Shown here: in pieces, positions 1 through 64,000 of the stretch
How the letters are laid out: the number at the start of each line of letters is the position of its first letter
Numbering within the stretch: position 1 is the stretch's first letter
Source of the DNA: an uncultured bacterium
GTDB lineage: Bacteria > Patescibacteriota > JAHJAL01
NCBI GenBank assembly: GCA_938004065.1
Contig: CALKWM010000020.1
Coordinates: 1,813 to 65,812, forward strand
Length of the DNA: 64,000 nt
Reading direction: 5' to 3'
The notes under the pieces: model-generated
The model's database searches: none
Seen by the model: the letters and a program-made list of their open reading frames with translations, nothing else
What the model was told of the DNA's origin: nothing
Translations under genes and position numbers: made by a program

Positions 1-304
1 CATCAATTTTTAAGCTTTGACTAGTGTTAGAAAAATTGGATATTTCTCCTGCGCTTTGAGGCACTAATGCCACTGAATCACTTGATTGATTAAGCTTGAT
101 AAGTTTGGGGTCGTCAGTATTAAGCAAAAATTTCGATTCATTATTTAACAACCATTTTCCACTTTTATCTATCCCGATAAGGATTGGGTTATATTTTTCT
201 TTATCAATTGCATCAAAAACATTTTTTGCAGATTGCAACGATACTTCATGCTCAGCTGATTTTCCACCGAACAATATTCCGATATTGATTTTTTTCTTAT
301 TCAT
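1..304 (-). CDS. ddl: D-alanine--D-alanine ligase, N-terminal portion; the gene continues past the window start
   Basis: The minus-strand reading from ATG (302-304) gives [51 protein letters not shown]..., the classic Ddl N-terminal signature. It is absent from the ORF track because it runs off the window edge. The listed 96..317 + ORF is antisense to it. Confidence 0.8.
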
Positions 305-340
305 AAACTTCCTTTAAAAAGATATAAAGATGGGCAGTAT

Positions 341-472
341 TTCACATAACGTTTGCGTGTATGAGAAGTTTCGCCGACTTCCTCATTATTTTATCATAGA
401 GGAGGCGAAATTTGGGCGGAGGCTTTCGGAAGTATGGAGAAAGCCGTAGCCAGATACACGCTGTTATGTGTA
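341..472 (+). repeat. Module B variant (mosaic)
   Basis: It shares the 5' arm tatttcacataacgtttgcgtgtatgagaagtttcgccgacttcc and the ggaggcgaaatttggg block. Its distinct 3' part ends in cagatacacgctgttatgtg. Confidence 0.7.
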
Positions 473-621
473 GTATTGGAAAACAAAGTCGACGTTAGGA
501 GACTTTATGCTTTGGGGAATTTTTTCTAATTTCAAAAACTTTTATTTTCTTTGCGAGCGATAGCGAGCTCCTTATTTTAGGGGCGAAAAATTTTTAACGT
601 CGCAAAGCGACACCTTGTTCT

Positions 622-1236
622 TTACGGTTCAATTCCTAAAATTAAAAGCGGCACTGGTGGATTATTGCGACCATGACGAAGCACATTGTAAACTTCACCT
701 TCATAATAAGCCACACCAGAAGACATTTGCGATTGCATTTTTTTGGTTGGCAAAATTTCAATACCAAGATTGATCACACCACCTGAATAAAAAAGCAAAT
801 GCTTAACAAAAAGATCAAAAGCTACAAAAGCATATTTTCCAAATTGCACTTCGATTGCGATTTGATCTTTTACAAAATCAGTTTGCTTGTAGGAAGAAAT
901 TGGCTCTTTGTTGCCATGTTTGATTAAAAAATCTTTTTGTTCGGCATAAGGCAACACGATCAATTCATTCATTAGCTTTGGATCAGTCGTAATGTAGTAT
1001 TGATAGCGACTTTCGTGCCAATTTTTCGCATTGAACTTTTTGTTAAATTCCTTGTTAATATCTAAAGGACTATAAAGCATTTTGCCTTTCATTGTCTTTT
1101 CTTTGCTTTCTTTGGTTATAAATTTGTTGGCATCAATGCTTTTAATTGTGCTAATAATTTCATCATAAAGTTTTTTATGATGAACAATCAGATATTCTTC
1201 GCCGTTTAAATGTGAATATTTTTGAGCAATTTTCAT
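622..1236 (-). CDS. Putative Type II restriction endonuclease, BglII/BamHI-like
   Basis: The 204-aa ORF sits 12 bp downstream of a beta-class MTase. It has a candidate catalytic core TDFVKDQIAIEVQFGK, i.e. D...E-x-Q as in BglII, and the size is typical for this fold. Confidence 0.5.
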   Translation of the reverse strand: MKIAQKYSHLNGEEYLIVHHKKLYDEIISTIKSIDANKFITKESKEKTMKGKMLYSPLDINKEFNKKFNAKNWHESRYQYYITTDPKLMNELIVLPYAEQKDFLIKHGNKEPISSYKQTDFVKDQIAIEVQFGKYAFVAFDLFVKHLLFYSGGVINLGIEILPTKKMQSQMSSGVAYYEGEVYNVLRHGRNNPPVPLLILGIEP

Positions 1237-1247
1237 AATGTTAAGTG

Positions 1248-2174
1248 CTAATTGGTTAAAGCAAGACGAATATCATCGCCAAATTCAACGAAAATATTTT
1301 GTTGGTTATCTTCTTTTGGTTTGTAAATTGGCTGATTCATTGGTCGCGTTTTGAGTTGTCCATAAGATAAAAGGTTTACTCTTTTTTTCGCAATATCTAA
1401 ATATTTTTGTTCAATATCTGCTCCAGCACTTTTTCGATTATGTAAAAGTGAAGCAACAGCAGTTGTGCCAACGCCCATAAAAGGATCAAAAACAAGATCA
1501 TTTTCTTGTGTCATTGATAAAACAAGTCTTTCAATCAAGGCTACTGGAAATTGACAAGGATGATCAGTTTTTTCAATATGATTACTTTTTACGTTTGGAA
1601 TATCCCAAACATCTTCGGGGTTTTTCCCAAGCGGATTACACGAAAGCTCTCCTTGTTTATCTCCCTTAAAATGTTTTTTGCCAGGATATTTTTGCGGAAC
1701 ACGAACAGGATCAAGATTGAAAAAATAATTGTCGTTTTTTGTAAACCAAATAATCGTTTCATATCTTCCTGAAAAACGCTTGGAAGCGTGAAGACCATGG
1801 CCAAAACGCCAGACAATGCGATTTCGCATTTTCATTCCAAGTTTGTCAAAAATCGGATACATCACAATATCCAAAGGAATAATTGAACCGTTATCAACAT
1901 AATTGCCAGTTTGCCAACAAATACTGCCCTCTGGTTTTAAAATACGATAGCATTCCTTGATTACTTGTTCCTGAAAATCAAGATAGCTTTGTATTTTTTG
2001 TCGTTTTTCATATTCTTTTCCAATATTGTAAGGAGGAGAAGTAACGACTAATTGAACCGAGTTATTAGGGATTTGCTTGAGCAAATCCATGCAGTCTCCC
2101 AAATAAAGAGTTAAATCATTACTCTTTTTATATTGTTCGCCGATTATAATCTTTTTGTTAAATAATGTTTGCAT
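1248..2174 (-). CDS. Beta-class N4-cytosine/N6-adenine DNA methyltransferase
   Basis: Motif IV VVTSPPYNIG lies near the N-terminus and motif I DPFMGVGTTAVAS near the C-terminus. This IV...I order defines a beta-class amino-MTase. Confidence 0.85.
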   Translation of the reverse strand: MQTLFNKKIIIGEQYKKSNDLTLYLGDCMDLLKQIPNNSVQLVVTSPPYNIGKEYEKRQKIQSYLDFQEQVIKECYRILKPEGSICWQTGNYVDNGSIIPLDIVMYPIFDKLGMKMRNRIVWRFGHGLHASKRFSGRYETIIWFTKNDNYFFNLDPVRVPQKYPGKKHFKGDKQGELSCNPLGKNPEDVWDIPNVKSNHIEKTDHPCQFPVALIERLVLSMTQENDLVFDPFMGVGTTAVASLLHNRKSAGADIEQKYLDIAKKRVNLLSYGQLKTRPMNQPIYKPKEDNQQNIFVEFGDDIRLALTN

Positions 2175-2330
2175 AAGCCTTTTATATTTTAATAAAAAAT
2201 TTCTAATTTAATAATAAAGAAAATAAAAGTTTTTTCCAATTCGAAAAATTCCCCAAAGCATCAGAAATATTTTTTGTTTCTTTCTTTAAAATCAATTTAG
2301 GAAACAAAAATATTTCTGGTTTTCCAATAT

Positions 2331-2467
2331 TTCACATAACGTTTTCGAGTATGAGAAGTTCTGTTGAAGTGAAACGAAACAGAATTTGGGTTAAAAATAT
2401 TTTACGTTCATCTATTTAATTACTAAAAGGTAAAATATTTTTGCCTCATACTCGATGTTGTAGGATG
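2331..2467 (+). repeat. Module B variant (mosaic)
   Basis: tatttcacataacgttttcgagtatgag ... cctcatactcg keeps the same architecture with a compensated terminal inverted repeat. Confidence 0.7.
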
Positions 2468-2593
2468 TAAATTTTTTATCTGTATTTAAATTCGTTAAAC
2501 TCTGTATTACTTCTAAGAAAACTTGATTTTTTGTTTTAAAAAATTCCAGAGGGGCAAGGGGTGAATGGAATTTTTTAAAACTCCTTATTGTAT

Positions 2594-3085
2594 TTATGCG
2601 ATGATACTTTTGATAATTTCCTCAGTCGGCTTATTAGTTGTGATGTTAATGTGTTTTCCCGGCATGACCGAGTAATCAAAGCTTTCCGTTTCAATTTGAC
2701 TTAATAGTTTTTCATCAGCCTCCTGATGACACGCATGTCTTTCGCGCGACAAGACTCGATCTTTTCTAGTGATATTATCAGCACTACATATAACAAAAAA
2801 CAAATTAACTTTAAATTTTTCTTGCCATTTTTCAAAAATTGCAGCATCTTCTTTAAAATTGAATGGGCCTTCAATAATTAAGTCAACGCCGTTAGAAATT
2901 TGTTCCTCTGTGAATTTCAAAAGTAGGTTTAGGGCTTTCGGTGTCAGAACGTCCAAGACGTCGTGCACTGTTGCTTTGATTTTGTCCTTATGAAGACAAA
3001 CAATGTTTAGTTGTTTTGAAAGTTCTTTGGCGGTAGTTGTTTTTCCTGACCCACCTAGACCACAGACTACGATAAGCTTACTCAT
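2594..3085 (-). CDS. P-loop NTPase / predicted kinase (AAA_33-like)
   Basis: Walker A motif VVCGLGGSGKTT is present. At 163 aa it is a small stand-alone kinase-like protein. Confidence 0.6.
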   Translation of the reverse strand: MSKLIVVCGLGGSGKTTTAKELSKQLNIVCLHKDKIKATVHDVLDVLTPKALNLLLKFTEEQISNGVDLIIEGPFNFKEDAAIFEKWQEKFKVNLFFVICSADNITRKDRVLSRERHACHQEADEKLLSQIETESFDYSVMPGKHINITTNKPTEEIIKSIIA

Positions 3086-3086
3086 A

Positions 3087-3965
3087 TTATTCTTTGGTTA
3101 ATTCATAATCAACTTCGTTGATTCTTGTTTTCATTTTTCCGTCATTATCAATTGTTACAGAAATGCCCGCACCAAAATCAACGGGTAAATATCTATCTCC
3201 GATTGGCTCTTTAAGTAATTCTTTTTTCACGAAAGGACTAATAGTGTCATAATGAGTAAAATTAAAAATAATTAATCTGCTGTCAGGATTTGCTTCATGA
3301 AATTTTGCCGAATACCTCTGTAAAACAATTAAGAATTTTTTCAATCTATCTGCTGTTTCCTCTGGACCTTCAGCGTTCATTTCAAGGCGCACGTCCTTCT
3401 CTTTGTCTCTATCAAAAGCTTGCACAAAATCAGAGTTTTCAGGGTATAGCTCAGCTAAGTAGCTTCCAAAAGGAGAGCTTTTGTCTATGTCTGGTGATAT
3501 TCGTAGTCTGGCTGTCGGTCTAGGCATTCCTTGTCCAGTATTTCTGTATTCTCGGGTGTAATTTAGGAAGTTATTTTTATCAATATTATATTTTTCTAAT
3601 ATTTTAATAACTTCTTCTGAAAATATTGTTCCTGTTTCCATCGCACGCGCACCTTTGCCAGGATAAGTTGAATCACTTCCTAAAACTAAGAAAAATATCT
3701 TTTGCCGTTCGGATTCTGGAATGGTTTCGATTAATTTGATTAATCTTTCGCTAGATTCCTCTTTCGCTGCTTCACGTCCTTTTGGCGTTAATTTTCCATG
3801 TTCTGGTGAAGTACTATTTTTCTCGTGTTCTTGGTGTCGCTGAAACACAATCAACGTTTCGTTTTGTTTTAACGAATGACTTTCTAGGATATTTCTACTT
3901 TCAATTTTATTGATTTGGTTTTCAGGGCCTTTAAACATTGTATTTATATAATAATTATTCGTCAT
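3087..3965 (-). CDS. Histidine phosphatase superfamily protein (PGAM/SixA-like)
   Basis: LIVFQRHQEHE matches RHG-type catalytic Arg-His. LTPKGREAAKE matches the LTxxGxxQA region. FNFTHYDTISP near the C-terminus supplies the second catalytic His. The stop is 1 bp from the kinase gene. Confidence 0.5.
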   Translation of the reverse strand: MTNNYYINTMFKGPENQINKIESRNILESHSLKQNETLIVFQRHQEHEKNSTSPEHGKLTPKGREAAKEESSERLIKLIETIPESERQKIFFLVLGSDSTYPGKGARAMETGTIFSEEVIKILEKYNIDKNNFLNYTREYRNTGQGMPRPTARLRISPDIDKSSPFGSYLAELYPENSDFVQAFDRDKEKDVRLEMNAEGPEETADRLKKFLIVLQRYSAKFHEANPDSRLIIFNFTHYDTISPFVKKELLKEPIGDRYLPVDFGAGISVTIDNDGKMKTRINEVDYELTKE

Positions 3966-4090
3966 TTTATTTTCTTAAGAAATAGAATGACACCATATTA
4001 CCCCTCATTAATTAAAAAAATCAAATTTTCTGTCCCTTTAAAACCACCAAAGGCCTGAAATTATCACAAGATAAAAAATTTATTTTCTAC

Positions 4091-4248
4091 AACGTGCCGC
4101 GGCTGATCCGATCGTGGCCAAAGGCCGCCGCAGGCGAGCCGATGGACATGTCGGATAGCCGCTGTTAGACGACGTCGCGGAGCGACGGAGGATAACGGGG
4201 GCGAAGCCGCGGCACGTTAGACAACGAGCGAAGCGATGTTGGCTAACG
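4091..4248 (+). repeat. GC-rich palindromic repeat module A, copy 1
   Basis: About 158 bp. Its ends, aacgtgccgcggct...agccgcggcacgtt, are perfect inverted complements. Internal hairpins include ggcc-aaa-ggcc, ccga-tggacatg-tcgg and cgacgtcg. It is visibly GC-rich against AT-rich surroundings. Confidence 0.85.
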
Positions 4249-4251
4249 TTT

Positions 4252-4388
4252 GCGTGTATGAGAAGTTTCGCCGACTTCCTTATTATTCATTATAGAGGAG
4301 GCGAAATTTGGGTGAAAGAAAAAGTGCAACCTTTGAAAATATTTAACGCACTTTTTCTTGAACCTCATACACGCTGTTATACGCTGTT
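4252..4388 (+). repeat. Structured repeat module B, copy 1 (always 3' of module A via a ggctaacgt junction)
   Basis: gcgtgtatgag...ctcatacacgc is a terminal inverted repeat. Inner stems are tttcgcc/ggcgaaa and aaaagtgc/gcactttt. Confidence 0.8.
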
Positions 4389-5048
4389 TCGCCCGTCGTT
4401 GATTTCAATATCAAGCTGTTTAATATAATCTGTCATAAATTCAACAAGTGGCTTTGCAAATTGCCTCGCCGATTCAGTACTCAAATTGTCATAACAACTA
4501 ATCTGAAAGTTGATTTGGTCTATAATAAAATTGCCAATACCAATTCCACCGTCAAAGCGTTTGTCAAAATCAACCGCTTTCATTTGCCATGTTTCACCTT
4601 TAATATCGGCGACATCATATTCTGGTTTTGAAGATTTAGAAGTGAAAGCTCTCATGATGCCGACCGCACCAAACAAATCCATCATATCAGCATCACGCAA
4701 AATTTTTAATAATTTGCCTTCGCCTTCGCGGTTTTTATTGTGAAATTTTATCGCATTACAAATCTCGGCAATTTTATCTTGTGTGAGTAAATTATTTTCT
4801 GTTAAAAATTTTGCGGACATTTCAGCACCAACTTCGCCATGCAGATTGCGTTTTTCAGCTTTTGTTAATCCAATATCATGCATTAAGGCTGAAATTTTCA
4901 CCACTTCTAAATCTTCAAAACTTTCCTTATCGGCAATTTGCAAAGCCCAATTTTTAACACGAACAACATGTTTAAAGTCATGAGCAACTTCATTGCTCAT
5001 AACGCTTTTTACATAATCTTCCACTTGTTGAATTTTTTTATTTATCAT
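4377..5048 (-). CDS. HD-domain metal-dependent phosphohydrolase
   Basis: The H...HD...D signature is present as AHDFKHVVRV ... ALMHDIGL ... LRDADMMD. The true start is probably MINKKIQ (ATG 5046-5048). The track ORF's N-terminal extension runs into a GC-rich repeat and is likely spurious. Confidence 0.7.
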   Translation of the reverse strand: MINKKIQQVEDYVKSVMSNEVAHDFKHVVRVKNWALQIADKESFEDLEVVKISALMHDIGLTKAEKRNLHGEVGAEMSAKFLTENNLLTQDKIAEICNAIKFHNKNREGEGKLLKILRDADMMDLFGAVGIMRAFTSKSSKPEYDVADIKGETWQMKAVDFDKRFDGGIGIGNFIIDQINFQISCYDNLSTESARQFAKPLVEFMTDYIKQLDIEINDGRNSV

Positions 5049-5068
5049 GTTTGAAATTTTAGTATAGG

Positions 5069-5352
5069 GCGAAATTGCGTATAATGGGCGGCGTTTATGC
5101 AACGTCTTGTATGGACGAAATCGTAAGATTTCGGACAGACGGGATGTAGCGAAGCGGTGCATAAACGACAGTTGTGCGAAGCTCCGCCTAAGCACATACT
5201 GGCGTGAAACGCCGCCCATTGTGCAAAATGAAGCGAAGCGGAATTTTGCACAACGTATCGGCATATCTGATGTTTGCCGTAGCGTAGCGGAGGCAAATAT
5301 GGGTGGAGGCTTTTGTATAAAAGCCGTAACCAGATATGCCGTGTTAGCTGAT
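5069..5352 (+). repeat. Mosaic repeat module E (A-like 5' part + B-variant 3' part)
   Basis: It begins attgcgtataatgggcggcgttt (cf. attgcgtataacgtgccgcggct of A). Its stems are aatgggcggcgttt and aaacgccgcccatt. It ends with ggaggcaaatatgggtggaggctttt...agccgtaaccagatatgccgtgttagctg, as the 341-472 variant does. Confidence 0.7.
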
Positions 5353-5419
5353 GTATTCCTTTTCTTTTTTCCGACAGCAGTCGGAATTGTTTTAAAAAAT
5401 TTTCAAATTTCTTTTTACG

Positions 5420-5537
5420 TTTTGGATTTTGGGCAGAGGGGTTAGGGGTGAATGCCCAAAATTCAAAACACAATATTTCTTTTTCGTTTGAGGGAGGGGC
5501 AAGAGGGGAATTAAAGGGGTGAATTGCCCCGACCGAA
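5420..5537 (+). repeat. Twin-hairpin repeat module C, copy 1 (3' of a minus-strand gene)
   Basis: attttgggca-gaggggttaggggtgaa-tgcccaaaat, then ggggcaa-gaggggaattaaaggggtgaa-ttgcccc. Both are perfect stems. Confidence 0.8.
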
Positions 5538-5543
5538 TTCTAC

Positions 5544-6535
5544 TTACTTGTTTTTGTATGGTGTCCATTGGGGGTTTTCTTTGATATATTCTTTTAAATA
5601 ATTAAGCGTTTTATTAGAATATTTTTGCACTTTTGATGTTTTTCCAGATTTAATCGAGGTGTGATATTCAGGATTATTTAATAATTTTAAATGTTTTATT
5701 AATTTTTGAATAAAATATGATGTTACATTCATTATACGAGAAAGGTCTGATTGTAAAAATGGATAATCAACTTCAGGATTACTTTTTTTGACTAAAACTG
5801 TAAGTGATTCCGATGTCTTTTTTGCTTTATTTGTAGTAATTTCAGATTTGTATCCTTTTGACGTTTCTACTGGCACTATAATAACATTCTCTTGCTTGTT
5901 TGTATAATCGTTTATTGACAAATGTCGACCAATTCTAGCTTTTTTTTGTTTTGATTTTATGTCATTTAGCCAATCCTTGTGACTAATAAATGTATTTTCA
6001 TTTTCGGTTTCGGCAAACTTGCAAGCACGATCAAGAATATATAACGCTCTATTTTTTTCTGACTTTGATTTTCTTGAGTATGCAAATAATCTACCTATCT
6101 TGTGTGAGTAAAATGTATGATCTTTAAATGCGACAGATAGATAATTTTTATCAAACTTTATAAAATATGATCTAAATTCTTCCTTTAGAATTTTATGAAA
6201 AGATTTTAAAGACCAGTAAATTAAGTGAGTTATGATTTCATCATCAAGATCGGGATAAATATTATGTAGTGATTCATTTCTTAAAGATATAATTTGTTGA
6301 ATTGTTTGATTTTCTTCCAATGATATTAAATGAGCTACATGGTGTAATTGATTGACTGCTTTATTAAAATTGCCTTGGAAAGCAGTTCCCATGCTTGCGC
6401 ATTAAATATTACTGATGCTTGCCTAGAGTGCGATCCCTCAACTCTATTGAACATTTCTATGCTTAATTTTGCAGCGTTTATGGCTGTATTCACGTGGTAT
6501 TGATATTTCATTATACGTGATTTTCTTTTTGCCAT
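5544..6535 (-). CDS. Hypothetical protein split over two overlapping frames (6335..6535 and 5544..6392); possibly frameshifted, with an N-terminal R-x4-H (HEPN-like) motif
   Basis: The two minus-strand ORFs overlap by 58 bp in different frames, directly downstream of the large MTase. The upstream piece contains AINAAKLSIEMFNRVEGSHSRQ, an R-x4-H pattern. Confidence 0.3.
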
Positions 6536-6536
6536 A

Positions 6537-9500
6537 TTATTTTATTGAATTTTCTACAATTTCAATTTCCTCTGGCGTAAGTTCGTAGAGTTTATAAACA
6601 AGCTGATCAATTTGCGATTCAAGATTTTTAGTATCCGCGTCTTTATTTTGTTTTTTGAGAGTTAAAATTTGATCAACTAATTTTACTAATGAATCTTGTG
6701 ATTCCTGACTGTTACGAATAATAGGAATTTGTGACATAGAGCCATTTTTTTGAGCTAAAAAATATTTATATCCACCACCTGCGTCCTTACCCTCATTTTT
6801 ATACCAAAAATTTAAAAGCTTTGAATTTAAAATAGCGACAATGTATTTTAATGCTAAGTCTGAATTTTCTTTTTTTAATAAAACAGGAACATTACCCACG
6901 GTAAAATAATTATCATCATCATAACTAAAACGATTTTCATCTGAGCGATAAGGTGTTAAAATTTTTTCTTGTTCAAAAAATTCCTTTTTTCTTGGCCAAT
7001 TTATGCTATACCATGGTATCTTGCCACTAACGCACTCTCGTTTTTTTTCTAATAAAACACGATATTTTTCAAGGTGTTTTTTTATATTTGGATACTTTTC
7101 TATGTGATGATCTTTTGTTATATAAATTAAATAATGTCTTTTGCTTCTTCTATTGGTAGCAAATTTCTTTACTTCATCAGTTGTAATCCAATCTTTTATT
7201 AATTCCTTTTTTTCTTCCAAATTTGGGCTTATTTCTGTTAAATCATTTTCTGTTAAGATAAAAATGCCTTTATTGGCTTCCCAATTTTTATTATATTTTG
7301 TTGCCAAAGTATTTGTAACTTTATCCGCACCTGTAATTATCCCTTGTTTAATTTCACAATATTCTGAAATAGGTTTACCTTTTTTCTTAATTTTATTTAT
7401 TAAATCTAAAACATCGGAAGATTTTGCATTTTCTGCGGGGATATCAATAATTAAATCATTCCCTTTATATAATTGTTGTTGTTCGAGGGAAGCGTAAAGA
7501 GATTTTTTATCTGACCAATCAAAAATAGATCTAAGAATTTCCGAATCAGCAAAACCTTTATTTTGCGTGCTACATATATTCGCTAAAAAATTTTTATCTG
7601 TGTTTTTTTCTAAAATTGTTATTATATTATGTTGCCCTAGAGCTGATTTGAATATTTTTAAATCATTGAAATTGATCAACTTTTTTATTATAGTACGTTT
7701 TTTAAAATCTTCTCTCAAGATTTTTGCCCCATTGGAAGATAGATAATAATTTGTTGTTATAAAAGATAGTTGTCCACTTTCTTTTAACAAATTTAATGAT
7801 CTATGAAAAAAGAAGTAGAACAAATCCATTCTACGTTTGTAAAAATTACCAAGAGACCCCATTCTCACAATTCTAAATATTTCTTTATGTCCTTTTTCAC
7901 CAACATACGGTGGATTTCCTATCACAACATCAAAGGCTTGAACCCCGTGCATTAATTCCGGATCGTAAAATTCTGAAGATGAGCTAATATCAAACGGTTT
8001 ATAGCTTTTTAATTGCTGTGTTTTTTTGTTATCAAACAAACTAGCATTTTGCGTAAGCTTTAGATAATCCTTTTGCAATTTTTCTTTTTTTATTTTGCTA
8101 CTTGTTTTGAAATATTCATTCCGAATAGTTATCAATTTATCTTTTAGATCATGGTCGGTAAGAAATGTTGCTTGCTCAGTGTTATCAAGCGGAATAAGTG
8201 TGTTGGCGCAAACAAATTTAAACTCAAGGTTTGGCAATGGGTCAACCTTTTCACCTTCTGGAATATCCACAATTATTGAAAGCCAAGCTCGCAGACGAGT
8301 GATCTCAATGGCTGTTTGTTCAATATCCACACCATAAAGTGATCGTGATAAAATATCTCGTTTTAATCCCGAAATATCTTTTTCAAATTTTGGATCAAGG
8401 CGAGAATATACTTTCACGAGTAAATGAAGCATGCCCATCGGAAAAGCACCAGATCCAACCGCAGGATCAAGCACTGTGAGAGGAGATTCTGTTTTTGAGC
8501 CTTCAAGCGCTTTTATAATAGCTTCACGATACGGCTTCCAATCACGACGTTTATTTTGATCCTGATCACGGAATATTGCTTCAGGCATACGCACAAGCTC
8601 TTCTATACGACGATCACGATCTGGGGCTTCTGGAACTTTAGTCTTGAGATATTCAATCAAGGATTGCTCGCACATATAGCTCACGATTTCTCGCGGAGTA
8701 TAAAAAGCACCGGTGGCTTTCTTTTTGCTATTGCCCGTATTTTCGTCAATTTGCTCTGCAAGCAAACTCTCAAAAATACGCCCCAACATTTCAGGATCAA
8801 TAGCGACATGCTGGAATTCCGGACTACTTTCATCAACTGTAAAATTGTATTTATTTAAGGTTGTAAAAAGTTGATTAAAATAACCATTTGGAAAAGTTAG
8901 TTTTGGGTCGTTGAAAAAATCAGTCGTGTTTTTATCAAAAAGACCACCGTTCAAATAAGGAGTCAATTTATCGCCGTTATCTCTTTCTAGTTCTTCTCGA
9001 TTTAATACTTCAAAAAAAAGTTTTTCCAGTTGGTTTTTGTAGTATTCTGATTGTTTTTCCGGATCAATCACCGAAAAATAATTAACATTATTATTTACTA
9101 AATTTTTCTTTTTCAAAAACCAAATAAAAAGCAAACGTCCAATAAGTCTGGTCGTGAACATTACTGACTGTTTGCGTCCAAAATCTTTTTCAAGATGGTG
9201 TACTAAAATGCTAAAATGTTCAACCAATTCAAGGTAAAATTTGCGATTGATCGGTTCAAAGTTGAAGCTTTCCCAAAGTTTTGAGTGTAAAGTATTTTTT
9301 AATTCAGCCTGATCAGCAATCTCTAATTCGGAAAGTTTCGCCCATTGAGTAAATATTTCTAATTGGGTTGGGGTAATATGATCTTTTAATTCAAGAGCGC
9401 GAATCTTAAATCTATTAGAAAGCAAAACTATTATACTATCGCAGGTTTCTGGTACAACAAAATCAATCCCTATATTTTTATAATCATTTGAAAGTGCATC

Positions 9501-9824
9501 TTCAAAATTTGGAGTAAGACCAATAATCCACGAAAGATTTGTTTTGCTAGTTTTTTTGACCCAAAAAAGTTTAAGATCAACTGGTTTTCCGTCTTCGTGC
9601 GGTAATTCATACGCCGCCGCTTGGCGAGCAAAACCTGGAGCAAGTTGAAATCTCGTTAATTCCGCGTCTACGCGAGGTATATTTACCAAAAATCTGTCTG
9701 TGGTTTTTATATTGAGTAGCCCAACCAGTTCCGTCGTAATTTTTTCCGCGACATCAAAAGATCTTTCATTTGAAAGTTGTTTTAAGAGTTGGTCAAATTT
9801 GTTTTTTATCTCTAGGGTATTCAT
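6537..9824 (-). CDS. Large gamma-class N6-adenine DNA methyltransferase (Type IIG / PglX / Type ISP-MTase-like) with a long N-terminal domain and a C-terminal putative TRD
   Basis: GAFYTPREIVSYM (motif I/X region) and VIGNPPYVGEKG (motif IV NPPY) are present. About 350 aa precede the MTase core and about 400 aa follow it. The start lies 4 bp after the stop of the upstream helicase gene. Confidence 0.8.
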   Translation of the reverse strand: MNTLEIKNKFDQLLKQLSNERSFDVAEKITTELVGLLNIKTTDRFLVNIPRVDAELTRFQLAPGFARQAAAYELPHEDGKPVDLKLFWVKKTSKTNLSWIIGLTPNFEDALSNDYKNIGIDFVVPETCDSIIVLLSNRFKIRALELKDHITPTQLEIFTQWAKLSELEIADQAELKNTLHSKLWESFNFEPINRKFYLELVEHFSILVHHLEKDFGRKQSVMFTTRLIGRLLFIWFLKKKNLVNNNVNYFSVIDPEKQSEYYKNQLEKLFFEVLNREELERDNGDKLTPYLNGGLFDKNTTDFFNDPKLTFPNGYFNQLFTTLNKYNFTVDESSPEFQHVAIDPEMLGRIFESLLAEQIDENTGNSKKKATGAFYTPREIVSYMCEQSLIEYLKTKVPEAPDRDRRIEELVRMPEAIFRDQDQNKRRDWKPYREAIIKALEGSKTESPLTVLDPAVGSGAFPMGMLHLLVKVYSRLDPKFEKDISGLKRDILSRSLYGVDIEQTAIEITRLRAWLSIIVDIPEGEKVDPLPNLEFKFVCANTLIPLDNTEQATFLTDHDLKDKLITIRNEYFKTSSKIKKEKLQKDYLKLTQNASLFDNKKTQQLKSYKPFDISSSSEFYDPELMHGVQAFDVVIGNPPYVGEKGHKEIFRIVRMGSLGNFYKRRMDLFYFFFHRSLNLLKESGQLSFITTNYYLSSNGAKILREDFKKRTIIKKLINFNDLKIFKSALGQHNIITILEKNTDKNFLANICSTQNKGFADSEILRSIFDWSDKKSLYASLEQQQLYKGNDLIIDIPAENAKSSDVLDLINKIKKKGKPISEYCEIKQGIITGADKVTNTLATKYNKNWEANKGIFILTENDLTEISPNLEEKKELIKDWITTDEVKKFATNRRSKRHYLIYITKDHHIEKYPNIKKHLEKYRVLLEKKRECVSGKIPWYSINWPRKKEFFEQEKILTPYRSDENRFSYDDDNYFTVGNVPVLLKKENSDLALKYIVAILNSKLLNFWYKNEGKDAGGGYKYFLAQKNGSMSQIPIIRNSQESQDSLVKLVDQILTLKKQNKDADTKNLESQIDQLVYKLYELTPEEIEIVENSIK

Positions 9825-9827
9825 AGG

Positions 9828-12800
9828 CTAATTATTATCTCTAGAAAATCCAAATATAGGGTTTACAGAAACTACTTTAACAGCTTGCTTCTCTTCAGGT
9901 AATATTTTCTTGATTTTTTCCAAAATACTGTCTCTTTCGGATAATTTTCCCTCGCGGATAACTTCACGAAGTTGTTTAGTTAATTTTCTAGCAATACGAC
10001 CATGAAAAACATTTCTCGTCATGAGTAGGCTTTCCAAACGCGCGCGATCAGACGCACTCCAGCCAACATTCATTGCCTCATCTAAAATTGTTTGTTGGGA
10101 AGGTGTTAATCTCTGAATATTACTATCAAAACGAGTTATTTGTGGGCCATTCTTTGATACATATTCAAGGTGTAGTTTCTTATTAAGAGTAATATTGTCT
10201 TTTTTTCTTTCTTGATCATTTGATCTTAATGTTTGCAGAGCTTCACCAGTAAGCAACACATCCAAAGCATTGGCACTTTTATTATTACGAAAAAAAGTAA
10301 ATTGTTTTTGATTGTTGGAAAATTCTGATTGAGAAAAAACAAGGACTTCCGGTGATTGCAAAATTTTCGTTTGATCCACGACACCCCACTTAAATACAGG
10401 TATTTTTTCTAAAGCATTTTGTGCTTCTGGTGTTGCTTGTTCTTTGAAATGTTTTAAATCCGCAATAAACTGATCGTCAGTAAAAACATCAGCTTCTTTT
10501 TCTAAACGCAAATATTCTGCAGTAGCAGTGTCGCTATCTGTGTCATAAATACCCTTATAATTAATTGGGTTAATTTGCTCTCCTAAAACAGATGAATCAC
10601 TTCCGATCGTTGCGTTGATCAGACTTATTTTATCTTCAAGTTTTGTTACCAAGCCAAGAAATTGATCTAACTCTTTATTTGGAACAATATTGATTACCTC
10701 AACCTCTGAATGAGGTGATCCAAGCCTATTAATACGACCGTTTCTTTGAATCATGCGAACCGGGTTCCAATGAAGATCATAATTTATAAGCAATCCACAA
10801 TCTTGTAAATTTTGTCCTTCAGCAAGAACATCAGTACTAAACAAATAAGTTAATTCCTCTTTTTCAGAAACACGTTCGCGCGCATCTTTTGCAACAGGAG
10901 CAAACCTTTCCGCTGATCGCATTGCATCTGCTTTCTCTTTACCAGATACAAATTCTGTATTTTCGGTAGTGAAAATATTTTTTTTATTATTTAATACATT
11001 TTCTTTTAAATATTTTATTGTGTCAGCAAAAAAAGAAAAAACAAGTATTTTTTTATTTGGATTTTTTTTAGCAATTTTAGTCACTTTTTCTAAAAATACT
11101 GCCAGTTTTTTATCTTTATTTTTAAACTGTTCGGTTAATTCTATTATTACGGCAAGTATTTCCTTTTCAGTAGCAATGTCTTCTTTAAGAGCTTTAATAT
11201 TGTGAGAATTTGTAGATACTTTTGTTCCAAGTTTTTTTGCTTTTTCAAGAATTTCTTCATCTGTTAAATCCAAATTTTCTCCATCCTCTGCTTCATATTC
11301 ATCTAAAATATCATCTATGTCAGAAAGATTTAGTAATAAGTTTTCTTGAAGAAAAATATCTTCGAATGTTTTTAATCTTTTTTGATATCTTTTTACTGAC
11401 GCTAGTAGTGCATATGATGATGATTCAAATCTTTTCAACCATACAATACGCAATAATCCATACATACTTAATTGTAGTCCGATTTTTTCTTTTGTTTCTT
11501 TGGTAAATTTAATATTTTTTATTTCATCAAGAGTCTTACCATAAACCTTGTGATCATACATTGATGTTCTATATGGTATAAAAGATAAAGAAAGAATATA
11601 TTGATATAAACGATAAATAATTGATTTGCCAGTGATATTCATGGTCTCTTTTTTTAATTCTTCTAATTGTCGTAATGGGTGAATTAAGATGTCAGTTGTT
11701 TCCTGAATTTTTTCAACAGGGGTTTTTTCAATTGACTCAATAACTGAATCAATTATTATACTTTGATATTCGCCGGAATTAAAAGTTTCATTGGAGACCT
11801 TGATTTTAGGAAAGAAAAACTCTTTACCATCTATTTCCAAACCATTACCGTTCAATTCTTCTTCAATACTTTGACGAGTATTTCTAATAACAAATTCACG
11901 TAAAATAGGATCAATTACTTGGCGTGCTTCTTTATAAATAGGTGTCATATCATTACCTTGCGCGCGATTTTGACTAATTTTTTTCTTTAGCTCAAATAAA
12001 GCATCGAAAAACGATCTTGATTTAATAACACCTTCAGAATTACGAACATTGACCTGTAAAAGATCTTGTTCACCACGAGTACCAAGCAAAATTTGATTTG
12101 TTAAGTCATCAATAGAATTATTTACTGGTGTTGCAGTAAGAAGTAGTGTATTGGCATCTGAATTATCAACTAACCATTCGCTTATTTGTTGAAAACGTTT
12201 ACTATTATGAGATCGCAAATTATGTGATTCATCTATAACAAATAAACTAATTGGTATATATTGGTCTTTTTTTCTTTCTTCATCTATTTGATTTTTATTT
12301 TGCATAGAAATAACCGTGATGCCTAGAATTTTCTCTCTAGCTATTTCGTTTTCCCACTGACCAACTAATGATTTTGGAGCAATCACAATTATTCTTCGTC
12401 CTATATATTGACGAATAACGCCAATTGCAGTAATTGTCTTACCTAAACCAACCGAATCTGCAAGCATTGCAACGCCGTTTTTATCTAAACGCCAAAGTAT
12501 TTGTTTGACACTTCTTTCTTGAAAATTTTGTAATTTACGTGAAGATAATGCTTCAATTTTTCGATCCTCTTTTAAAAGGTCTCCATACATATGATCAAGT
12601 GTCTTGATATACATTTCATACGGACTAAAAAGCATTTCTCCATGAATAGAAGTATCTATTAACTCTATAAACTTACCGGTCCATTCGACACAGCCCTCAT
12701 CTGTCCAAACCTCTTCAAACCAAGACAAGTGCCCATGTTCCTGATCCTTATTTTTAGGATTAAACTGGACTACGCGCTGATCGTCTTCGCCGGCATTTAA

Positions 12801-13262
12801 TTCGCGATTTGAAGTAATGCCATTTTTTGTAAAATTAGAAGAACCTATGACACCGATTGCTGTTTCGGATTCAAAATTACCAAAAATATAACATTTAGCA
12901 TGCAAAAATGCTTTTTTAAAAACTTTTACTTCAAGGATTTTATTATCAACTAATTGTTTTAACTCTTTTACTGTTGGTTTTAAATTACTGTCGATTTTTA
13001 GTTTTTGCAGATCTTCAAAAATATCTTTGTCTGGAAAATCTGGTTCAACTTCATTTAGTTGGTGTCGTGGGATTAAGGGTTCTCGACCAATAAGTAAACG
13101 AATTTTTTTATATTTTTTCAAATGAGGTAAAAGCAAAGCAGTCGCCTCAAGATCCCAATATCCAGTAGCAATAGAAATTTCATCAAAGTTAGCACTAACA
13201 GAAATTAGACTATTTAATAAATCTACTCTAGTATTGTCGATGATTTTTGGAAATTTTTTCAT
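9828..13262 (-). CDS. PLD-family nuclease fused to an SNF2/SWI2 helicase (SF2 ATPase)
   Basis: An N-terminal HKD motif is intact: LHAKCYIFGNFESETAIGVIGSSNFTKNG. Helicase motifs present are LADSVGLGKTITAIGV (I), VIDESHNLRS (II) and LLLTATPVNN (III). The C-terminal lobe reads EGQNLQDCGLLINYDLHWNPVRMIQRNGRINRLGS (V-VI). Confidence 0.85.
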   Translation of the reverse strand: MKKFPKIIDNTRVDLLNSLISVSANFDEISIATGYWDLEATALLLPHLKKYKKIRLLIGREPLIPRHQLNEVEPDFPDKDIFEDLQKLKIDSNLKPTVKELKQLVDNKILEVKVFKKAFLHAKCYIFGNFESETAIGVIGSSNFTKNGITSNRELNAGEDDQRVVQFNPKNKDQEHGHLSWFEEVWTDEGCVEWTGKFIELIDTSIHGEMLFSPYEMYIKTLDHMYGDLLKEDRKIEALSSRKLQNFQERSVKQILWRLDKNGVAMLADSVGLGKTITAIGVIRQYIGRRIIVIAPKSLVGQWENEIAREKILGITVISMQNKNQIDEERKKDQYIPISLFVIDESHNLRSHNSKRFQQISEWLVDNSDANTLLLTATPVNNSIDDLTNQILLGTRGEQDLLQVNVRNSEGVIKSRSFFDALFELKKKISQNRAQGNDMTPIYKEARQVIDPILREFVIRNTRQSIEEELNGNGLEIDGKEFFFPKIKVSNETFNSGEYQSIIIDSVIESIEKTPVEKIQETTDILIHPLRQLEELKKETMNITGKSIIYRLYQYILSLSFIPYRTSMYDHKVYGKTLDEIKNIKFTKETKEKIGLQLSMYGLLRIVWLKRFESSSYALLASVKRYQKRLKTFEDIFLQENLLLNLSDIDDILDEYEAEDGENLDLTDEEILEKAKKLGTKVSTNSHNIKALKEDIATEKEILAVIIELTEQFKNKDKKLAVFLEKVTKIAKKNPNKKILVFSFFADTIKYLKENVLNNKKNIFTTENTEFVSGKEKADAMRSAERFAPVAKDARERVSEKEELTYLFSTDVLAEGQNLQDCGLLINYDLHWNPVRMIQRNGRINRLGSPHSEVEVINIVPNKELDQFLGLVTKLEDKISLINATIGSDSSVLGEQINPINYKGIYDTDSDTATAEYLRLEKEADVFTDDQFIADLKHFKEQATPEAQNALEKIPVFKWGVVDQTKILQSPEVLVFSQSEFSNNQKQFTFFRNNKSANALDVLLTGEALQTLRSNDQERKKDNITLNKKLHLEYVSKNGPQITRFDSNIQRLTPSQQTILDEAMNVGWSASDRARLESLLMTRNVFHGRIARKLTKQLREVIREGKLSERDSILEKIKKILPEEKQAVKVVSVNPIFGFSRDNN

Positions 13263-13295
13263 AATAATTTAGTTTACCTGTTGTTATTGTATTCG

Positions 13296-13354
13296 TTTTC
13301 CCCTTATTAATAAATCGTTTTCGTAGCGGAGCGGAGAAAACACCTTATTCCCCT
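13296..13354 (-). promoter_or_regulatory. Conserved 58-bp leader element D, copy 1 (upstream of the PLD-SNF2 gene)
   Basis: The minus strand reads agaggggaataaggtgttttctccgctccgctacgaaaacgatttattaataaggggaa, about 35 nt upstream of ATG 13262. Confidence 0.5.
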
Positions 13355-13398
13355 CTATAATTAAAGAAAAAGAAATTTGAAAATTTTTTAAAACAATT

Positions 13399-13590
13399 GG
13401 GCGATAGCCCAAAAAAGAAAAGGAATATTTCAGCTAACGTTCCAGCGTATGCGATGTTTTTGCGACCAACGGGAGCAAAAATATGGGAGAGGGGCGAGCC
13501 GAGCCCCGAACCGCATACGCTGTGTTATACGCCCCGACGACCGAAGGGAGGAGAGCGCAGCGGGGCGCGACTGAAAGGAGCGAGTTCAAA
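13399..13590 (+). repeat. Mosaic repeat module F (same family)
   Basis: It contains gctaacgttccagcgtatgcgatg ... ccgcatacgctgtgttatacgc (B-like arms), ggagcaaaaatatgggagagggg and a GC-rich tail. Confidence 0.65.
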
Positions 13591-13655
13591 AAATATTTTT
13601 CATTCAATTTCATTTTGACAGGCTTTTTATTCAATAATTATAAATTTGTTTTTTT

Positions 13656-13768
13656 GTTTTGGATTTTGGGCAGAGGGGTTAGGGGTGAATGCCCAAAATC
13701 CAAAACTCCTTATTCTGTTTGAGGGAGGGGCAAGAGGGGAATTAAAGGGGTGAATTGCCCCGACCGAA
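13656..13768 (+). repeat. Twin-hairpin repeat module C, copy 2
   Basis: About 95% identical to copy 1. It lies 7 bp from the stop of the 13775..14695 MTase gene. A partial relative is at 2545-2576. Confidence 0.8.
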
Positions 13769-13774
13769 AACATT

Positions 13775-14695
13775 TTATTTCAATATTTTGTATTTTTTCT
13801 TATCAAGCAACTTTAGATCGCCTTTGCTCTTCCAAATTTCTTTGAAATCTTTGTTTCTCATAGTCCTAATGTGTCCAAGGTAAACTGAAACAAAATGCCC
13901 GTTGATTTTTGTTTCTTTTGTTGCCTTGATATTTTTTTCAGCAATTTTTACATAATCAGAATCAAGCTCAATTCCAATGTATTTTCTACCTAGTTGTTTA
14001 GCCGCAACCGCAGTTGTGCCAGTTCCCATGAATGGGTCAAGTACTACATCATCTTCATCTGTGGTCATTAAGATCAATCTCTCAAGTAGAGGGATTGGGA
14101 GTTGACAAGGATGTTCATCTCTTCGCTTTTTATGCCGGATCCGATGAATATCATTCCAAACATCAGAAAGTAATGGCCCAAAACCATGGGCTTGATCTTT
14201 TTTACCGCCGTAATCTTTTAAAAATTCATCACAAGTTCTACATCTTGGGTGCGGATATCTAATGTCATTAAATTTAAAATCTTTATGAGATTTTGATTTT
14301 GTATAATATAAAATTCCATAATGATTTGGTAATAAAGTTTTACCCATTGGTGCGCCGCCAGAATCCCAAGCAATCCAATGTCTGAAATATGCAATTTTAT
14401 TTAAATGCTCCGCATAATGCGAAAGCCAACGAGGAATATTGTGAACAAAAATTGCACCGGTTGGTTTTGTAATCCTGACCATTTCGCTCATCCAATCATT
14501 ACACCAATTCAAATAATCTTGCTTTTCTTTTGAATCCTCATAGTGATTATATTTTTTCTTTAAATTAAAAGGCGGATCGGCAAAAGTCATATCTACCGAA
14601 TTATCCGGTATTTCTTTCAATACCTTTAGGCAATCGCCCTTAACAATTGTATTTATATAGTTTTTTTTCATAATTAAGATATTGTTAAATTCCAT
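13775..14695 (-). CDS. Beta-class N4/N6 DNA methyltransferase
   Basis: Motif IV MTFADPPFNL is N-terminal and motif I DPFMGTGTTAVAAKQLG is C-terminal. It is a paralog of the 1248..2174 MTase. Its start overlaps the stop of the upstream gene by 22 bp. Confidence 0.85.
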   Translation of the reverse strand: MEFNNILIMKKNYINTIVKGDCLKVLKEIPDNSVDMTFADPPFNLKKKYNHYEDSKEKQDYLNWCNDWMSEMVRITKPTGAIFVHNIPRWLSHYAEHLNKIAYFRHWIAWDSGGAPMGKTLLPNHYGILYYTKSKSHKDFKFNDIRYPHPRCRTCDEFLKDYGGKKDQAHGFGPLLSDVWNDIHRIRHKKRRDEHPCQLPIPLLERLILMTTDEDDVVLDPFMGTGTTAVAAKQLGRKYIGIELDSDYVKIAEKNIKATKETKINGHFVSVYLGHIRTMRNKDFKEIWKSKGDLKLLDKKKYKILK

Positions 14696-16362
14696 ACATT
14701 CATAGCAATTTCTGCTAATTTTTCTTGCCGATTTTTTATTGACTCAGCTGACCATTCATTATAATCGTCATTTATCATTTTAGTTATCCATAAATCAGAA
14801 CTTTGATATCTAGATTTTTTATCTGTAAAAGGAGCATTTCCTTCTTCTGAGTTTGGTCGTGATTGCATTAATGTTAAGTTGCCAATACGATTTTTATATT
14901 CATTCAGTTCCTCTTCGGAAAAATTAGGCCAATTTTCGCTTGGATTTTTTGGGAGAATATGCTCTAAATTAACAGCGCTGGGATCACTATTAACTAAAAG
15001 TTCCGGATCATCTATACCACCTCTTTTATGATTTTCGATGGCCCTCAAATAATAGCGAGCATATTTTTCAGTGCTAGATTTTGCATAAATAAACTTATCT
15101 TTAAATTCGCTATCAGATGGAATAATATGTTGAAGAGCGGTTTTTAAATCCGTAGCATTATTTATTTTCCCCTCCGCTATATCTTTGGCCTTTTTAGCAT
15201 ACTCGACTTCAAGTGTACCTCCTCCAAGAGAGCCAGTTATTAAATTTCTAACGAGCCATGAAACAATTAATTTTAATGATTTTCGAATCTCTTGTTTGTT
15301 GGTGAATTTTTTGAGAATTGATAATAGCAAAGGCCTGTATTGTTCCAAATTAAAAAAATTTAATGTTTCAATGTATTGTTTTACTTTTGGATCAAAATCG
15401 TTCCAATATTGATGATTATGATTAACGATTGCTAAATATAGAGAAGTATCATTTTTTAAATTATTAACAAAAGTAATTGATTGTGTCGTATTGCGAATTT
15501 GACTTTTTATATCATTGTACAACTCCCTGTTTTTTTCTCTGGTAAGTCCGTTTTGGGCAGACCAATAATGCTTAATATATCTCAATATTAAACTTTCATT
15601 TTCTGCTGTTTCTATTTGAGATGTCATTTCAATCCAAGTATTTTGAATTTCCTCAATCCGATCACTTGCTTTGCTATATAAATAATTTTTAAGAAGATCT
15701 ACTTGCGCTAATTCCAAGCCCCTATCATTAAGAGTTTCGCAAATTGTGAAAGCGTTGGCTTTACTTGGGACAGTTATTGTCACGACTTTAAGTTTGTCAG
15801 ATATAAATTCTATCCAGTCATGCAAAATATTCAAATTCGCATCCGATAATTCGGCCAATTTATTTATTTTTTGAATTGATAGTTGTTTGGTATTTTTTAT
15901 TCTTTCGTGAGATTCCTTTGTTGACAAAGTAGCTTCATTTTTATTAACAATATATTCTCTAAAAAATATATTATCCAAATTGCCCAATTTAATTTTAGGA
16001 AGATGCTCTCCTGTACGCCTGTTAAATATACTCAAAAAGTCTTGTTGTATAGAATTGGCTTGTTCGTCTTCACTTCTTTGTCTAAAAAATTGTTCTACTG
16101 CTGATAAAAAAATATAAATGGAAGTAATTCTTTGTTGGCCATCAACGATCTCGAGCTCGTCAGAGTTTTCTTTTTCAGAAAAAACAATAGTTCCGAGAAA
16201 ATATTCATTTTCATTATTGCTAATTGCATTATGAATATCATTGAACATATCATCAATATGTTTTTTTTCCCATGCATAAGGACGTTGATATATTGGCACC
16301 GCGAGTTGATGCTCTTTTATCACCTTTCCGATCCCTTTAATTTGAAAGTTAATGCTACTCAT
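14674..16362 (-). CDS. DUF262(ParB-like NTPase/nuclease)-DUF1524(HNH) protein, GmrSD-like
   Basis: The N-terminus shows the DUF262 DGQQR signature in ...IYQRPYAWEKKHIDDMFNDI...EIVDGQQRITSIYIF. The C-terminus has an His-Me finger-like LEHILPKNP. Gene order matches GmrSD/SspE/BrxU-type enzymes. Confidence 0.75.
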   Translation of the reverse strand: MSSINFQIKGIGKVIKEHQLAVPIYQRPYAWEKKHIDDMFNDIHNAISNNENEYFLGTIVFSEKENSDELEIVDGQQRITSIYIFLSAVEQFFRQRSEDEQANSIQQDFLSIFNRRTGEHLPKIKLGNLDNIFFREYIVNKNEATLSTKESHERIKNTKQLSIQKINKLAELSDANLNILHDWIEFISDKLKVVTITVPSKANAFTICETLNDRGLELAQVDLLKNYLYSKASDRIEEIQNTWIEMTSQIETAENESLILRYIKHYWSAQNGLTREKNRELYNDIKSQIRNTTQSITFVNNLKNDTSLYLAIVNHNHQYWNDFDPKVKQYIETLNFFNLEQYRPLLLSILKKFTNKQEIRKSLKLIVSWLVRNLITGSLGGGTLEVEYAKKAKDIAEGKINNATDLKTALQHIIPSDSEFKDKFIYAKSSTEKYARYYLRAIENHKRGGIDDPELLVNSDPSAVNLEHILPKNPSENWPNFSEEELNEYKNRIGNLTLMQSRPNSEEGNAPFTDKKSRYQSSDLWITKMINDDYNEWSAESIKNRQEKLAEIAMNVWNLTIS

Positions 16363-16364
16363 AA

Positions 16365-17354
16365 TTATTTTTTTATAAAAGTGTCAAGTAATAGCTTTTC
16401 AAACCGTTTTAATTCTTCCTTATGAAAAGTAAAAACATCCTCATAGGCTGTAACCATTCTTTTTAGATCGCCTTTTCTGACATACCAACCAACACCATCC
16501 ACAAAACCAATAAATTTCGCCTTTGGATAATGCGACTTGATAAGTGAATCAATAGAAATCTCTGTTTTTGATTTATCGCCTTGACCGGATGAAGTTGTTA
16601 CCAAAAATGAGCTTTCGGCAATAATTAACGGATTTTGTTTGTTCGGAATAATAAAATCCATCGTTCTTTTATTATCGGGGGCATTGTCAATTAGTTCGCT
16701 GAGGTCGCCCTTTTCAAACGGTATTTCTAAATGATTTAAAATTTCTTCAATTAAAATTTCCGGATTATTTTCTTTCATTCCGGAATAGCTGCCTTTTTCT
16801 TTATATCTAATTAAAGTGTCGATCATTTCCGGCAATTCAAATTTTAGTTTTGAAATACTTAGTTTCTTCAATTCAAATAGCGGAATAGTTTTTGTTAAAA
16901 ACGGAACTGTTGAACCTTCAAAGAAAATATTTAAAATTCCTTTTCTGAAAAATTCATTTTCTTTTATAAATTTTGCTATTTGAGCGTCTGACCACTCTTT
17001 CAGATTATTTATATCTTCATCCTTAAACCATTTGTCCTTATAAACCAACTTACTCAATTCTGGATCATTAACAACTCTAATAATTGTAGTCAATCTTTTT
17101 AAGGTTTCGTTTGAAAATCCGGTCAAAGCAAGCAACGCCCTAAGACCATTTTCTTTTTCAATTAGTAGCTGTTCAAAAAATTCCTTTTTCAATCCCTGTG
17201 TTTCAATATTATTTTTCAATATCAAAAGCATTTCTTTTAACGAGTTTAGATAACCTTCATATTTTTCTTCAAAAGCTGGATTGAAAAAATAAAAAGTATT
17301 TTTATCAATCACAGTTTTAAATTTCAATTCGGTTGTAGGTTTTGTGTATTTCAT
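16365..17354 (-). CDS. Hypothetical protein; candidate restriction endonuclease partner of the adjacent alpha-class MTase
   Basis: The 329-aa ORF sits 5 bp after the MTase stop and 2 bp before the DUF262 gene. It has a possible nuclease core MDFIIPNK...IIAESSF. No confident motif was found. Confidence 0.3.
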   Translation of the reverse strand: MKYTKPTTELKFKTVIDKNTFYFFNPAFEEKYEGYLNSLKEMLLILKNNIETQGLKKEFFEQLLIEKENGLRALLALTGFSNETLKRLTTIIRVVNDPELSKLVYKDKWFKDEDINNLKEWSDAQIAKFIKENEFFRKGILNIFFEGSTVPFLTKTIPLFELKKLSISKLKFELPEMIDTLIRYKEKGSYSGMKENNPEILIEEILNHLEIPFEKGDLSELIDNAPDNKRTMDFIIPNKQNPLIIAESSFLVTTSSGQGDKSKTEISIDSLIKSHYPKAKFIGFVDGVGWYVRKGDLKRMVTAYEDVFTFHKEELKRFEKLLLDTFIKK

Positions 17355-17359
17355 AATTG

Positions 17360-18610
17360 TTATTTTTGATTAGTAAAAAATAATATGGATTCCTCCTTCA
17401 TCGTATTTTGTAACCCCCGGATCGGCTTCTTTAAATTAAGTTCAAATTTTAGTCCTTGTTTTTCTCCAAGCTCAGTGACTTTTGTTTCCAGTCTCACGCC
17501 ATTTGTTTGAATATCGTTTGTGCCAATAATTATAACTATAGGCGCGTTTTTCTTTGATACCCGTTTCATTTCACCAAGGGCTTGATTCATTTTGTCAAAA
17601 TAAATTTCTAATTTATTTTCCACGCCTCGCCCCTGTAGGCCGATCATCTCTTGTCGCAAAACTTCCAGATCGTAGCCGAGATATTCTAATTGGGGCTGAT
17701 CATTTTTTAAATAATCAATAGCAAAAGAATAGGGCGGTGAAGTGATTACTGCGTCCACGCTATTATCACCAAGCGGCAAATTTAAAATACTACCTTGAAC
17801 GATTTTACTTTTTCCGATTTTTAAATCCATTTTTTTTCTTGCTTCTTGAAAATATTTTAACGTTGAAACATATCTGTCCAATACACGCGGGAAAAGTTTA
17901 TCAATAGAAGAACTGCTTCGGCCGGCAAATCCGACGGTATCTAAAAATGCTAATAAAATTATTTCATAGTAGTGTCTTTTTTTATCGTCTTTATTGTTTT
18001 TAAAATATTCTGGAACTTTGTCTTTTTTCAACTTATCCAAAATTTCTTTTGGATTTTTAATAATTGACTCTAAAATTTTAATATCCAAATTTAGAGCAAA
18101 TGTTTTAACTTTTCCCATTAGCTCACAAAATGGGCTTAAATCAACAGAGATAGCATCAATTCCGAGCAAATTAGCCTCAACTGCAACAGTAGAACTCCCG
18201 GCCATTGGATCAAGAACAACATGGCCGGGTTTTATATCAAGTATATTTAACAATGCCCTTATCAGTTGCGGGTGAAATTTTCCACGATATGGAAAAAGGC
18301 CATGAGTTGCGTATCCAGTTGAATATTTCCCGTCTAAAAAGAAAATTTTTGTCCGGAAAGAGCTATTTTTATGAACTTCTTCTAAATTTTGAAGGTTGCA
18401 AGTTTTATAATGAGCTGTTTCTTTCCCGTCAACTAATTTAAAATATGCGCTTCTTTCAACTAATTCTTTTTTTGATAAAACCTCATATTCCCACAAAGCT
18501 AAATCTAATTCAAAAATCTCATCAGTCCCGTCAATGAGATAAAAATTATTACCAAATAGCCTTTCTATGATCGGTTTATGCTTTGTAGTCATGATAGTAT
18601 TATAGTTCAT
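17360..18610 (-). CDS. Alpha-class N4/N6 DNA methyltransferase
   Basis: The motif I-like VVLDPMAGSSTVAVEA precedes AVITSPPYSFAIDY (motif IV) by about 150 aa. This is the I...TRD...IV order. Confidence 0.8.
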   Translation of the reverse strand: MNYNTIMTTKHKPIIERLFGNNFYLIDGTDEIFELDLALWEYEVLSKKELVERSAYFKLVDGKETAHYKTCNLQNLEEVHKNSSFRTKIFFLDGKYSTGYATHGLFPYRGKFHPQLIRALLNILDIKPGHVVLDPMAGSSTVAVEANLLGIDAISVDLSPFCELMGKVKTFALNLDIKILESIIKNPKEILDKLKKDKVPEYFKNNKDDKKRHYYEIILLAFLDTVGFAGRSSSSIDKLFPRVLDRYVSTLKYFQEARKKMDLKIGKSKIVQGSILNLPLGDNSVDAVITSPPYSFAIDYLKNDQPQLEYLGYDLEVLRQEMIGLQGRGVENKLEIYFDKMNQALGEMKRVSKKNAPIVIIIGTNDIQTNGVRLETKVTELGEKQGLKFELNLKKPIRGLQNTMKEESILFFTNQK

Positions 18611-18668
18611 TTCCCCTTATAAATAAATCGTTTTCGTAGCGGAGCGGAGAAAACACCTTATACCCCTT
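18611..18668 (-). promoter_or_regulatory. Conserved 58-bp leader element D, copy 2 (upstream of the alpha-MTase operon)
   Basis: Same sequence with 3 substitutions. It abuts ATG 18610. Confidence 0.5.
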
Positions 18669-18760
18669 TCTAATAAATAAAAAAACAAATTTATTCCCCT
18701 TTTTAAAAAGCCTGTCAAAATTCCTTATAAAAAGAAAAATATTTTTTGAATTGCGTATAA

Positions 18761-18916
18761 CGTGCCGCGGCTGATCCGATCGTGGCCAAAGGCCGCCGCA
18801 GGCGAGCCGATGGACATGTCGGATAGCCGCTGTTAGACGACGTCGCGGAGCGACGGAGGATAACGGGGGCGAAGCCGCGGCACGTTAGACAACGAGCGAA
18901 GCGATGTTGGCTAACG
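18761..18916 (+). repeat. GC-rich palindromic repeat module A, copy 2
   Basis: Identical over about 165 bp to copy 3 and nearly identical to copy 1. Same orientation. Confidence 0.85.
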
Positions 18917-18917
18917 T

Positions 18918-19056
18918 CCGCGTGTATGAGAAGTTTCGCCGACTTCCTTATCGTTTATTATAAAGGAGGCGAAATTTGGGTGAAAGAAAAAATGCAACCT
19001 TTAAAAATTATTAACGCACTTTTTCTTGAACCTCATACACTCTGTTATATGCTGTA
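18918..19056 (+). repeat. Structured repeat module B, copy 2
   Basis: About 95% identical to copy 1. Confidence 0.8.
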
Positions 19057-19060
19057 TTTT

Positions 19061-19351
19061 TTACCATTTCGTACTAAAAGGAAAGATATTTTGGGGTAGC
19101 AGTTGAATTCCTTTAAAATACGTCCCACTTGATAAACAACCACTGCCACAGCTGTTATATTCAATTTGAACAGAGTAAAGTAAAAAGAGTACTAGAAATA
19201 CAAAAAATAATATAGAACGCCATTTAGATAAAACTTTTTTTCGTAGTAAAAACAAAATAATAGCTAGTGCTCCGAATAGAAGTCCTAATACAGTAATGTA
19301 AATATAAGTTTGTTGTGTGCAAACTGTTGGGCACAACATCATTAAATCCAT
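19061..19351 (-). CDS. Small hypothetical membrane protein
   Basis: The 96-aa ORF has two hydrophobic segments. It is flanked on both sides by identical ~165-bp GC-rich module-A repeats. Coding status is uncertain. Confidence 0.3.
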   Translation of the reverse strand: MDLMMLCPTVCTQQTYIYITVLGLLFGALAIILFLLRKKVLSKWRSILFFVFLVLFLLYSVQIEYNSCGSGCLSSGTYFKGIQLLPQNIFPFSTKW

Positions 19352-19379
19352 AATTTTTTAAGTTAAATGGTAAAAAATA

Positions 19380-19544
19380 TTGCGTATAACGTGCCGCGGC
19401 TGATCCGATCGTGGCCAAAGGCCGCCGCAGGCGAGCCGATGGACATGTCGGATAGCCGCTGTTAGACGACGTCGCGGAGCGACGGAGGATAACGGGGGCG
19501 AAGCCGCGGCACGTTAGACAACGAGCGAAGCGATGTTGGCTAAC
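19380..19544 (+). repeat. GC-rich palindromic repeat module A, copy 3
   Basis: Same sequence as copy 2. It lies 110 bp upstream of the tyrosine recombinase gene. Confidence 0.85.
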
Positions 19545-19653
19545 TAGTATATATACGAAAAGTTTATCTTATAATATACTGAAAATAGTAGTGTATAAGT
19601 TTATCAAGTAAATATTTATTATTTATCTTAATTTTACATTTTTGTAATACTGT

Positions 19654-20466
19654 ATGCAAAAATATTTGGATTTAGCCAAAAGGGAATTGGAGATTAGAAA
19701 TTATAGTTCAAAGACTGTTGCAAGTTATTTAATTTCTTTGAAGAAATATTTTGAATTCAAGAAATTTGATTTCGGTGAATTTGATGAAAACAATTTGAAA
19801 GATTATTTATCGGTGCAAATAAAGCAAAAATTATCTCCTCAAACTATCAATCTCTCATTGAACGCTATTAAATTTTTTTACTATGAGATGATGGGGATAA
19901 AAACCAAGATCAATATTCGGAGTGTGAAAAAAGAACACAAATTACCGGTGGTTTTGTCCAAGGATGAAGTCAAACAAATTATCGATGTGATAAAAAATCC
20001 TAAACACAAATTGATGATTGCGCTCTCTTATAGTGCAGGTTTACGGGTGAGTGAAGTGATAGTGTTAAAAGTTGGAGATTTGGCGCTGGAAGAATTGATT
20101 GTGCATATTAGACAAGCAAAAGGCAAAAAAGACAGAATAAGTTTATTGCCGGAAAAGTTGGTGAATGATATTCGAAATATGATTGTTGGAAAATCTTCCC
20201 ATGATTTACTTTTTGTCAGTGAAAGAGGGGGTAAATTGACAACTAGATCGGCGCAAAAGATTTTTCAAAATGCTTTGCATAAATCCGGCATTAAAAAAGA
20301 AGCGACTTTTCATAGTCTTCGCCATAGTTTCGCGACGCATTTGTTGGAAAATGGTGTTGATGTGCGTTATGTTCAGGAGCTATTGGGCCACGCCAATATT
20401 AGAACAACTCAGATATATACTCATGTTACCAATCCGGCGATTAGAAATATTAAAAGTCCCTTATGA
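19654..20466 (+). CDS. Tyrosine site-specific recombinase (Xer/integrase family)
   Basis: The C-terminal catalytic region reads HSLRHSFATHLLENGVDVRYVQELLGHANIRTTQIYTHV, i.e. R..H-x-x-R...Y. The N-terminus has a SAM-like core-binding region. The stop codon lies inside a 46-bp repeat core. Confidence 0.85.
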   Translation: MQKYLDLAKRELEIRNYSSKTVASYLISLKKYFEFKKFDFGEFDENNLKDYLSVQIKQKLSPQTINLSLNAIKFFYYEMMGIKTKINIRSVKKEHKLPVVLSKDEVKQIIDVIKNPKHKLMIALSYSAGLRVSEVIVLKVGDLALEELIVHIRQAKGKKDRISLLPEKLVNDIRNMIVGKSSHDLLFVSERGGKLTTRSAQKIFQNALHKSGIKKEATFHSLRHSFATHLLENGVDVRYVQELLGHANIRTTQIYTHVTNPAIRNIKSPL

Positions 20467-20590
20467 GCCAAAATACCAAGCGAAAAAAGCATAAGAAAGA
20501 ACAAGAAATTTCGATTCCAATTGCTATGTGACTGGGTTGTTAAAAAATACCCCAAATGTCGGGTGGCGGATGTGGGTGGCGGAGTTTTTT
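20462..20590 (+). repeat. Direct repeat copy 1: truncated duplicate of the 5' end of the SAM-MTase gene, with a K-rich mini-ORF
   Basis: A 46-bp perfect core, ttatgagccaaaataccaagcgaaaaaagcataagaaagaacaagaa, followed by about 80% identity through gatgtgggtgg. It overlaps the recombinase stop codon. Confidence 0.8.
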
Positions 20591-20600
20591 TTAGTGTTAT

Positions 20601-21779
20601 TTATCTTATATCACCGCCCCAGATGTAGTCATCAAATTTGGGAACGTTTTTTCTGCCAATCAGATGGTATTTCTTGATGCCGGCTAAATTTGACAATTTG
20701 GATAATTTGGTTAGATCGTTTTTTGTTGGTGATTCTTTTAATTCTAGAGATACTTTTTTATCCAAGATAAAATCTATCTCATTTCCATTTTTCAATGCAT
20801 AGTAGCGGATATCACCAAAGTGCCGGATCTGATTAAAAAAGGCATTTTCAAATTTTGAACCGCTGTTATTTTCCGATAGAATATTTAATAGTCCATTGTC
20901 GCAAAAATATACTTTTTTTGCTTTTACTATTTCGCGATCAAAGTTATGTGTATGAACGGGCACACGATAAATTAAATAGGTTTTTTCGAAAAATTCCAGA
21001 TATTCTTCAACTGTGTGACGTGATAGATTGGTCAATCTAGCTAGTTTGTTATAATCAAGGCGAGTACCTACTCTTGAAGCAAGCATTTTGATTAAGCTGA
21101 AAATTTCTTTATCTTTACGAAAATCAGAAAGTGATTTGATATCGATATTTACATAAGAACTAATAATATCGTTTAATAATTCTTTTTTTAAATCTTTTTT
21201 CTTGGTTAATACAACTTCGGGAAATCCGCCGAAATTGATGAATTCTTCATAGTAGAATTTTAGTCTTTCATATTCAAATTCAGAGAAATTTTTAGCAAAA
21301 GATTTTTTCTCTTGGTGATAGATTTCTTTGAAGGTTAAAAATTCGCCAAAATCCAAGGGGAACATATCAAAAACAATCTTTCTACCGGCAAGAGATTGGG
21401 TAAAAAGATTTTTAAGATAATATGAACTGGAGCCGGTAACCAAAAATTTAATGTTATGGTGGTCGTAAAGATATTTTATAATACTAGTGATGTTTGGTAA
21501 AAACTGGATTTCGTCGATGGCCAGATAAATTTTCTTTTTTGGATCTATTCCCATCCGGGCAAGATCTAGTAAGATATTGTCATAATTTTTTTGGTCAAAA
21601 ATACCTCGGTCAGACAATTTTTCCAAATCGAAATATGCCTTATTTTCGGATTTAATTTCTGATAAAAGTTGTTTTAATATAGTAGTTTTACCGACTCGTC
21701 TAATACCAGTTATTACAATTACCTGTTTTGCACTAATGTATTTCTGAATTTTTTGGTAGATTTTTCGTGGAAATATCAT
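20601..21779 (-). CDS. AAA+ ATPase of the AAA_14/DUF4143 family
   Basis: Walker A motif VITGIRRVGKTT is present. The length and organisation are typical of AAA_14 + DUF4143 proteins. Confidence 0.7.
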   Translation of the reverse strand: MIFPRKIYQKIQKYISAKQVIVITGIRRVGKTTILKQLLSEIKSENKAYFDLEKLSDRGIFDQKNYDNILLDLARMGIDPKKKIYLAIDEIQFLPNITSIIKYLYDHHNIKFLVTGSSSYYLKNLFTQSLAGRKIVFDMFPLDFGEFLTFKEIYHQEKKSFAKNFSEFEYERLKFYYEEFINFGGFPEVVLTKKKDLKKELLNDIISSYVNIDIKSLSDFRKDKEIFSLIKMLASRVGTRLDYNKLARLTNLSRHTVEEYLEFFEKTYLIYRVPVHTHNFDREIVKAKKVYFCDNGLLNILSENNSGSKFENAFFNQIRHFGDIRYYALKNGNEIDFILDKKVSLELKESPTKNDLTKLSKLSNLAGIKKYHLIGRKNVPKFDDYIWGGDIR

Positions 21780-21919
21780 ATTTTTTGTTATTATTAAAAT
21801 ATAAGTATATTGTAACTTTAGTAATACTATTTAGTCAATGGGATTGCAGGTGTTTTTTTATGATATCTTGTAGTTATTAATCGGAGTGAATATTTACAAA
21901 ATTACTAGAGGTTGATGAG

Positions 21920-22047
21920 TTATGAGCCAAAATACCAAGCGAAAAAAGCATAAGAAAGAACAAGAAGTTTCGGTTCCAGTTACTGAGTGACTGGATTGTT
22001 TCTAAATATCCAGAATGCAAGGTAGCCGATGTGGGTGGAGGTAAAGG
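21920..22047 (+). repeat. Direct repeat copy 2 (intact 5' end of the SAM-MTase gene)
   Basis: Same 46-bp core. It encodes the mini-ORF MSQNTKRKKHKKEQEVSVPVTE, followed out of frame by the MTase N-terminus. Confidence 0.8.
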
Positions 22048-22468
22048 TTTGCTGGCGTATTTGTTGCATGAAAAAGGATGGGAGGTAACGGTAATTGATC
22101 CGGTTAAAACATTGCCATTATTGAAGTTCAAGGATTTTGCTTGTGGAAATAGGGTTAAACTGGATGAAAAAGATTGGGATAAAATTGATTGGATAGAAAA
22201 GGAGTTTGATATAGGTATGATTTCGGATTTTGATTTAATCGTGGGTTTGCATGCGCATGGGGTAAATATGAAAATAATTGAGGGATGTGCAAAGCATCAA
22301 AAGAAATTTGTACTGTTGCCTTGTTGTGTGATAGAGGAGCCGATAGAAAAGAAACCAGGGATTAACTGGTTTGATTCACTGGTAGGATATGCGAGTGGTT
22401 TGGGATTGGATGCGAAAACTGATGTGCTAAATTTCAAGGGGAAAAATATGATTTTGTATCTGGAGTAA
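22031..22468 (+). CDS. Small class I SAM-dependent methyltransferase; start uncertain
   Basis: VADVGGGKGLLAYLL is a glycine-rich SAM-binding motif I. The frame is open upstream to 21926 without an ATG. The track starts at a GTG. Confidence 0.5.
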   Translation: MGGGKGLLAYLLHEKGWEVTVIDPVKTLPLLKFKDFACGNRVKLDEKDWDKIDWIEKEFDIGMISDFDLIVGLHAHGVNMKIIEGCAKHQKKFVLLPCCVIEEPIEKKPGINWFDSLVGYASGLGLDAKTDVLNFKGKNMILYLE

Positions 22469-22474
22469 ATAAAC

Positions 22475-23710
22475 TTATTTCATTTCCCCAGCCAGATACC
22501 CGGTACTCCAGGCGATTTGGAGATTGTAGCCACCGGTGGGACCGTCGATGTCGAGGATTTCTCCGGCCAGATATAGATTGTCGATAATTTTTGATTTCAT
22601 GGTTTTGGGATCAATTTCTTTTAAGTCCACTCCACCACAAGTTATCATCGCTTTGTCAAATCCCGCCAGACTGGCAAAGTTTAGTGCAAATGATTGGATG
22701 TGTTTGGTGATATTTTTTCTTTCCGGTTTGGTAATCTCTCCGGCTTTTTTGGTTTCTGCGACGGATGAAAGTTTGATGATAATCGGGATGAGTCGTTTTG
22801 GTAAAATTTTATCCAAAGTATTTTTTATTTGTGTATGGGGTGATGCGGATAGTAGTTGGATGATTTTTTTATCGAGTGATTGGTAATTTAAATTCGGAAA
22901 AAAATTGATTCTGATGGTGATTGGCTTGGAATTTATCTCATGGATTTTTTTGTTCATATTGAAAACAGCCGGTCCAGATAATCCATTGTTGGTAAAAATT
23001 GCATCGCCGAGGCAGGTAGCAATTTTTTTGGTTTGCCAGAGAGAAATTTCGACGTTTGACAGACTTAGACCCTCCAGATCTTTGACGAAATTTTCCCGGA
23101 CTATGATAGGGGAGAGCCCCGGTTTTGGTTCGATAATTTTGTGTCCCATTTCTTGAAGCCATAGATAGGCATCGCCGGTTGATCCGGTTGCAGGGTAAGC
23201 TTTGCCCCCGGTAGCAATCAGATATTTATCGGCGGTAACTATTTGATTGTCAGCAAGTATTATTTTTTCGATGTGGTTAGATTTGAAAACAATTTTTTTG
23301 ACAGTGCTTTCGAATTGTATTTTGACTCTATTTTCCGTTAGATAATTTTTCAATATTTGGATAACTTCTTGTGATTTGTTGGAAATTGGGAAAACTCGCT
23401 GATTGTTTTCGATTTTCGTTTTTAAACCATGTTTTTCAAAAAAGTTGATTAGATCCAGATTGGAGAAATTGTGGAAAGAGGGGTAGAGAAATTTGCCGTT
23501 TTTGCCATAGCTATCGATGAGTTTTCGTAGGTTGGGTTCGGCGTTGGTTAGATTGCAACGGCCGTTGCCGGTCATGGATAGTTTGATGCCGACGAGTTTG
23601 TTTTTTTCCAGCAGGATAACTTTGTGGCCAAGTTGCCCGGCATGACCGGCGGCCATCAGGCCGGCCGGGCCGGCGCCGATGATGACTATGTTGTATTGAG
23701 GTTTTTTCAT
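22475..23710 (-). CDS. HI0933/BaiN-family NAD(P)/FAD-dependent oxidoreductase
   Basis: The dinucleotide-binding N-terminus IVIIGAGPAGLMAA and the family-typical TGNGRCNLTN motif are present. Confidence 0.8.
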   Translation of the reverse strand: MKKPQYNIVIIGAGPAGLMAAGHAGQLGHKVILLEKNKLVGIKLSMTGNGRCNLTNAEPNLRKLIDSYGKNGKFLYPSFHNFSNLDLINFFEKHGLKTKIENNQRVFPISNKSQEVIQILKNYLTENRVKIQFESTVKKIVFKSNHIEKIILADNQIVTADKYLIATGGKAYPATGSTGDAYLWLQEMGHKIIEPKPGLSPIIVRENFVKDLEGLSLSNVEISLWQTKKIATCLGDAIFTNNGLSGPAVFNMNKKIHEINSKPITIRINFFPNLNYQSLDKKIIQLLSASPHTQIKNTLDKILPKRLIPIIIKLSSVAETKKAGEITKPERKNITKHIQSFALNFASLAGFDKAMITCGGVDLKEIDPKTMKSKIIDNLYLAGEILDIDGPTGGYNLQIAWSTGYLAGEMK

Positions 23711-23925
23711 CCAAGGATAATGTAATTGTTTCTTATGCGAGTATACAGAAAAACTTAGTGAAAATCATTGTGTTCCAAAAAAAATTAGATCAGCAGGAGT
23801 GGATGCTATTGGAGTATTTTTGTTAGAATTATTGCAACTAAAATGGATATACTAAAAACACGTTTAAAAATGTTTTTTAGCGTGTTTCTTATTTCTTGCT
23901 TCTTTCTTCTTGCTACTTACCAAAA

Positions 23926-24013
23926 CGGAGGGGGAGGGATTCGAACCCCCGAGGAACACAAGGCCCCTAACAGTTTTCAAGACTGCCGCATTCAACCGCT
24001 CTGCCACCCCTCC
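23926..24013 (-). tRNA. tRNA-Ser (anticodon UGA)
   Basis: The reverse complement reads GGAGGGGTGGCAGAGCGGTTGAATGCGGCAGTCTTGAAAACTGT...GGGGGTTCGAATCCCTCCCCCTCCG. It has a 7-bp acceptor stem and a GGTTCGAAT T-loop. The anticodon loop CTTGAAA gives UGA, and the long variable arm marks a class II tRNA. Confidence 0.85.
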
Positions 24014-24305
24014 TCACGTTGGAATCGAATCTTACCGTTCCATGTGAGCCAGACAAGCTGTCTCCCATTTCACTCAACGATTCGTTCCTCCTCTTTTCCA
24101 AAAAATATGATTGCTTCGCATCTAATTTTTTGGAAATTATGAAAAAATAAAACTTAAAAGTAAACTTTAAATTACATATTATAATTTACCTTTATCTAAG
24201 GTAAAAGTAAAGAATTAATCTAAGCTATATACCAAATTAATGTCGTTTTTGTTATGATAGGAGACAGCACAAAAAATAGTTGTGAGATATTGTTAATATA
24301 AAAAA

Positions 24306-24740
24306 ATGAATATTATTAATGAAAGAATTCATCTGGAGACAAAAGAGGCGTTTGATATGATAGACATCACTCATCATTTGACCAAGTTTGTTACAGATAA
24401 CAATTTAAAAAATGGTTTAGTAAATGTTTTTTTGGAGCATACAAGTTGCGGGTTGGTGATAAATGAATTTACGGACCCAAAATTGTTGAATGACTTTAAA
24501 AAGAAGTTATCGGAATTTAGTCCGGAAGATGCAATTTATGAACACAATGAATCTCATGCTTGTAATGGTGATGGTTGTGTAAATGGACATTCTCATTGTA
24601 ATGCGTTGTTTTTGCCGACGTCGATTGGTTGTCAAGTGGTTGATGGGAAGTTAAATTTTGGTACTTGGCAGAGGATGTTTGTAATTGAATTGGATCGAGC
24701 CAGGCCAAGAAATGTGAGCATGATGTTTGTTGGGGAATGA
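24306..24740 (+). CDS. YjbQ/UPF0047-family protein
   Basis: Family-typical length and a C-terminus ending ...RNVSMMFVGE. It ends at a TGA stop, which argues for the standard genetic code. Confidence 0.7.
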   Translation: MNIINERIHLETKEAFDMIDITHHLTKFVTDNNLKNGLVNVFLEHTSCGLVINEFTDPKLLNDFKKKLSEFSPEDAIYEHNESHACNGDGCVNGHSHCNALFLPTSIGCQVVDGKLNFGTWQRMFVIELDRARPRNVSMMFVGE

Positions 24741-24784
24741 TTTATGTTATTTTAGATTAAAAAATTATTTTTAGCTATTTTTAC

Positions 24785-24895
24785 GAAGTACGAGTATCCC
24801 GCCCGCATCGCCAGCTTGCCCGCTTGTCGAGTTTCGCGAGGCAGCCAGGGCGAAGCGTGGCGGGCGAGGCAAGTAGCAAGTTACAAGTGTGGAAG
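24785..24895. ncRNA. GC-rich intergenic structured element, candidate small ncRNA
   Basis: About 110 nt, visibly GC-rich, between the YjbQ gene and the secreted-protein gene. The outer helix pairs cccgcccgc with gcgggcgagg. It contains ggcagcc and cagg blocks. Confidence 0.3.
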
Positions 24896-24967
24896 ATATT
24901 ATAATAGAATTGGAAAAGTGATAAATTGCTTAATTGTTTGGAAATTGTAATTTGGAAATTAATCAAT

Positions 24968-25807
24968 ATGAAAAAAATATTTTGGACAATAGTGATGATT
25001 TTGTTGGTGCCACAGATGGTGTTGGCATATAGTTTTGAAGTGGATGGGGCGAAGGTGGAGTTTGATGGTAGCCAGATCAAGATGACGGATGATGAGGGGG
25101 AGGTAGTGATTGATGAAAGTGGCATCGTAGCTACGAGTGAAGAAGGTCAAGTAAAAATTGATGAAAATAGTATTTATGCTGAAAGTGATGATGGTACTTT
25201 TCAGGCAAATGATGTGGTAGTCAATGAGGACGGTAGCGTGGTTATGAATGATGTAAATATTAAGTTAAATAATGATGAAATTGATTCGATCAATATTGGA
25301 GAATTGGGAGTAGTGGTTGAGGAAGAGGGAGTAATATCGGATTTGGTTTTTAAAGAGGCAAAGGATAATGAGTTGATTTTTGAACAAGAGGGCAATGAAG
25401 TTAGGGTAAATATTGGTCTTAAAGGTATAAAGGTGAGTGACAATCTCGGTAGTGTAATAGTTTATTATGGCGAAAGCGGGATTGAAACCAGTGGTATCAA
25501 AATTGGAGATAAAAGCGGAGCGATATATTTGGAGTCTGATTTTGGACAAGTGAAGATGGGAACATTGCCTCTACAGATGGTTAGAGAAACAGTAAACAGG
25601 GGAGTAAAAATTGAAAGAGTTGAATTTCGCTGGGAATTGGCAGGAGAAAGTTTAGATTATGCAATTAATGGATTAAAAAAACAACGGGTGCTGTGGATAA
25701 TTCCGGTGTTTATTGATGAAACATATTTGTACAATGTTGAAAATGGTCAGTTGGTGCGGGTTGATAAAAATATGTGGCATTCAATATTGGATATTATCGC
25801 TTTTTAG
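24968..25807 (+). CDS. Secreted acidic hypothetical protein
   Basis: The signal peptide MKKIFWTIVMILLVPQMVLA is followed by a D/E-rich repetitive body. The start is moved to MKKIF. Confidence 0.5.
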   Translation: MKKIFWTIVMILLVPQMVLAYSFEVDGAKVEFDGSQIKMTDDEGEVVIDESGIVATSEEGQVKIDENSIYAESDDGTFQANDVVVNEDGSVVMNDVNIKLNNDEIDSINIGELGVVVEEEGVISDLVFKEAKDNELIFEQEGNEVRVNIGLKGIKVSDNLGSVIVYYGESGIETSGIKIGDKSGAIYLESDFGQVKMGTLPLQMVRETVNRGVKIERVEFRWELAGESLDYAINGLKKQRVLWIIPVFIDETYLYNVENGQLVRVDKNMWHSILDIIAF

Positions 25808-25873
25808 TATTGATGATAAAAATTTTTTGGTAGAATAGAGATATAAGATTATTAATATTTGAGGGAAAAAACT

Positions 25874-26245
25874 ATGGAAGATGCTTTTCCAGCAGGTTTG
25901 ACTGCCGGTTTGGGTTTGGCCAGTATGACCATACCTTTGGTTGTTGGTTTGGTGATGTATATCTATATCGGTTATTCTTTGATGGTTATGGCGCAAAAGT
26001 TGAAAATTGACGGTGGTTGGTGGGGTTTTGTGCCTATTCTAAATATTTTGTTGTTGTGTAAATTGGCGGATAAACCTTTGTGGTGGTTTTTGTTGTTTTT
26101 AATACCGCTGGTAAATGTGGTGATTATGGTTATTATGTGGATGAAGATTGCAGAAAGAAGGGGTAAACCAAGTTGGGTAGGAATTTTGATGATTGTGCCG
26201 ATTGCACAGATTATCGTACCCGGGTATTTGGCATTTACCGAATAG
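25874..26245 (+). CDS. Small integral membrane protein
   Basis: Three to four TM helices. The RBS GAGGG precedes ATG 25874. Confidence 0.5.
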   Translation: MEDAFPAGLTAGLGLASMTIPLVVGLVMYIYIGYSLMVMAQKLKIDGGWWGFVPILNILLLCKLADKPLWWFLLFLIPLVNVVIMVIMWMKIAERRGKPSWVGILMIVPIAQIIVPGYLAFTE

Positions 26246-26315
26246 TTATTTTTTTTAAGAAAAAAATATAAAACCGTCAGATAGTAATCTGGCGGTTTTG
26301 TTAAAAAATAATTTA

Positions 26316-27332
26316 CTAGAATACGATCACTTTTTCAATATAGAAAGTTAGATTGACTTTGGTGTTTAGTGAATCGGTTAAATTGTAAATTATCGTTTGT
26401 TTTTGTTCTTTGGTCATTTCGATATTTTCCGGTAAGGCGATGCTTGCTTCGATATCGATCTGGTTGGAGTTAAATGAAGGTATTTCAGTTTTTATGTTTT
26501 TAATTTTGATGTCTTTCGATATGGTTGATAGATTTTCGGAAATAACATGTTCGACGGTGTTATATGATATGTTTTTAAATGAATAATTTTGTAACAGGTA
26601 GAATAATATTAATGCGATAAATACAACCAATCCGACAACTATCGATATACCTTTATTGCGTAGTTGATTTTCAATTTTTTCTTTTTTCGGACTGTCTTTG
26701 TGATTGAGTCCGATAAATAAGAAAACTATGATGGCGGCAAAGATAATGGCAATGATATTGGTTGAAAATAATATAAATGAATTGACAAATATGGAGATAT
26801 TGCCAAGTGCCAATCCGATGCCGATTACACAGAGTGGTGGCATTATCGCTACGGCGATAGCAACGCCGGCCAGGCTATCCGAAATTCGTTTTTGAGTAAT
26901 TGCAAGTGCGCCAATAATACCCGAAGTAAAGGCAATTATTAGATCAATCAATGTCGGAGAGGTGCGGGCAATAATTGCCGGGTTTATTTGTTTTATCGGA
27001 GAGACAAGAGAGATCAAATATGAACTTATAAAACCAATCAGAATGCTGATAATAAATATTTTCAGGGCGGTATATATATATTTGTTTTCACCAAAAGCGA
27101 TGCCAACCGATATCTTGAGGAGTGGCCACATCATTGGTGAGATAAGCATGCCACCTATGATAATAGGCGTAGAGTTAATCAATAGTCCCAGAGTACAAAT
27201 AATAATCGAACTTATTAGCAGTGACAGGTAGCTATAAGATAGATTGGTGTTGTTGTTGATAATTGTAAGCAGATCCGATTCTTTGATTTTTGCAAAATCG
27301 TGTTTTAGCTTAAAGTTGAATAATTTATTCAT
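26316..27332 (-). CDS. DUF389-family hydrophobic membrane protein
   Basis: Multi-TM protein with a pattern typical of DUF389/TIGR00341. Confidence 0.5.
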   Translation of the reverse strand: MNKLFNFKLKHDFAKIKESDLLTIINNNTNLSYSYLSLLISSIIICTLGLLINSTPIIIGGMLISPMMWPLLKISVGIAFGENKYIYTALKIFIISILIGFISSYLISLVSPIKQINPAIIARTSPTLIDLIIAFTSGIIGALAITQKRISDSLAGVAIAVAIMPPLCVIGIGLALGNISIFVNSFILFSTNIIAIIFAAIIVFLFIGLNHKDSPKKEKIENQLRNKGISIVVGLVVFIALILFYLLQNYSFKNISYNTVEHVISENLSTISKDIKIKNIKTEIPSFNSNQIDIEASIALPENIEMTKEQKQTIIYNLTDSLNTKVNLTFYIEKVIVF

Positions 27333-27443
27333 ATTTTAAATTTTTATTGTTAATGTAAGTATAATTTATTTTGTTTGTTTGATAAATTTTTGATTAATTT
27401 GAAAAAGTGTTTTAATTTGGATATAGACACAATAGTATAAAAT

Positions 27444-27632
27444 ATGAATGCTAGATTTTGGTTAATTGCATTACTTTCAATGATGGCGATTATTGCTTTT
27501 GGGGTGATATATTCGGCAGTCAATGATCCGGGAGTTGATCGTTTGAATTTTTTCAATATTGGCTCTTCGGATACGGTCAATGAAACATTGATTGATCAGG
27601 TGCAAAACACTGCCAATGAAGTGGTAAATTAA
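27444..27632 (+). CDS. Small hypothetical membrane/secreted protein
   Basis: A 62-aa ORF with an N-terminal hydrophobic segment in an otherwise unoccupied gap. Confidence 0.25.
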   Translation: MNARFWLIALLSMMAIIAFGVIYSAVNDPGVDRLNFFNIGSSDTVNETLIDQVQNTANEVVN

Positions 27633-27661
27633 TATTATTTTCAAAAAAAGGGGGGATACGG

Positions 27662-27838
27662 ATGTATTGTGTTTGTTGTGGTTATCTGGTTGATGATGGG
27701 ATTTGTACAAATTTAAAATGCAAGAAATCGGTTTACGAATCTTATCAGCTGGGAGTTAAACTATATTGTGTGGAATGTGGATATAAATTATTGGATGATG
27801 GCAAGTGCGAAAATTGTCATCTGGTCAGGGTGATATAA
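27662..27838 (+). CDS. Small double zinc-ribbon protein (58 aa; below the ORF-track size cutoff)
   Basis: MYCVCCGYLVDDGICTNLKCKK...YCVECGYKLLDDGKCENCHLVRVI, with two CxxC...CxxC ribbons. A strong RBS AAAAGGGGGG lies 6 nt upstream. Its N-terminus is paralogous to ORF 28595..29245. Confidence 0.45.
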   Translation: MYCVCCGYLVDDGICTNLKCKKSVYESYQLGVKLYCVECGYKLLDDGKCENCHLVRVI

Positions 27839-27905
27839 AAAAATTTTAGGCGACTTAGTTCGTCTATTTTATTGTATTTTTACTTGGCAGTGATAAATCA
27901 TTTTT

Positions 27906-28544
27906 ATGTGTGGAAGATTTAGTATAAAATCGGATCGAGAATATATCGAGCATAGATTTAAGGCAGGTTTTTGTGAGAAATTTCGTCCCAACTCGAATGC
28001 ATCTCCGGGTCAAATTTTGCCGGTAATAAAGTCAGATACACCAAGTGAAATTAATTTTTTGAAATGGGGTTTGAGTCCCGCTTGGTACAAAAAGATGAAA
28101 GGAGAGAGTGCGGGGCTTATCAATGTGCGGGATGATAATTTGAAATTGAAAAGAACTTTCGAAAAGGATTTACTGGATAGACGATGTCTGGTCTTGGCCG
28201 ATGGTTTTTATGAATGGAAAAAAGTTGATGATAAAAAAGTTCCCTACAGATTTGCAATGGGTGGGGATGAATTGTTTGCAATGGCCGGTATATGGGGAGA
28301 AAATGTGGATAAACGTGGGGAAAAGATTTTGACGTTTGCGATAGTTACGACCGAAGCCAATAGTGATGTGAAGGAAATCCACAATCGAATGCCGGTGATT
28401 TTGGAGCCGGAGCAAGAACAAATCTGGCTTGCAAAAAGTGAAAAAAATAGCTATTTGAGTTTGTTGGATCCATTGCCACCTGGCATATTGGAGGGGAAGG
28501 TGGTTGGTAAAGTAATAAATATGCGCCCAAGGCGCACCAGATGA
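27906..28544 (+). CDS. SOS-response-associated peptidase (SRAP/YedK, DUF159)
   Basis: The N-terminal MCGRF, with catalytic Cys2, and the downstream conserved core are present. Confidence 0.85.
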   Translation: MCGRFSIKSDREYIEHRFKAGFCEKFRPNSNASPGQILPVIKSDTPSEINFLKWGLSPAWYKKMKGESAGLINVRDDNLKLKRTFEKDLLDRRCLVLADGFYEWKKVDDKKVPYRFAMGGDELFAMAGIWGENVDKRGEKILTFAIVTTEANSDVKEIHNRMPVILEPEQEQIWLAKSEKNSYLSLLDPLPPGILEGKVVGKVINMRPRRTR

Positions 28545-28562
28545 CTGGAAAAGTAAAAAGTA

Positions 28563-28589
28563 AAACCGGATTATTGGTCCGGTTTTTTT
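28563..28589. terminator. Bidirectional intrinsic terminator between convergent genes
   Basis: AAACCGGA-ttattgg-TCCGGTTTTTTT, a 7-bp stem plus T-run. Confidence 0.6.
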
Positions 28590-28594
28590 GATTA

Positions 28595-29245
28595 TTAAAT
28601 CTTTAATTTTTTTGATTTGATGAACCATTCATTTAAGATCGATTCATCAAATTTTAGTTCTCCCTTTCCGTTAATTTTTAAAGGGATCTCTGTTGGCATT
28701 GTTCTACGTAGTTTTTCTATTCTTTTTTCATTTAGTCTTTTATATCCAGTTTGTTTGATAACTCTTTCAGCTATATCGGAGTTTAGAGTTTTGTTTTTAT
28801 ATCTGTATTTTAGATTAATTTGGGGTTGGGTACTTACGGAATAGTACCCATTATTGCTTCTTTTGTAATTGAGTCCAGTTTTATTGTCATGTTTATACTC
28901 TTTCGGTGACAAATTAAATGGACACTCATTCTTATTAATAAATTTCCAATCCCCTTGAATATAGGAAATGGAAATTGTTTCTACGAATTTGTTGCAGTAT
29001 GGACATTCATAAGCCGGATCAATGTCGTTATCACATCTTTGGCATTTGGTATAAGAAAGGTGCTTTACAATTTGATCACGGCTTTTTTGACAATTACCAC
29101 AGTATTCTTCGTCATCGTCTAAGCCATTGCCACAATTCCAGCAATAAATTGGATAAGCATTGACTTCACGTAAACTAATGGCTGAATTGTGACAAGAGGG
29201 ACAGATGTCGTTTTCCAGAGTAAATCCGCATTGAACACAATACAT
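28595..29245 (-). CDS. Cysteine-rich multi-zinc-ribbon protein
   Basis: MYCVQCGFTLENDICPSCHN plus several more CxxC pairs. Confidence 0.5.
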   Translation of the reverse strand: MYCVQCGFTLENDICPSCHNSAISLREVNAYPIYCWNCGNGLDDDEEYCGNCQKSRDQIVKHLSYTKCQRCDNDIDPAYECPYCNKFVETISISYIQGDWKFINKNECPFNLSPKEYKHDNKTGLNYKRSNNGYYSVSTQPQINLKYRYKNKTLNSDIAERVIKQTGYKRLNEKRIEKLRRTMPTEIPLKINGKGELKFDESILNEWFIKSKKLKI

Positions 29246-29432
29246 TATACTTTATCATCTCGCTTTCTGTTTTTTATTATTTTAAATTTCTTAACAAGTC
29301 AATGATATGAAAAAAATTGGGTAACGGCAATTGTTTATTATGTAATTGAGTAATGTGAAGAAAAAAATGTAAAATATAATTAGAAAGAAATTGGATAGGG
29401 TATAATTTTATATAGATATTTAAAAGTGCAAT

Positions 29433-29954
29433 ATGTGGAAATATTTATGGTTGGTAGTTATGTTCTTTGTTGTTACCGGATGCGAAAAATCTACGGATGT
29501 AGGGAATGTGGATTTGGATGTGGTGCCGGTAGCTGATGAAAATCATATGTTAAATGTGGAATTGGATAATGATGAAGTACAAGCTTTGATAATGGCAATC
29601 GATGATGAATACAAAGCCAGGGCGACGTACAAAGCGATAGTGGAAAAATTTGGGGAGATAAGTCCTTTTGCAAGTATCATCAAAGCTGAGCAAAAACACA
29701 TCGATGAATTGCTAATGTTGTTTGAAAAGTATGAGGTGATGGTTCCAAGTGATAGTTGGGAGATAAGTCCGGATGATTTTGAATCGAAAGAATTGGCCTG
29801 TGTGCTGGGAGTGAATGCCGAGTTAAACAATGTGTTGTTGTATGATATGTTGTTGCCCAAAATAAAACATCAGGATATCGTGGATGTTTTTGAAAAACTG
29901 CAAGACGCTTCAGAAAACAATCATTTATTGGCTTTTGAAAAATGTGGAGAATAG
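29433..29954 (+). CDS. Lipoprotein with DUF2202/ferritin-like domain
   Basis: The lipobox VVTGC is followed by DDEYKARATYKAIVEKFGEISPFASIIKAEQKHIDEL. Confidence 0.5.
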   Translation: MWKYLWLVVMFFVVTGCEKSTDVGNVDLDVVPVADENHMLNVELDNDEVQALIMAIDDEYKARATYKAIVEKFGEISPFASIIKAEQKHIDELLMLFEKYEVMVPSDSWEISPDDFESKELACVLGVNAELNNVLLYDMLLPKIKHQDIVDVFEKLQDASENNHLLAFEKCGE

Positions 29955-30043
29955 GCAATAAGCAATAAGGAAATATAGTGTTAATGGTGGTTAAAAATAT
30001 TAGAAATTTGAAATTTGATTAATATTTTTTTGAGGGTGAAGTT

Positions 30044-30988
30044 ATGAAAAAAATATGGATGGTGTTTTTGGGATTTGGTTTGGTTTTGTCCGGATGTCTG
30101 CCTCGGGGTGGGGATGATCTGGAAAATATACTGAAAAATTTATTTGCGGAAAAATATGATAAGCCAGTTATGGATATCGAAGTTGATATCAACGCCAGGA
30201 CTGATCATCATGCTCGGGGTTCGGTTAGATTGGGAGAAGGTGCGGGAAACGCGGGTGGATTTTTGGCTTCCGATATGTTGGGTGATTGGGAAATAGTGTG
30301 GGATGGAAATGGAGTTTATAGTTGCAGTCAAGTTGAGCCCTATGATTTCCCCCCGGATTATATCGAAGGTTGTTATGATGATGGAGCAGATAAGAGCACG
30401 GATGGTGTAGATCAAGACCAACAGATGAAATCAATTATCAAGTCATTGTTTTTGGCGGAACCGGGCTTTAGTGATTTGTCTGTGGATGATATCGCCATTA
30501 CATTTAGCAAAATAGCAACGAACCATGTATCCGGTATGGTGGAAGTTTTGGGTGGTGGTCCGGGAAATGCCGGTGGTTTTCTCGCATCAAATATTGCCGG
30601 TGATTGGGAATTGGTATGGCATGGAAATGGTGTGTACGAATGCAGTTTGCTGGAACAGTATAATTTTCCGGAAAATATGAAAGAAGGTTGTTTTGACAAT
30701 GGTTTTGCCAATGAGGTGGTAAATGAAGATGTCGAACAGATTTTAAAACAAAGATTTGCGGAAAAGTATAACAAAAATGTAAATGAAGTAGAATTGCATA
30801 TCAATGATCAGATTCCAAGTTTTGTAAAAGGTGGGATTAAATTTGCCGGAGAGATTTCGGGAGCGATGTTTTTTGCGGCTGAAGTGGGCGGGGAATGGGT
30901 GATAGTGTGGGATGGAAATGGTGTGTATGAATGTAGTTTGTTGCAAAGTTATAATTTTCCGGCAGATTGGATGGAGGGATGTATATAG
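30044..30988 (+). CDS. Lipoprotein with three tandem ~100-aa repeats
   Basis: The lipobox LSGC is followed by three repeats sharing GNAGGFLAS...GDWE[IL]VW[DH]GNGVY.CS...Y.FP. Confidence 0.5.
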   Translation: MKKIWMVFLGFGLVLSGCLPRGGDDLENILKNLFAEKYDKPVMDIEVDINARTDHHARGSVRLGEGAGNAGGFLASDMLGDWEIVWDGNGVYSCSQVEPYDFPPDYIEGCYDDGADKSTDGVDQDQQMKSIIKSLFLAEPGFSDLSVDDIAITFSKIATNHVSGMVEVLGGGPGNAGGFLASNIAGDWELVWHGNGVYECSLLEQYNFPENMKEGCFDNGFANEVVNEDVEQILKQRFAEKYNKNVNEVELHINDQIPSFVKGGIKFAGEISGAMFFAAEVGGEWVIVWDGNGVYECSLLQSYNFPADWMEGCI

Positions 30989-31013
30989 GGTAAAAAATAG
31001 TTTTTGGGATGAA

Positions 31014-31047
31014 AAAACAGACAGTTGTTGTTCGGCTGTCTGTTTTT
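31014..31047 (+). terminator. Intrinsic terminator
   Basis: ACAGACAG-ttgttgttcgg-CTGTCTGTTTTT. Confidence 0.6.
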
Positions 31048-31264
31048 AGTAAACTTGTTGACGGTTGACAAAAATATTTATACGTGTTAAACTGTATTTG
31101 TCTGATAATTAATCCATTTAAATTGATCGATTTTGTAAGCTAGAGAGAATTGATAAAAAATAATTCAAACGACCTTTTTTTGGTGTATTGAGTATTTTGA
31201 TAATATCAGTTCTTTTTTTGGATGGGAAAATCAATTTGATTGGATTAATCAGTTGGGAGGATAT

Positions 31265-32800
31265 ATGAGTAAAAATGATCAAAGTATTTTATCAATAAAG
31301 AATTTATATGTCAGAGTCGGTAGTAGAAAATTGGTCAATGATGTTAGTTTTTCTTTGGGTATGGGTGAGTGCGTGGGGGTTGTTGGTGAAGAGGGAAATG
31401 GAAAGAGTACATTGATTGGTTTGATAGTGGGGGAAAAGTTGGATCAAATGTTTAAATATGAGGGGAATATTGCGATCAATGGTAGCATAGGGTATTTGCC
31501 ACAAAAAGTAGACAATCCAAATTTTGCTCATTTTTCCGTGGGAGAGTATTTGGTATGCAATGAAAATAATCAAATGATGGACTGGGAGAAGTATAATCAA
31601 TGGTCAGAAATTGAGAGAAAAGCGAATGAGTGGGGCATAAAATCCGTAATGGACCATGATATCCATTGGCGGGATTTGAGTGGAGGAGAAAAAATAAAAT
31701 TGGCTTTACTAAAAATACTTTATAACAAACCTGATTTGTTGGTTTTGGATGAACCGACTAACAATATGGATAGAGAGGGGGTAAAGTGGTTGACCAAATT
31801 GATTAAAAGTTACGAGGGTGGTGTGGTTTTAGTAAGCCATGATCAAGAGTTGTTGGATGGTGTGGTAAACCGTGTGGTACATTTGGAACAGGTGAAAGGT
31901 AGAAAGCTGGGGGTAACACATGTTTTTTGCGGATCTTTTAAAGACTATTTGATAGAATATAATGATGATTTTATTTCCAAGTTGAATAAATATCGACGGA
32001 ATTTTCGTAAAAAGAAAGTAGCATTAGAAAAAGCCAATGATATTAAAAACCGGGTGCGACAGCAGCAAGAAAATATCAAAGATTGTAATACGCGGAGATT
32101 GCTGAACAAAAAGATGAAAAATATATTGGTGGTGGAGAAAAATATTGTTAAAAAGTACGAAATGACTAAACCGGAACGTGAGCAAATATCTGATTTTTGT
32201 TTAAAAAATAAAGGTCCTAAGAAAAAAAATTGGGAGTTAGAAATTGGGGCCTTGGGATTTCCTGGGAAAAATATCTTGAAGAAGTCTAAAATAAATATTG
32301 GATTTGGTGAAAAGATTTTTATTACCGGCCGAAATGGTTGTGGTAAAACAACATGGTTGGATGCATTGGCGGTGGAATTAGAAAAAAAAGGAATTAAGTA
32401 TGGGTATTTTAGACAGGAATACAGTAATAGTGTAAATTCTCAAACAAAGATAGTAGATCTATTTGATCCAGGATTAAAAGAAAGATTTGGTTGGTTGGGG
32501 ATGAATAATTTATCAGATTGGGAGCTAAATTCGAGATGGGGGGAGTTAAGTGAGGGGCAAAAGGCAAAAATCTGTTTGATAAAGTTGTTTGTCGAAGATA
32601 ATGAAATCTTGCTTTTGGATGAACCGACCAGAAATCTGTCAATTTTTTCCAAGCTAAAATTTGATGAAATATTGAAGCGAGACGGTCGGGCGATGGTGGT
32701 AGTATCGCATGATGGAATTTCGATAAATTCTGTAGCGGACAGATTATACAGGATTGAAAGTTGTGTTTTAACCGAGGATAATAAAAATTGCCCCAAATAA
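31265..32800 (+). CDS. ABC-F family ATPase (two ABC domains, no TMD)
   Basis: Two Walker A motifs, GEEGNGKST and GRNGCGKTT. Two signature/Walker B pairs, LSGGEKIKL...LLVLDEPTNNMD and LSEGQKAKI...LLLDEPTRNLS. An RBS GGAGG precedes ATG 31265. Confidence 0.8.
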   Translation: MSKNDQSILSIKNLYVRVGSRKLVNDVSFSLGMGECVGVVGEEGNGKSTLIGLIVGEKLDQMFKYEGNIAINGSIGYLPQKVDNPNFAHFSVGEYLVCNENNQMMDWEKYNQWSEIERKANEWGIKSVMDHDIHWRDLSGGEKIKLALLKILYNKPDLLVLDEPTNNMDREGVKWLTKLIKSYEGGVVLVSHDQELLDGVVNRVVHLEQVKGRKLGVTHVFCGSFKDYLIEYNDDFISKLNKYRRNFRKKKVALEKANDIKNRVRQQQENIKDCNTRRLLNKKMKNILVVEKNIVKKYEMTKPEREQISDFCLKNKGPKKKNWELEIGALGFPGKNILKKSKINIGFGEKIFITGRNGCGKTTWLDALAVELEKKGIKYGYFRQEYSNSVNSQTKIVDLFDPGLKERFGWLGMNNLSDWELNSRWGELSEGQKAKICLIKLFVEDNEILLLDEPTRNLSIFSKLKFDEILKRDGRAMVVVSHDGISINSVADRLYRIESCVLTEDNKNCPK

Positions 32801-32829
32801 ATAATCGGGGCAATTTATTTTGGTGTTTT

Positions 32830-33171
32830 TTATATTATTTCTTCGATTAATACTTCTTCTTCGATATCTATTTCAATATCGGTCGAGTTTTTGGTTAGGT
32901 GATACAAACTCTCTACTTTTTTGTATTGCGATGTTCTATTTAGACGACTCAAATCAGCAGAAGTAAATTTTTGGGCTTCGGAATAATATTTTTTGGCTGT
33001 TTCAAAATCTTTTATTCCATCATATGCCATGGCAAGATAAATAAGTGTGTCTTTGTGTTGGGGGTATTTCTCGATAATTTGGGAGAAATTTGAAATTGCC
33101 TGGCGATAGTTTTTTTCATAGAGAAGAAGGTGGACTGATTCGTTGTATAGATTTACAAATTTTGTTTTCAT
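32830..33171 (-). CDS. TPR-repeat protein
   Basis: TPR-like A/Y/L periodicity in a 113-aa ORF. Confidence 0.4.
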   Translation of the reverse strand: MKTKFVNLYNESVHLLLYEKNYRQAISNFSQIIEKYPQHKDTLIYLAMAYDGIKDFETAKKYYSEAQKFTSADLSRLNRTSQYKKVESLYHLTKNSTDIEIDIEEEVLIEEII

Positions 33172-33350
33172 GTTTTTAAAATTCCTTTCTTGTAAAAAAT
33201 TTCCAAGAGTATTTATATAATAAATCAGTTGGGGAAATATGGAAAGGTTAGTGTTTAAATATTTTTTATGTTTGAAAACGTGAGAATATGAATAATTAGT
33301 TAAAATACTATTTAGGTAAAAATATTTTAATAAAAAGATAATTTAAAATC

Positions 33351-33740
33351 ATGAATAATAGAGTGCGAGGAATAATCATCGATAACGGTAAAATTTTATT
33401 GATGTATAGATATAAAAATGGTATGGAGTATTGGGTGGTACCGGGCGGGGGAATAGAGGAGGGAGAAAATGAGATTGAGGCGTTGAAGAGAGAAATGAAA
33501 GAAGAGACAAATTATGATGTGCAGGTGGGAAAGAGGGTTTTTGATGATAAATATAATGGGGTAGATATTGGTTATTTTCTGATTGATAAATTTGAGGGTG
33601 AATTGGAGTTGGGCGGACCGGAAAAAGAACAGACGAGTCAGGAGAATGTATATTCACCTAGATGGGTGGATGTAAGCGTATTGAATGAATTGACATTATA
33701 TCCGGAAAAGTTAAAGGAGAAAATATTTCAATTGTTGTAA
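33351..33740 (+). CDS. NUDIX hydrolase
   Basis: Nudix box GGGIEEGENEIEALKREMKEETN. Confidence 0.85.
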   Translation: MNNRVRGIIIDNGKILLMYRYKNGMEYWVVPGGGIEEGENEIEALKREMKEETNYDVQVGKRVFDDKYNGVDIGYFLIDKFEGELELGGPEKEQTSQENVYSPRWVDVSVLNELTLYPEKLKEKIFQLL

Positions 33741-33760
33741 CTTTTTGATAGATTTTATAG

Positions 33761-35269
33761 TTACTTTGTGGATAAATCTTGGAGTTTGTACGAACACTCT
33801 TTAGCCTGCAGAAGCAGATCAAAGGGTGTTTTTAGTTTGTAGATTATGTTTCCATCTTTCAGTTGCAAGTTCGAAAATACGAATTTAAGTAATTGCCGTT
33901 TTTTGTCTATTTCCGAACTTTTGGCAAAAATTTGAGGGGCTTTGGAACAGACATTAAGCAGGAAGGTAACGGATTTTACGAATTTTTCGTCAGCTTCAGT
34001 ATGATCTTTCATAGACTGGGTAATTTCATATTGTCTATTTTTTAAATCTTTGGCTTTTTTGTCATATTGGTCCTGAGTAATACTCCTATTAATACATAGG
34101 TCCAAAAGAGTGTCGAGCGATAATTGAATTTTGCTGTATTCGGTTTGAAGATGAGTAATGCTATTTTTATGATATTCAATTTTGGCTTTGTGAGTTTGGT
34201 TGATTTGATTGATTAGATCAGCAAGGATGTCGTCTGGAATGACTAACAGATTAAGGATTCTATTAATTTCCTTTAGTAATTGTTTTTCTTCTATTCGAAT
34301 AGCTCCGTGTTTACCTTTTGATTCCGTGCATTTAAGGTAGATATATTTGTTTTTCTTTTTATCTGATGAAATAGCACAACCGCAGTTGGCGCAGGTCATC
34401 ATGCCACGACCTAGTATTGATTCGTATTTAGTGGACCACTTGAAAGGTTGTTTATGGTATCCCAGAATCACATCTTGGCATTTATCAAATAATTCTTTTG
34501 TAATTAAATTGCCGTGATAATGGGGATATAATTTTCCTTTGATTCTCATTTCCCCATAATAAAAGGGATTTGAAAGCATGCGATTGATTTGGCTATGAGC
34601 AAGAGGTTTTCTGGATGGACCTCTATTGGTTAATCCTTTCTTTTTCATTAATGTCGCTAATCCACGGACAGAATAGTTGCCGGTTGAGTATAGTTGAAAT
34701 ATTTCTTTGATTAGATAAGCTCGTTCTGAGTCGATAATGATAGATGTTTTATTTGTAAGAGGGTCTCTAGTATTTAGATAGCCGATGGGTGCTGTAGTTA
34801 TCCATTCGCCTTTTTTTATTTTTCCTTCTTGAGCTCGTTTGGTATTGTCACTGATTGCATCTGAGTAATATTTGGCTAGACCTAAATTTATTGTAAAATG
34901 AAACTTTTCGACGGCGGATATATTTGAGTTAATAACAAGGTTGTCTGAAACAAAATGCATTTCAATTTTGTCCTGCATCGTCATTTCGTAGAGATTAGCT
35001 ATTCTTTTATCGAATACATTTCTGGAAAATCTATCGACTTTATCAAAACAAACAATAATTTTTTCTTTTTGTTTTTTAATATAATCTATCATATTGTCAA
35101 AATCGTCTCTTTTACCTTTGTATGCTCCTTCGTCAAAACTGAATTTTTTCATTATTGAAAATTCTTTTCGTTGGCAATAAGCGATCATTCGATCGGTTTG
35201 GGCTGGTAAGGAATTACCGGCGTCTTTTTGTTCCTCAGTGGACACTCTAGCTAGTATGACGGCTTTCAT
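33761..35269 (-). CDS. Large serine recombinase (resolvase/integrase)
   Basis: The N-terminal resolvase catalytic domain is MKAVILARVSTEEQ...DRFSRNV. It is followed by a recombinase domain, the zinc ribbon CANCGCAI and a C-terminal coiled coil. The start is moved to MKAVIL. Confidence 0.85.
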   Translation of the reverse strand: MKAVILARVSTEEQKDAGNSLPAQTDRMIAYCQRKEFSIMKKFSFDEGAYKGKRDDFDNMIDYIKKQKEKIIVCFDKVDRFSRNVFDKRIANLYEMTMQDKIEMHFVSDNLVINSNISAVEKFHFTINLGLAKYYSDAISDNTKRAQEGKIKKGEWITTAPIGYLNTRDPLTNKTSIIIDSERAYLIKEIFQLYSTGNYSVRGLATLMKKKGLTNRGPSRKPLAHSQINRMLSNPFYYGEMRIKGKLYPHYHGNLITKELFDKCQDVILGYHKQPFKWSTKYESILGRGMMTCANCGCAISSDKKKNKYIYLKCTESKGKHGAIRIEEKQLLKEINRILNLLVIPDDILADLINQINQTHKAKIEYHKNSITHLQTEYSKIQLSLDTLLDLCINRSITQDQYDKKAKDLKNRQYEITQSMKDHTEADEKFVKSVTFLLNVCSKAPQIFAKSSEIDKKRQLLKFVFSNLQLKDGNIIYKLKTPFDLLLQAKECSYKLQDLSTK

Positions 35270-35369
35270 TTTGTAAAAAGTGATTATTGGTATAAAATTG
35301 AAGTAGTGTTTATAATCTAATGTTATCAAATGTTATCATTTTTATCAAAATTGTAAAGCGTTTATATAT

Positions 35370-35849
35370 ATGCTTTTGCAGGTCAAAAAAGCTTTAGAAC
35401 AGTTTGCGAGAGATTACTATTCTAATAATTGGTTTTTTAAGGAGCGTGAAGCTGTTAGTGCTTTTGCTTTGGGTTATTTACCTAGGCAATGCGCTGATGG
35501 TCAAAAACTATATCATCCGGCGCAAATAGGTGTTGAGTTTGCTGTTCCGCAACAGAAGTTGGATCCGACAAAACATTACAAAGCACAGGTTTGTAAAGAT
35601 GTTGTGATTTGGGGTAGTCCTTTTACTAGCTGTTGGGATGAGGATTGGGAGCCCGTTTATTTTCCGGATATGATTTTAGAATGGAAAGCTCATGTTTCTG
35701 GCATTGATCAAAAGGATAAAGATTGGCTGATGGAATATTCCAAGAAAGTACCTGATTTTGTAGGTATGTGTGTGACTCTGAATAATGATTCATTGTTTGG
35801 GATTGATATTTCAGATGGACGAGTGATTGGTGAGTGGAGGTATAGATAA
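35370..35849 (+). CDS. Hypothetical protein, paralog A of a tandem pair
   Basis: A 159-aa ORF. It shares FARDYY..W...EREA.S.F..GYL, HPAQIG.E..VP, W..PF, EWK and DKDWLMEYS with the next ORF. Confidence 0.5.
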   Translation: MLLQVKKALEQFARDYYSNNWFFKEREAVSAFALGYLPRQCADGQKLYHPAQIGVEFAVPQQKLDPTKHYKAQVCKDVVIWGSPFTSCWDEDWEPVYFPDMILEWKAHVSGIDQKDKDWLMEYSKKVPDFVGMCVTLNNDSLFGIDISDGRVIGEWRYR

Positions 35850-36334
35850 TGCGTAAAATGTCAGAACAAATATTTTCAGCTCTGGATAATTTTGCTCAAG
35901 ATTTTTTCAAGAACAAATGGATAATTCGCGAGCGGGAAGCTATCAGCTTTTTTGTATTTGGGTATTTATTGCCGGAAATAAAAGCTGAGGATGAGTTGCA
36001 TCATCCGGCACAGATAGGGATAGAGGTGCAAGTGCCGAAGTTGTTGGTCCATTACAATACCAAGAACAAGGATTTAATTTTTTGGCAGAAGCCTTTTGAA
36101 GTTGCTTATGATAGAAATAACCAAACTGCAAATTTTCCTTTGGTAGTAATGGAGTGGAAGGACCGGTTGTTTTCTTTGGATTCAAAGGATAAGCATTGGT
36201 TGATGGATTATTCGCGGGTGGTCCCGAGTGAATTTTTGGGGATTTGTTTGACAATCAATGAAGATAAAATATTTGGAGAGAATATTGCTAAAGGAGAAGT
36301 AATTAGAAGTTGGGAGATTTGTAAGAAGAATTAA
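35849..36334 (+). CDS. Hypothetical protein, paralog B of a tandem pair
   Basis: A 161-aa ORF whose start overlaps the stop of paralog A. It carries the same conserved blocks. Confidence 0.5.
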   Translation: MRKMSEQIFSALDNFAQDFFKNKWIIREREAISFFVFGYLLPEIKAEDELHHPAQIGIEVQVPKLLVHYNTKNKDLIFWQKPFEVAYDRNNQTANFPLVVMEWKDRLFSLDSKDKHWLMDYSRVVPSEFLGICLTINEDKIFGENIAKGEVIRSWEICKKN

Positions 36335-36355
36335 TATAGGTAATAAGATATATTT

Positions 36356-36565
36356 ATGGATAAAAAAATAGACAATGATGCTATTCCGGAGATGTCAAAG
36401 TTGCTTACCTTGAAGCAGGCTTGCGAGATATTGCAATGCCATCCCAATACTTTGAGGCAGTGGGATAAAAAAGGCATATTGAAAGCGATTAGAATTGGTA
36501 TTAAAAAAGCGAGAAGGTATAGGAGAGAGGATATTGAGAATTTTATTAACAAGAAAAATGATTAG
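36356..36565 (+). CDS. Excisionase-family helix-turn-helix DNA-binding protein (RDF-like)
   Basis: LLTLKQACEILQCHPNTLRQWDKKGILKAIRIG..ARRYRREDIENFI matches excisionase/MerR-type HTH proteins. Confidence 0.6.
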   Translation: MDKKIDNDAIPEMSKLLTLKQACEILQCHPNTLRQWDKKGILKAIRIGIKKARRYRREDIENFINKKND

Positions 36566-36619
36566 TTGTTGGTTATTGTAAGTCTGGTTTGATATAAATA
36601 TGTATTAGCAAAAGATGTA

Positions 36620-39600
36620 ATGAATAAAGTATTAGACAATAAAAAATCCAAAGTATCGGATGTGTTGCTGACTGAAATTGCCAAAGACGCAAAGATGTCG
36701 GTTGTATCCGCCTATTTTACAATATATGCTTTTGAGAAATTGAAAGAATCATTGTCGAAAATTGATTCTTTGCGGTTTTTGTTTGTGGAGCCGACTTTTA
36801 CCAAGGAGCAAGAAGAGATTCGGGAGTTTTATATCGACAAGCTCAATCGTGAAAAGCAATTGTCGGGAACGGAATATGAGATCAAGTTGAGAAATGAATT
36901 GACTCAGTCCAAAGTGGCGAAGGAATGTGCTGATTGGATAAGAAATAAAGTAGATTTTCGATCATTGAAGAAATCAGATCTTTCGCGGGCGAGAGCAATT
37001 CATGTCCAGAATCCTGATTCGGAGTTTATCGTGCAAGGAACGCTTGATTTTACTTCATCCGGATTGGGTTTTTCTACTTCCAACAAACTGGAAATGAATG
37101 TTTATTCTGATGATCAAGATGCAACCAAAGATATGTTGTCGTGGTTTGATGAAATTTGGAATAATGACAAGATGGTGGAGGATGTCAAAGAAGAGGTTTT
37201 AAAGAGTATTCAAACTATCTACAAAGAAAATACACCGGAGTTTGTTTATTTTGTTACTTTGTATAATTTATTTAAGAATTATCTGGATGAGTTGACGGAA
37301 GAAAATATTATCAAGTCGAGGACCGGTTTCAAGGATACGCTGATTTGGAATAAGTTATACAAGTTTCAGAAGGATGGAGTAATGGGAGTGATTGATAAGT
37401 TAGAAAAACACAATGGATGTATTTTGGCGGATAGTGTGGGTTTGGGAAAGACTTTTGAAGGTTTGGCGGTAATTAAATATTATGAATTGCGCAATCATCG
37501 AGTATTGGTTTTGTGTCCGAAAAAATTGAGGGACAATTGGATGATGTATCGGGCAAATGATGTGAGAAATGTTTTGGCAAATGATCGTTTTGGGTATGAT
37601 ATTTTGAATCATACTGATTTGAGTCGGACAAAGGGATTTTCCGGTGATATCAATTTGAGTACAGTGAATTGGGGTAATTATGATTTGGTCCTGATTGATG
37701 AATCGCATAATTTTAGAAATAATGATTCGCTAAAAAATAAAAAGACCAGATACAGAAGATTGATGGAAGATATTATTAGAAGCGGGGTCAAAACCAAGGT
37801 ATTGATGTTGTCGGCGACGCCGGTCAACAATCGGATGAATGATCTGAAGAATCAAATTGCTTTTATAACTGAGGCGAATGATAGCGCTTTGGTCCAAAAT
37901 GGAATTGTAAGCATTGGTAATACATTGAGAGTAGCTCAATATCAGTTTAATAAATGGCTGGAAAAACCGGTGGAAGAGCGAGGACTAGAATCGTTGTTGG
38001 CCAATCTGAATGTGGATTATTTCAAACTGTTGGATGCTTTGACGATTGCTCGTTCACGTAAACATATCGAGAAGTATTATGATTTGACGGAAGTGGGTAA
38101 ATTTCCGGACCGGTTGAAACCAAAAAATGTTAAAGCAAAAGTTGATTTGATTGGTGATTTTCCTAGTTTTGAAAATATTAATGATTCTATCAAACGATTG
38201 TCCTTGGCGATATATTCTCCTTTGCAATATGTGCGCTCGGATAAGGTCAAAAAATATCAAGAGAGATATGATATGGCGGTCAAAGATGGCACATCGACTT
38301 TCAAACAAACTGATCGTGAGAAAAATATTGTCAATTTGATGCGGGTAAATATTTTGAAGAGATTGGAAAGCTCAATTTATTCATATAATTTGACTTTGGG
38401 CAGATTGGCGGAAAAAATATCATCTTTACTGGCGACGATTGATTCATTTTCGGAATCGGAAAAATATGATTTGGATTTGGATGACGCGCCGGAAAGTATC
38501 GATGGTGATGATGAGCAATTGGAAGCGATGACGATTGGAAATAAAATAAGTGTGGAATTGGGTGATATGGATTTGATTCGATGGAAAGAAGATTTGGTGG
38601 ATGATTTGACGAGATTAAATGAATTGATAGAACAATCAAAACCGATTACGGCGGAAAGAGATGCAAAATTGGCGGAGCTAAAGAAATTGATTGCTGAAAA
38701 AATAAATAATCCAATCAATGATGGTAATAAGAAGATTGTAATTTTCAGTGCATTTGCTGATACGGCAGAGTATTTATACAAAGATATAGCTATCTGGGCG
38801 CAGGATACATTTAAAATTCATTCAGCCTTGGTAACCGGCGGAGGGTCTAATCAAACTACTTCCAAAGGAATTCAAACAGATTTGGGTAGTGTTTTGACCA
38901 ATTTTTCGCCGATATCAAAAGAGAAAGAAAAAATATATCCGGATGTCAAAGATGAGATAGATATTTTGATTGCTACTGATTGTGTATCGGAGGGTCAAAA
39001 TTTACAGGATTGTGATTGTTTGGTGAATTATGATATTCATTGGAATCCGGTTCGGATTATCCAAAGGTTTGGGCGTATTGATCGTATCGGATCAAAAAAT
39101 GATCGAATACAACTGGTGAATTTTTGGCCGGATATGGAACTGGATTCTTATATCAATCTGGAGCAACGGGTGCGAGGCAGAATGATTTTACTCAATGCTA
39201 ATGCGACTGGCGAGGAAGATATTATCAATGAGACTGACAAGGATGTGATGAATGATATTGAGTATCGCAAGAATCAATTGACGAGGTTGCAAGAAGAGGT
39301 ATTGGATCTGGAAGATATTTCCGGTAATATTTCGATTACTGATATGACGATGAATGATTTTAAGATGGATTTGATGGAGTATTTGAAAGATAATCGGAAA
39401 ATATTGGAGCAGGCTTCATTGGGAATGTATGCGATTGTGCCGAAAATTGATGCGATGGAAGAATTGTCATCCGGAGTTATTTTTACTTTGCGACAGGTGG
39501 ATTTTTCGGAGGCTAAATCGGGTGAGGCCAATGCTTTGCATCCATACTACATGGTTTATATTAGTGACGAAGGAGAAGTGAAATTAACTTATTTGCAGGC

Positions 39601-39877
39601 CAAGTATATTTTGGATATTTTCAAGAAGCTGTGCAATGGTGATGATGTTGTTCATCGAGATTTGGTGGAATTATTCAATCGGGAAACAAAGGAAGCCAAG
39701 GAGATGTACCATTATTCTCAATTACTTAAAGAATCGATTGAGCATATTATTGGAGAGAAGCAGGAAAAAGGCATGGGAGAACTTTTTGGCAGTCTGGGCA
39801 AGACTAATATCGCCAAAGACTCTTCACTGTCTTGGATTGATGATTTTGAGTTGATCTCATTTTTGATAATTAAATAA
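36620..39877 (+). CDS. SNF2/SWI2 helicase with N-terminal degenerate PLD-like domain
   Basis: Helicase motifs present are LADSVGLGKTFEGLAV, VLIDESHNFRNN, LMLSATPVNN and EGQNLQDCDCLVNYDIHWNPVRIIQRFGRIDRIGS. The N-terminal region aligns to the PLD domain of ORF 9828..13262, but the HKD motif reads AIHVQNPDSEFIVQGTLDFTSSG, with K changed to Q and GSxN degenerate. Confidence 0.8.
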   Translation: MNKVLDNKKSKVSDVLLTEIAKDAKMSVVSAYFTIYAFEKLKESLSKIDSLRFLFVEPTFTKEQEEIREFYIDKLNREKQLSGTEYEIKLRNELTQSKVAKECADWIRNKVDFRSLKKSDLSRARAIHVQNPDSEFIVQGTLDFTSSGLGFSTSNKLEMNVYSDDQDATKDMLSWFDEIWNNDKMVEDVKEEVLKSIQTIYKENTPEFVYFVTLYNLFKNYLDELTEENIIKSRTGFKDTLIWNKLYKFQKDGVMGVIDKLEKHNGCILADSVGLGKTFEGLAVIKYYELRNHRVLVLCPKKLRDNWMMYRANDVRNVLANDRFGYDILNHTDLSRTKGFSGDINLSTVNWGNYDLVLIDESHNFRNNDSLKNKKTRYRRLMEDIIRSGVKTKVLMLSATPVNNRMNDLKNQIAFITEANDSALVQNGIVSIGNTLRVAQYQFNKWLEKPVEERGLESLLANLNVDYFKLLDALTIARSRKHIEKYYDLTEVGKFPDRLKPKNVKAKVDLIGDFPSFENINDSIKRLSLAIYSPLQYVRSDKVKKYQERYDMAVKDGTSTFKQTDREKNIVNLMRVNILKRLESSIYSYNLTLGRLAEKISSLLATIDSFSESEKYDLDLDDAPESIDGDDEQLEAMTIGNKISVELGDMDLIRWKEDLVDDLTRLNELIEQSKPITAERDAKLAELKKLIAEKINNPINDGNKKIVIFSAFADTAEYLYKDIAIWAQDTFKIHSALVTGGGSNQTTSKGIQTDLGSVLTNFSPISKEKEKIYPDVKDEIDILIATDCVSEGQNLQDCDCLVNYDIHWNPVRIIQRFGRIDRIGSKNDRIQLVNFWPDMELDSYINLEQRVRGRMILLNANATGEEDIINETDKDVMNDIEYRKNQLTRLQEEVLDLEDISGNISITDMTMNDFKMDLMEYLKDNRKILEQASLGMYAIVPKIDAMEELSSGVIFTLRQVDFSEAKSGEANALHPYYMVYISDEGEVKLTYLQAKYILDIFKKLCNGDDVVHRDLVELFNRETKEAKEMYHYSQLLKESIEHIIGEKQEKGMGELFGSLGKTNIAKDSSLSWIDDFELISFLIIK

Positions 39878-39878
39878 A

Positions 39879-40670
39879 ATGAAGGAACGGGTAATACAAT
39901 TGTTGGGATTGAGACGGGATAAGATTTTGCAAGATGCCAAGATTGCCAAGAGTAAATTTTATGAGTTGGATGATTTTGATAATAAAAAGAAAAGGATTTT
40001 TACTGATGAGATAGAGGAAATTACTTTGTTGGCGATTCTCAATGAGGATACGATCAATATTGCTTCCCACAAAGACAATGAGGTGAATTATAGTGAGGTT
40101 TATTTTGTTTATGTAGAATTGAAGAAGGTGAATAGTGTTGTCGGTATAATCGAGGCGATGCAAAAGAATATTCCCAATCCGGTGGTGTTGATTTTTGGTT
40201 GGCATGACAAGATTTGTGTGGCGACGGCGCGGAAGCGGTTGAGTTTGAATGAGAAGGGCAAACAGGTGATCGAGAGTGAGCAGATAACCGGTTGGCTGTC
40301 ATTGGTGGAGTCGACACAGTTGGAAAAAGAATATTTGGGAGGTCTGAATATAGCCAATTTTTCTTTTTTGAATTTGTACGATTTTTATCAGGAATTTTCG
40401 TTGTACGTCTATCAGTCTATTTTGTTGTCATTTGTGTCGGAATTTCATTTTTATAAAAGTTTAGTTATTGAGGATATAAAGCCGAATATTGATAGGTATT
40501 TGGCTAAGCAAGCGGAAGTGAAACGATTGCGGGAGGAAGAATCGGCGACGATAAATTTTGGGGACCGGATTGCGATTCATCAAAGATTGATTCAGGCAGA
40601 GAAAGAGGAGGGGGAATCAAAGGAATTGATTAAAAAGATGTTTGAGAAAAATTTAGATAATGGTAAATAA
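39879..40670 (+). CDS. DUF4391-like protein, assigned by size and context
   Basis: A 263-aa ORF immediately after the SNF2 gene and overlapping the Mod start. This is the position DUF4391 proteins occupy in SNF2/Type III-like loci. The call is not verifiable without a profile search. Confidence 0.4.
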   Translation: MKERVIQLLGLRRDKILQDAKIAKSKFYELDDFDNKKKRIFTDEIEEITLLAILNEDTINIASHKDNEVNYSEVYFVYVELKKVNSVVGIIEAMQKNIPNPVVLIFGWHDKICVATARKRLSLNEKGKQVIESEQITGWLSLVESTQLEKEYLGGLNIANFSFLNLYDFYQEFSLYVYQSILLSFVSEFHFYKSLVIEDIKPNIDRYLAKQAEVKRLREEESATINFGDRIAIHQRLIQAEKEEGESKELIKKMFEKNLDNGK

Positions 40671-42630
40671 TAACAATATGAAAAAAATTGATGGTAAGAC
40701 AAGTGATTTGATTGGAGAAAATATTGAGAAGTTGAAACAACTTTTTCCTGAGATCTGGGAGGAGGGGAAAGTTGATTTTGAAATGTTGAAAAAGATATTG
40801 GGTGAGAAAGTGGAAACGGAGCGGGAGAGATATAGTTTTACTTGGCATGGCAAGTCGGACGCGATCCGGATGGCTTTGAAACAATCGACGGGGACTTTGA
40901 GGCCGAAGAAGGCGGAGAGTAAGAATTGGGATAAGACGAATAATCTGTATATTGAGGGTGATAATCTGGAGGTGTTGCGGGTGTTGCAGGATAGTTATCG
41001 AGGGAAGGTGAAGATGATTTATATTGATCCGCCGTACAATACGGGGAAGGATTTTGTGTATGAGGATGATTTTGCGGATAATATCAAGAATTATAAGGAG
41101 AAGGTGGGGGATAGTTTGAAGGCAAATGCGGATTCTAGTGGGCGGAAGCATACGAATTGGTTGAATATGATGTATCCGCGGTTGCGGTTGGCGAGGAATT
41201 TGTTGAAGGATGATGGGGTGATTTTTATTTCGATTGATGATAATGAGCAGGCGAATTTGAAGAAGGTTTGTGATGAGATTTTTGGGGAGGAGAATTTTGT
41301 TTCATTATTTCCACGAATAACAAAAAAAGCTGGTAAGACTACTGAAGGTGTTGCAAAAAATAATGATTATATACTTTGTTATGGCAGAATAGCTAATATG
41401 GTTAAATTTAATTCTTTTGAAATTAACGATGATGGTTATAAACATATAGATGAACACGAGGCGCTTAGAGGTAAGTATAAATTGAGTCAGACACTTGATT
41501 ACGGTTCGATACAGTATTCACCATCTTTAGATTATGAAATAGAAATAGATGGACATATTTTGAGACCGGGAGGAGTATCGAGGGAAGAAATGGAAGAACG
41601 AAAAAAACGGAATCCTTCGAGTGATTTTTGTTGGAGGTGGTCTAGTGATTTATATAAATTTGGCTTAAAAGAAGGTTTTATTGTTTTGAGGAAATCTAAG
41701 GATGGATATAGAATTTATACAAAAACTTATGAAAATGTTTTCATAAACAAGAATCAAGATGGTTATTATTTAGAAGAAAAAGAGCGAACAAAATTAGTAA
41801 CATCTTTGGATTTTGTTGAAAATAAATATTCGAACGATAATTCTAGAAAAGATTTAGCAAATATTTTCGATTCGAATGTTTTTGATTATTCAAAGCCAAT
41901 TTCATTATTAAAAATACTTACTTATTTAGCAACCGAAAAATTTGATTTTGTTTTCGATTTTTTCTCTGGTTCGGCAACTACTGCTCAGGCGGTGATGCAG
42001 TTGAATGCGGAGGATGGGGGGAATAGGAAGTTTGTTATGGTCCAGTTGTTGGAAGTTACGTCGGAGGATAGTGAGGCGAGAAAGGCGGGGTATAAGAATA
42101 TTTGTGAGATTGGGAAGGAGAGGATTAGGCGGGCGGGGGAGAAGATTGTGAATGAGTTGAGGGAGAAGCAGACGGGGCAGGGGAAGTTGATTGATAATGG
42201 GGAGAAGGTTGTCGATCCGGATGGTTTGGATATTGGGTTTAAAGTGTTTGAGTTGGATGAGACCAATTTTACGCAGTGGGACGCGAATACGCAGGATATT
42301 GAGAAGTCTTTGATGGATCAGTTGACACCGATCAAGATGGACCGAACGGATGAGGATGCGGTTTATGAGATTATGTTGAAATATGGAGTTGATTTGACAA
42401 TGCCGATTGAGGAGCTGGGGTTGGCGGGAAAGAAAGTTTTTTCGTTAGCCGGTAATTATCTTTTGATTTGTTTGGAGAAGCAGATTGGTTTGGAGACGGT
42501 TGAGGAAATGGCGAAGCTGAGTCCGCATCGGGCGGTTTTTTATGATGATGGTTTTGCGGATGATACGGTTAAAGCCAACGCGGAGCAGACTTTGAAGAAG
42601 GCGGGGGTTGAGGAGATATTGGTGATTTAA
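40660..42630 (+). CDS. Type III restriction-modification Mod-like N6-adenine DNA methyltransferase
   Basis: MIYIDPPYNTGKDFVYEDDF (motif IV DPPY) precedes the C-terminal FFSGSATTAQA (motif I). This beta-like order and the length are typical of Mod proteins. Confidence 0.85.
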   Translation: MVNNNNMKKIDGKTSDLIGENIEKLKQLFPEIWEEGKVDFEMLKKILGEKVETERERYSFTWHGKSDAIRMALKQSTGTLRPKKAESKNWDKTNNLYIEGDNLEVLRVLQDSYRGKVKMIYIDPPYNTGKDFVYEDDFADNIKNYKEKVGDSLKANADSSGRKHTNWLNMMYPRLRLARNLLKDDGVIFISIDDNEQANLKKVCDEIFGEENFVSLFPRITKKAGKTTEGVAKNNDYILCYGRIANMVKFNSFEINDDGYKHIDEHEALRGKYKLSQTLDYGSIQYSPSLDYEIEIDGHILRPGGVSREEMEERKKRNPSSDFCWRWSSDLYKFGLKEGFIVLRKSKDGYRIYTKTYENVFINKNQDGYYLEEKERTKLVTSLDFVENKYSNDNSRKDLANIFDSNVFDYSKPISLLKILTYLATEKFDFVFDFFSGSATTAQAVMQLNAEDGGNRKFVMVQLLEVTSEDSEARKAGYKNICEIGKERIRRAGEKIVNELREKQTGQGKLIDNGEKVVDPDGLDIGFKVFELDETNFTQWDANTQDIEKSLMDQLTPIKMDRTDEDAVYEIMLKYGVDLTMPIEELGLAGKKVFSLAGNYLLICLEKQIGLETVEEMAKLSPHRAVFYDDGFADDTVKANAEQTLKKAGVEEILVI

Positions 42631-42640
42631 TAAAAAAAGT

Positions 42641-44323
42641 ATGAATCAAAAAGAAGTTGAAAATATATTGAATTTGCTACGAGAAAAGAATGAATTGTCT
42701 TATGTTGAGGCAAAGGATTCTTTAGCTGATAAAAATAAAATAGGCGAAACTATTTCTGCTTTGTGTAATTCGGCTAGCTATTCTGACCAAGAGTATGCTT
42801 ATTTGATTTGGGGGATTGAAGATACTACTTGGAATTTGGTTGATACCAAGTTTGATCTTGAAAAATGTGTGCAAGGTAAAAGCGGATTTATATACCCTCA
42901 AATTATTAGTGCATTTAATTATAAACCTAAGCTCAAATGTGGAGAATTTTGGGTTGACGGTAAACGATTATATGTTTTGCGGATCAAAAATGCTGGATCA
43001 AATCCGTTATATTTTAATAAAATTGCATATATCAGAATTGGAGAGGTTATTGATGAACTTTGTGATCATCCTGAAATACAAAAGTATTTGATAAACAAAG
43101 ATGTTGATTGGAGCGGCCAGGTACCTGAAGGTTCTGAGTTGGATTGGATAGATGAGAAGTCTTTTGATTCTTTGAGTGAGAAGTATTTCGATATTAAGGA
43201 AAACAAGAATAAACATTTAAATAAAGTGCAACTTCTGAATGCATTGTCTTTATTGGATAAGAATAATAAACCAAACAATACTTGTTTGTTATTTATTGGT
43301 AAAAAAGAGATTATTGATAAAGTTTTTGGTGGTAAAAATAAAATTACTTGGGTTTATAGAGATGAGTTGAATGATATTGAAGAGAGGGTGCCAGCTGGTG
43401 ATCAAAGTCGTCCGTTGATTTTGGGTTTGTACGAAATACTCAACAAGATAAATAAATTCAATGTTACTTTGCGCGATTTGGATTTATTCAGGAATGATGT
43501 GTTGCAATATGACAATAAAGCTATTGAAGAAATATTAGTGAATGCGATTGCTCACAGGGATTGGAATATTGATTTGTGGATTGAGGTAAAACAAACACCG
43601 ATTAGTTTGGAGATAATAAATCCTGGTCGTTTTAGAGCTGATTTAAACAAAGTCTTGTCGGAGAATAAAAGACCGGTTTATTTGAATAAAAATTTGGCAG
43701 AATTTCTAAGTCGTATAAACCTTATGGAAAAAGAGGGTGGTGGTTTAAGAAAAGTGTATGAATCTCAAATTAGAAAGGGATTAAGCGTTATTCCCAAGTT
43801 TGATAATGAAAGCGTAGAACCGAGAGTCGATTTTATTTTGAGTGGAAGAGTAAGAAATAATGATTTTGCTCGTTTTATGTTTTTGTCTAGAGATTTAACA
43901 CAGGACCAAGTTATTGTTTTAGATAAAATATATTCTGGAAAGAATATATTTGGAAAAGATGTCGACGAGCGAGAATTTAATATAGTGAGAAATTTAGTTA
44001 CTAAGACCGGAAAGGGTGGTTCGGTTTTGAAAATTCAAGAGGGAATATTAAAAAAATCAAAGTTGTATATTGATAGTTTTTCTAATACTTATGCTAGTAC
44101 TGGTACTTTGAGAACAATTATTTTAGATTATGCAAGTAAGGACGATCAATTTTCCGTTGTTGAAATTTATGGAATTTTAAAAGGAAAAAATAAGGCTTGG
44201 ATAAGACAAACTCTTATGAAAATGGTTAATGATGGTGTTTTGCGTAGAGTCCAAAGGGGTATCTATAGTCTAGTTAGGTTACCAAACAAACTAAACGGAA
44301 AAACTAACAAAGAAAATAACTAA
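42641..44323 (+). CDS. AlbA_2/Schlafen-like putative DNA-binding ATP-dependent regulator
   Basis: The N-terminal ELSYVEAKDSL...YLIWGIED matches the AlbA_2 (divergent Schlafen) domain. It sits between Mod and Res. Confidence 0.55.
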   Translation: MNQKEVENILNLLREKNELSYVEAKDSLADKNKIGETISALCNSASYSDQEYAYLIWGIEDTTWNLVDTKFDLEKCVQGKSGFIYPQIISAFNYKPKLKCGEFWVDGKRLYVLRIKNAGSNPLYFNKIAYIRIGEVIDELCDHPEIQKYLINKDVDWSGQVPEGSELDWIDEKSFDSLSEKYFDIKENKNKHLNKVQLLNALSLLDKNNKPNNTCLLFIGKKEIIDKVFGGKNKITWVYRDELNDIEERVPAGDQSRPLILGLYEILNKINKFNVTLRDLDLFRNDVLQYDNKAIEEILVNAIAHRDWNIDLWIEVKQTPISLEIINPGRFRADLNKVLSENKRPVYLNKNLAEFLSRINLMEKEGGGLRKVYESQIRKGLSVIPKFDNESVEPRVDFILSGRVRNNDFARFMFLSRDLTQDQVIVLDKIYSGKNIFGKDVDEREFNIVRNLVTKTGKGGSVLKIQEGILKKSKLYIDSFSNTYASTGTLRTIILDYASKDDQFSVVEIYGILKGKNKAWIRQTLMKMVNDGVLRRVQRGIYSLVRLPNKLNGKTNKENN

Positions 44324-44406
44324 AATACATTTTTACTCTGTTGCTGGACCTAACAGACTAAACTTGACTAAACAATTTATAAACATAATTATATATTTAT
44401 GTCAAT

Positions 44407-47400
44407 ATGACAAAATTAAAATTACAATTTGATGCCAATCAGGAATTTCAAAAACAAGCTGTGGATGCGATAGTTGATGTTTTTGACGGGCAACCTTTGA
44501 AGCAATCAAAGTTTACAGTATCGGTGGCGGATGGTTCGTTGTTTGGTAAGAATACGGAGTTGGGATATGCAAATAAGTTGGATTTGATACCGGAAGATTT
44601 GTTTAAGAATGTTATCAAGATTCAGGACCGGAATCATTTGAAAAGAAGTGAAGGTTTGTTGGATGCGGATTATGGAGTGCCAAACTTTGCGATTGAGATG
44701 GAGACGGGGACAGGCAAAACTTATGTATATACGCGGACGATATTGGAATTGAATAATAAATACGGTTTTACCAAATTTATCGTCGTGGTCCCGAGTGTGG
44801 CTATCCGTGAAGGTGTGAATAAATCTTTGGATATTACCAAGGATCATTTTGAAGAATTGTATCAAGGCCAGAAGTTCAATTATTTTGTGTATAATTCGGA
44901 TCGTTTGACGGAGGTGCGTAATTTTGCGACCAGTGATTCAATCGAAATTATGGTTATCAATATTGATGCATTTCGTAAAGGTTTTGAAGAGGATAACAAG
45001 AGTAACAAGAATGCGACAAGGATACACAAAGAACAGGACAAGCTGGAAGGGCGACGGCCGATTGAATTTATTCGTGATACCAATCCAATTGTGATTATTG
45101 ATGAGCCACAGTCGGTTGATAATACCGAGAAATCCAAAGAAGCAATCAAGGCGCTCAATCCAATGTGTATCGTGCGTTATTCGGCTACTCATAGAAATAC
45201 TTATAATCTGATGTATAGGCTTGGTCCGATCGAGGCTTATGAAAATAAATTGGTCAAAAAGATTGAAGTGGTAGCGGTGGAAGGAATAGGTAGTGGTCCG
45301 TATATGAAGTTGGAAAAAGTGCAAAAAGCGCCTAATGGATCGTATTCGGCGGATGTGGTATTGAGCGTGTTGGATAAAAAAGGCGAAGCAAAAACGAAGA
45401 GAGTAAAAATCAATACCGGTAAGCGTAAGAGTTTTTTTGATGTGTCTGGACAAAATGAGATATACAGAAATTATGTGGTAACAAATATCAGTATTGAATC
45501 CGGAATGGAATATATTGAGTTTGAGACGGGTGATATCTTGAAGCTGAATCAAAATACAGATGATTTGGAAATTAAGCGTACTCAAATCAGGTCCACTATC
45601 GAATCGCATTTGGAAAAGGAATTGAGATTGTTGGATAAAAATATCAAAGTCTTGTCACTTTTCTTTTTGGACCGAGTAAATAATTATCGAGAGTATCTTA
45701 ATGAAGGTGGATTCAAGAAGGGAAGATATGCGCAGATTTTTGAGGAAGAATATTTGAAGATAATTAAATTGCCAAAGTATAATCAACTTTTTGTAACTGA
45801 AAAATCCAAACAATATGCTTTGTGTGAGGATGTTGACAAGATTCATGATGGATATTTTGCGCAGGACAAGAAAGGTATATTCAAAGAATCGCGGGGTGAA
45901 GGTGCAAGTCAAGCGGATGAGAGCGCTTATGATTTGATTATGAAGGACAAAGAAACGCTTTTGAGTTTTGATACGCCATTGCGCTTTATTTTTTCACATT
46001 CGGCTTTGAAAGAAGGCTGGGACAATCCGAATGTGTTTCAGATTTGTACTTTGGTGGAGAGTGCGGACACTATGACCAAAAGACAGAAGGTGGGGCGTGG
46101 TTTGCGTTTGCCGGTCAATCAATCAGGAGAGCGGATATTTGATGACAATATCAATATTTTGACGGTGGTGGCTAATGAAAGTTACCATAGCTTTGCCGAG
46201 AATTTGCAAAAGGAGATTGAAAAAGATACCAATACCAAATTTGGAGTAGTGGAAGAGCGATTGTTTGAGAATATATTGTTCGAAAAAGAAGGGAAAGTCG
46301 GAGAGCTGGGATATGAAGAGTCAAAAGAAATATGTGAATATTTGAGAGAGCAAGGCTGGGTGGACAAAAATGGTAAGGTAAAGGACGAATTGAGGCAAAT
46401 AGTGGCTCGGGAAGAAAGTGGCGAAGATGCCTTGGTTTTGCCGATGAAGTTTGCGTCAATCAAAAAGAAAATAGTGGAACAGATAAAGACTACATTGAAA
46501 CGATTGCCAATAGTAGATAGCAAAAAGAAAGAAAAGGTATCGATCAATAAGCAGGTATTTATGAGTGATGATTTTGTGGAGTTGTGGAATAGGATCAAAT
46601 ACAAGACCGTCTATCATCTGGATTTTGATAGTAAAATATTGGTTGAAAATTGTATTCATGAGGTCCGAAAGATGCCGGAAATCAAATCAAATGCGATTGT
46701 GGCGCGCTGGATTGATTTGGAGATTAACAAAAGGGGTGTGACATTTAATGAACCAACAATGATTCGTAATTATGTGCGTGATAAATATGATCAAAAACAA
46801 TTGCCGGATATTTTGCGTTATGTTGCCACGTATACCGGACTCAAAAAACGATCGATTGCGGATATTTTACTAAGGTCCCAGACCATAGATGCTTTTTATA
46901 TCAATCCGCAAGAATACATGGAGCAAGTGATTCAGATAATCAATATTGAGAAAAGAAAGTTGATTGTGGACGGTATCAAGTATGACAAGATTTGTGACGA
47001 TGTTTTTTATCAGCAAGAATTGTTTGAAAATGAGGAGTTGATTGGTTATCTCAAGGACAATGCCATTCAGGTAGGAAAGAGTGTTTATTCTCATGTTATT
47101 TATGATTCAGATATAGAGATGACTTTTGCCGAAAGACTGGAAAATGATGCTGATGTAAAACTTTATGCCAAATTACCCGATTGGTTCAAAATTGAAACTC
47201 CATTGGGTGATTACAATCCGGATTGGGCGATTTTGCTGGAGAAGAATGGAGTAGAGAAATTGTATTTTGTGATCGAGACAAAAGGGTCTATTTTGTCGGA
47301 AGATTTACGACCGATAGAGCAGGGGAAGATAGAATGTGGACAGAAGCATTTTGAGGCGCTGGGGACCGGAGTGAAGTTTGAGAAGGTGAGGAGTTATGAG

Positions 47401-47418
47401 GAGTGGCGCAGTATATAA
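44407..47418 (+). CDS. Type III restriction enzyme Res subunit (SF2 helicase + PD-(D/E)xK endonuclease)
   Basis: Walker A is AIEMETGTGKTYVY and motif II is VIIDEPQS. The C-terminus has the Res endonuclease signature YFVIETKG. Confidence 0.85.
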   Translation: MTKLKLQFDANQEFQKQAVDAIVDVFDGQPLKQSKFTVSVADGSLFGKNTELGYANKLDLIPEDLFKNVIKIQDRNHLKRSEGLLDADYGVPNFAIEMETGTGKTYVYTRTILELNNKYGFTKFIVVVPSVAIREGVNKSLDITKDHFEELYQGQKFNYFVYNSDRLTEVRNFATSDSIEIMVINIDAFRKGFEEDNKSNKNATRIHKEQDKLEGRRPIEFIRDTNPIVIIDEPQSVDNTEKSKEAIKALNPMCIVRYSATHRNTYNLMYRLGPIEAYENKLVKKIEVVAVEGIGSGPYMKLEKVQKAPNGSYSADVVLSVLDKKGEAKTKRVKINTGKRKSFFDVSGQNEIYRNYVVTNISIESGMEYIEFETGDILKLNQNTDDLEIKRTQIRSTIESHLEKELRLLDKNIKVLSLFFLDRVNNYREYLNEGGFKKGRYAQIFEEEYLKIIKLPKYNQLFVTEKSKQYALCEDVDKIHDGYFAQDKKGIFKESRGEGASQADESAYDLIMKDKETLLSFDTPLRFIFSHSALKEGWDNPNVFQICTLVESADTMTKRQKVGRGLRLPVNQSGERIFDDNINILTVVANESYHSFAENLQKEIEKDTNTKFGVVEERLFENILFEKEGKVGELGYEESKEICEYLREQGWVDKNGKVKDELRQIVAREESGEDALVLPMKFASIKKKIVEQIKTTLKRLPIVDSKKKEKVSINKQVFMSDDFVELWNRIKYKTVYHLDFDSKILVENCIHEVRKMPEIKSNAIVARWIDLEINKRGVTFNEPTMIRNYVRDKYDQKQLPDILRYVATYTGLKKRSIADILLRSQTIDAFYINPQEYMEQVIQIINIEKRKLIVDGIKYDKICDDVFYQQELFENEELIGYLKDNAIQVGKSVYSHVIYDSDIEMTFAERLENDADVKLYAKLPDWFKIETPLGDYNPDWAILLEKNGVEKLYFVIETKGSILSEDLRPIEQGKIECGQKHFEALGTGVKFEKVRSYEEWRSI

Positions 47419-47454
47419 GATACAGGAAAATTATTTTGTTTATTAGTATTTTTT

Positions 47455-48138
47455 ATGGATTTTTTTATGGCAAAAATAGAGAAAATGAGCAAAATAACTG
47501 CAAAAATAAAATTTTATGATGAGGAAATTGCAGGGAGAGATTCATTTGAATCAGAAAGTCTTACAAAAAGATTTTTAGAAAACATGAAAAATTTTCTCTA
47601 TCCAGCAGAAGTTGATTACTTGGCTTATAAAATGTTGGTTGAAGATGATGTGTGTGTTATGGCATCAATGACCAATTATCAACAAGCTGTAGAAAAATAC
47701 TTAAGATTTATAAAGTTGTATTTTTATGGAAAAGAATGTCCAAAAAGTAAACAAGGACATATGTATGATGTGATTGTACAAGATACAGATTTGAATACTG
47801 TTATTCCGGATATTACCAGAAAAGAGTTTGTAAAAATATGTAATGAGTTTTCAAGTTGGAGGTATCTTGATTTTAATTCAACAGTAACAAAAGATTTAAT
47901 GAAGATGAACATAGTATTAGATCAGTTTGTGTATGAATTTTGGAAATTATTGTGTGGGTCGCGTGGATTCGTGTTGATGTATAAAACATGTATCATTTCT
48001 GGCAATCCTCATTCTTTTATTCTCCCGCGTATATATCAGACAAATGGAGATTTGAGAAAAAAATATTTAAATTTATTGAAGAGAGATAATCAATATTTTG
48101 AGAAAATGGAGGAATTGTTTAAAAATTATAAATTTTGA
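47455..48138 (+). CDS. Hypothetical protein
   Basis: A 227-aa ORF with no recognisable motif. Confidence 0.4.
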   Translation: MDFFMAKIEKMSKITAKIKFYDEEIAGRDSFESESLTKRFLENMKNFLYPAEVDYLAYKMLVEDDVCVMASMTNYQQAVEKYLRFIKLYFYGKECPKSKQGHMYDVIVQDTDLNTVIPDITRKEFVKICNEFSSWRYLDFNSTVTKDLMKMNIVLDQFVYEFWKLLCGSRGFVLMYKTCIISGNPHSFILPRIYQTNGDLRKKYLNLLKRDNQYFEKMEELFKNYKF

Positions 48139-48147
48139 GGAGATAGA

Positions 48148-48468
48148 ATGAACTATGAAGAGTTAGTTTTGAAGGTTTTATATGAAAAACCCAATAAACC
48201 AGAAAATGTTGTTAAAAGTAAGCATGTTAAATTTGAAGAGTTGAAGATTGCATGTTTTGGTGATGATAATGTGCCGGATTCTAAATTGCTTGATTATGAA
48301 AGTATAGTAGAGCCTTTATTGGATGATTTGAGAAATCTTGAAAATAAAGGATTGATAAAAAATAATTGGCTTGGAGAGAATGTAATTGAACCACTTAGCA
48401 CTTTTATTACTGAAAGAGGAATAAAATACTATACTGATATGTTTTTGGAAGAGAGCTATGATGAGTAG
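48148..48468 (+). CDS. Hypothetical protein
   Basis: A 106-aa ORF with an RBS-like GAGGAG upstream. Confidence 0.4.
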   Translation: MNYEELVLKVLYEKPNKPENVVKSKHVKFEELKIACFGDDNVPDSKLLDYESIVEPLLDDLRNLENKGLIKNNWLGENVIEPLSTFITERGIKYYTDMFLEESYDE

Positions 48469-49643
48469 TATTTATGAATAGTGTAGTATTTGAATTGTTG
48501 TTCTCTTAGATTAGATAGTTTTGTAGGTGTAAACTCTTGCAATTGTTTTTCAACATCGATTAATAAATTATATTTTCCATTTTTTGGGATATTGAGATTG
48601 GATAATTTTCTTTTCAATTTATACCAATAAGAGTGGTTCCGAGCTGTGTCGATGATGTTTCTGAGTTGATTGTGACTGCTGGAATTGATGGCAGTGATTG
48701 CTCCGGATAATTCTAGAATCTGTCTTGCTTTGAGACTCGGATTATTTGTTTTTATTATTTCCATGGTCTCGATTGGTGATTTGCCGCTAAGTAGTAGCAT
48801 TTCTTTGTTTTTGGTCAGTTCTTGCCAGAAGTATTGGAGGACCTTTTGGGATGTGCTTTGTTTAAATAACTGCTTGAAGGTTAAGATTTGGTCAATGCTG
48901 TTTTCTTTGAGGATGCTTTTGATTTTGGCTGTTTTGTTTAGTCTTATTTCTAGTCTCAAAATATTTCTAAATTTAGGTTGGTTTATTTCATCGAGAAGAT
49001 TTAGTTGAATGGAATTGTCATTTTCGATTGCTCTTTTATCTGAGGTTTGGGCTTGTTCGAGATCCTTGATTTTGTCATAAATAACTATTTCATAACTATT
49101 GGCGTGCAATTGAAAAGATTGTCCGCCATTTCTGAATATGACTTTGTTTTCCGTTAGTCTGGGAAATGGATTTAGTTTATGTAATTCAGTGATGATCATG
49201 GGAGGAGTGGTGTGATAGGGTAGGGGAATATTTTTTGAGTAATGGATAGCGGTAACCGGAGCATTATCTAAATGATGATCAAATAATCTAATACCCATAT
49301 TATCGAGAGTGTCTTTTAGTAATTGGAAAATTTTTGGATAGTCCGCATCCGTAAGTTCGTCAAAATTATTTTTGTATAACAGTTTTGGAAGTGATAATTC
49401 GATTCTTAGCTTGATAATTGGTCCGAATAATCCCATTACTGCAATCAAGGTAATTCTTGGTTTATAAATTCTTGAGCGCAATTCTTGTTTGGTTGGATTT
49501 TGGATCCATTTCTTGTTTTGTCGATGTTTAAGATGGCTTATTTCTTCTGAAAAAAGTTTGCTATTGGTATATGGGGAAAATTTACCATAGTCCCAGATTG
49601 AAAACCAATTAATTGGGAATGTTAAAACTATCGTATCGATCAT
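48456..49643 (-). CDS. Rolling-circle replication initiator, Rep_trans family (pT181 RepC / phage CRI-like)
   Basis: KVIFRNGGQSFQLHANSYEIVIYDK matches the Rep_trans catalytic Tyr block (cf. ...YFG....RFIRIYNK). LRLEIRLNK matches the conserved WRVEIELKR block. Confidence 0.55.
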   Translation of the reverse strand: MIDTIVLTFPINWFSIWDYGKFSPYTNSKLFSEEISHLKHRQNKKWIQNPTKQELRSRIYKPRITLIAVMGLFGPIIKLRIELSLPKLLYKNNFDELTDADYPKIFQLLKDTLDNMGIRLFDHHLDNAPVTAIHYSKNIPLPYHTTPPMIITELHKLNPFPRLTENKVIFRNGGQSFQLHANSYEIVIYDKIKDLEQAQTSDKRAIENDNSIQLNLLDEINQPKFRNILRLEIRLNKTAKIKSILKENSIDQILTFKQLFKQSTSQKVLQYFWQELTKNKEMLLLSGKSPIETMEIIKTNNPSLKARQILELSGAITAINSSSHNQLRNIIDTARNHSYWYKLKRKLSNLNIPKNGKYNLLIDVEKQLQEFTPTKLSNLREQQFKYYTIHKYYSS

Positions 49644-49920
49644 TAGCTTGCATTACTTTTTTGAATTGATTAATAACTTCTCTTTCTATGATTTGAGAAG
49701 TTTCTTTATTGATAGGGTGAAATAACTGAATATGATTATCACCTATTTTTTTAGTGGGATAGGTGAGTCGGTAACCTTCTTGATTGAGCTTGCTATGAAT
49801 GCCTATTGAGCTAAGATATATCTTGTTATCTAAGACAAAACTAGCAAAAGCAATTAAACCATTATGAGCTTTGATTGGAATGATTTGAATTTCGGTTATT
49901 CTGGTTGTCACTTTTTTCAT
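49609..49920 (-). CDS. spoVG: SpoVG-family DNA/RNA-binding protein
   Basis: ITEIQIIPIKAHNGLIAFASFVLDNKIYLSSIGIHSK...YRLTYPTKKIGDNHIQLFHPINKETSQIIEREV is collinear with SpoVG. Confidence 0.75.
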   Translation of the reverse strand: MKKVTTRITEIQIIPIKAHNGLIAFASFVLDNKIYLSSIGIHSKLNQEGYRLTYPTKKIGDNHIQLFHPINKETSQIIEREVINQFKKVMQANDRYDSFNIPN

Positions 49921-50140
49921 TGTTTTGGTTCATTTCAATTAATAAATTGACGTAGTTAAAAAGATTTTCAAATGCTTCTTCGACCTCAGGTTCGCTGAGT
50001 TGCGGAAAATATTTTTGACCAAGTTTTTTGCGGTTTTCTGAAAGCATTAAAAAATCGACTTATATTTGTAAGTCGATAATAAAATGAAATTGTATTGTAA
50101 AACGGGATTTCCTAGCCGTTCCTAACGAATCCTAAGAAAT

Positions 50141-50857
50141 CTATTTCTTAAAATCAAGAATTGTGAGAAGTCCAAAATGGGTTTTTTCTAAATGATTTTT
50201 TGTAATTGGGTTTGTAAATTTTATAATTTCCTTATTGATGGTAAAGAAAAGTTTTTTAGATTTATCTTTGAATCCTAAATCATTGATGATGCCAGATATA
50301 TCACGTTTTGATTCTAGCTCAGCATTTTTAATAACGTCTTGAGTTTTTAGGTCTTGGTTGGGGTTGTTAATCAAATATCTAATGAGTTTGTTGCTGTCTT
50401 TTCCATAGACAGGCGTATGAATTACTATGTTGTTTAGAAGTAATTGATCTGTTTCTTCGTTGAACGATAGCTCGTATATAATGTCTTCTTTTTTCATGAT
50501 CTTAGTTCTTTTATCAAATTTATCAGCGAGTTTTTTATAATAGGGTGGAAACTTGTTGCTCAATTCGATTAGATATTCCACGCATTGTGGATCTTCTTTC
50601 TCAACTTGATTAATAGTTAGGTTTCTATCGTAATCGTAAGGATCATATGAATTTTTACTTCTATACTCGATTGAATGTATTTTGAATAATTCATTATCTT
50701 GGGATAACTTTTTAATCAAGAGATGAAACTCATGGTAAAAGGGTGCAAGAGCCTCTGGTTCAATGCGAATATAGTCATTTGAAGATGTGATTTGAGATTT
50801 TTCATAAATATACTGGACCAATTTCCAGATTTTTCCTTCGTATTTTTCGTTGTTCAT
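50141..50857 (-). CDS. Hypothetical protein
   Basis: A 238-aa ORF. Confidence 0.4.
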   Translation of the reverse strand: MNNEKYEGKIWKLVQYIYEKSQITSSNDYIRIEPEALAPFYHEFHLLIKKLSQDNELFKIHSIEYRSKNSYDPYDYDRNLTINQVEKEDPQCVEYLIELSNKFPPYYKKLADKFDKRTKIMKKEDIIYELSFNEETDQLLLNNIVIHTPVYGKDSNKLIRYLINNPNQDLKTQDVIKNAELESKRDISGIINDLGFKDKSKKLFFTINKEIIKFTNPITKNHLEKTHFGLLTILDFKK

Positions 50858-50947
50858 AATGCATTACGTTTTTATTGTTATTATTACTGTATATATTATA
50901 TATTTTATAATATTTTTCGGGTTATAATATATATGAGGAGTAAAAAT

Positions 50948-51448
50948 ATGATTAAAAATATCTCCGAAAAATATAAGAATGTAATTATCTATTTTGCCAT
51001 AAAGATTCGTAATGGTACTTTGGGCGTTTTAAAGTTGGCCAAATTGATGTACTACCTAGATTTTGATTTTTTTGAGAAATATGGAAAATCTGTAACTGGT
51101 GATGAGTATCTGAGGTTTGACAGAGGTCCGGTTCCTAGAATGTTTAAAAAGTGTATTGATGAAATGGATGGAAAAGAGATAAAGGTTATAAAAAAGAAAT
51201 TGGGAAATGGTTATAATGATCAACAATGCATAGAGCCATTGGTTGGTTTTAATAACTCATATTTTACTAAGAATGAATTAGTCATGATGGATGAGATAGC
51301 TGATAAATGGGAAAAAATGACAGGAACAGAAATGAAACATGCTAGTCACGGTGAAGCTCCTTGGATTGCAACCAAAAAAGACGCAGTTATTGATTATAAT
51401 CTTGCATATTATCGCAATAAATATAGCGAAATGGATGCAAAGGAGTGA
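50948..51448 (+). CDS. Panacea-domain (SocA-like, DUF4065) putative antitoxin
   Basis: LKLAKLMYYLDFDFFEKYGKSVTGDEYLRFDRGPVP is the core of the Panacea/DUF4065 domain. The start is moved to MIKNISEKY. Confidence 0.65.
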   Translation: MIKNISEKYKNVIIYFAIKIRNGTLGVLKLAKLMYYLDFDFFEKYGKSVTGDEYLRFDRGPVPRMFKKCIDEMDGKEIKVIKKKLGNGYNDQQCIEPLVGFNNSYFTKNELVMMDEIADKWEKMTGTEMKHASHGEAPWIATKKDAVIDYNLAYYRNKYSEMDAKE

Positions 51449-51795
51449 AATTGGAGATAAAGTGTCATTCTGATATTGATAAAGATTTGAAGAATTTAAA
51501 AAAGTGTGCCGATCCCTTGGGTTCACTTGAATCATGGGAGAGACTTTTTCTAGTTAAAGGAATTAATGAAACTCCAGGAATTGATCCTTATCCTGGTTTT
51601 GGAGATAAAAAAATCTATAAGGCAAGAGTAGTTCCATTGAAAGAGAATCGTGGCAAATCTGATGGTTATAGATTGGTTTTTCAACTAATATCCAATGATT
51701 GTATAAAACTTGTAGCATATTACAGACATAATGCTGGTAAGCTAAAAAAAGAAAGTAAGGTTATGGGTGTTGTAAAATCGAGGTTATTGGATTAA
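51445..51795 (+). CDS. RelE/ParE-superfamily toxin-like protein
   Basis: Its start overlaps the Panacea stop. ...KKIYKARV...GKSDGYRLVFQLISNDCIKLVAYYRH matches RelE/ParE C-terminal beta-strands. Confidence 0.5.
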   Translation: MKLEIKCHSDIDKDLKNLKKCADPLGSLESWERLFLVKGINETPGIDPYPGFGDKKIYKARVVPLKENRGKSDGYRLVFQLISNDCIKLVAYYRHNAGKLKKESKVMGVVKSRLLD

Positions 51796-52069
51796 TGCAT
51801 GTGACAAAGTTTAGTATTGTTTCATGAAATGAGATAATATCGAGGTAGTATTTAGTTCGAAACATGTCAATGAGGGGGAGTGCTTTTTTTAAGTAGAGTA
51901 TAGTAGTTGGTTTTGAAAGTGGATAAATAAATTGTGAATAAAAAAAATATGATAGAGAACAATTTGTGAATGAGGGTTTATTAATATAAATTTAATCTAA
52001 TTATTAGATTATTTTAATGTGGTATATTATTAAATTGTTAATATGTTTTAAAATAGTAATATTAAAAAA

Positions 52070-52264
52070 ATGGGGGGGGATGAAATGGAAAAGGAATTAC
52101 CAAAGGTGGTAATTGTTGGTGAGAGATTTTATGCCGGACTAAGATCGATAGGATCAAATTCCAAGAAGTACAAAGCTGAGAAATATGAAACGGCAGATAG
52201 TTTTATCAATCATTTTTCAGCAAATATTAATGGATTGGATGAGTGTGCATTAGTGGTTGTTTAA
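52070..52264 (+). CDS. Small hypothetical protein
   Basis: A 64-aa ORF immediately preceding and coupled to 52265..53170. Confidence 0.3.
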   Translation: MGGDEMEKELPKVVIVGERFYAGLRSIGSNSKKYKAEKYETADSFINHFSANINGLDECALVVV

Positions 52265-53170
52265 ATGGAACTACCTGATACTCAAAAAAATGGAATTACG
52301 GTGGCGTTGTTTTTGGAAGAGGCCAGATTTTCAAATTATTTGCTTATGAGTACCATGACCAAAGATCAGTTTATAGGCAAATTATCCAGTTGTGTAATTC
52401 CTAATAAGTCAAAAATTTCTGCGATAGCAAAAATTTTTCAAGAGTGTTTGATAATGCCCAATTTAAATGGCGAGTTTCTCAATTGTTTGCTAAATTTAAC
52501 TATTAAATTTGTCCATTCGGGCAAAAAAATTCAATTGTTAAAAAAATCGTTTGGGGATTTAACTATTGAGAATAAACAATTGTCGTCTGTGGCAGATTTA
52601 ATCGATTGTTTTATAAATGCCATTGACGCATCTCAAAAAACCGCCGAGCAATATATTGTTGAATTATCAGATGGGCGATATGTGACTGAACTCGGTATGG
52701 ACTTGTTGGTGAAATTGCATCATACCATAGAAGAATTGTCGGAACTGGTGATTTTTGGTCAGGATTGTTTTTCTAAAAAAAGTTATGGGAAAGATATCAC
52801 TTTGGTCGATTCAGTAAAAAATGTGATTACTGAATTGTCTAAAAAAATTGGTTGTGAGATTGATCCTGATTTGTCCGGAATCGATAATGATGTTATTAAA
52901 ATTTCTCCCGGGATATTGGATGTGGTATTGTCCGATTTGTTGCAAAAATACATCCAATATTTGAGAGAAAAAAAGCAAAATCAGTTTTTTATCGAGATGA
53001 AAACTGATGTAAGTTTAAAGACCAGGTTAAATGTAAAATTGAATAGCGCTGATTTTGTAAAGAGTTATGCCAAATCATATTTTGAAAATTCTTTTCTGAA
53101 AAATTTGCATGAAAAGGAAATTGTGTGTTTTGGTGTAGTTAGCGCAAATGAAATCGAATACAAATTTTAA
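52265..53170 (+). CDS. Hypothetical protein
   Basis: A 301-aa ORF. Confidence 0.45.
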   Translation: MELPDTQKNGITVALFLEEARFSNYLLMSTMTKDQFIGKLSSCVIPNKSKISAIAKIFQECLIMPNLNGEFLNCLLNLTIKFVHSGKKIQLLKKSFGDLTIENKQLSSVADLIDCFINAIDASQKTAEQYIVELSDGRYVTELGMDLLVKLHHTIEELSELVIFGQDCFSKKSYGKDITLVDSVKNVITELSKKIGCEIDPDLSGIDNDVIKISPGILDVVLSDLLQKYIQYLREKKQNQFFIEMKTDVSLKTRLNVKLNSADFVKSYAKSYFENSFLKNLHEKEIVCFGVVSANEIEYKF

Positions 53171-53176
53171 ATATAG

Positions 53177-53205
53177 CAATCCGGAATATTCTTCCGGATT
53201 GTTTT
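53177..53205 (+). terminator. Intrinsic terminator
   Basis: CAATCCGGA-atattc-TTCCGGATTGTTTTC. Confidence 0.6.
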
Positions 53206-53327
53206 CAAATATAGAGAAAATATTTTTCATTGATTATTTTGGCTTTTTGGAACTTGGCTGATTATTGAAAAGTAATTGGGTTTTGTATTATGCTGTATGT
53301 TAAGATTTAAACAAGGAGGGGGTAGAA

Positions 53328-54155
53328 ATGAATTTTAAAAAGGTAGAGGAAAGAAAATCACAATTAGTGAGATTGGAAAATCATGAACTGGATTTACCCG
53401 TGGACACTTATTTTTATATCGACGATGATCTGGAAGATATTTTGTTGGACAGAAGTATGGTTGGATGGTTACTGCAACTAAAAATGTTTCGAGTAACGAG
53501 GTCGATATTTAGTTCGATAAGAGAAATTATTTTGGATAGGTATCCGCCGGAAACTAGAGTGGAACAGGTAAATTTAGCCGGGAGCGATTTTTACCAAGCG
53601 CAGTCCGCACATGCCAAAGAATTTAATAGTTGTTTACGGCGAAATTATGTTGGGGAGCATCGAGAGCCAATCAAAGGCAAGTATGATGCAAATGGCAAGC
53701 AGCAATTCAGAGTTGTTGTGTCATATGTTAGAATTGAGGCCTTTGGGAAGCTGTTAATTTTGTGCGAGACATTGGCAACTGGTAGAAGTGCTATAGAAAG
53801 TTTTAATCATACTTTGCCGGTCATGTTGGAAAATGGTTTGGAAACCGTATTGATCATAACGGTTGCCGGTTCGATTGATGGTGCTCAGAATTTATATCGA
53901 TACTTGAAACGATATAAATTGGAAGTGGTGTTTATGGTGGGTATGGGTTTGTTCCCTTTGGGTGCAGACGGAACAGCGCTTATGTGGCGAGGTAAAAATG
54001 GTGAGGAACCCATAACTTTGCCTGAATATGTCGAACGAGGTAAAAAAATATTCCTCCCCGGGGAGTGTTGTATAGGTGATTGGGGGAGAAGATATACTGA
54101 TCCAAAGGGGTATTTGGAAGAATGGAAGAAGGAGACGACAATGTTAAAAAAATAG
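53328..54155 (+). CDS. Hypothetical protein
   Basis: A 275-aa ORF with the RBS AAGGAGGGGG 6 nt upstream. Confidence 0.5.
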   Translation: MNFKKVEERKSQLVRLENHELDLPVDTYFYIDDDLEDILLDRSMVGWLLQLKMFRVTRSIFSSIREIILDRYPPETRVEQVNLAGSDFYQAQSAHAKEFNSCLRRNYVGEHREPIKGKYDANGKQQFRVVVSYVRIEAFGKLLILCETLATGRSAIESFNHTLPVMLENGLETVLIITVAGSIDGAQNLYRYLKRYKLEVVFMVGMGLFPLGADGTALMWRGKNGEEPITLPEYVERGKKIFLPGECCIGDWGRRYTDPKGYLEEWKKETTMLKK

Positions 54156-54254
54156 ATATAATTAGAAAAAAATTTACGATTTGATGACTATCAGGTCGTT
54201 TTTTTATTGATTAAAGGTTAAAATGGATATAGTTTTTAAAATTATTATAAATAG

Positions 54255-55601
54255 ATGAAGATTACTTTGAAGGGGGCGGCTGGGGGTGTGACGGGATCGT
54301 GTACATTGCTGGAGACGAAAGGTAAAAAATATTTGATTGATTGTGGTATGTTTCAGGGTGGAGAGGAGATGAAACAAAGGAATCGTGAGTTGTTTGATTT
54401 CGATGTCAAAGAAATTGAAGCGGTTTTTTTAACTCATGCTCATTTGGATCATTGCGGATTGTTGCCCAAGCTGGTAAAAGAGGGTTTCAAGGGTAAATTG
54501 TATTGTACCAATCCAACGGTAGAAATGACGGAGATTGTATTGTTGGATTCGGCCAGAATTGCGAGCGAGGACGCCAAATATGATGAAATTGAACCGATAT
54601 ATGACGAAGACGATGTGGGTATGCTTTTGAGTTTTTTTGTTGGCAAGGAGTATCATGAGCCATTTTTGGTAAATGATCTGGAGGTGAAGTTTTGGGATGC
54701 CGGGCATATATTGGGATCGGCGATTGTGGAAATATTTGATGGAGAAAAAAGAATTTTGTTTTCAGGCGATTTGGGTAACTATCCGGTTTTATTGTTAAAT
54801 AAACCCGATTCTCCGATCGGTGCCGATGCGTTGGTAGTTGAGTCAACTTATGGAGATAGACAGCATGAAGATGTTTATATGAGGAAATTGATTTTGCGTA
54901 ATGCGGTTTGTAAAGCTTTGGGACATGGAGGAGTGGTGATGATTCCGGCTTTTGCAATGGAGAGGACGCAAGAACTTTTGTATGTTTTCAATGATTTCGC
55001 CGAAAGAGAAAAAATGTGTCGAGGGATGGTGTATATGGATAGCCCGATGGCAACCAAGATTACCAAAGTTTTCAATAAATATACCGATTATCTCAATGAA
55101 GAAGCGAAATGGTTTTTATCAACTGAAAATGACTTGTTCGGGTTTCCACAATTAAAAATTACCAATACGGTGGCGGAGTCAAAGGCGATTAATTTTGATG
55201 CCGAGCCAAAAGTGATAATAGCCGGATCGGGAATGATGAATGGAGGTCGGATTAGACATCATTTGAAACATTATTTATCGGATAGTAGAAATGTGGTTTT
55301 TATAGTGGGCTATCAGGTGGCCGGTACTTTGGGCCGAGAGATATTGGATGGAGCCAAGAGTGTGAAGATATTTGGTGAAGACATAGATGTAAAAGCACAA
55401 ATTATGGCAGTGGGGGCCTTTTCGGCGCATGCTGATCGAAATCGTATATTGCAATGGATTGCCTCGATGGAAAAATTGCCTCAAAAAATAATTTTGAATC
55501 ATGGGGAGCAGGGGGCAAAGGAAAGTTTACAGGTGAAGATAAATGAGACTTTGCGGACGGAATGCCTGGTGCCGAAAGAAAATGAAGTATTGGAAATATA
55601 G
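54255..55601 (+). CDS. Beta-CASP family metallo-beta-lactamase RNA-processing nuclease (RNase J/CPSF-like)
   Basis: The MBL motif is THAHLDHCGLLP. The N-terminus is MKITLKGAAGGVTGSCTLLETKGKKYLIDCGMFQGG. The C-terminus has a beta-CASP/RNA-specificity region. Confidence 0.8.
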   Translation: MKITLKGAAGGVTGSCTLLETKGKKYLIDCGMFQGGEEMKQRNRELFDFDVKEIEAVFLTHAHLDHCGLLPKLVKEGFKGKLYCTNPTVEMTEIVLLDSARIASEDAKYDEIEPIYDEDDVGMLLSFFVGKEYHEPFLVNDLEVKFWDAGHILGSAIVEIFDGEKRILFSGDLGNYPVLLLNKPDSPIGADALVVESTYGDRQHEDVYMRKLILRNAVCKALGHGGVVMIPAFAMERTQELLYVFNDFAEREKMCRGMVYMDSPMATKITKVFNKYTDYLNEEAKWFLSTENDLFGFPQLKITNTVAESKAINFDAEPKVIIAGSGMMNGGRIRHHLKHYLSDSRNVVFIVGYQVAGTLGREILDGAKSVKIFGEDIDVKAQIMAVGAFSAHADRNRILQWIASMEKLPQKIILNHGEQGAKESLQVKINETLRTECLVPKENEVLEI

Positions 55602-55624
55602 AAACAAAATTATCATATTGCTTT

Positions 55625-55745
55625 TTTTGACAGCAAAAAAAGCAACAAAAAAACTGCCGGGGGTCATAATTGCGGGAATCTCTATGGTAATTGTATATTT
55701 GCGCTGCAGGGCCGCAAGTATTCCCCCCGGACCCCCATGTTGCTA
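55625..55745 (+). repeat. Long-hairpin repeat module G, copy 1
   Basis: gggggtcataattgcgg ... ccgcaagtat..ggaccccc form a 17-bp interrupted stem with a ~45-nt loop. An upstream A-rich block is similar in both copies. Confidence 0.7.
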
Positions 55746-55789
55746 CGAGTTCAAAAAAAATAACAATATTTACATTATTGATATAAAGT

Positions 55790-56725
55790 ATGTATTTGAT
55801 TGAAAAAGAACAATTTGAGCGGTTTCCGGTACAGATGGTTGAGCTAGCAAAAATGGCGGAGGAGATGGGATATGAGGTGAGTTGGGTGGATAAATGGTCC
55901 GGGGGTTTGATGGAAATCAATGGCCGTTTTTTTGGTTATGGATTAATACCGAAGTTTCCTTTAAATAGTGGTATTTCGAGGCAATTGGTGAGGGATAAAG
56001 TGTATGGTTACATGTTAATGGAAAAAAATGGAATTAAGGTGCCCGAAGGAGATTATTTTTTTCGATATGATGAAAAATATTTGAAACAAACTGAGGGCAA
56101 GGGAGTGCAAGAAGCAATTGAATTTGCTAGCCGTTTGAATTATCCGGTTTTTGTGAAACCTAATCGCGGAGCTTTGGGAAGAGATTGTAAACTGGTGATA
56201 AATGTGGAAGAGTTGAAAGATGGATTGGAAAAAATATGGACTAGTGATTTTATGGCGATTATCCAAAGAGTATTAAATGGTAGAGAATATCGAGTGATGT
56301 TTTTGGATGGAGAGGTGATATTGGCTTATGAAAAAAGTAAGTTGTATGTGGAAGGAGATGGGATAACAAATCTCAAACAAAAAGCAAAGAAGCAGGAATC
56401 AAGAATAAAGAAGCAAGATGAAGAAAAGATACTCAAAAAAGGGGAGAGATATTATTTGACAGATGTGGCGAATTTGAGCGGGGGTGGGGTGGTAGTGGGG
56501 GTGGTTGATGACTATAGTGATGGATTGAAGAATTTAGTGAAAAAAATATCAGATGTTTTTGATCTTAGGTATGGCGGGATTGATTTTATCGGTGGAGATG
56601 TAAACAATGTTGATGAGTTAACGGTTTTCGAGGTAAATGCTGATCCCGGGTTGGAAGGGTTTTTGGAGTTTGATCGGGAGAGGGGAATGGGAGTGTTGCA
56701 AAAATTATTGAAGGCGAGTTTTTGA
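55790..56725 (+). CDS. ATP-grasp domain protein (RimK/cyanophycin-synthetase-like)
   Basis: YPVFVKPNRGALGRDCKLV is typical of ATP-grasp enzymes. The overall length is about 310 aa. Confidence 0.5.
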   Translation: MYLIEKEQFERFPVQMVELAKMAEEMGYEVSWVDKWSGGLMEINGRFFGYGLIPKFPLNSGISRQLVRDKVYGYMLMEKNGIKVPEGDYFFRYDEKYLKQTEGKGVQEAIEFASRLNYPVFVKPNRGALGRDCKLVINVEELKDGLEKIWTSDFMAIIQRVLNGREYRVMFLDGEVILAYEKSKLYVEGDGITNLKQKAKKQESRIKKQDEEKILKKGERYYLTDVANLSGGGVVVGVVDDYSDGLKNLVKKISDVFDLRYGGIDFIGGDVNNVDELTVFEVNADPGLEGFLEFDRERGMGVLQKLLKASF

Positions 56726-56870
56726 GTAAATTAAATAAAGTATCAAGTATCAAGGATCAAGGATCCCAGCCCAAGGATGGTCCGCCTAGGGCGGAAAGTA
56801 TGGAGTCGCTAAAGCGACTATTATAAAATAGGCAGGAAAAAAGCCATCGGATGTTTTGACGGCTTTTTTT

Positions 56871-57503
56871 TTATGAATTTTTGTTTTTGATAGGGATTTT
56901 AGCTTGAATGTGGTCAATGCATCTTTCGTCGTCTAATCCATAGCCACGATACCAAAGTTCTGATGGAACTTTGAAATAGGGAGCTAATTTATAAAACAGT
57001 GGAAATTCTGATAATTTATTTTTCAGTTGTTCAAAAGGGTGTTTGTTAATCATGGTAAAAATAGAAATATTAATCGGGAAAAAAGGAGATTTGGAAAAGG
57101 TATCTAGCAATGTTAAAATAGTTGTTCCTTTGTCATACATGCAATCGATGATGATAATTTTTTTATTTTTAATTACATCCGGAAGTTTGGGTGAATAATT
57201 GACAGTCATCTCTTTTAATCTTTTTTCATTTTTGAAAGACATGACATCAACATATGCGATATCAAGTCTTTTGGGATTGTTAATGTATTTCATAAGGTTG
57301 TTGGGATATTTTACCGCTCCAGCAATTTCGACTGGTACTAGTACCACCTCTTCATTAGTGGCAAAAATTTCATTAAAAAATGCTGCTTGAATTTCGCAGC
57401 GTTCGTCGAGTTTTTCCGCGGAAATGAATGGGTTGAATTCACCCGGTTTCCATGAGGATGGTACGTGCAGTTCCTCAATTTCATATTTCTTTGTTTTAGT
57501 CAT
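56871..57503 (-). CDS. Phosphoribosyltransferase-like protein
   Basis: The PRPP-binding-like motif is IIIIDCMYDKGTTI. The start is moved to MTKTKKYE, with the RBS AAGGAGG 7 nt upstream. Confidence 0.4.
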   Translation of the reverse strand: MTKTKKYEIEELHVPSSWKPGEFNPFISAEKLDERCEIQAAFFNEIFATNEEVVLVPVEIAGAVKYPNNLMKYINNPKRLDIAYVDVMSFKNEKRLKEMTVNYSPKLPDVIKNKKIIIIDCMYDKGTTILTLLDTFSKSPFFPINISIFTMINKHPFEQLKNKLSEFPLFYKLAPYFKVPSELWYRGYGLDDERCIDHIQAKIPIKNKNS

Positions 57504-57695
57504 TTTTTCGACCTCCTTAAAAATGATTGTAGGTAGATAATAGCATAGAGAAAAAAATTGTTCAATTCTTTTTTTCAATCCGTGTTTTGGTGTATAATGA
57601 TATTTGGGGCAAATTAAGAAATAAGAAGTAAGAAATAAGTAAAAAGTAAATCAATTTTTTCTTAGTTCTTATTTCTTGTTTCTTGCTTCTTTTCT

Positions 57696-57753
57696 GGAGG
57701 GTTGGCTTAAGTGGTCGCCTCTTCGGCGACCTGCCGATGAGGCAGGTTGAAAG
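57696..57753 (+). pseudogene. 5' fragment of tRNA-Ser(GCU), about the first 26 nt, interrupted by a 31-nt twin-hairpin insert
   Basis: GGAGGGTTGGCTtAAGTGGT-[cgcctcttcggcgacctgccgatgaggcagg]-TTGAAAG compares with the intact GGAGGGTTGGCTGAGTGGTTGAAAGC at 58022. Confidence 0.6.
57710..57750 (+). repeat. 41-bp twin-hairpin direct repeat, copy 1
   Basis: agtGGTCGCC-tcttc-GGCGACC then ACCTGCC-gatga-GGCAGGT, followed by tga. Two 7-bp stems share the ACC. Confidence 0.75.
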
Positions 57754-57767
57754 TATTATATTAAAAA

Positions 57768-58043
57768 ATGTATTATACATATGTGCTTATAAGTAAAGGT
57801 GATGGTAGATTGTATATTGGTAGTACTTCAAATTTAAAAAGACGTTTTGAGGAACATAATAAAGGTTTAAATAAATCTACTAAAAATAGAAGGCCTTTTA
57901 AATTGATTTACTATGAGGCCTATATTTTAAAAAAAGATGCAACTAAGGCGGAAATGTTCTTTAAAAGTGGTTATGGAAGAGAAGTATTAAAAGGTAAGCT
58001 TAGTTATTTTTACCAATCTATGGAGGGTTGGCTGAGTGGTTGA
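57768..58043 (+). CDS. GIY-YIG nuclease-domain protein (small stand-alone URI domain)
   Basis: YTYVLISKGDGRLYIGSTSNLKRRFEEHN is the GIY-YIG motif pair. The last 22 nt including the stop overlap the 5' end of tRNA-Ser. Confidence 0.75.
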   Translation: MYYTYVLISKGDGRLYIGSTSNLKRRFEEHNKGLNKSTKNRRPFKLIYYEAYILKKDATKAEMFFKSGYGREVLKGKLSYFYQSMEGWLSG

Positions 58044-58110
58044 AAGCAGCGGCTTGCTAAGCCGTACTAGGGATTTTTCCTTAGCGGAGGTTCAAATCCT
58101 CCACCCTCCG
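58022..58110 (+). tRNA. tRNA-Ser (anticodon GCU)
   Basis: GGAGGGTTGGCTGAGTGGTTGAAAGCAGCGGCTTGCTAAGCCGT...GGAGGTTCAAATCCTCCACCCTCCG has an acceptor stem of GGAGGGT/ACCCTCC. The anticodon loop TTGCTAA gives GCU, and there is a long variable arm. Confidence 0.85.
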
Positions 58111-58184
58111 TTTTGCAAGCGATAAGCAATAAGCTTTGGGCGGTAAGTTTACAAAGATCAATTTATTTTGGTTTTTTTTGAAAA

Positions 58185-58225
58185 AGTGGTTGCCTCTTCG
58201 GCGACCTGCCGATGAGGCAGGTTGA
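58185..58225 (+). repeat. 41-bp twin-hairpin direct repeat, copy 2
   Basis: Identical except for one base (C to T). Together the copies bracket the GIY-YIG gene and tRNA-Ser. Confidence 0.75.
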
Positions 58226-58230
58226 TTATG

Positions 58231-58256
58231 AAAACACACTTATAAAGTGTGTTTTT
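58231..58256 (+). terminator. Intrinsic terminator
   Basis: AAACACAC-ttataa-GTGTGTTTTT. A near-identical terminator at 59829-59855 follows a tRNA 3' remnant. Confidence 0.6.
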
Positions 58257-58394
58257 GCTATTGACTTGTGTATTAGTAGAGCTATAATTGCGGTGGTTCT
58301 TTAAAATGTTGTTTTAAGATATTACGAATAGGAGGGATTATCAATAGATACTGGAGAATATGGTATCGAATTCTCCAAAGAAGACTTTGAATGG

Positions 58395-58898
58395 ATGTTT
58401 GAATTTTACGATAAAAATCGTAAAGACTTGTTTATGGGAGTAAAGAAAAAATCGTTTCAAAAGGTCGAAAATATTCATATTGAAACGGTTGCAAGAGATC
58501 TAAAGGACTTGATAAGTAGATATTTTTGCTACTTATACAATGATTATTGCTGGAGAGACGAAAATATTAGATTTAAGGATGGCATGGATAGAGCCATTCA
58601 GATATTAGAGGAGGCAAAAAAATTCATTTTGGCCTTTTTTCCAGAGGCGCTCATCAAAGGTGGATTTTGTGGTTATTTTTACACCTCAGGTGGGCCAACT
58701 GCTGTAAATGGCTGGGGAGATTGTTCATATGATGTTATAAAAATAAAACGAGCTCTTCATATGATTGATGATGCTATAGTAGAGATCAAATGCGGTTATG
58801 TGCATATCGGTGAAGGTGATTTTTACGATAAAACCTCTTTAGAATACAGGTTAAGCAGTTCGTTGGATCCACAGGGCTTAAGATTCTCACTATTTTAA
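58395..58898 (+). CDS. Hypothetical protein
   Basis: A 167-aa ORF. Confidence 0.4.
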   Translation: MFEFYDKNRKDLFMGVKKKSFQKVENIHIETVARDLKDLISRYFCYLYNDYCWRDENIRFKDGMDRAIQILEEAKKFILAFFPEALIKGGFCGYFYTSGGPTAVNGWGDCSYDVIKIKRALHMIDDAIVEIKCGYVHIGEGDFYDKTSLEYRLSSSLDPQGLRFSLF

Positions 58899-59151
58899 AA
58901 ACAAGTTTATAGCTTGGTTAACATAGATTAATCAATCTTTCTTTATATCCAATTTCTTAGTAATAAATCTATTTGAGAAGTTCTAATTTCATTACTCCTT
59001 GTTTATATGGGGAGTTATAATTAGAGATAATGTTTATTTAGATGTTGATGAAAATATAATATTTGTAAATACTCTTGTAAATAGTGTTATAATGCGATAT
59101 TGTATTGTAGTAAATTAAAAAACAATCAGATATGAGGGGAGATGAGATGAA

Positions 59152-59667
59152 GTGGATTTTAGTGTTAGAAGTTTGACGGAAAAATTGATTGGAGATTATG
59201 AGATATATTACAAGTTAGAGAAAAAAATACCATTCGGTTCCAAATTTTTACGTCGAGCAGGATCGGAAAATTCTCGTTTGGTTTCATGTTTTCCGGAATT
59301 AATGCAGAAAGCAATGAAGTTGGATTATCGACCGAGAAGGTTTACATTTTATTCAGCAGTTGAAGCTATATGGGAGAAAAAAATGGTACGTAGAAATCAA
59401 AAGGATTTGTTTCTTGTGGCATTAATGGAATTGAGGAAGACGTGGCGGATATGGGCTCCATTGAGGGAAGAAGATCGAATGATGTATGAGAGGTCGGTAA
59501 GAGATTTTGATAATTGGCTGGATATGGAGAAAAAGAAACAGGTTCTGGATGAAAATATTGAGAAAAATAGAGAATGTGTGGATATTGACAGAGTGGTAAA
59601 AATGGGAAGTGTTAAATATAGAGTTAAGGGGTCTTTTCAAATAGACTTGATAATATCGATATTGTAA
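59152..59667 (+). CDS. Hypothetical protein
   Basis: A 171-aa ORF. Confidence 0.4.
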   Translation: MDFSVRSLTEKLIGDYEIYYKLEKKIPFGSKFLRRAGSENSRLVSCFPELMQKAMKLDYRPRRFTFYSAVEAIWEKKMVRRNQKDLFLVALMELRKTWRIWAPLREEDRMMYERSVRDFDNWLDMEKKKQVLDENIEKNRECVDIDRVVKMGSVKYRVKGSFQIDLIISIL

Positions 59668-59783
59668 ATAAATAAATTTTTAAATGTTATAGAATTTAAG
59701 GTTAGTTGATGAAAATTGACTAACTATTTTTTATGCTCTATTTTCAAGTGGTATTTTTGCTATGTTGATTCTAATAGGATTTT

Positions 59784-59796
59784 CTACCACCCTCCG
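59784..59796 (+). other. Remnant of a tRNA-Ser 3' end, att-like
   Basis: ctaccaccctccgtttt matches the 3' end of tRNA-Ser(GCU) at 58098-58114. It is followed by the same taag-rich motif and terminator as the intact tRNA. Confidence 0.5.
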
Positions 59797-59893
59797 TTTT
59801 TGTAAGTAGTAAGTAATAAGTAATAAGTAAAACACGTTTATGATGCGTGTTTTTGTGATATGATGTGAGTATGAAATTTAACAAATTGAGGAG

Positions 59894-60247
59894 GTGAATG
59901 GGGTGTTAGAAGGTCAGTTCTATGCTGAGGTTTTTGCTCTGAGATCTTTGGATACTTATATTCAATATAGGGATATAATCCAAAAAGATTTTCAAAAAAT
60001 GGGTGAACTCTTAGTCGATGCCGAGGGGTGGTTCAAGTGTCCGGATGATCAAGAATTGAGCTTATATTATGATTCTGATTTAAATGATATAGATCAGATT
60101 ATGAAGAGGATAAGTGTGGTTAAACATTTGGCAATATGTATGCGTTGTCAAATGTTGATGTTATGGAAAGAATGGAAAGGAAAGGTAAGTCAAAAAGATT
60201 TTTTTGATCTCGCGGATAAATTGAAGGAAGAGGGTTATCTGGATTAA
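59894..60247 (+). CDS. Hypothetical protein; GTG start, possibly at 59903
   Basis: The RBS GAGGAGG at 59887-59893 favours the in-frame GTG at 59903. Confidence 0.4.
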   Translation: MNGVLEGQFYAEVFALRSLDTYIQYRDIIQKDFQKMGELLVDAEGWFKCPDDQELSLYYDSDLNDIDQIMKRISVVKHLAICMRCQMLMLWKEWKGKVSQKDFFDLADKLKEEGYLD

Positions 60248-60376
60248 AAAATGATGAATCAAAAAGACCGAGTAAATCGGTTTTTTGTAAATTTGATAAG
60301 GAAAGAAAATAGTAAAGCTAGCCGATTTGTGGCTAGCTTAATTATTAAATAATAAGGAAATATTTGATTGAAATTA

Positions 60377-61156
60377 TCATAATTCTGACCAGGTTTTAGT
60401 GGTGACTTTTCCATTAGTAAAAAAGACAGAACAGGATTGTATTGGAAATCCTGTTTGGTAATGCCAATATTCTGATTTACCGTAGTTTGCTATTTCTGTT
60501 TCACTGATTGATTCAGGTTCGCCAAGTATAGACTTTACTTGAGTTGTTGTCATATCTGCTTGGATTTCATTACATTTGTCTTTTGTAATTTTATTTTCTG
60601 ATACTTCAAATGTTTTTTCGGAGGATGAATTATTGTCAGTGTTGAGAGAATCGGCGAAGTCGTTGATTTCATCATTTTTGGCATTGAGATCGTCGATGAG
60701 GAGATTGTATTCTTCAACCGCGGTGTTAAATTTGGGGGTATCGGCGTAGTTGGTAACCATTTCTTTGGCTTTGGCGGTCAGCTTGTCGCATATTTCCAGG
60801 TATTCTTTGATGAGTGAGTTTAAGTCATTTGACTTGGAGGAAGTTTTGGCAAAATCTTTTAATATTTCTACTTTTTTATCAAATTCAACGCGAGCGCTAT
60901 CGATTTTGTCGGCACTTTCGTCAGCGGTAATGGTGTTGGTCAAATGTTCCAATACAAATACTATGTCATTGCGCAAATCGACTGTTTGGTTATTGTATTC
61001 AACAATATCTTGTTTGGTCTGAGTTTTTTCTTGTTCGATTTGAACTTGATTGTTGATTGCTTTGTAAGAATAATATCCGCCGACTAATAGCAAGATGACA
61101 ATTACACTGCAACAGCCGATAGCTACGCCGATAATGATTTTTTTAGAGTTGCTCAT
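60377..61156 (-). CDS. Membrane-anchored coiled-coil protein
   Basis: The N-terminal TM helix is IIIGVAIGCCSVIVILLLVGGYY, followed by a long charged coiled-coil-like region. Confidence 0.5.
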   Translation of the reverse strand: MSNSKKIIIGVAIGCCSVIVILLLVGGYYSYKAINNQVQIEQEKTQTKQDIVEYNNQTVDLRNDIVFVLEHLTNTITADESADKIDSARVEFDKKVEILKDFAKTSSKSNDLNSLIKEYLEICDKLTAKAKEMVTNYADTPKFNTAVEEYNLLIDDLNAKNDEINDFADSLNTDNNSSSEKTFEVSENKITKDKCNEIQADMTTTQVKSILGEPESISETEIANYGKSEYWHYQTGFPIQSCSVFFTNGKVTTKTWSEL

Positions 61157-61271
61157 TTGGTTTGAGGTTAGAGATAAATAAATATTTGATATGTTTTAAG
61201 TATAATATTATTTTTATTTATTTTATAATTATCTTGAAGCAGGTGTTTTATTTATTTTAATTAATACAAGT

Positions 61272-61730
61272 ATGAAAACCAAAGTTATGGGTTTGATGAT
61301 GGTTTTAAGTCTGACGTTGGTGGGTTGTACACCACCAAAGGTGGATGATACAAAAACAACTGATATGCCAAAGGAAGAGACGACTAAAATTGCCAATCCG
61401 GCGAGTGAAAACTGTGATGCAGTCGGTGGGGATTTAAAAATGGCGGATGTGTTGATCGATGGTGAAAAGTTTGGGCAATACGGTGTTTGTGAATTTGATG
61501 ATGGTAGGTTGTGTGAAGAATGGGCGTTGTTCAATGGTGATTGCCCGGTGGGTGGAGTAAAAGTAACCGGTTACGTATCGGAAGCGGGAAAGTTTTGTGC
61601 AATTACCGGTGGTGAGTATGCAGCAACCGGACAATTAGGGGAGACATTTGAACAGGGTACATGTACCGGAAAGACGGGAGTTGTCTGTGAAGTTTGGGAT
61701 TATTATCGGGGAGTTTGCAGTATCAGATAG
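61272..61730 (+). CDS. Lipoprotein with two DUF333-like Cys-rich repeats
   Basis: The lipobox LVGC is followed by two copies of C..(V/T)GG....C.F(D).G..C..W..(F/Y)....C. Confidence 0.5.
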   Translation: MKTKVMGLMMVLSLTLVGCTPPKVDDTKTTDMPKEETTKIANPASENCDAVGGDLKMADVLIDGEKFGQYGVCEFDDGRLCEEWALFNGDCPVGGVKVTGYVSEAGKFCAITGGEYAATGQLGETFEQGTCTGKTGVVCEVWDYYRGVCSIR

Positions 61731-61858
61731 AAAAGTGACGATAAAACATAAAAGACATTGTCTGTTGACGATGTCTTTTTTAAAATCATCACGCCAGAAT
61801 TTAAAAAAATTTGTATAATAGGTTTGTAACCGTTTATTTCGTTAATGGTGAAAATATT

Positions 61859-62287
61859 ATGGAAAAACCGATAAATGTGCTGGGAAGATTGGTGATAATT
61901 GATCAAGGAAATCTTTTGGTAGTCAAAAAAGCGGATTGGACATTTTTGCCGGGCGGGCATGTGGAGTATAACGAAGGTGTGAAAGACACGATTTTACGGG
62001 AATGTGTGGAGGAATTTGGTGGAAATGTGGAGGTGGGTGAGTTGATGGGGGTGTTGGAACATAGTTTTGAAGACAAAAATGGGCCTTATCACGAGATTAA
62101 TTTTGTTTTTGCCGGAAAATTGTTGGATATGAATTATCCTCAGGTACCAAAATCTCTGGAAGATGATTTGGAAGTAATCTGGATACCGCTTGATAAACTG
62201 GAGGAAAAAAATCTTTTGCCGAAGGAAATTTGGCCGATGATTAAAGGTGAATTTGGTGGAAAATGGATGAGTACGATGGAAAAGTAG
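61859..62287 (+). CDS. NUDIX hydrolase
   Basis: Nudix box GGHVEYNEGVKDTILRECVEEFG. The start is moved to MEKPINV. Confidence 0.8.
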   Translation: MEKPINVLGRLVIIDQGNLLVVKKADWTFLPGGHVEYNEGVKDTILRECVEEFGGNVEVGELMGVLEHSFEDKNGPYHEINFVFAGKLLDMNYPQVPKSLEDDLEVIWIPLDKLEEKNLLPKEIWPMIKGEFGGKWMSTMEK

Positions 62288-62309
62288 TATAATTTTTTTC
62301 TTTGTACTT

Positions 62310-62420
62310 TTTGATGCCAAAAAGTACCAAAAAGCACTGGGGGTCATAATTGCGGGTATCAAAAATTAAAGGTTATTTTGCGCTGTATAGCCGCAAGTAT
62401 GTCCCCCAGACCCCAAGATA
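62310..62420 (+). repeat. Long-hairpin repeat module G, copy 2
   Basis: Same stem sequences. Both copies lie 3' of plus-strand genes. Confidence 0.7.
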
Positions 62421-62509
62421 ACCATGTTATGACTTGTGTTGCTAGCTTGTAGTAAAAAATATTAGTTTTTAGATTTATTTCAATAGAAATATAGTTTTAA
62501 GGAGGATTT

Positions 62510-63202
62510 ATGAAGTATGAAATTTTGCATCAACCGTCTTATGCGGTGGCCAAGTTGATGTTGGACAAAGATGAAAGTGTGCAAGCCGAGAGTGGAGCAA
62601 TGGTTTCGATGAGTGATAATATCGAAGTGGAGACCGGTTTACAGTCCGGTGGTATCTGGGGAGCATTGAAAAGAACAGTATTGGGTGGGGAAAGTTTTTT
62701 TGTAAACACGTTTACTGCGGAGGATCGCGAGGGGGAGTTGATATTGGCGCCGGTTTTGTCAGGTGATGTATTTATCCAAGAATTGACTGACAAGGCGATG
62801 CTGGTCCAATCAGGATCATATCTGGCCGGATCGAAAACTTTGGAAGTGGATACCAAATGGGGCGGAGCGAAAACATTTTTTTCCGGTGAAGGATTGTTTA
62901 TGTTGCGAGTTTCCGGTAGTGGGGTTTTGATGATGTCAAGTTACGGAGCTATTCATGAAGTTGATTTGGTGGAGGGGCAAAAATATGTAATTGACACCGG
63001 ACACGTGGTGGCGTTTGATGAAGATGTAAAATATGAAGTAAAAAAAGTTGGTAACTGGAAATCAACATTTCTTTCCGGTGAAGGATTGGTGGTGGAATTA
63101 ACCGGTCCCGGGAAGGTTTTGTTGCAGACCAGGAGCTTTGAGTCGTTTTTAAATTATTTGATTCCCAAATTACCAAGGAATGATAGTGGGGGAAGAGAAT
63201 AG
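62510..63202 (+). CDS. AIM24/DUF124 (TIGR00266) family protein
   Basis: The RBS AAGGAGG lies upstream. The sequence is collinear with AIM24-family proteins. Confidence 0.55.
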   Translation: MKYEILHQPSYAVAKLMLDKDESVQAESGAMVSMSDNIEVETGLQSGGIWGALKRTVLGGESFFVNTFTAEDREGELILAPVLSGDVFIQELTDKAMLVQSGSYLAGSKTLEVDTKWGGAKTFFSGEGLFMLRVSGSGVLMMSSYGAIHEVDLVEGQKYVIDTGHVVAFDEDVKYEVKKVGNWKSTFLSGEGLVVELTGPGKVLLQTRSFESFLNYLIPKLPRNDSGGRE

Positions 63203-63253
63203 CAAGCAGTAAGCAATATGCAATAAGCAATGAACAATAAGCAATAAACAAAT

Positions 63254-64000
63254 ATGGATATTAAATTTTATTTAAAAGAATACAGTTGGCTGGTTATTCT
63301 TGTGGCTATCGGGTTGGGATTATGGTTGCCGAATACCGGTTTGGTCATTAAACCATATGTATCATATTTGTTGATGGGATTGATGTTTTTGTCGTGTGTA
63401 AATATTGATTTTTCTCGAAGCTGGAAGCATTTGAAAAAAATTCGAAAAGTGATATTTTCAATGTTTGTAATTTTCTTGTTGTCTGGTATTTTGGTGTATT
63501 TTTTTCGAGGTAATTTTAGTGATGATGTTTATTTGGGTTTGATTTTAACGACATCGATGCCGGCCGGTATAAGTGTAATATTTCTGTCAAAATTGTATGG
63601 TGGTAGTACCGCTAAGTCTTTGGTAATTAGTGTTTTGGCAAATATTCTTAGTCCGGTGTTGGTTCCCGTGATAGTTTTGTGGTTGGCGCAAACACAGATC
63701 GAAGTTAATGTCTGGCAGATGTTTTTGACAATTAGCAAGCTAGTTTTGTTTCCGATTGTTTTGGCTAGAATTGTTGGGATGACAGGATTTAGAAAAATAG
63801 TGGAAAGTGAAGGGACATATATTTCCATTATTCTATTGTTTGGTTTGATATGGGGTGTGGTGGCTCCTGTTGGTCCGGTTTTGTCTGAAACCAATAATTT
63901 ACTGTTGTTGGTTTTGATGGTTATACTGCTGGTTCTTTTAAATATTGTGATTGGATTGTGGTTGGGTAGTGATTGGAAAGCCAAAAAAACTTATGCGATT
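63254..64000 (+). CDS. Bile acid:sodium symporter (BASS)-family transporter, N-terminal part; the gene continues past the window end
   Basis: An open frame runs from ATG 63254 to the window edge with multiple TM helices. The listed 63529..63984 minus ORF is antisense to it. Confidence 0.55.
   Translation, partial: MDIKFYLKEYSWLVILVAIGLGLWLPNTGLVIKPYVSYLLMGLMFLSCVNIDFSRSWKHLKKIRKVIFSMFVIFLLSGILVYFFRGNFSDDVYLGLILTTSMPAGISVIFLSKLYGGSTAKSLVISVLANILSPVLVPVIVLWLAQTQIEVNVWQMFLTISKLVLFPIVLARIVGMTGFRKIVESEGTYISIILLFGLIWGVVAPVGPVLSETNNLLLLVLMVILLVLLNIVIGLWLGSDWKAKKTYAI

Follow-up and report, generated by a model that had tools for sequence, protein, structure and literature searches.

A direct repeat flanks a single ATPase gene immediately behind the gene of a tyrosine recombinase, in a 64-kb window (the whole stretch of DNA that was analysed) of a Patescibacteria chromosome, and raises the question of whether the recombinase placed the ATPase gene there. 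A preliminary description took the pair for an attL/attR-type duplication, created by integration into the 5' end of a small methyltransferase gene. The analysis reported here favours a different origin, to which a probability of roughly 0.55 is assigned: the repeat pair would be the scar of general (homologous or illegitimate) recombination, by which a foreign ATPase gene was captured at the junction of the recombinase and methyltransferase genes. The adjacent recombinase was probably not responsible for this insertion. The features of the locus are collected in Table 1.

Table 1. Features of the repeat-flanked ATPase locus and of the array upstream of it, in window positions (↓ marks a breakpoint).
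Feature	Positions	Strand	Evidence or remark
Defence-module array	622-18610	-	All modules on the minus strand
attC-like hairpin	18913-19046	+	Others at 2338-2459, 4245-4378, 5252-5345, 13436-13526
GC-rich ORF-less unit, 154 nt	19391-19544	+	Inserted exactly at the junction
attI-like junction AAC↓TAGTATATATACGA	19542-19558	+	110 nt upstream of recombinase start
XerA-like tyrosine recombinase, 270 aa	19654-20466	+	Pfam Phage_integrase 2e-45
Copy A core	20461-20507	+	47 nt identical; recombinase last codon and stop, methyltransferase codons 1-15; extra T at 20492
Copy A arm	20508-20583	+	Truncated 5' fragment of second methyltransferase allele, to about codon 41, with motif I DVGGG
Junction filler	20584-20600		17 nt (GTTTTTTTTTAGTGTTA) separating copy A fragment from ATPase stop codon
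AAA_14 + DUF4143 (PD-(D/E)XK) ATPase, candidate defence gene PDC-S01	20601-21779	-	Pfam, PADLOC
ATPase promoter region	21780-21845	-	TTGACT-18-TACAAT, palindrome around the -10 box; travels with the gene
Spacer	21846-21919		74 nt upstream of copy B
Copy B core	21920-21966	+	47 nt identical; extra T at 21951
Copy B arm	21967-22042	+	Runs on into rest of methyltransferase gene; groups with L001
Small SAM-dependent methyltransferase gene, frameshifted	21922-22468	+	Homologues, alignment

The direct repeat was confirmed by a repeat search of the window (20461-20582 against 21920-22041, 122 nt, 84% identity) and by BLAST, whose best segment spans 81 nt (E=1e-25); in the pairwise alignment homology stops at about 20583/22042. 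The core at the start of the repeat (TTATGAGCC...ACAAGAA), first described as 46 bp, is real and not shorter than it had been read, the alignment giving 47 nt. The overlap with the recombinase gene is likewise real, but it comprises only the last codon and the stop (TTA TGA) of that gene, and homology therefore begins 2 nt before the methyltransferase ATG. As had been described, the ATPase gene, on the minus strand, is the sole gene between the copies. A third copy of the repeat or of its core, as a possible distant attL, is absent from the window and from the related locus L001. A homologue search with the 17-nt filler was negative, and the 74-nt spacer has no homologue in the window or in any locus compared; the proposal that the spacer is a decayed second attI or recombinase promoter was rejected, as alignment scores were no better than those of shuffles (P 0.5-0.9).

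The nature of the two copies was deduced from their arms, in which 20 of 76 nt differ (74% identity of homologous coding sequence). In the methyltransferase frame 12 of the 17 changed codons are synonymous and 5 non-synonymous, compared with ratios of 1/14 and 1/13 in the other two frames. Third positions hold 13 of the 20 differences (P=0.004), and 12 synonymous codons were reached in none of 20,000 random-mutation simulations. All near-invariant residues of the methyltransferase are kept in the arm of copy A, the five changes within them being synonymous without exception. The lysine-rich peptide of 22-23 residues, previously proposed to be conserved in both copies, proved to be a frame artefact, since five of its seven last residues differ and the changes are synonymous in the +1 frame. 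The arm distances were 20 for A-B, 16 for A-L089, 12 for B-L001, 21 for B-L089, 17 for A-L001 and 20 for L001-L089, where L001 and L089 belong to the closest relatives available; the lineage signal of the 76 nt comprises eight informative sites, five of which group A with L089 and B with L001, two A with L001 and one A with B. Because the arm changes are mostly synonymous and the copies group with different relatives, copy A reads as a recently truncated allele of another lineage and not as a decayed duplicate. Comparison at the sequence level shows that two lineages contributed the copies, each of which is the 5' end of a methyltransferase allele: the complete gene begins with copy B, and copy A is a fragment, cut at about codon 41, that evolved as functional coding sequence until recently.

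No difference separates the cores of A and B over 44 sites, against 5-7 in any other pair, and the two window copies have unique derived states in common. Because these lineage-specific derived changes occur in both copies, the identical core suggests a conversion tract and not a conserved att core. Relative to all methyltransferase homologues both copies also carry a 1-nt insertion (the extra T of Table 1), reading AAG CAT A AGA where the homologues have AAG CCN AGR. In copy B this insertion parts the start codon from the body of the gene: the ATG frame ends at a stop at 21988-21990, and the body continues in the +1 frame. The homologues (n=665) are typically 175-190 aa long, and the ten closest full-length ones have the N-terminus MSQxTxRKKPRxNxKFRFQLL in common. 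The conserved residues of this Methyltransf_32-like family are all encoded in the window, yet FRFQLL and motif I do not lie in one intact ORF, and the NCBI annotation holds only a truncated ORF of 139 aa. With the insertion lying in the conversion tract, the complete methyltransferase gene would seem to have become a pseudogene only recently. Two ways of rescuing the frame were considered and rejected: a -1 slippage at A AAA AAG runs straight into TAA, and a +1 shift at the stop of the mini-ORF would lose the FRFQLL motif. Genetic code 25 (TGA = Gly), which would fuse the recombinase to the methyltransferase, was also discarded, long ORFs being normal under table 11. One may speculate that a transcript lacking one A of the A6 run would again encode a protein of 181 aa (MSQNTKRKSIRKNKKFRFQLL...).

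In the relatives L001/L002 and L089, which are different species with 76-81% amino-acid identity, there is one methyltransferase copy and no ATPase. This is the synteny that the preliminary description had expected of empty sites, and its view of the repeat pair as the trace of an insertion at the methyltransferase 5' end is upheld. L001 and L089 have lost the recombinase gene except for its promoter and the first 30-55 and last 30-40 nt, which lie directly before the methyltransferase, the remnant abutting the ATG. Because this remnant adjoins the methyltransferase start, the stop/start overlap of the two genes (ATGA) is evidently ancestral and older than the insertion; it had been read earlier as a core overlapping the 3' end of a recombinase gene, as in integrative elements. 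A general linkage of recombinase and methyltransferase was rejected, since neither a recombinase nor this ATPase lies near the methyltransferase in any of 73 loci of other species (0/73) and different genes follow the closest homologues of the recombinase. A metagenome scan with the methyltransferase gave one distant locus only.

The ATPase was identified by its Pfam scores (AAA_14, 1.3e-33; DUF4143, 8e-26), by a full-length match to the PADLOC PDC-S01 HMM (E=1.8e-66) and by motifs read from the sequence, namely Walker A GIRRVGKTT, Walker B LAIDEIQ and EIDFIL...ELK. DUF4143 is listed among the PD-(D/E)XK families (PMC3424549). Like other PDC-S01 genes it stands as a one-gene module within or next to a defence island; the defence role is a candidate (predicted) one, and the mode of spread is undescribed in the literature searched. 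Its promoter scored 10/12 in the promoter scan. Nucleotide homology to the loci L006, L100 and L101 extends from the -35 box to the stop codon, and homologues of 80-84% amino-acid identity are found in unrelated contexts, in several Patescibacteria groups, without a recombinase; close homologues of the ATPase number about 3,000. The ATPase evidently moves alone, promoter and coding sequence forming the conserved unit. An element with fixed ends or terminal repeats was rejected, as the unit simply runs from the -35 box to the stop and no terminal overlaps occur on short contigs; no relatives of the ATPase were found in a viral contig collection. GC skew was discarded as a sign of foreign origin (+0.10 for the unit, 0.005 to 0.28 for native minus-strand genes).

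No flank repeats were found at four other contexts of the ATPase. At L101, however, it is flanked by a 183-nt repeat of the end of the neighbouring gene, 95% identical and composed as a mosaic of identical stretches and stretches with clustered differences. The full gene copy lies on the promoter side of the ATPase, the fragment begins 21 nt past the stop codon, and no recombinase is present within 5 kb. In the window and at L101 alike, foreign DNA ends 17-21 nt past the stop of the ATPase.

The course of events envisaged is the following. Foreign DNA with a stand-alone defence-type ATPase gene would have entered the chromosome at the recombinase-methyltransferase junction, where the XerA-like recombinase was already present, and would have been joined by general recombination. 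The joining may have used homology on one side and an illegitimate joint 17 nt past the ATPase stop (homology-facilitated illegitimate recombination), or a Campbell-type single crossover of a circle bearing a piece of the methyltransferase gene of its former host. The first 47 nt would have been homogenised by gene conversion or gap repair, then or simultaneously; the perfect core makes a second step of this kind necessary in every model of general recombination. Homology-facilitated illegitimate recombination and insertion-duplication (Campbell-type) integration are established in the naturally transformable Acinetobacter baylyi and Streptococcus pneumoniae. In such transformation-type integration, as in the present locus, a single stretch of homology serves as the anchor of the foreign DNA, a truncated or duplicated copy of the resident homologue remains beside the new gene, and mosaic repeats occur with conversion near the crossover. 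It is known, however, from experiments in other bacteria, whereas here the foreign end lies very near the ATPase stop in two independent cases, which random illegitimate joints do not predict. No donor genome with an A-type allele or with an ATPase-spacer-methyltransferase arrangement was found, and this counts against the scar, as do the missing homologue of the spacer, the small number of informative sites in the lineage signal, the need for a second step and the four ATPase contexts that lack a flank repeat.

The same final architecture could result from a duplication in situ, in which the ATPase was inserted with a 122-nt target duplication (by staggered breaks or template switching), the copies diverged, and 47 nt were later re-homogenised. 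The 95% identity of the L101 repeat would suit a young duplication, as would the start of the fragment copy so close to the ATPase stop in both cases. This origin is nevertheless considered unlikely, since random changes would be expected in a non-functional fragment and the changed codons are largely synonymous, since copy A has more states in common with L089 than with copy B, and since the differences in the L101 repeat are clustered and not scattered.

The attL/attR reading, which would have a 1,459-bp circle (core, A arm, ATPase and spacer) integrated by the adjacent recombinase, in trans or at a secondary site, is judged improbable to the same degree. The topology does match a Campbell-type product, an identical core of 47 nt stands at both junctions, the relatives have empty sites, and the catalytic residues of the recombinase (R..K..HxxR..H..Y) are all present. 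Moreover, G↓TT is found at either end of the insert on the plus strand (GGAG↓TTTTT and TGAG↓TTATGA), the triplet where the junctions of this recombinase family fall. Against it, the recombinase-methyltransferase junction is older than the insertion and the recombinase lies outside the pair; the core lacks the attI and hairpin features of the recombinase's own junctions, hairpin scans being negative there; the arms consist of coding sequence that is homologous but derives from two lineages, instead of unrelated element and host arms; exchange alone cannot produce derived changes common to both cores; and L101 has the same kind of repeat with no recombinase nearby. Prophage e14 and phage 21, which integrate in icd of E. 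coli, resemble the present locus in having a perfect core followed by a diverged duplicate of the end of the target gene, with largely synonymous differences. In these phages, however, the integrase lies inside the element and the icd fragment replaces the displaced end, leaving the gene intact, whereas in the window the pair does not enclose the integrase, the foreign fragment ends up cut off and without use, and the methyltransferase gene carries a frameshift. Nor does the recombinase suit the part of integrase of an ATPase element that was first proposed for it, since its overlap with the methyltransferase gene is ancestral. Homologues of the ATPase occur without a recombinase, and the visible site of action of this recombinase family lies 110 nt upstream of the recombinase gene. 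Given G↓TT at both ends, it may all the same have been involved in the insertion of the ATPase at a secondary site.

A chimera of co-occurring metagenome strains is very improbable, although the source is a metagenome-assembled genome and one public contig, judging from the coordinates, stops in the repeated leader at about 13.7 kb, a sign that repeats do break such assemblies: the NCBI and ENA records are 100% identical across the whole region, the joint between copy A fragment and ATPase has only 11 nt in common with copy B, not enough to lead an assembler astray, and an identity of 47 nt is below the usual final k-mers.

The apparent work of the recombinase itself lies on its 5' side. It passes the cutoff of NCBIfam NF040815 XerA (226.9 bits, cutoff 220), falls below that of the integron integrase model TIGR02249 (212 bits, cutoff 265) and aligns over its full length to the XerA structures 5hxy and 4a8e; close homologues number thousands in Patescibacteria. 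According to a passage in PMC9668308, citing Messier and Roy 2001, integron integrases have an additional IntI-specific domain around patch III. This domain is absent here: the alignment to IntI4 falls into two pieces, query residues 186-199 standing opposite IntI4 191-246, with about 42 aa missing. Upstream of the recombinase, a breakpoint AAC↓TRGTAYATATAYGA was found at 109-118 nt in six lineages. Right of this point L094, L095 and L097 show 98-99.6% identity, whereas left of it they are unrelated, and L093, L001 and the window have the same breakpoint, so that an insertion point with variable cassette content lies beside the recombinase gene, as in integrons.

The array to the left consists of defence modules (BglII R-M, AAA_33/zeta-like, HD protein, PDC-S19-like, type IIG enzyme with HKD-Snf2 helicase, methylase with GmrSD, DpnII-like R-M). 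Its GC skew is -0.04 compared with +0.36 in the rest of the window. The skew changes at about 19 kb, but left of this position lies the inserted, compositionally distinct array, which still includes the left end of the window, so that the change need not mark a replication terminus. The modules hold 1-4 genes, each with a conserved leader, and are not mostly promoterless single-ORF cassettes; single-gene units are present in L094. The 154-nt unit has further copies at 18762-18915 and 4094-4247 (100% and 98% identical), is bounded by TAAC, and folds into a Y shape (-53.4 kcal/mol, z -7.5); L095 has the same flanks without it. Ten hairpin sites follow one register, with AAC, 4 nt, an 11-bp stem and a 2-nt bulge at one end and the stem, 1 nt and GTT at the other. 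They show 31 compensatory (double-sided) changes, a number reached in 0 of 500 shuffles for sites that were chosen for a perfect stem. Across 971 kb the strict pattern is nearly confined to arrays upstream of the recombinase, and neither the GC-rich unit nor the hairpins matched a known RNA in Rfam.

These features resemble those of integrons (IntI, attI, attC), including chromosomal ones with defence genes: the gene of a tyrosine recombinase and a one-directional array are transcribed away from each other, a fixed insertion junction lies at an AAC/GTT triplet beside this gene, cassettes end in attC-like hairpins with putative R box, unpaired spacer, L box and bulged bases, and the content differs among near-identical strains. 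The differences are the XerA-like recombinase, the many cassettes that are multi-gene operons with a conserved leader of their own, and the nearly perfect hairpin stems. With single-recombinase Xer systems that have a linked dif (XerS/difSL, PMC2731167) and with mobile elements exploiting Xer at dif, the locus shares a single Xer-like recombinase whose presumed site lies immediately beside its gene, and the stacking of elements at that site. Unlike in Xer/dif, gene orientation diverges and does not converge at the junction, the module boundaries are long hairpins instead of 28-31-bp duplex sites, and the recombinase, deleted in L001 and L089, is not essential there. Judged from sequence patterns, the recombinase seems to run an integron-like array of defence cassettes on its 5' side, the exchange of modules bounded by attC-like hairpins at the fixed junction being apparently its own work. 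Cassettes, among them whole multi-gene defence systems and the 154-nt ORF-less unit, would be inserted or exchanged 110 nt upstream of the recombinase via AAC/GTT hairpin sites. The repeat pair is not part of this array. Tentatively, and with less confidence than the scar, the recombinase could be regarded as the integrase of an undescribed integron-like platform of Patescibacteria, and the ATPase as a capture at a secondary G↓TT site. No paper on integrons in Patescibacteria/CPR was found in the literature searched.

The repeat pair is, on the favoured reading, an ordinary but instructive scar. It would show how a single defence gene enters a small, streamlined genome by general recombination, and how, by way of a short conversion tract, the leftover pseudo-copy can disable the gene next to it. 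If the recombinase family does run cassette arrays without the IntI-specific domain, which is thought to define integron integrases, integron-like capture would be older or wider than current detection tools see, and this would provide a concrete mechanism by which defence islands turn over so fast in a host-dependent radiation of uncultivated bacteria.

The 64-kb stretch was found to be 100% identical, over the stretches retrieved, to contig DAIUKQ010000006.1 of NCBI assembly GCA_036848155.1, a Patescibacteria metagenome-assembled genome, and likewise to an ENA contig. A repeat search of the window returned a direct repeat of 122 nt with 84% identity, copy A lying at the 3' end of the recombinase gene and copy B forming the start of the methyltransferase gene; a third copy was absent from the whole window. 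Pairwise alignment showed that the first 47 nt, the core, are identical and that the remainder has about 74% identity, homology stopping at 20583/22042. The direct repeat of the preliminary description is real, with small corrections to its coordinates and to the core length, which is 47 nt.

Coordinates of the features discussed (window positions unless a locus is named; L089, L001, relatives with the methyltransferase gene; L093, L095, L097, loci with recombinase homologues; L101, a Patescibacteria locus with an ATPase homologue)
Feature	Position	Strand
Tyrosine recombinase, 270 aa	19654-20466	+
Small methyltransferase ORF	ends at 22468	
AAA_14/DUF4143 ATPase	20601-21779	-
ATPase promoter	21780-21845	-
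HI0933-like flavoprotein gene	22475-23710	
Direct repeat, copies A and B	20461-20582, 21920-22041	
10-nt direct repeat GATTAGAAAT	19692-19701, 20439-20448	
Junction 5' of recombinase	19542-19558	
Hairpin sites between modules	2338-2459, 4245-4378, 5252-5345, 13436-13526, 18913-19046	
154-nt GC-rich unit without ORF, three copies, 98-100% identical, TAAC-bounded	4094-4247, 18762-18915, 19391-19544	
Leader copies	18611-18749, 13297-13435; L095 4268-4420; L097 2246-2341; L093 2982-3123; L089 1-67	
Recombinase remnants	L001 5919-6000; L089 about 390-476	
183-nt direct repeat	L101 4704-4885 / 6201-6383	
209-nt repeat	L101 6495-6703 / 9784-9992	

In the methyltransferase frame, 17 codons of the 76-nt arm that follows the core differ between the copies, 12 synonymously and 5 conservatively, against synonymous/non-synonymous ratios of 1/14 and 1/13 in the other two frames. 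Third positions account for 13/20 differences (P=0.004), at least 12 synonymous codons were reached in 0/20,000 random-mutation simulations of the arm, and every near-invariant residue of the family is kept in copy A. Since a 41-codon fragment is incapable of being under such selection, copy A must have belonged to a working gene until shortly before its truncation. The arm distances (A-B 20, A-L089 16, A-L001 17, B-L001 12, B-L089 21, L001-L089 20) and the informative sites, five for (A,L089|B,L001) against one and two for the alternatives, are small numbers, and the lineage assignment that they give for the two arms is suggestive. The cores of A and B differ at 0/44 sites, every other pair differing at 5-7, and have in common derived states absent from all relatives. 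Together with the arm distances, these comparisons of sequence indicate that the repeat pair is a mosaic, made up of alleles of two lineages that were homogenised over a short tract on the left.

The methyltransferase family (665 relatives detected, mostly 175-190 aa) is common in Patescibacteria and occurs also in other phyla, and the ten closest full-length homologues have the N-terminus MSQxTxRKKPRxNxKFRFQLL...DVGGGKG. In the window, translation in the ATG frame gives MSQNTKRKKHKKEQE... and meets a stop after 22 codons; the conserved sequence continues in the +1 frame (RKNKKFRFQLLSDW...). Both copies read AAG CAT A AGA, against AAG CCA AGG in L001 and L089, a 1-nt insertion and two substitutions, all within the identical core. 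Because this insertion separates the ATG frame from the body of the gene, the NCBI annotation contains the truncated 139-aa product only. The peptide previously taken to be conserved between the copies results from reading the identical core in the ATG frame; past the core, 5/7 residues differ. The gene has no damage outside the converted tract and keeps all invariant residues; since the frameshift lies within that tract, the inactivation is probably recent, and the frameshift was possibly copied from the pseudo-copy. The methyltransferase and the tRNA gene, directly adjacent in L001, are separated here by the HI0933-like flavoprotein gene, which may belong to the same imported segment.

The relatives L001 and L002, whose methyltransferases are 79-81% identical to that of the window, have the same downstream genes (tRNA, YjbQ, DUF5684, SRAP) and a single methyltransferase copy without the ATPase, and the proposal that the repeat pair marks an insertion was thereby borne out. 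Directly 5' of the L001 methyltransferase are found the recombinase promoter region and the first ~55 nt and last ~30 nt of the recombinase; L089 (76% identical methyltransferase) has a remnant of the same kind. These remnants show that the recombinase, joined through an ATGA stop/start overlap, adjoined the methyltransferase already in the common ancestor of the three lineages, and the novelty in the window is the ATPase with the second repeat copy. In the more distant L090, HTH_20-SdpI immediately precedes the methyltransferase; in L001 the gap between them consists of ~4.8 kb of small minus-strand genes and the recombinase remnant. Both remnants, of ~85 nt, keep the two gene ends, which suggests that internal deletion of the recombinase gene happened repeatedly. 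A 10-nt direct repeat is present near both ends of the intact gene.

The ATPase matches the PADLOC candidate defence family PDC-S01 (1.8e-66), and DUF4143 is among the listed PD-(D/E)XK families (PMC3424549). Proteins 80-84% identical were found in Kuenenbacteria, Uhrbacteria and other groups, next to unrelated housekeeping genes and with no recombinase nearby. Nucleotide homology among the copies runs from the -35 box, 66-67 nt upstream, to the stop codon; the common unit is the gene and its promoter. In the promoter, conserved across genomes (alignment A4), the -10 box lies between the arms of a perfect 10-bp inverted repeat (TATTACTAAA ... TTTAGTAATA), from its sequence a likely operator for autoregulation. 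A flank repeat was absent in four ATPase contexts whose flanks were compared. At L101 a 183-nt direct repeat, derived from the 3' end of a VTT-domain gene lying upstream, stands on both sides of the ATPase, with 125 nt identical, a clustered patch of differences and 29 nt identical. The architecture is that of the window: the full gene with its repeat copy lies on the ATPase promoter side, and the fragment begins 21 nt past the ATPase stop codon, compared with 17 nt in the window. It follows that long mosaic flank repeats are associated with the arrival of the ATPase and not with a recombinase. Neither the attL/attR reading nor the role first given to the recombinase is supported. A second L101 repeat (99.5% identical) brackets a GCS2-GATase segment, adjoined by a second ATPase paralogue; in these genomes, acquired segments may commonly have long repeats at their flanks.

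The best reading of the repeat pair is a scar of recombination between two lineages, in which a conversion tract has broken the methyltransferase gene. It is most simply explained by general recombination when DNA from a related lineage was taken up. If homology anchored one side and an illegitimate joint formed just past the ATPase, the 5' end of the other allele would remain as a stump; alternatively, a circle bearing a piece of its former host's gene would integrate by a single crossover. Either route would give the observed topology. On either route the perfect 47 nt would have required gene conversion or gap repair, whether during the event itself or afterwards between the repeats, which are 1.46 kb apart, and the tract so converted carries the frameshift. 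As G|TT is found on the plus strand at either end of the insert, one joint may have been made by the recombinase at a secondary site, but the core is without any feature of the recombinase's own sites.

The recombinase passes the XerA model (226.9, cutoff 220), falls below the cutoff of the integron-integrase model (212 vs 265) and aligned end to end with XerA structures. Compared with IntI4 it is without ~42 residues at the position of the IntI-specific domain, regarded as the defining feature of integron integrases (PMC9668308). The nearest homologues of the recombinase (82-83% identical) were found in several samples. Rightwards from a point 109-118 nt 5' of the gene, these samples share 98-99.6% identity; to the left of it their content is completely different, with an acetyltransferase and further single genes, a DUF6119-helicase-methylase module, a GmrSD-methylase module or an HpaII R-M system with Vsr. 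The breakpoint ...AAC|TRGTAYATATAYGA is the same in all those samples, the window and L001; in the window the motif occurs once, ~110 nt 5' of the recombinase.

The region 622-18610 is made up of defence modules, all on the minus strand, and the left end of the window is still inside this array. GC skew is about -0.04 in the array (1-19544); in the native remainder (20000-64000) it is very strong, +0.36, and spans genes of both orientations. The hairpins between modules have the register AAC, 4 nt, an 11-bp stem with TAT centre, a 2-nt bulge, stem, 1 nt and GTT. Ten sites, picked for a perfect 8-9 bp stem though not for register, showed 90% pairing and 31 double-sided changes (0/500 shuffles), slid controls giving 30-42%. 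The strict pattern had 10 matches in 971 kb, both strands searched, 7/10 being located in arrays upstream of a recombinase and sharing one orientation. Of the three copies of the 154-nt unit, in an otherwise AT-rich genome, one sits precisely on the junction and the others lie at the AAC box of hairpins; L095 has the same flanks without the unit. It folds into a Y shape (-53.4 kcal/mol, z -7.5), has no match to any Rfam family and, from these features, resembles a very small mobile cassette. In quite different modules the first gene follows a conserved AT-rich leader, TTCCCCTTATWAATAAATCGTTTTC..AGCGRAGCGGAGAAAACACCTTATWCCCCT, which includes a small hairpin and a Shine-Dalgarno-like ATAAGGGG and may act as a promoter or a regulatory 5' UTR common to them.

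One-directional defence modules, attC-like hairpins and a fixed junction upstream of a XerA-like recombinase appear to work like an integron platform (window 1-19558; L093-L098). Left of the junction, strains that are otherwise near-identical have completely different content; unlike in integrons, the recombinase is without the integrase-specific domain and the cassettes are not single and promoterless. In a rival explanation the enzyme would be a lone Xer linked to a dif-like site, on the pattern of XerS/difSL (PMC2731167), and stacked elements would exploit that site, but the module boundaries are long hairpins and the recombinase gene was lost in L001 and L089. No paper describing integrons in Patescibacteria was found in the literature searched, which is no proof of novelty. 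From locus coordinates, the NCBI contig apparently breaks inside the repeated leader/hairpin region, at ~13700, where the ENA contig continues. Leader/hairpin repeats fragment assemblies, and such arrays may stay hidden; the recombinase and its upstream array are a more interesting object than the repeat pair.

What the first reader, a model, noticed from the sequence alone, without database searches (positions are those of the whole stretch)
33761..51795. Island 2 rides on an integrative/replicative element: serine recombinase, excisionase-like HTH, Rep_trans, SpoVG, Panacea-RelE TA
A large serine recombinase (33761-35269) abuts the 3' end of a Nudix gene. It is followed by two tandem paralogous unknowns, an excisionase-family HTH protein, the five-gene SNF2/Type III module, two unknowns, a Rep_trans rolling-circle initiator with an overlapping SpoVG homolog, and a Panacea-domain/RelE-like addiction pair. 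This combination of recombinase, RDF, Rep and TA suggests a plasmid- or ICE-like element that integrates and can replicate, with the defense module as its cargo.
Basis: partly seen in the sequence, partly recalled or inferred. Interest (0 to 1): 0.55.

Follow-up and report, generated by a model that had tools for sequence, protein, structure and literature searches.

The report
Integrative mobile element carrying defence genes
This stretch is a real 18-kb mobile element of a large, apparently undescribed family in the tiny-celled Patescibacteria; it inserts with a serine recombinase, carries a phage-like DNA-nicking protein, and ferries anti-phage defence genes between genomes.

Summary
Comparison with relatives shows an integrative mobile element of about 18.1 kb, window 33781-51881.

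- **Boundaries.** A sister copy (92-95% DNA identity) lies in a different genome context. Its similarity to the window starts exactly at 33781 and stops at 51881. A GGAGT core sits at both junctions.
- **Backbone.** It recurs in more than eight Patescibacteria loci. It consists of a large serine recombinase whose reading frame crosses the att junction, an HTH_17 protein, and a small-ORF/SpoVG-like/'Rep' operon. The genes between these parts differ from element to element.
- **Cargo here.** A Type III restriction-modification system with SNF2, DUF4391 and Schlafen-like genes, plus a Panacea toxin-antitoxin pair.
- **Integration site.** Relatives sit in tRNA 3' ends (Asn, once Gln). The window copy sits at a non-tRNA site 40 bp after the Nudix gene.
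- **'Rep'.** It fails the Pfam Rep_trans model. It belongs to an unannotated family of about 1,400 clusters that is homologous to the filamentous-phage gpII nickase (Phage_CRI), with the catalytic tyrosine aligned.
- **Not confirmed.** The RelE label.
- **Inferred, not shown.** Replication or transfer.

This is a new variant of a known kind, resembling the integrative mobilizable elements (IMEs) of Firmicutes.

The parts
33781..33785 (.). Recombinase-side att junction core GGAGT. Element DNA begins here, inside the last codons of the recombinase gene.
   Evidence: Similarity to sister element L040 (92.4% identity) starts exactly at 33781. The window and L037 diverge after ...ACAAACTCC.
33761..35269 (-). 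Large serine recombinase (integrase), 502 aa. Its C-terminal codons and stop lie in flanking (attB-derived) DNA.
   Evidence: Pfam Resolvase 2e-19, Recombinase 3.5e-14, Zn_ribbon_recom 1.6e-5. RVST catalytic motif. It is 83% identical to P0390 and at least 90% identical to P0512, both at tRNA genes.
35370..36334 (+). Two tandem paralogous genes of unknown function (159 and 161 aa), treated as cargo or accessory.
   Evidence: 41% identity, E 7e-45. No family hits. Also present in L037 and L040.
36356..36565 (+). HTH_17 (excisionase/MerR-type) DNA-binding protein. It is a conserved backbone gene and a candidate regulator or recombination directionality factor.
   Evidence: PF12728 3.8e-13. An HTH_17 gene (HTH_3 in L005) lies upstream of the recombinase in L005, L007-L016 and L038.
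36620..47418 (+). Defence cargo: SNF2 helicase (36620-39877), DUF4391 (39879-40670), Type III methyltransferase (40660-42630), SLFN_AlbA_2/HATPase_c_4 protein (42641-44323) and Type III restriction enzyme (44407-47418).
   Evidence: Pfam. PADLOC MTase_III 2.9e-199, REase_III E=0, HKD+Snf2 1e-150. The module is present in L004 and L034/L040, and is replaced by other cargo in L005, L013, L010, L035 and L038.
47455..48468 (+). Two unknown genes (227 and 106 aa) at the end of the cargo block.
   Evidence: Homologs in L004, at 42% and 67% identity. No family hits.
48456..49643 (-). gpII-like (Phage_CRI / Rep_trans superfamily) tyrosine nickase, 395 aa. It is the candidate rolling-circle initiator or relaxase, with predicted catalytic Tyr188.
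   Evidence: About 1,400 cluster representatives. hhalign against the M13 gpII family gives E 1.4e-4 and score 42.5, versus 18.3+-2.6 for shuffles. Family member L039 passes the PF05144 cutoff. AF2 pLDDT is 84 and Tyr188 lies in a beta-strand.
49609..49920 (-). SpoVG-domain protein (103 aa), overlapping the nickase gene by 35 nt. It is a conserved partner of the nickase.
   Evidence: PF04026 3.1e-8. A SpoVG gene sits immediately upstream of and overlapping the Rep gene in every relative examined.
49862..50047 (-). Conserved 61-aa ORF, the first gene of the small-ORF/SpoVG/nickase operon.
   Evidence: 68% identical to the L004 counterpart. ORFs of 54-69 aa occupy the same position in the other elements.
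50054..50140 (-). Conserved non-coding region. It holds three TAGGA repeats and an invariant hairpin (TCGACTTA...TAAGTCGA) plus a T-run that ends 6 nt before the operon start codon. It is a candidate origin, operator or attenuator.
   Evidence: The hairpin stem is invariant across four elements whose neighbouring 238-aa gene is only 36% identical.
50141..50857 (-). 238-aa protein of unknown function. It is a frequent backbone gene, with homologs of 243-468 aa in relatives.
   Evidence: 36% identical to L004_243 (E 8e-39) and 26% to L013_371 (E 1e-12). No family hits.
50948..51795 (+). Panacea-domain antitoxin (50948-51448) and an overlapping 116-aa putative toxin (51445-51795). Both lie inside the element.
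   Evidence: PF13274 2.1e-17. The pair is present in sister element L034 and absent from L035. The toxin is unassigned.
51843..51881 (+). Conserved terminal sequence of the element, AGGTAGTATTTAGTTCGAAACATGTCAATGAGGGGGAGT. It ends in the att core GGAGT (51877-51881), and host DNA follows.
   Evidence: Shared by the window, L034, L035 and L004, after which all four diverge into unrelated flanks.

Best explanation
Window 33781-51881 is an 18.1-kb integrative mobile element. It belongs to a large family that, among the few homologs carrying an organism name, is seen only in Patescibacteria.

**Shown**
- The element has defined ends.
- Close copies lie in other chromosomal contexts.
- The backbone is conserved while the cargo varies.

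**Inferred mechanism**
1. The large serine recombinase recombines an attP (...CAATGAGGG-GGAGT-TTGTACGAAC...) with a chromosomal site that shares the GGAGT core. That site is normally the 3' end of tRNA-Asn(GTT), and in the sister copy tRNA-Gln.
2. The recombinase reading frame runs across the junction, so its C-terminus changes on excision.
3. The HTH_17 protein acts as regulator or directionality factor.
4. After excision, the gpII-like nickase (Tyr188) nicks an origin. It is made from a small-ORF/SpoVG/nickase operon that sits behind an invariant hairpin. The origin is probably the conserved repeat-plus-hairpin region at 50054-50140.
5. Nicking either starts rolling-circle replication of the circle or hands a single strand to a transfer apparatus. 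The SpoVG-like protein would serve as the nucleic-acid-binding accessory.
6. The Panacea toxin-antitoxin pair stabilises the element. The Type III R-M/SNF2/DUF4391/Schlafen block is exchangeable defence cargo.

**This copy**
It sits at a non-tRNA secondary site 40 bp downstream of the Nudix gene.
For: **Ends**
- Sister element L040/L034 matches the window from exactly 33781 (92.4%) and up to 51881 (95.1%). Its flanks differ: tRNA-Gln/Peptidase_A8 on one side and dCMP deaminase/DUF711 on the other.
- L035 and L004 share only the roughly 50-nt terminal sequence before they diverge.
- GGAGT lies at both junctions.

**Mobility in the family**
- L013 and L014 carry a 7.4-kb element at 99.7% identity in different flanks. 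It has GCTCCCCC repeats and sits in a tRNA-Asn gene.
- Tandem accretion is seen in L005 and L008.

**Backbone and cargo**
- The backbone recurs with cargo of Type III R-M, Type I R-M, RrnaAD methyltransferase or SHOCT genes.

**Nickase**
- The profile-profile match to the gpII family gives E 1.4e-4 and z about 9 against shuffles.
- It aligns Y188-x-K190 with gpII Y197-x-K199, R229/E231 with R243/E245, and S83/K86/G90/N92 with S94/K97/G101/N103.
- A clear family member (253 bits) passes the Pfam Phage_CRI threshold.
- The family's invariant residues include Y188, K190, R229 and E231.
- Tyr188 lies in a beta-strand of a confident model. PMC5714925 states that this is the rule for Rep_trans-type enzymes.

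**Recombinase**
- The recombinase has its catalytic motif and full domain set.
Against: - No circular form, excision junction or empty site was observed.
- The window protein itself hits no Rep_trans or Phage_CRI HMM.
- Foldseek of its model against the PDB gave no significant match, and the solved Rep_trans structures do not appear in the list.
- Rep_trans motif I (RxD) is replaced by A-I-H.
- The window copy lacks the tRNA target seen in all relatives, so it may be stranded.
- GC content equals that of the flanks, 0.349 against 0.351 and 0.358.
- No origin or nick site has been demonstrated.
Confidence: 0.78

Rival explanations
1. The element is an integrative mobilizable element. The gpII-like protein is mainly a relaxase (MOBT-like) that nicks an oriT and pilots single-stranded DNA through a type IV secretion system encoded elsewhere in the Patescibacteria chromosome. 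It would not mainly be a replication initiator.
For: - Rep_trans-type enzymes serve as relaxases of Firmicutes ICEs and IMEs (PMC5714925; titles).
- Patescibacteria almost universally encode a monoderm-type T4SS but almost no recognisable relaxases. [quoted passage not shown]
- The element carries no T4SS genes of its own.
- The smallest relatives are only 6-7 kb of backbone.
Against: - No coupling protein or oriT has been identified.
- There is no consistent linkage to T4SS genes in the flanks.
- gpII, the closest detectable relative, is a replication initiator.
- The two roles are not mutually exclusive, as with ICEBs1 NicK.
Confidence: 0.3
2. This copy is an immobilised remnant. After landing in, or being rearranged into, a non-tRNA site, it can no longer excise and persists only as a chromosomal defence island.
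For: - All relatives examined abut a tRNA gene at the recombinase end: Asn in L005, L007, L010-L016, L037 and L038, and Gln in L040. The window abuts the Nudix gene instead.
- The same junction is found in two slightly different strains (99.956% identity).
- No empty site was found.
Against: - All backbone ORFs are intact and 83-95% identical to copies at tRNA sites.
- GGAGT cores at both junctions fit a normal recombinase-mediated insertion.
- Serine integrases can excise from pseudo-sites.
Confidence: 0.3
3. The element is a defective or satellite filamentous (inovirus-like) prophage. It would use the gpII homolog for single-stranded DNA production and rely on a helper for packaging.
For: - The nickase is homologous to inovirus gpII.
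- It integrates at tRNA genes, and several small ORFs are present.
- Foldseek against BFVD gives two viral proteins at E about 1e-7, both unnamed.
Against: - No morphogenesis ATPase (pI/Zot), coat or adsorption proteins are present.
- None of the ten unassigned genes tested (35370-36334 and 47455-53170) has a PHROG hit with a known function.
- There is no tblastn match in 50,697 phage genomes.
- Only 1 relative was found in 2.9 million IMG/VR contigs, although the family has about 1,400 clusters.
Confidence: 0.05
4. The region is an ordinary, vertically inherited chromosomal region whose gene combination only resembles a mobile element.
For: - GC content and GC skew match the flanks.
- No long att repeats are present.
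Against: - Near-identical copies lie in unrelated contexts with base-precise ends.
- Cargo is swapped between elements whose Rep proteins are 87-91% identical.
Confidence: 0.02

Closest known systems
Integrative and mobilizable elements (IMEs) of Firmicutes that carry a serine or tyrosine integrase and a Rep_trans (MOBT-type) relaxase, such as the Streptococcus IMEs (PMC5357655, PMC5704250, PMC7563843)
   Same: - Compact integrated elements with an integrase at one end.
- A tyrosine nickase related to rolling-circle initiators.
- No T4SS of their own.
- tRNA or gene 3'-end targets, tandem accretion and variable cargo.
   Different: - The host phylum is Patescibacteria.
- The nickase fails the Rep_trans HMM and is nearer to gpII.
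- It has a conserved SpoVG-like partner and small-ORF operon.
- Mobilisation is untested, and no coupling protein or oriT is known.
ICEBs1 of Bacillus subtilis, whose Rep_trans relaxase NicK drives both transfer and plasmid-like rolling-circle replication after excision (as summarised in PMC5714925)
   Same: - An integrated element at a tRNA gene.
- Excision is followed by nicking by a tyrosine nickase outside the HUH (His-hydrophobic-His motif) family. This model explains why an integrative element needs a Rep.
   Different: - ICEBs1 uses a tyrosine integrase with Xis and carries a full T4SS.
- The window element has a serine recombinase, no T4SS and a different nickase branch.
Filamentous-phage replication initiator gpII of M13/f1 (Pfam Phage_CRI PF05144 plus PF05155)
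   Same: - N-terminal MIDxxVLxxP.
- Colinear E-x-S-x-PK..L..G.N, Y-x-K and L-x-R-x-E motifs.
- Profile-profile E 1.4e-4 over 259 columns, with the nicking tyrosine aligned.
   Different: - 13% identity.
- The window protein is below the Pfam threshold.
- The context is not a phage, since no morphogenesis genes are present.
- The RID motif is replaced by AIH.
pT181-family rolling-circle plasmids (RepC/RepD, Pfam Rep_trans PF02486)
   Same: - Motif pattern RIEF..KL, IY-[ND]-K and LxRxE.
- A hairpin plus U-run immediately before the rep operon start resembles the pT181 repC attenuator. This point rests on my own knowledge.
   Different: - No HMM or significant hhalign match to RepC alone (E 0.33, 12 columns).
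- No Foldseek match to solved Rep_trans structures.
Large serine integrases of phages and transposons (phiC31, Bxb1, TndX, Ccr), cited from my own knowledge
   Same: - Resolvase, Recombinase and zinc-ribbon architecture.
- A short crossover core instead of long repeats.
- The integrase gene lies next to attP.
   Different: - tRNA 3' ends are the usual target.
- The integrase ORF reads across the junction into attB-derived sequence.

Membership tests
Large serine recombinase | Resolvase catalytic domain with the RVST serine motif, plus Recombinase and zinc-ribbon domains | tested here: met
   Pfam PF00239 2e-19, PF07508 3.5e-14, PF13408 1.6e-5. N-terminus MKAVILARVSTEEQ.
Rep_trans (PF02486) | Match to the Pfam Rep_trans HMM | tested here: not met
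   No hit for the window protein, even at E<=10 for 42 family members. hhalign against RepC alone gives E 0.33 over 12 columns.
Rep_trans (PF02486) | Active-site motifs: N' Asp, I RxD, III YxKxxE, IV W/LxRxE (PMC5714925) | tested here: inconclusive
   The family alignment shows a near-invariant N-terminal Asp (MID), Y188-D-K190-x-x-D193 and [VI]-L-R229-x-E231. Motif I is A-I-H133 instead of RxD.
Rep_trans (PF02486) | Catalytic Tyr on a beta-strand, and fold similar to the solved Rep_trans structures | tested here: inconclusive
Phage_CRI / gpII (PF05144) | Match to the family profile | tested here: met
   The window protein alone is below threshold. A 182-sequence family profile against the gpII family profile gives E 1.4e-4, Prob 52.7 and score 42.5. 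Controls: shuffles 18.3+-2.6 (max 24.4), reversed 17.8. Family member L039 (253 bits to the family) passes the PF05144 gathering cutoff, 22.7 against 21.7.
Phage_CRI / gpII (PF05144) | Nicking tyrosine (gpII Tyr197, from my own knowledge) conserved and aligned | tested here: met
   Invariant Y188/K190 of the family align with invariant Y197/K199 of the gpII family.
SpoVG (PF04026) | SpoVG domain; orthology to the septation regulator SpoVG | tested here: inconclusive
   The Pfam domain is met, 34.1 bits against 29.6. The NCBIfam equivalog is far below its cutoff, 33.9 against 108. The protein is therefore a SpoVG-fold paralog and not the housekeeping gene.
Panacea (PanA) toxin-antitoxin pair | A Panacea-domain antitoxin adjacent to, or overlapping, a toxin gene | tested here: met
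   PF13274 2.1e-17. A 4-nt overlap with the downstream 116-aa ORF. The pair is conserved in L034.
RelE/ParE toxin | Match to a RelE/ParE family model or fold | tested here: not met
   No Pfam hit (E<=5), and none in NCBIfam, PADLOC or PDB sequences. One PHROG hit of unknown function at E 0.0098. AF2 single-sequence pLDDT 44.6 is unusable.
Integrative mobilizable element (IME) | Own integrase, own relaxase and oriT, and no mating-pore genes | tested here: inconclusive
   The integrase is present. No T4SS domains occur in the element. The nickase could be a relaxase but this is untested, and no oriT is identified.
Integrative conjugative element (ICE) | Encodes its own T4SS (VirB4, coupling protein) | tested here: not met
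   No such domains occur in any of the element's ORFs.
Type III restriction-modification system | Mod methyltransferase plus Res helicase-nuclease | tested here: met
   PADLOC MTase_III 2.9e-199 and REase_III E=0. Pfam N6_N4_Mtase, and ResIII plus RE_endonuc.
Excisionase / recombination directionality factor | A small DNA-binding protein that controls the direction of recombination | not testable with these tools
   The HTH_17 domain is present and its position is conserved. Function cannot be inferred from sequence.

The most novel reading that the evidence does not exclude
The unannotated gpII-like nickase family (about 1,400 clusters at 50% identity), together with its SpoVG-like partner, may be the 'missing relaxase' of Patescibacteria. 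On this reading, these tRNA-targeting elements are the natural DNA substrates of the near-universal but relaxase-less T4SS of this phylum. They would then be a main route of gene flow, including defence systems, among ultra-small episymbiotic bacteria. They would also offer a ready-made integrase/attB/replicon toolkit for their genetics.
Probability: 0.2. Interest if true: 0.85.

Novelty: new variant of a known kind. Interest (0 to 1): 0.62.

Why it matters
- **Little is known about mobile DNA in this phylum.** Patescibacteria (CPR) are a huge, mostly uncultured part of bacterial diversity. Their mobile elements, plasmids and routes of gene exchange are barely described. Four full-text searches (three on Patescibacteria mobile elements, one on IMEs and rolling-circle enzymes) found no description of this element family.
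- **What the data define.** They give a widespread family with a base-precise attachment logic: tRNA-Asn or tRNA-Gln 3' ends, a GGAGT/GCTCCCCC core, and an integrase ORF that spans the junction. They also give a new branch of the gpII/Rep_trans nickase superfamily with an unexpected SpoVG-like partner. Defence systems appear as swappable cargo.
- **What it makes testable.** It offers a candidate for the relaxases that a recent survey could not find next to the ubiquitous Patescibacteria T4SS (PMC12102498).
- **Practical use.** It offers native parts (integrase, attP/attB, putative origin) for genetic tools in organisms where such tools are scarce.

Tried and rejected
- **Long att repeats.** I searched for long direct or inverted repeats at both ends. 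Nothing exceeded chance. The 10-mer GTGGATAAAT (33768 and 51919) was considered as an att core and rejected once relatives fixed the ends at 33781 and 51881.
- **Empty site or synteny in relatives.**
  - Exact-protein look-ups of the Nudix and the 301-aa flank gene found only filled sites.
  - A metagenome scan with Nudix gave one 45% relative without synteny.
  - A genome scan with the ABC-F neighbour gave no close relative.
- **Assembly-break idea.** SRR6007447 contigs end at 34064 and start at 51852, not at the junctions. This was uninformative.
- **Rep assignment.**
  - HMM libraries (Pfam, NCBIfam, PHROGs) gave nothing.
  - PDB sequence and profile searches gave nothing.
  - Foldseek against the PDB gave nothing significant.
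  - tblastn against phage genomes found no match, and against plasmid collections only two chance-level matches (E 0.3).
  - The first hhalign with the 42-sequence profile was only marginal, E 0.05-0.07. It became significant with the 182-sequence profile.
- **RelE test.** There were no hits, and the single-sequence AF2 model was too poor to search.
- **Circular junction.** A search for the predicted attP 25-mer in IMG/VR found none.
- **Rfam.** A scan of the window found only the two tRNA-Ser genes.
- **Hairpin at 50054-50077.** Read as a simple terminator, it is possible but leaves no room for a promoter or RBS before the operon. I therefore also list it as a candidate attenuator or origin, without evidence either way.

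Full report
**What is in the sequence**

| Coordinates | Product | Evidence |
|---|---|---|
| 33761-35269(-) | Large serine recombinase: Resolvase, Recombinase and zinc-ribbon domains; N-terminal ARVSTEEQ catalytic motif | |
| 35370-36334 | Two tandem paralogs, 41% identical | |
| 36356-36565 | HTH_17/MerR-type protein | |
| 36620-47418 | SNF2 helicase, DUF4391, Type III methyltransferase, Schlafen/AlbA_2-HATPase_c_4 protein, Type III Res enzyme | Pfam; PADLOC MTase_III 2.9e-199 and REase_III E=0, |
| 47455-48468 | Two unknowns | |
| 49609-49920(-) | SpoVG-domain protein, overlapping the 395-aa gene by 35 nt | PF04026, 34 bits against cutoff 29.6, |
| 50948-51448 | Panacea-domain protein | |
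| 51445-51795 | Overlapping 116-aa ORF | |

- The recombinase gene ends 20 nt after the stop of a NUDIX gene.
Both turn out to be conserved backbone genes.
- Two labels failed. The 395-aa protein hits no Pfam, NCBIfam, PHROG or PDB-sequence model. The 116-aa 'RelE-like' protein hits nothing, and its single-sequence model is unusable.

**Source organism**

The same sequence occurs in a metagenome assembly and in a MAG (GCA_036848155.1). The named homologs of the 395-aa protein all come from Patescibacteria, so the window is most likely a Patescibacteria (CPR) chromosome fragment.

**The 395-aa protein: a divergent gpII/Rep_trans-type nickase**

- It has 760 homologs in the word-indexed search and about 1,400 cluster representatives in the exhaustive one. 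They are about 380 aa long, and none has a precomputed Pfam domain.
- Invariant residues include E81, S83, P85, K86, N91-F93, H133, Y188, K190, R229, E231 and R233.
- AlphaFold with the family alignment gives a confident model (pLDDT 84, pTM 0.84) with Tyr188 on a beta-strand.
- By eye, the protein shares several motifs with M13 gpII, in the same order: the N-terminus MIDxxVLxxP, an E-x-S-x-PK..L..G.N block, a Y-x-K motif and an L-x-R-x-E motif. It also shares RIEF..KL, IY[ND]K and LxRxE with pT181 RepC.
- I tested this formally. A 38-sequence gpII family alignment (all PF05144+PF05155) compared with the 42-sequence family profile gave only E 0.07.
- With a 182-sequence family profile, hhalign gave Prob 52.7, E 1.4e-4 and score 42.5 over 259 columns. 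Sixty block-shuffled controls gave 18.3+-2.6 (max 24.4), and the reversed alignment gave 17.8.
- The alignment places the family's invariant Y188/K190 on gpII's invariant Y197/K199, and R229/E231 on R243/E245.
- Independently, an unambiguous family member on an IMG/VR contig (253 bits to the family HMM) passes Pfam's own gathering threshold for Phage_CRI (22.7 against 21.7 bits).
- The review PMC5714925 lists the Rep_trans motifs (N' Asp, RxD, YxKxxE, W/LxRxE), notes that the catalytic Tyr lies in a beta-sheet, and says the same motifs occur in Phage_CRI. Our family has all of these except RxD, which is A-I-H.
The specific Pfam label is not.

**A conserved backbone with variable cargo**

Genomic contexts of homologs show the same arrangement again and again. 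The order is: often a 240-620-aa unknown, then a 54-69-aa ORF, then SpoVG, then the nickase (overlapping SpoVG), then variable genes, then HTH_17, sometimes more variable genes, and finally a large serine recombinase.

| Locus | Cargo |
|---|---|
| L005 | Plain Type III R-M |
| L013-L016 | RrnaAD methyltransferase and an S26 peptidase |
| L007-L012 | SHOCT and small unknowns |
| L035 (Rep 87% identical to the window's) | Type I HsdR, DUF4411 and M78 peptidase |
| L004, L034/L040 and the window | SNF2/DUF4391/Type III block |

The defence module is therefore exchangeable cargo. The Panacea pair is present in L034 but absent from L035.

**Mobility and ends in the family**

- L013 and L014 carry a 7.4-kb element at 99.7% identity in different flanks.
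- The recombinase end overlaps a tRNA-Asn(GTT) gene by 15 nt, and GCTCCCCC(T) is repeated at both junctions.
- tRNA-Asn also abuts the recombinase in L005, L007, L010-L012, L015, L016, L037 and L038.
- L005 and L008 show tandem accretion.

**Ends of the window element**

- The sister element lies on two contigs of GCA_016294905.1. It matches the window from exactly 33781 (L040, 92.4%) and up to 51881 (L034, 95.1%).
- Its flanks are tRNA-Gln(TTG)/Peptidase_A8 on one side and a terminator/dCMP deaminase on the other.
- L035 and L004 share with the window only the terminal sequence AGGTAGTATTTAGTTCGAAACATGTCAAT(G/A)AGGGGGAGT. All four copies then diverge.
- L037 has a recombinase 83% identical to the window's. 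It shares ...GTACAAACTCC with the window and then runs into tRNA-Asn, whereas the window runs into the Nudix downstream region.
- The element is therefore 33781-51881, about 18.1 kb, with GGAGT at both junctions.
- In the window copy and all tRNA-site relatives whose junction was read (L005, L013, L037, L040), the recombinase ORF reads across the junction into attB-derived DNA.
- The inferred attP is ...CAATGAGGG-GGAGT-TTGTACGAAC...
- The window copy is the only one examined that lacks a tRNA at the recombinase end. ARAGORN and Rfam find only two tRNA-Ser genes in the window.
- Insertion into a secondary site that shares the GGAGT core is the simplest explanation. A later rearrangement cannot be excluded.
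- No empty site or circular junction could be found with the scans available.

**How it most likely works**

- Shown: the element has ends, moves between contexts and swaps cargo.
- Inferred: the serine recombinase integrates and excises it, with the conserved HTH_17 protein as regulator or directionality factor.
- Inferred: the nickase acts on the excised circle, with Tyr188 as nucleophile. It starts rolling-circle replication, initiates single-strand transfer, or does both, as ICEBs1 NicK does (PMC5714925).
- The DNA between the 238-aa gene and the small ORF is conserved even where the neighbouring protein is only 36% identical. It has three TAGGA repeats and an invariant hairpin plus T-run ending 6 nt before the operon's start codon.
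- That region is my candidate for the origin, operator or attenuator. The resemblance to the pT181 repC attenuator comes from memory and is untested.
- The SpoVG-like protein is always coupled to the nickase. I take it to be a nucleic-acid-binding accessory, which is speculation.
- The Panacea pair probably stabilises the element.

**Rivals**

- A pure relaxase (IME) reading is attractive. [quoted passage not shown] Nothing here tests it.
- An inovirus-like prophage is unlikely. There are no morphogenesis genes, no tblastn hit in phage genomes and only one relative in IMG/VR.
- Vertical inheritance is contradicted.
- This particular copy may be stranded at its unusual site.

**Novelty and score**

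- The kind of element is known from Firmicutes: an integrative element with a serine integrase, a nickase related to rolling-circle initiators, a toxin-antitoxin pair and defence cargo.
- Several things are new as far as the libraries and literature searches show. These are the phylum, the unannotated nickase branch with its SpoVG-like partner and small-ORF operon, the junction-spanning integrase ORF, and the defined tRNA-Asn/Gln target.
- I rate it a new variant of a known kind, with interest 0.62.

Noticed in passing
window 57696-58225: A 42-nt direct repeat (97.6% identity; AAGTGGT(C/T)GCCTCTTCGGCGACCTGCCGATGAGGCAGGTTGA) lies at 57709-57750 and 58184-58225. It flanks a GIY-YIG ORF (57768-58043) and the intact tRNA-Ser(GCT) at 58021-58111. 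The upstream copy is preceded by a partial tRNA-Ser 5' fragment (GGAGGGTTGGCT). This looks like a small GIY-YIG mobile insertion at the tRNA gene.
   Followed up: partly
window ~18600-19700: GC skew changes sign from mildly negative to strongly positive (0.3-0.5), and gene orientation flips with it. This suggests a replication origin or terminus inside the window.
   Followed up: no
L005 6517, 9435 and 17418-17493; L008 908-2602: Relatives show tandem accretion at tRNA-Asn. L005 has two extra GCTCCCCC remnants bracketing a HipA_C/HIRAN segment. L008 has a second, unrelated serine recombinase directly upstream of the element.
   Followed up: partly
window 54255-55601: The beta-CASP metallo-beta-lactamase just outside the element carries a precomputed hit to the Anti-Pycsar Apyc1 family (PF23023) in the gene tables. 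A similar MBL with this hit flanks the sister element in L034. It may simply be a general MBL nuclease.
   Followed up: no
L013 14957-17125; L007 8913-9257: In some relatives, host genes close to the tRNA-Asn target include a DUF87/TrwB-type ATPase and a T4SS pilin. That places T4SS components a few kb from the integration site. In L014 and L038 the flanks differ.
   Followed up: no
window 50054-50140: The invariant hairpin plus T-run ends 6 nt before the start codon of the small-ORF/SpoVG/nickase operon. This leaves no room for a separate promoter or ribosome-binding site, so the operon must be read through the hairpin.
   Followed up: partly
BFVD hits to model m5ad1f2118ecf: Two viral proteins (A0A345MVG1, A0A345MP47; 364 and 382 aa) match the nickase model at E about 1e-7 and TM about 0.5.
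   Followed up: no

Follow-up and report, generated by a model that had tools for sequence, protein, structure and literature searches.

A probable Type III-derived restriction-modification cassette with an SNF2-family ATPase and a DUF4391 protein, carried on mobile elements

Introduction

Type III restriction-modification (R-M) systems need only two subunits, Mod and Res. Their asymmetric recognition sites are hemimethylated, and cleavage requires a pair of unmethylated sites in inverse orientation. MANTIS/Gao_RL, which requires two ATPases, combines a methyltransferase with a PLD-SF2 motor and a small DUF protein (bioRxiv 10.64898/2026.09.23.753747; PMC12839542). MADS is an eight-gene system in which MAD6, MAD7, and MAD8 are mandatory and the helix-turn-helix (HTH) protein MAD1 is accessory; the text of the preprint makes no mention of helicase, SNF2, or Type III (10.1101/2023.03.30.534895). 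The sequence family C3a139, 'HKD+Snf2', occurs in the vicinity of some Type III CRISPR loci, and no function has been assigned to it (Shah et al. 2018, PMC6546367).

Here, we analyze a locus in a 64,000-nucleotide stretch (the window) of contig CALKWM010000020.1 from an uncultured Patescibacteriota bacterium. A preliminary description of the sequence had regarded the architecture as uncharacterized, and a full-text literature search agreed with this: no paper naming or testing it was found, and mentions of DUF4391 were irrelevant to it.

Results

The region had been described as a module of five genes. An open reading frame check recovered all five on the plus strand where they had been proposed (Table 1), as well as their tight packing: from the SNF2 gene to res, we measured a 1-nt gap, an 11-nt overlap between the DUF4391 gene and mod, a 10-nt gap, and an 83-nt gap. 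Consensus scans bearing on a transcript shared by the SNF2 gene and the rest stayed at chance level. The earlier view was revised in two respects. SNF2, DUF4391, Mod, and Res are conserved in this order, but the AlbA_2 gene is optional and not core. The conserved unit also often begins with a small HTH gene; in the window, this gene ends 54 nt before the SNF2 gene and had been overlooked. The idea of an R-M system elaborated by the SNF2 protein, its satellite, and a Schlafen-like protein thus stands for the first two, which are conserved in 24 loci, but not for the third, a guest.

Table 1. Features of the cassette and its left flank in the window
Feature	Position	Strand	Description
Large serine recombinase	33761..35329	-	Resolvase, Recombinase, and Zn_ribbon_recom domains
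Two tandem paralogous ORFs	35370..36334	+	159 + 161 aa; between recombinase and HTH gene
Small HTH gene	36356..36565	+	69 aa; excisionase/MerR type, MAD1-like
SNF2-family ATPase	36620..39877	+	1085 aa; predicted inactive PLD-fold N-domain, intact helicase motifs
DUF4391 protein	39879..40670	+	263 aa
Type III Mod	40660..42630	+	656 aa; beta-class N6-adenine DNA methyltransferase
AlbA_2 (Schlafen-like)/HATPase_c_4/C-terminal winged-helix protein	42641..44323	+	560 aa; Mod-Res slot
Type III Res	44407..47418	+	1003 aa; SF2 helicase-like ATPase + C-terminal PD-(D/E)XK endonuclease

Mod and Res had been proposed to be a bona fide Type III pair, and profile searches support this. Mod matched N6_N4_Mtase of Pfam (2.7e-29) and MTase_III of PADLOC (2.9e-199), and its motif IV (aa 123) precedes motif I (aa 434), with a variable target-recognition region between them. 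Motif IV reads DPPY as reported, but the motif I given as FxGxG reads FFSGSA (F-x-G-x-A). The central region (aa ~210 to 397) is the part of Mod that is not conserved in the Melainabacteria/Vampirovibrionia loci L003 to L005. [quoted passage not shown] The previously noted DEPQ helicase (aa 232) and VIETKG endonuclease (aa 955) motifs were found together with GTGKT (aa 101), SATH, and NPDW (aa 937). Both proteins are thus conventional Type III subunits whose catalytic motifs are intact. Because Res scored 367 bits against the NCBIfam equivalog PRK15483, below its cutoff of 564, it belongs to a distinct Res subclade. SNF2 and DUF4391 accompany most of the clade members sampled. Since relatives in the clade also occur as plain Mod-Res, such as a two-gene pair on an S. 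epidermidis plasmid (Res 37% identical), SNF2 and DUF4391 are an add-on to a Mod-Res core that is able to stand alone.

The SNF2 protein matched the Pfam profiles SNF2-rel_dom (4e-13) and Helicase_C (4e-14). It also belongs to the PADLOC family 'HKD+Snf2' (C3a139, PDLC01075; 1e-150), to which it is similar over its full length (aa 1 to 1083 on model positions 1 to 946 of 948). Its ATPase motifs are intact, with GLGKT at aa 274, DESH at aa 360, SATP at aa 398, and QRFGRIDR at aa 815. Structural comparison of the N-terminal domain (aa ~1 to 200; nt 36620 to ~37220) confirmed the PLD fold, with SauUSI as the best match. Among 43 aligned sequences, the catalytic His of the HKD motif is kept in 12, and the Lys position is occupied by Lys in a single one. 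These counts bear out the dead PLD domain described earlier and show that the catalytic His and Lys have been lost across the family. A paralogue in the same window (9828 to 13262) retains HAK...GSSNFT and has a Pfam PLDc_2 match.

Assignment of the 263-aa protein to DUF4391 (PF14335) had been named in advance as a point on which the description could fail. The profile search upheld it, at 126.6 bits against a gathering cutoff of 29.9 (1.9e-36) and over the whole domain (model positions 10 to 231 of 232). Structure prediction gave a confident model, with an alpha/beta domain (aa 1 to 165) followed by a long helical hairpin (aa 166 to 261). No solved structural relative of this model and no functional relative were found, so any role given to the protein is a guess. 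We take it to be the SNF2 protein's partner. Because one copy elsewhere is fused to an unrelated SF1 helicase, DUF4391 may not be exclusive to this SNF2.

The 560-aa protein was likewise identified as suggested, by matches to SLFN_AlbA_2 (PF04326; 7e-10, 39.9 bits, cutoff 25.3), an assignment that had also been offered for refutation, and then to HATPase_c_4 (PF13749; 1.7e-8, 34.8 bits, cutoff 26). RQC/AbiEi-like winged-helix matches at its C-terminus fell below their cutoffs (RQC, 1.3e-3). Further matches were to PDB 3lmm (4e-7) and PADLOC PDC-S50 (2.9e-6). The gene is absent from the closest relative, the Patescibacteria MAG locus L002, and from most other loci. The slot between mod and res is empty in L002, holds YhcG/DUF1016 in L004, and is an unannotated 1.7-kb gap in L016; in a Rhizobium plasmid variant (L025), it holds DUF262. 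A Caenarcaniphilales MAG has an unrelated AlbA_2 gene there. Since the same five-gene order, with an AlbA_2 homologue, recurs on Phaeobacter and Sulfitobacter plasmids, the AlbA_2 gene is a recurrent optional guest of a variable slot. Another homologue lies between hsdM and hsdS of a Type I operon in Aliarcobacter.

The small HTH gene is annotated as HTH_17/MerR_1 in the source assembly. Its product just passed the cutoff of TIGR01764 'excise' (29.0 bits; cutoff 28.8) and matched PADLOC mad1 (6.3e-13), and it scored only 16.4 bits against NCBIfam MADS1 (cutoff 80). The gene is 94% identical in L002, and a small gene occupies the same position in Dehalococcoides, Providencia, Vibrio, Shewanella, Enterococcus, and E. 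coli loci; the E. coli counterpart is annotated as mads1 in RefSeq. The HTH gene belongs to the unit, and its product is likely the cassette's transcriptional controller.

The preliminary description had called for a survey of co-occurrence. In a small sample of loci, seeded with the module's own proteins, the order SNF2-DUF4391-Mod-Res was found in 24 loci of distant lineages: Patescibacteria (the window and L002), Melainabacteria/Vampirovibrionia (L003 to L005), Dehalococcoides, Bacillota, Alpha- and Gammaproteobacteria, and one archaeon, Methanomethylovorans. These include Dehalococcoides mccartyi chromosomes (L009 and L010), metagenome contigs (L011 to L014), E. coli chromosomes, and plasmids of Providencia, Vibrio, Shewanella, Acinetobacter (there as Tn7-like cargo), Enterococcus hirae, E. 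faecium, B. cereus, E. coli, Phaeobacter, and Sulfitobacter. The Rhizobium variant, which has a different SNF2 and no DUF4391, was left out of the 24. In a Lactococcus copy, an IS-split SNF2 gene is accompanied by a 185-aa ORF that is not DUF4391. The DUF4391 HMM confirmed the small gene in the 21 four-gene loci examined. Every DUF4391-seeded locus had Mod-Res, and the first three Res-seeded loci examined (37 to 43% identity) all had SNF2 and DUF4391 upstream. Across loci, either 1 nt separates the stop of SNF2 from the start of DUF4391 or the two overlap by 4 to 8 nt, and DUF4391 and Mod overlap in L020 as in the window. Similarity to the window was rank-correlated between SNF2 and Res (rho 0.79; 20 loci that are not mutually independent). 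The four genes thus form the conserved unit: they are co-inherited in a fixed order in several bacterial phyla and in one archaeon.

The cassette resides on mobile elements: nearly all copies lie on a serine-recombinase island, a Tn7-like transposon, or a conjugative or phage-like plasmid, or beside insertion sequences. In the window, the large serine recombinase delimits the cassette-bearing mobile island on its left side. Similarity to L002 starts exactly at this gene, which is 83% identical there and also adjoins the cassette. Dehalococcoides copies are flanked by a large serine recombinase as well. The two tandem ORFs, whose paralogy is visible in their sequences, are island cargo; they had no match in Pfam, NCBIfam, PADLOC, or PHROGs and are absent from L002, where recombinase and HTH gene are 90 nt apart.

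Discussion

We consider it probable that the region is a mobile Type III-derived R-M cassette with an SNF2 (inactive PLD)-DUF4391-Mod-Res core, often with an HTH gene ahead and here with an optional AlbA_2 guest, and that its motor assists restriction. In such a cassette, Mod, probably dimeric as in EcoP15I, would read a short asymmetric site and hemimethylate host DNA. On unmethylated sites of incoming DNA, Mod-Res would start ATP-driven long-range communication, and Res would make the sole cut, through its PD-(D/E)XK domain. The SNF2-DUF4391 complex would act as an ATP-driven translocase on double-stranded DNA that has no nuclease itself, and gene order suggests that it interacts physically with Mod-Res. 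It could aid restriction by serving as a loader or as a mobile partner in collisions, or by removing DNA-bound proteins. This would lessen the dependence on two inverted sites or would link recognition with cleavage, as MANTIS does through its second ATPase. DUF4391 may provide an adaptor or sensor surface, since it is the fastest-evolving component. The small HTH protein would set expression in the style of a controller protein, and the AlbA_2 gene would be an independent add-on recurrently inserted just after methyltransferase genes.

A further proposal is more tentative, and we give it somewhat less than an even chance. SNF2 and DUF4391 may be obligate partners of this Mod-Res clade, forming a widespread, unnamed four-component restriction machine in which a nuclease-less double-stranded-DNA translocase and a rapidly evolving adaptor alter target finding or commitment. 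If so, the partnership might, for example, free the enzyme from its two-inverted-site requirement or use a second ATPase to gate both cleavage and methylation, and the mechanism would be distinct from that of classical Type III enzymes and of MANTIS/BREX-related systems.

The same genes could instead be two independent systems that travel together, SNF2-DUF4391 being a self-contained defense or DNA-transaction module whose adjacency to an ordinary Type III Mod-Res pair reflects defense-island clustering and co-mobilization. The existence of plain Mod-Res relatives fits this, as do the DUF4391-SF1 helicase fusion and the foreign genes accepted by both the DUF4391-Mod and Mod-Res slots, which indicate that the gene string is not rigid. 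We nevertheless regard it as unlikely. Order and orientation are identical throughout the 24 loci, which span distant lineages, an archaeon among them, and widely differing mobile elements. SNF2 and Res diverge in a correlated manner, and the DUF4391 and Mod genes overlap in the window and in L020. An SNF2 protein that has lost its nuclease would have no evident effector alone, and no sampled locus, in a sample blind to such pairs, had SNF2-DUF4391 without Mod-Res.

The pair could also act on the modification side, loading or activating Mod on host DNA and setting the balance between methylation and cutting, like MtsA/MtsB of MANTIS. Methylation by MANTIS needs an ATPase and a small DUF protein (bioRxiv 10.64898/2026.09.23.753747), and here the DUF4391 gene immediately precedes mod, with which it overlaps, next to an SNF2 protein predicted to lack nuclease activity. 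However, Type III Mod enzymes such as EcoP15I methylate unaided (PMC4490356), relatives of the Mod-Res pair exist without the add-on, and the MANTIS loader is an AAA+ protein rather than an SNF2 protein (PMC12839542), which makes a modification role improbable. That the extra genes serve the mobile element and not the host, in establishment, exclusion of competitors, or addiction, and so are retained whenever the Type III pair is mobilized, would explain why nearly all copies are on or beside mobile elements, but seems highly improbable to us: the elements vary while the four genes stay together, the partnership is tied to Mod-Res and not to one element type, and SNF2 is strongly conserved across contexts (46 to 84% identity).

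Among characterized systems, the closest analogue of the cassette is MANTIS/Gao_RL, a DUF499-centered, BREX-related type 2 system. Both have four genes, a methyltransferase, a small protein of unknown function, a PLD + SF2 helicase-like motor, and two ATPases, and SauUSI, the best match of the window SNF2 N-domain, is also the reported structural relative of MtsD. The PLD domain of MtsD is active (H122), whereas that of the cassette is predicted to be dead, its fold being present but the catalytic HKD histidine that a MANTIS PLD-SF2 effector has being lost across the family. The nuclease and methyltransferase here are Type III Res and Mod, and neither DUF499 (MtsA) nor DUF3780 (MtsB) was found by Pfam scans of the five genes and flanking ORFs. 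SauUSI-type ATP-dependent PLD-helicase restriction enzymes are autonomous Type IV enzymes with an active HKD motif and their own target-recognition domain; in the cassette, whose SNF2 lost the HKD residues, target recognition is presumably left to Mod.

DISARM class 1 shares an SNF2 helicase (DrmD), PLD-type chemistry, and an adenine methyltransferase, and the window SNF2 gave partial DrmD-model matches (equivalog score 142 bits; cutoff 610). DISARM lacks Res and DUF4391, and the window locus has no DrmA or DrmB (DUF1998). On the B. cereus plasmid, drmA and a DUF1998 gene are strung directly onto the module. With MADS, the cassette shares the small upstream MAD1-type HTH gene. No mad2 to mad8 was among the PADLOC matches listed for the five proteins (best 25 families for SNF2 and Mod), nor any MADS model among their NCBIfam matches.

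The AlbA_2 guest resembles other AlbA_2/HATPase_c_4 proteins of R-M operons in its domain string and in its site directly after the methyltransferase gene, as in the Aliarcobacter operon; its host operon here is an SNF2-DUF4391 Type III cassette. Like the Type III systems EcoP15I and EcoPI, the cassette has beta-class motif order in Mod, an SF2 ATPase joined to a C-terminal PD-(D/E)XK domain in Res, and mod upstream of res. In contrast to them, it has a guest gene between mod and res in the window, its Res shares ~30% identity with P1-type Res across just 60% of the protein, and it adds SNF2 and DUF4391 and, in many copies, a small HTH gene.

Genes of the cassette

The cassette lies at 36356-47418 on the plus strand. 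An ORF listing returned the five plus-strand genes of the preliminary description at exactly its coordinates, of which the first two lie 1 nt apart, the second overlaps the third by 11 nt, and the remaining intervals are 10 nt and 83 nt. Every family assignment made for the five was borne out by profile searches, and the catalytic motifs of the proteins were located at the expected places. For Mod, the catalytic motifs stood but the wording 'FxGxG' did not, since the sequence reads FFSGSA. A small HTH gene of the excisionase/MerR type precedes the five. Its product resembles MAD1 of MADS, matching PADLOC mad1 at 6.3e-13, and scored 16 bits with the NCBIfam MADS1 model against a cutoff of 80. 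Promoter-like and terminator-like sites occurred at chance level (72 versus 67 expected and 6 versus 7.4 expected, respectively). No Rfam families were found between 33 and 50 kb of the window, and no convincing operator palindrome was found 5' of the HTH or SNF2 genes.

Features of the cassette and its surroundings (window positions; L002 is the closest related locus)
Feature	Position	Strand	Size	Matches and remarks
Type IIG-like RE/MTase	6537-9824	-		PADLOC REase_MTase_IIG, 1.7e-135
Second PLD-SNF2	9828-13262	-		Intact HKD motif; paralogue of cassette SNF2, 28-31% identical
N6_N4 MTase	13775-14695	-
GmrSD Type IV enzyme	14674-16362	-
Another MTase	17360-18610	-
Xer-like tyrosine recombinase	19654-20466
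AAA_14/DUF4143 protein	20601-21779			PADLOC PDC-S01
Large serine recombinase	33761-35329	-		Adjoins cassette
Two tandem paralogous ORFs	35370-36334		159 and 161 aa	Missing in L002
HTH	36356-36565	+	69 aa	Just 5' of SNF2; gene call in assembly GCA_036848155.1, contig DAIUKQ010000006.1
SNF2		+	1085 aa	Pfam SNF2-rel_dom and Helicase_C; PADLOC 'HKD+Snf2' (C3a139), full length, 1e-150
DUF4391		+	263 aa	PF14335, 1.9e-36
Type III Mod		+	656 aa	N6_N4_Mtase; PADLOC MTase_III, 2.9e-199
AlbA_2		+	560 aa	AlbA_2, HATPase_c_4, winged-helix-like C-terminus
Type III Res		+	1003 aa	ResIII, RE_endonuc; PADLOC REase_III, E=0; EcoP15I Res 4zcf_C, 7.6e-62
Three ORFs 3' of Res	47455-49643	+, +, -	227, 106, and 395 aa	Adjoin cassette in L002 too, 42-67% identity

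A four-gene unit conserved across genomes

Locus searches were seeded with the DUF4391, Res, and AlbA_2 proteins; a pattern scan of genome contigs yielded only four loci. The co-occurrence of SNF2, DUF4391, and Mod/Res was surveyed as the preliminary description had outlined, and that gene order was found in 24 loci, the small gene being confirmed as DUF4391 by HMM in 21 of them. These comprised the window itself, MAGs (L002 from Patescibacteria and L003-L005 from Melainabacteria/Vampirovibrionia), two Dehalococcoides mccartyi chromosomes (L009 and L010), four metagenome contigs (L011-L014), two E. coli chromosomes, an archaeal plasmid (Methanomethylovorans), and plasmids of Providencia, Vibrio, Shewanella, Acinetobacter, Enterococcus hirae, E. 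faecium, B. cereus, E. coli, Phaeobacter, and Sulfitobacter. For the 22 full-unit loci entered in the comparison (all but L027 and L030), identity to the window proteins was 46-84% for SNF2, 37-96% for Res, 39-74% for Mod, and 22-72% for DUF4391, the fastest evolving of the four; its residues D14, E73, K119, and R120 are invariant. The similarities of SNF2 and Res to the window were correlated (rho 0.79 over 20 loci, which are non-independent). In most loci, the DUF4391 gene directly adjoins SNF2 or overlaps it by 4-8 nt, which is suggestive of coupled translation.

A SNF2 homologue was present in at least 88 of 5426 complete genomes of E. coli, and 23 of those 88 carried 80% or more of the NCTC11023 unit. 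Among the full-length E. coli matches listed, all had an identical annotated block and all but two the small HTH gene. Full-length Res of the cassette's clade was encoded in 146 plasmid records. No DUF4391 was found in a scan of viral contigs or by tblastn in phage records.

Three exceptions bound the claim of a conserved unit. A Staphylococcus epidermidis plasmid has Mod-Res only (Res 37% identical), and a Lactococcus plasmid has an IS-split SNF2 gene with a 185-aa ORF that is not DUF4391. The Rhizobium sp. NLR16a plasmid p7 (L025) carries HTH, an unrelated 949-aa SNF2, Mod, DUF262, and Res, without DUF4391; here a Type III pair seems to have acquired a SNF2 of a different lineage in a separate event.

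Two observations concern variation of the unit. Identity between L002 and the window is mosaic within 36356-47418 (Res 96%, HTH 94%, SNF2 84%, DUF4391 72%, and Mod 66%), which suggests that otherwise close elements have recombined or have exchanged their recognition and adaptor parts. A G9 homopolymer in the Melainabacteria/Vampirovibrionia copies (L004 11946-11954, L003 13322-13330, and also in L005) splits mod, leaving one ORF of 205 aa and another of about 420 aa, at the position of 'EIFGEENF' in the window Mod, which is free of the tract. The mod genes of L003-L005 look like phase-variable Type III mod genes (phasevarions).

AlbA_2 is an optional passenger

The preliminary description had listed AlbA_2 among the five genes of the module; it is not a fixed subunit. 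L002 has the recombinase, HTH, SNF2, DUF4391, Mod, and Res as in the window and no AlbA_2 gene, its mod-res interval being only 113 nt. The same slot holds YhcG/DUF1016 in L004 and L005, a 1.7-kb gap without annotation in Acinetobacter, and a different AlbA_2/HATPase_c_4 protein in L003; the last is only 29% identical to the window AlbA_2 over 86 residues and therefore represents an independent insertion. A second slot, between DUF4391 and Mod, can be occupied by ORF6N, an AAA-ATPase/PDDEXK_9 protein, a hypothetical gene, or IS256. Among plasmids, the window AlbA_2 protein had its best matches on Phaeobacter porticola pP97_c and a Sulfitobacter plasmid, and in both the exact five-gene order of the window recurs. 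A Type I operon has a further homologue between its hsdM and hsdS genes. Given its absence from L002, the varied contents of the slot, and the recurrence of homologues after methyltransferase genes elsewhere, AlbA_2 is a recurrent yet optional passenger that lands just 3' of methyltransferase genes.

The PLD domain of SNF2 does not keep the catalytic residues

We aligned the 245 N-terminal residues of SNF2 with 42 database homologues. Part of the PLD signature, G-x-x-x-F-T-x-x-G-L-G, is retained across the family and the catalytic residues are not. At the His position, 12 sequences have H, 14 have N, and eight have Y; the Lys position holds E, Q, or a gap, with K in one sequence only. A precomputed PLDc_2 match was present in six of 120 homologue fragments, among the matches listed. 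The paralogue at 9828-13262 keeps HAK...GSSNFT and matches Pfam PLDc_2. In the cassette, Res seems to have taken over as the nuclease, so that the PLD domain would have been at liberty to decay.

DUF4391 is a large family

DUF4391 comprises at least 2000 clusters at 50% identity with E<=1e-3 and 1120 with E<=1e-10. PADLOC has no model for it, no defence-finder model was found, and literature searches returned the family name only in irrelevant contexts. A Foldseek comparison with the PDB gave nothing with E<0.02, the weak top matches being Brix-domain proteins (TM<=0.16). A PD-(D/E)XK reading of the alpha/beta domain was dropped because the order of strands and helices is unsuited.

DUF4391 may partner helicases in general. 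The 1419-aa database protein P0043 has a C-terminal DUF4391 fused to an SF1 helicase (AAA_11/AAA_12 with RNase_H_2); it was rejected as a SNF2-DUF4391 fusion, its helicase part being unrelated to the cassette SNF2. The 354-aa protein P0081 joins DUF4391 to an AlbA_2 fragment and could be a gene-calling artefact.

Mobility and genomic neighbourhood

Similarity between the window and L002 begins exactly at the serine recombinase gene, and the Dehalococcoides copies also adjoin a large serine recombinase. A Tn7-like element (TnsA, Mu-type transposase, TniB, and TniQ) carries the cassette as cargo on an Acinetobacter gerneri plasmid (L016), and several copies sit on conjugative plasmids. Another carrier of the cassette, E. 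coli pLAO18 (L022), looks phage-plasmid-like, with genes for dnaE, a LAGLIDADG endonuclease, and a 5'-3' exonuclease. On Bacillus cereus pJ75_1 (L020, 1-11479), drmA and a DUF1998 gene make up the DrmA/DrmB core of DISARM and are directly followed on the same strand by SNF2, DUF4391, Mod, and Res. This could be a DISARM hybrid in which the cassette module replaces DrmD, DrmMI, and DrmC.

The tandem ORFs at 35370-36334 had no match in Pfam, NCBIfam, PADLOC, or PHROGs. By eye they share HHPAQIG[VI]E ... KD[VL][VI][IF]W ... [LM]EWK, which resembles a PD-(D/E)XK motif. The ORFs at 47455-49643 had no family match.

The window overall is rich in restriction genes. A second restriction/defence cluster occupies 6537-18610 on the minus strand together with 20601-21779, and its adjacent PLD-SNF2 and large MTase may be an R-M-like pair of their own. 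GC skew is about -0.13 at 16-18 kb and lies in the range of +0.15 to +0.47 past 20 kb, and the large ORFs change from the minus to mostly the plus strand in the same region (~18000-22000), a pattern that fits a replication origin.

Proposed function and relation to known systems

Judged from its sequence, the window contains an intact Type III pair and a SNF2 protein whose motor is live and whose PLD domain is dead, in a mobile setting. We propose that Mod-Res would recognise, hemimethylate, and cut DNA like EcoP15I, that SNF2-DUF4391 would be a nuclease-less translocase with an adaptor that aids or gates restriction, and that HTH would control cassette expression. Three other, less probable readings were weighed. 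The cassette might be two independent adjoining systems; Mod-Res does occur by itself on the S. epidermidis plasmid, and on the other side stand the tight linkage to DUF4391 and the co-inheritance of the four genes. SNF2-DUF4391 might be a helper on the modification side. The extra genes might serve the mobile element, to be considered with the recombinase and transposon neighbours on the one hand and with the recurrence of the unit on different carriers on the other.

Type III R-M is a textbook two-subunit system with a known weakness, its dependence on two inverted sites, of which phages take advantage. In the present case, a whole Type III clade, ranging over several bacterial phyla and one archaeon and including many clinical and dairy plasmids, is co-inherited with a second motor minus its nuclease and a protein without a solved fold relative. 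Once found, the role of this add-on would supply a function for DUF4391, account for a common block of defence annotations that has no name as yet, and extend the emerging paired-ATPase rule for methylation-based defences (BREX, DISARM, and MANTIS). A functional study is feasible because culture-collection E. coli strains carry intact copies, among them NCTC11023 (HTH to Res at NZ_LS483297.1 1324838-1334155) and NCTC9966.

The block is visible in public records because its genes are routinely auto-annotated, under the labels 'helicase-related protein', 'DUF4391 domain-containing protein', 'site-specific DNA-methyltransferase', and 'DEAD/DEAH box helicase family protein'. The mechanism had been presumed uncharacterised, and our literature searches, which may miss a subscription-journal paper, found no published account, named system, or experiment. 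The locus has the defining sequence features of Type III R-M, plus additions. It does not have those of MADS, DISARM, or MANTIS, and assignment to each was rejected. The cassette is accordingly described here, on its gene content, as a putative Type III R-M system with additions, unnamed in the literature searched. Its nearest characterised analogue is MANTIS/Gao_RL, in which a second ATPase acts alongside a methyltransferase, a small DUF protein, and a PLD-SF2 motor, and restriction is stimulated by inverted site pairs (bioRxiv 10.64898/2026.09.23.753747; PMC12839542).
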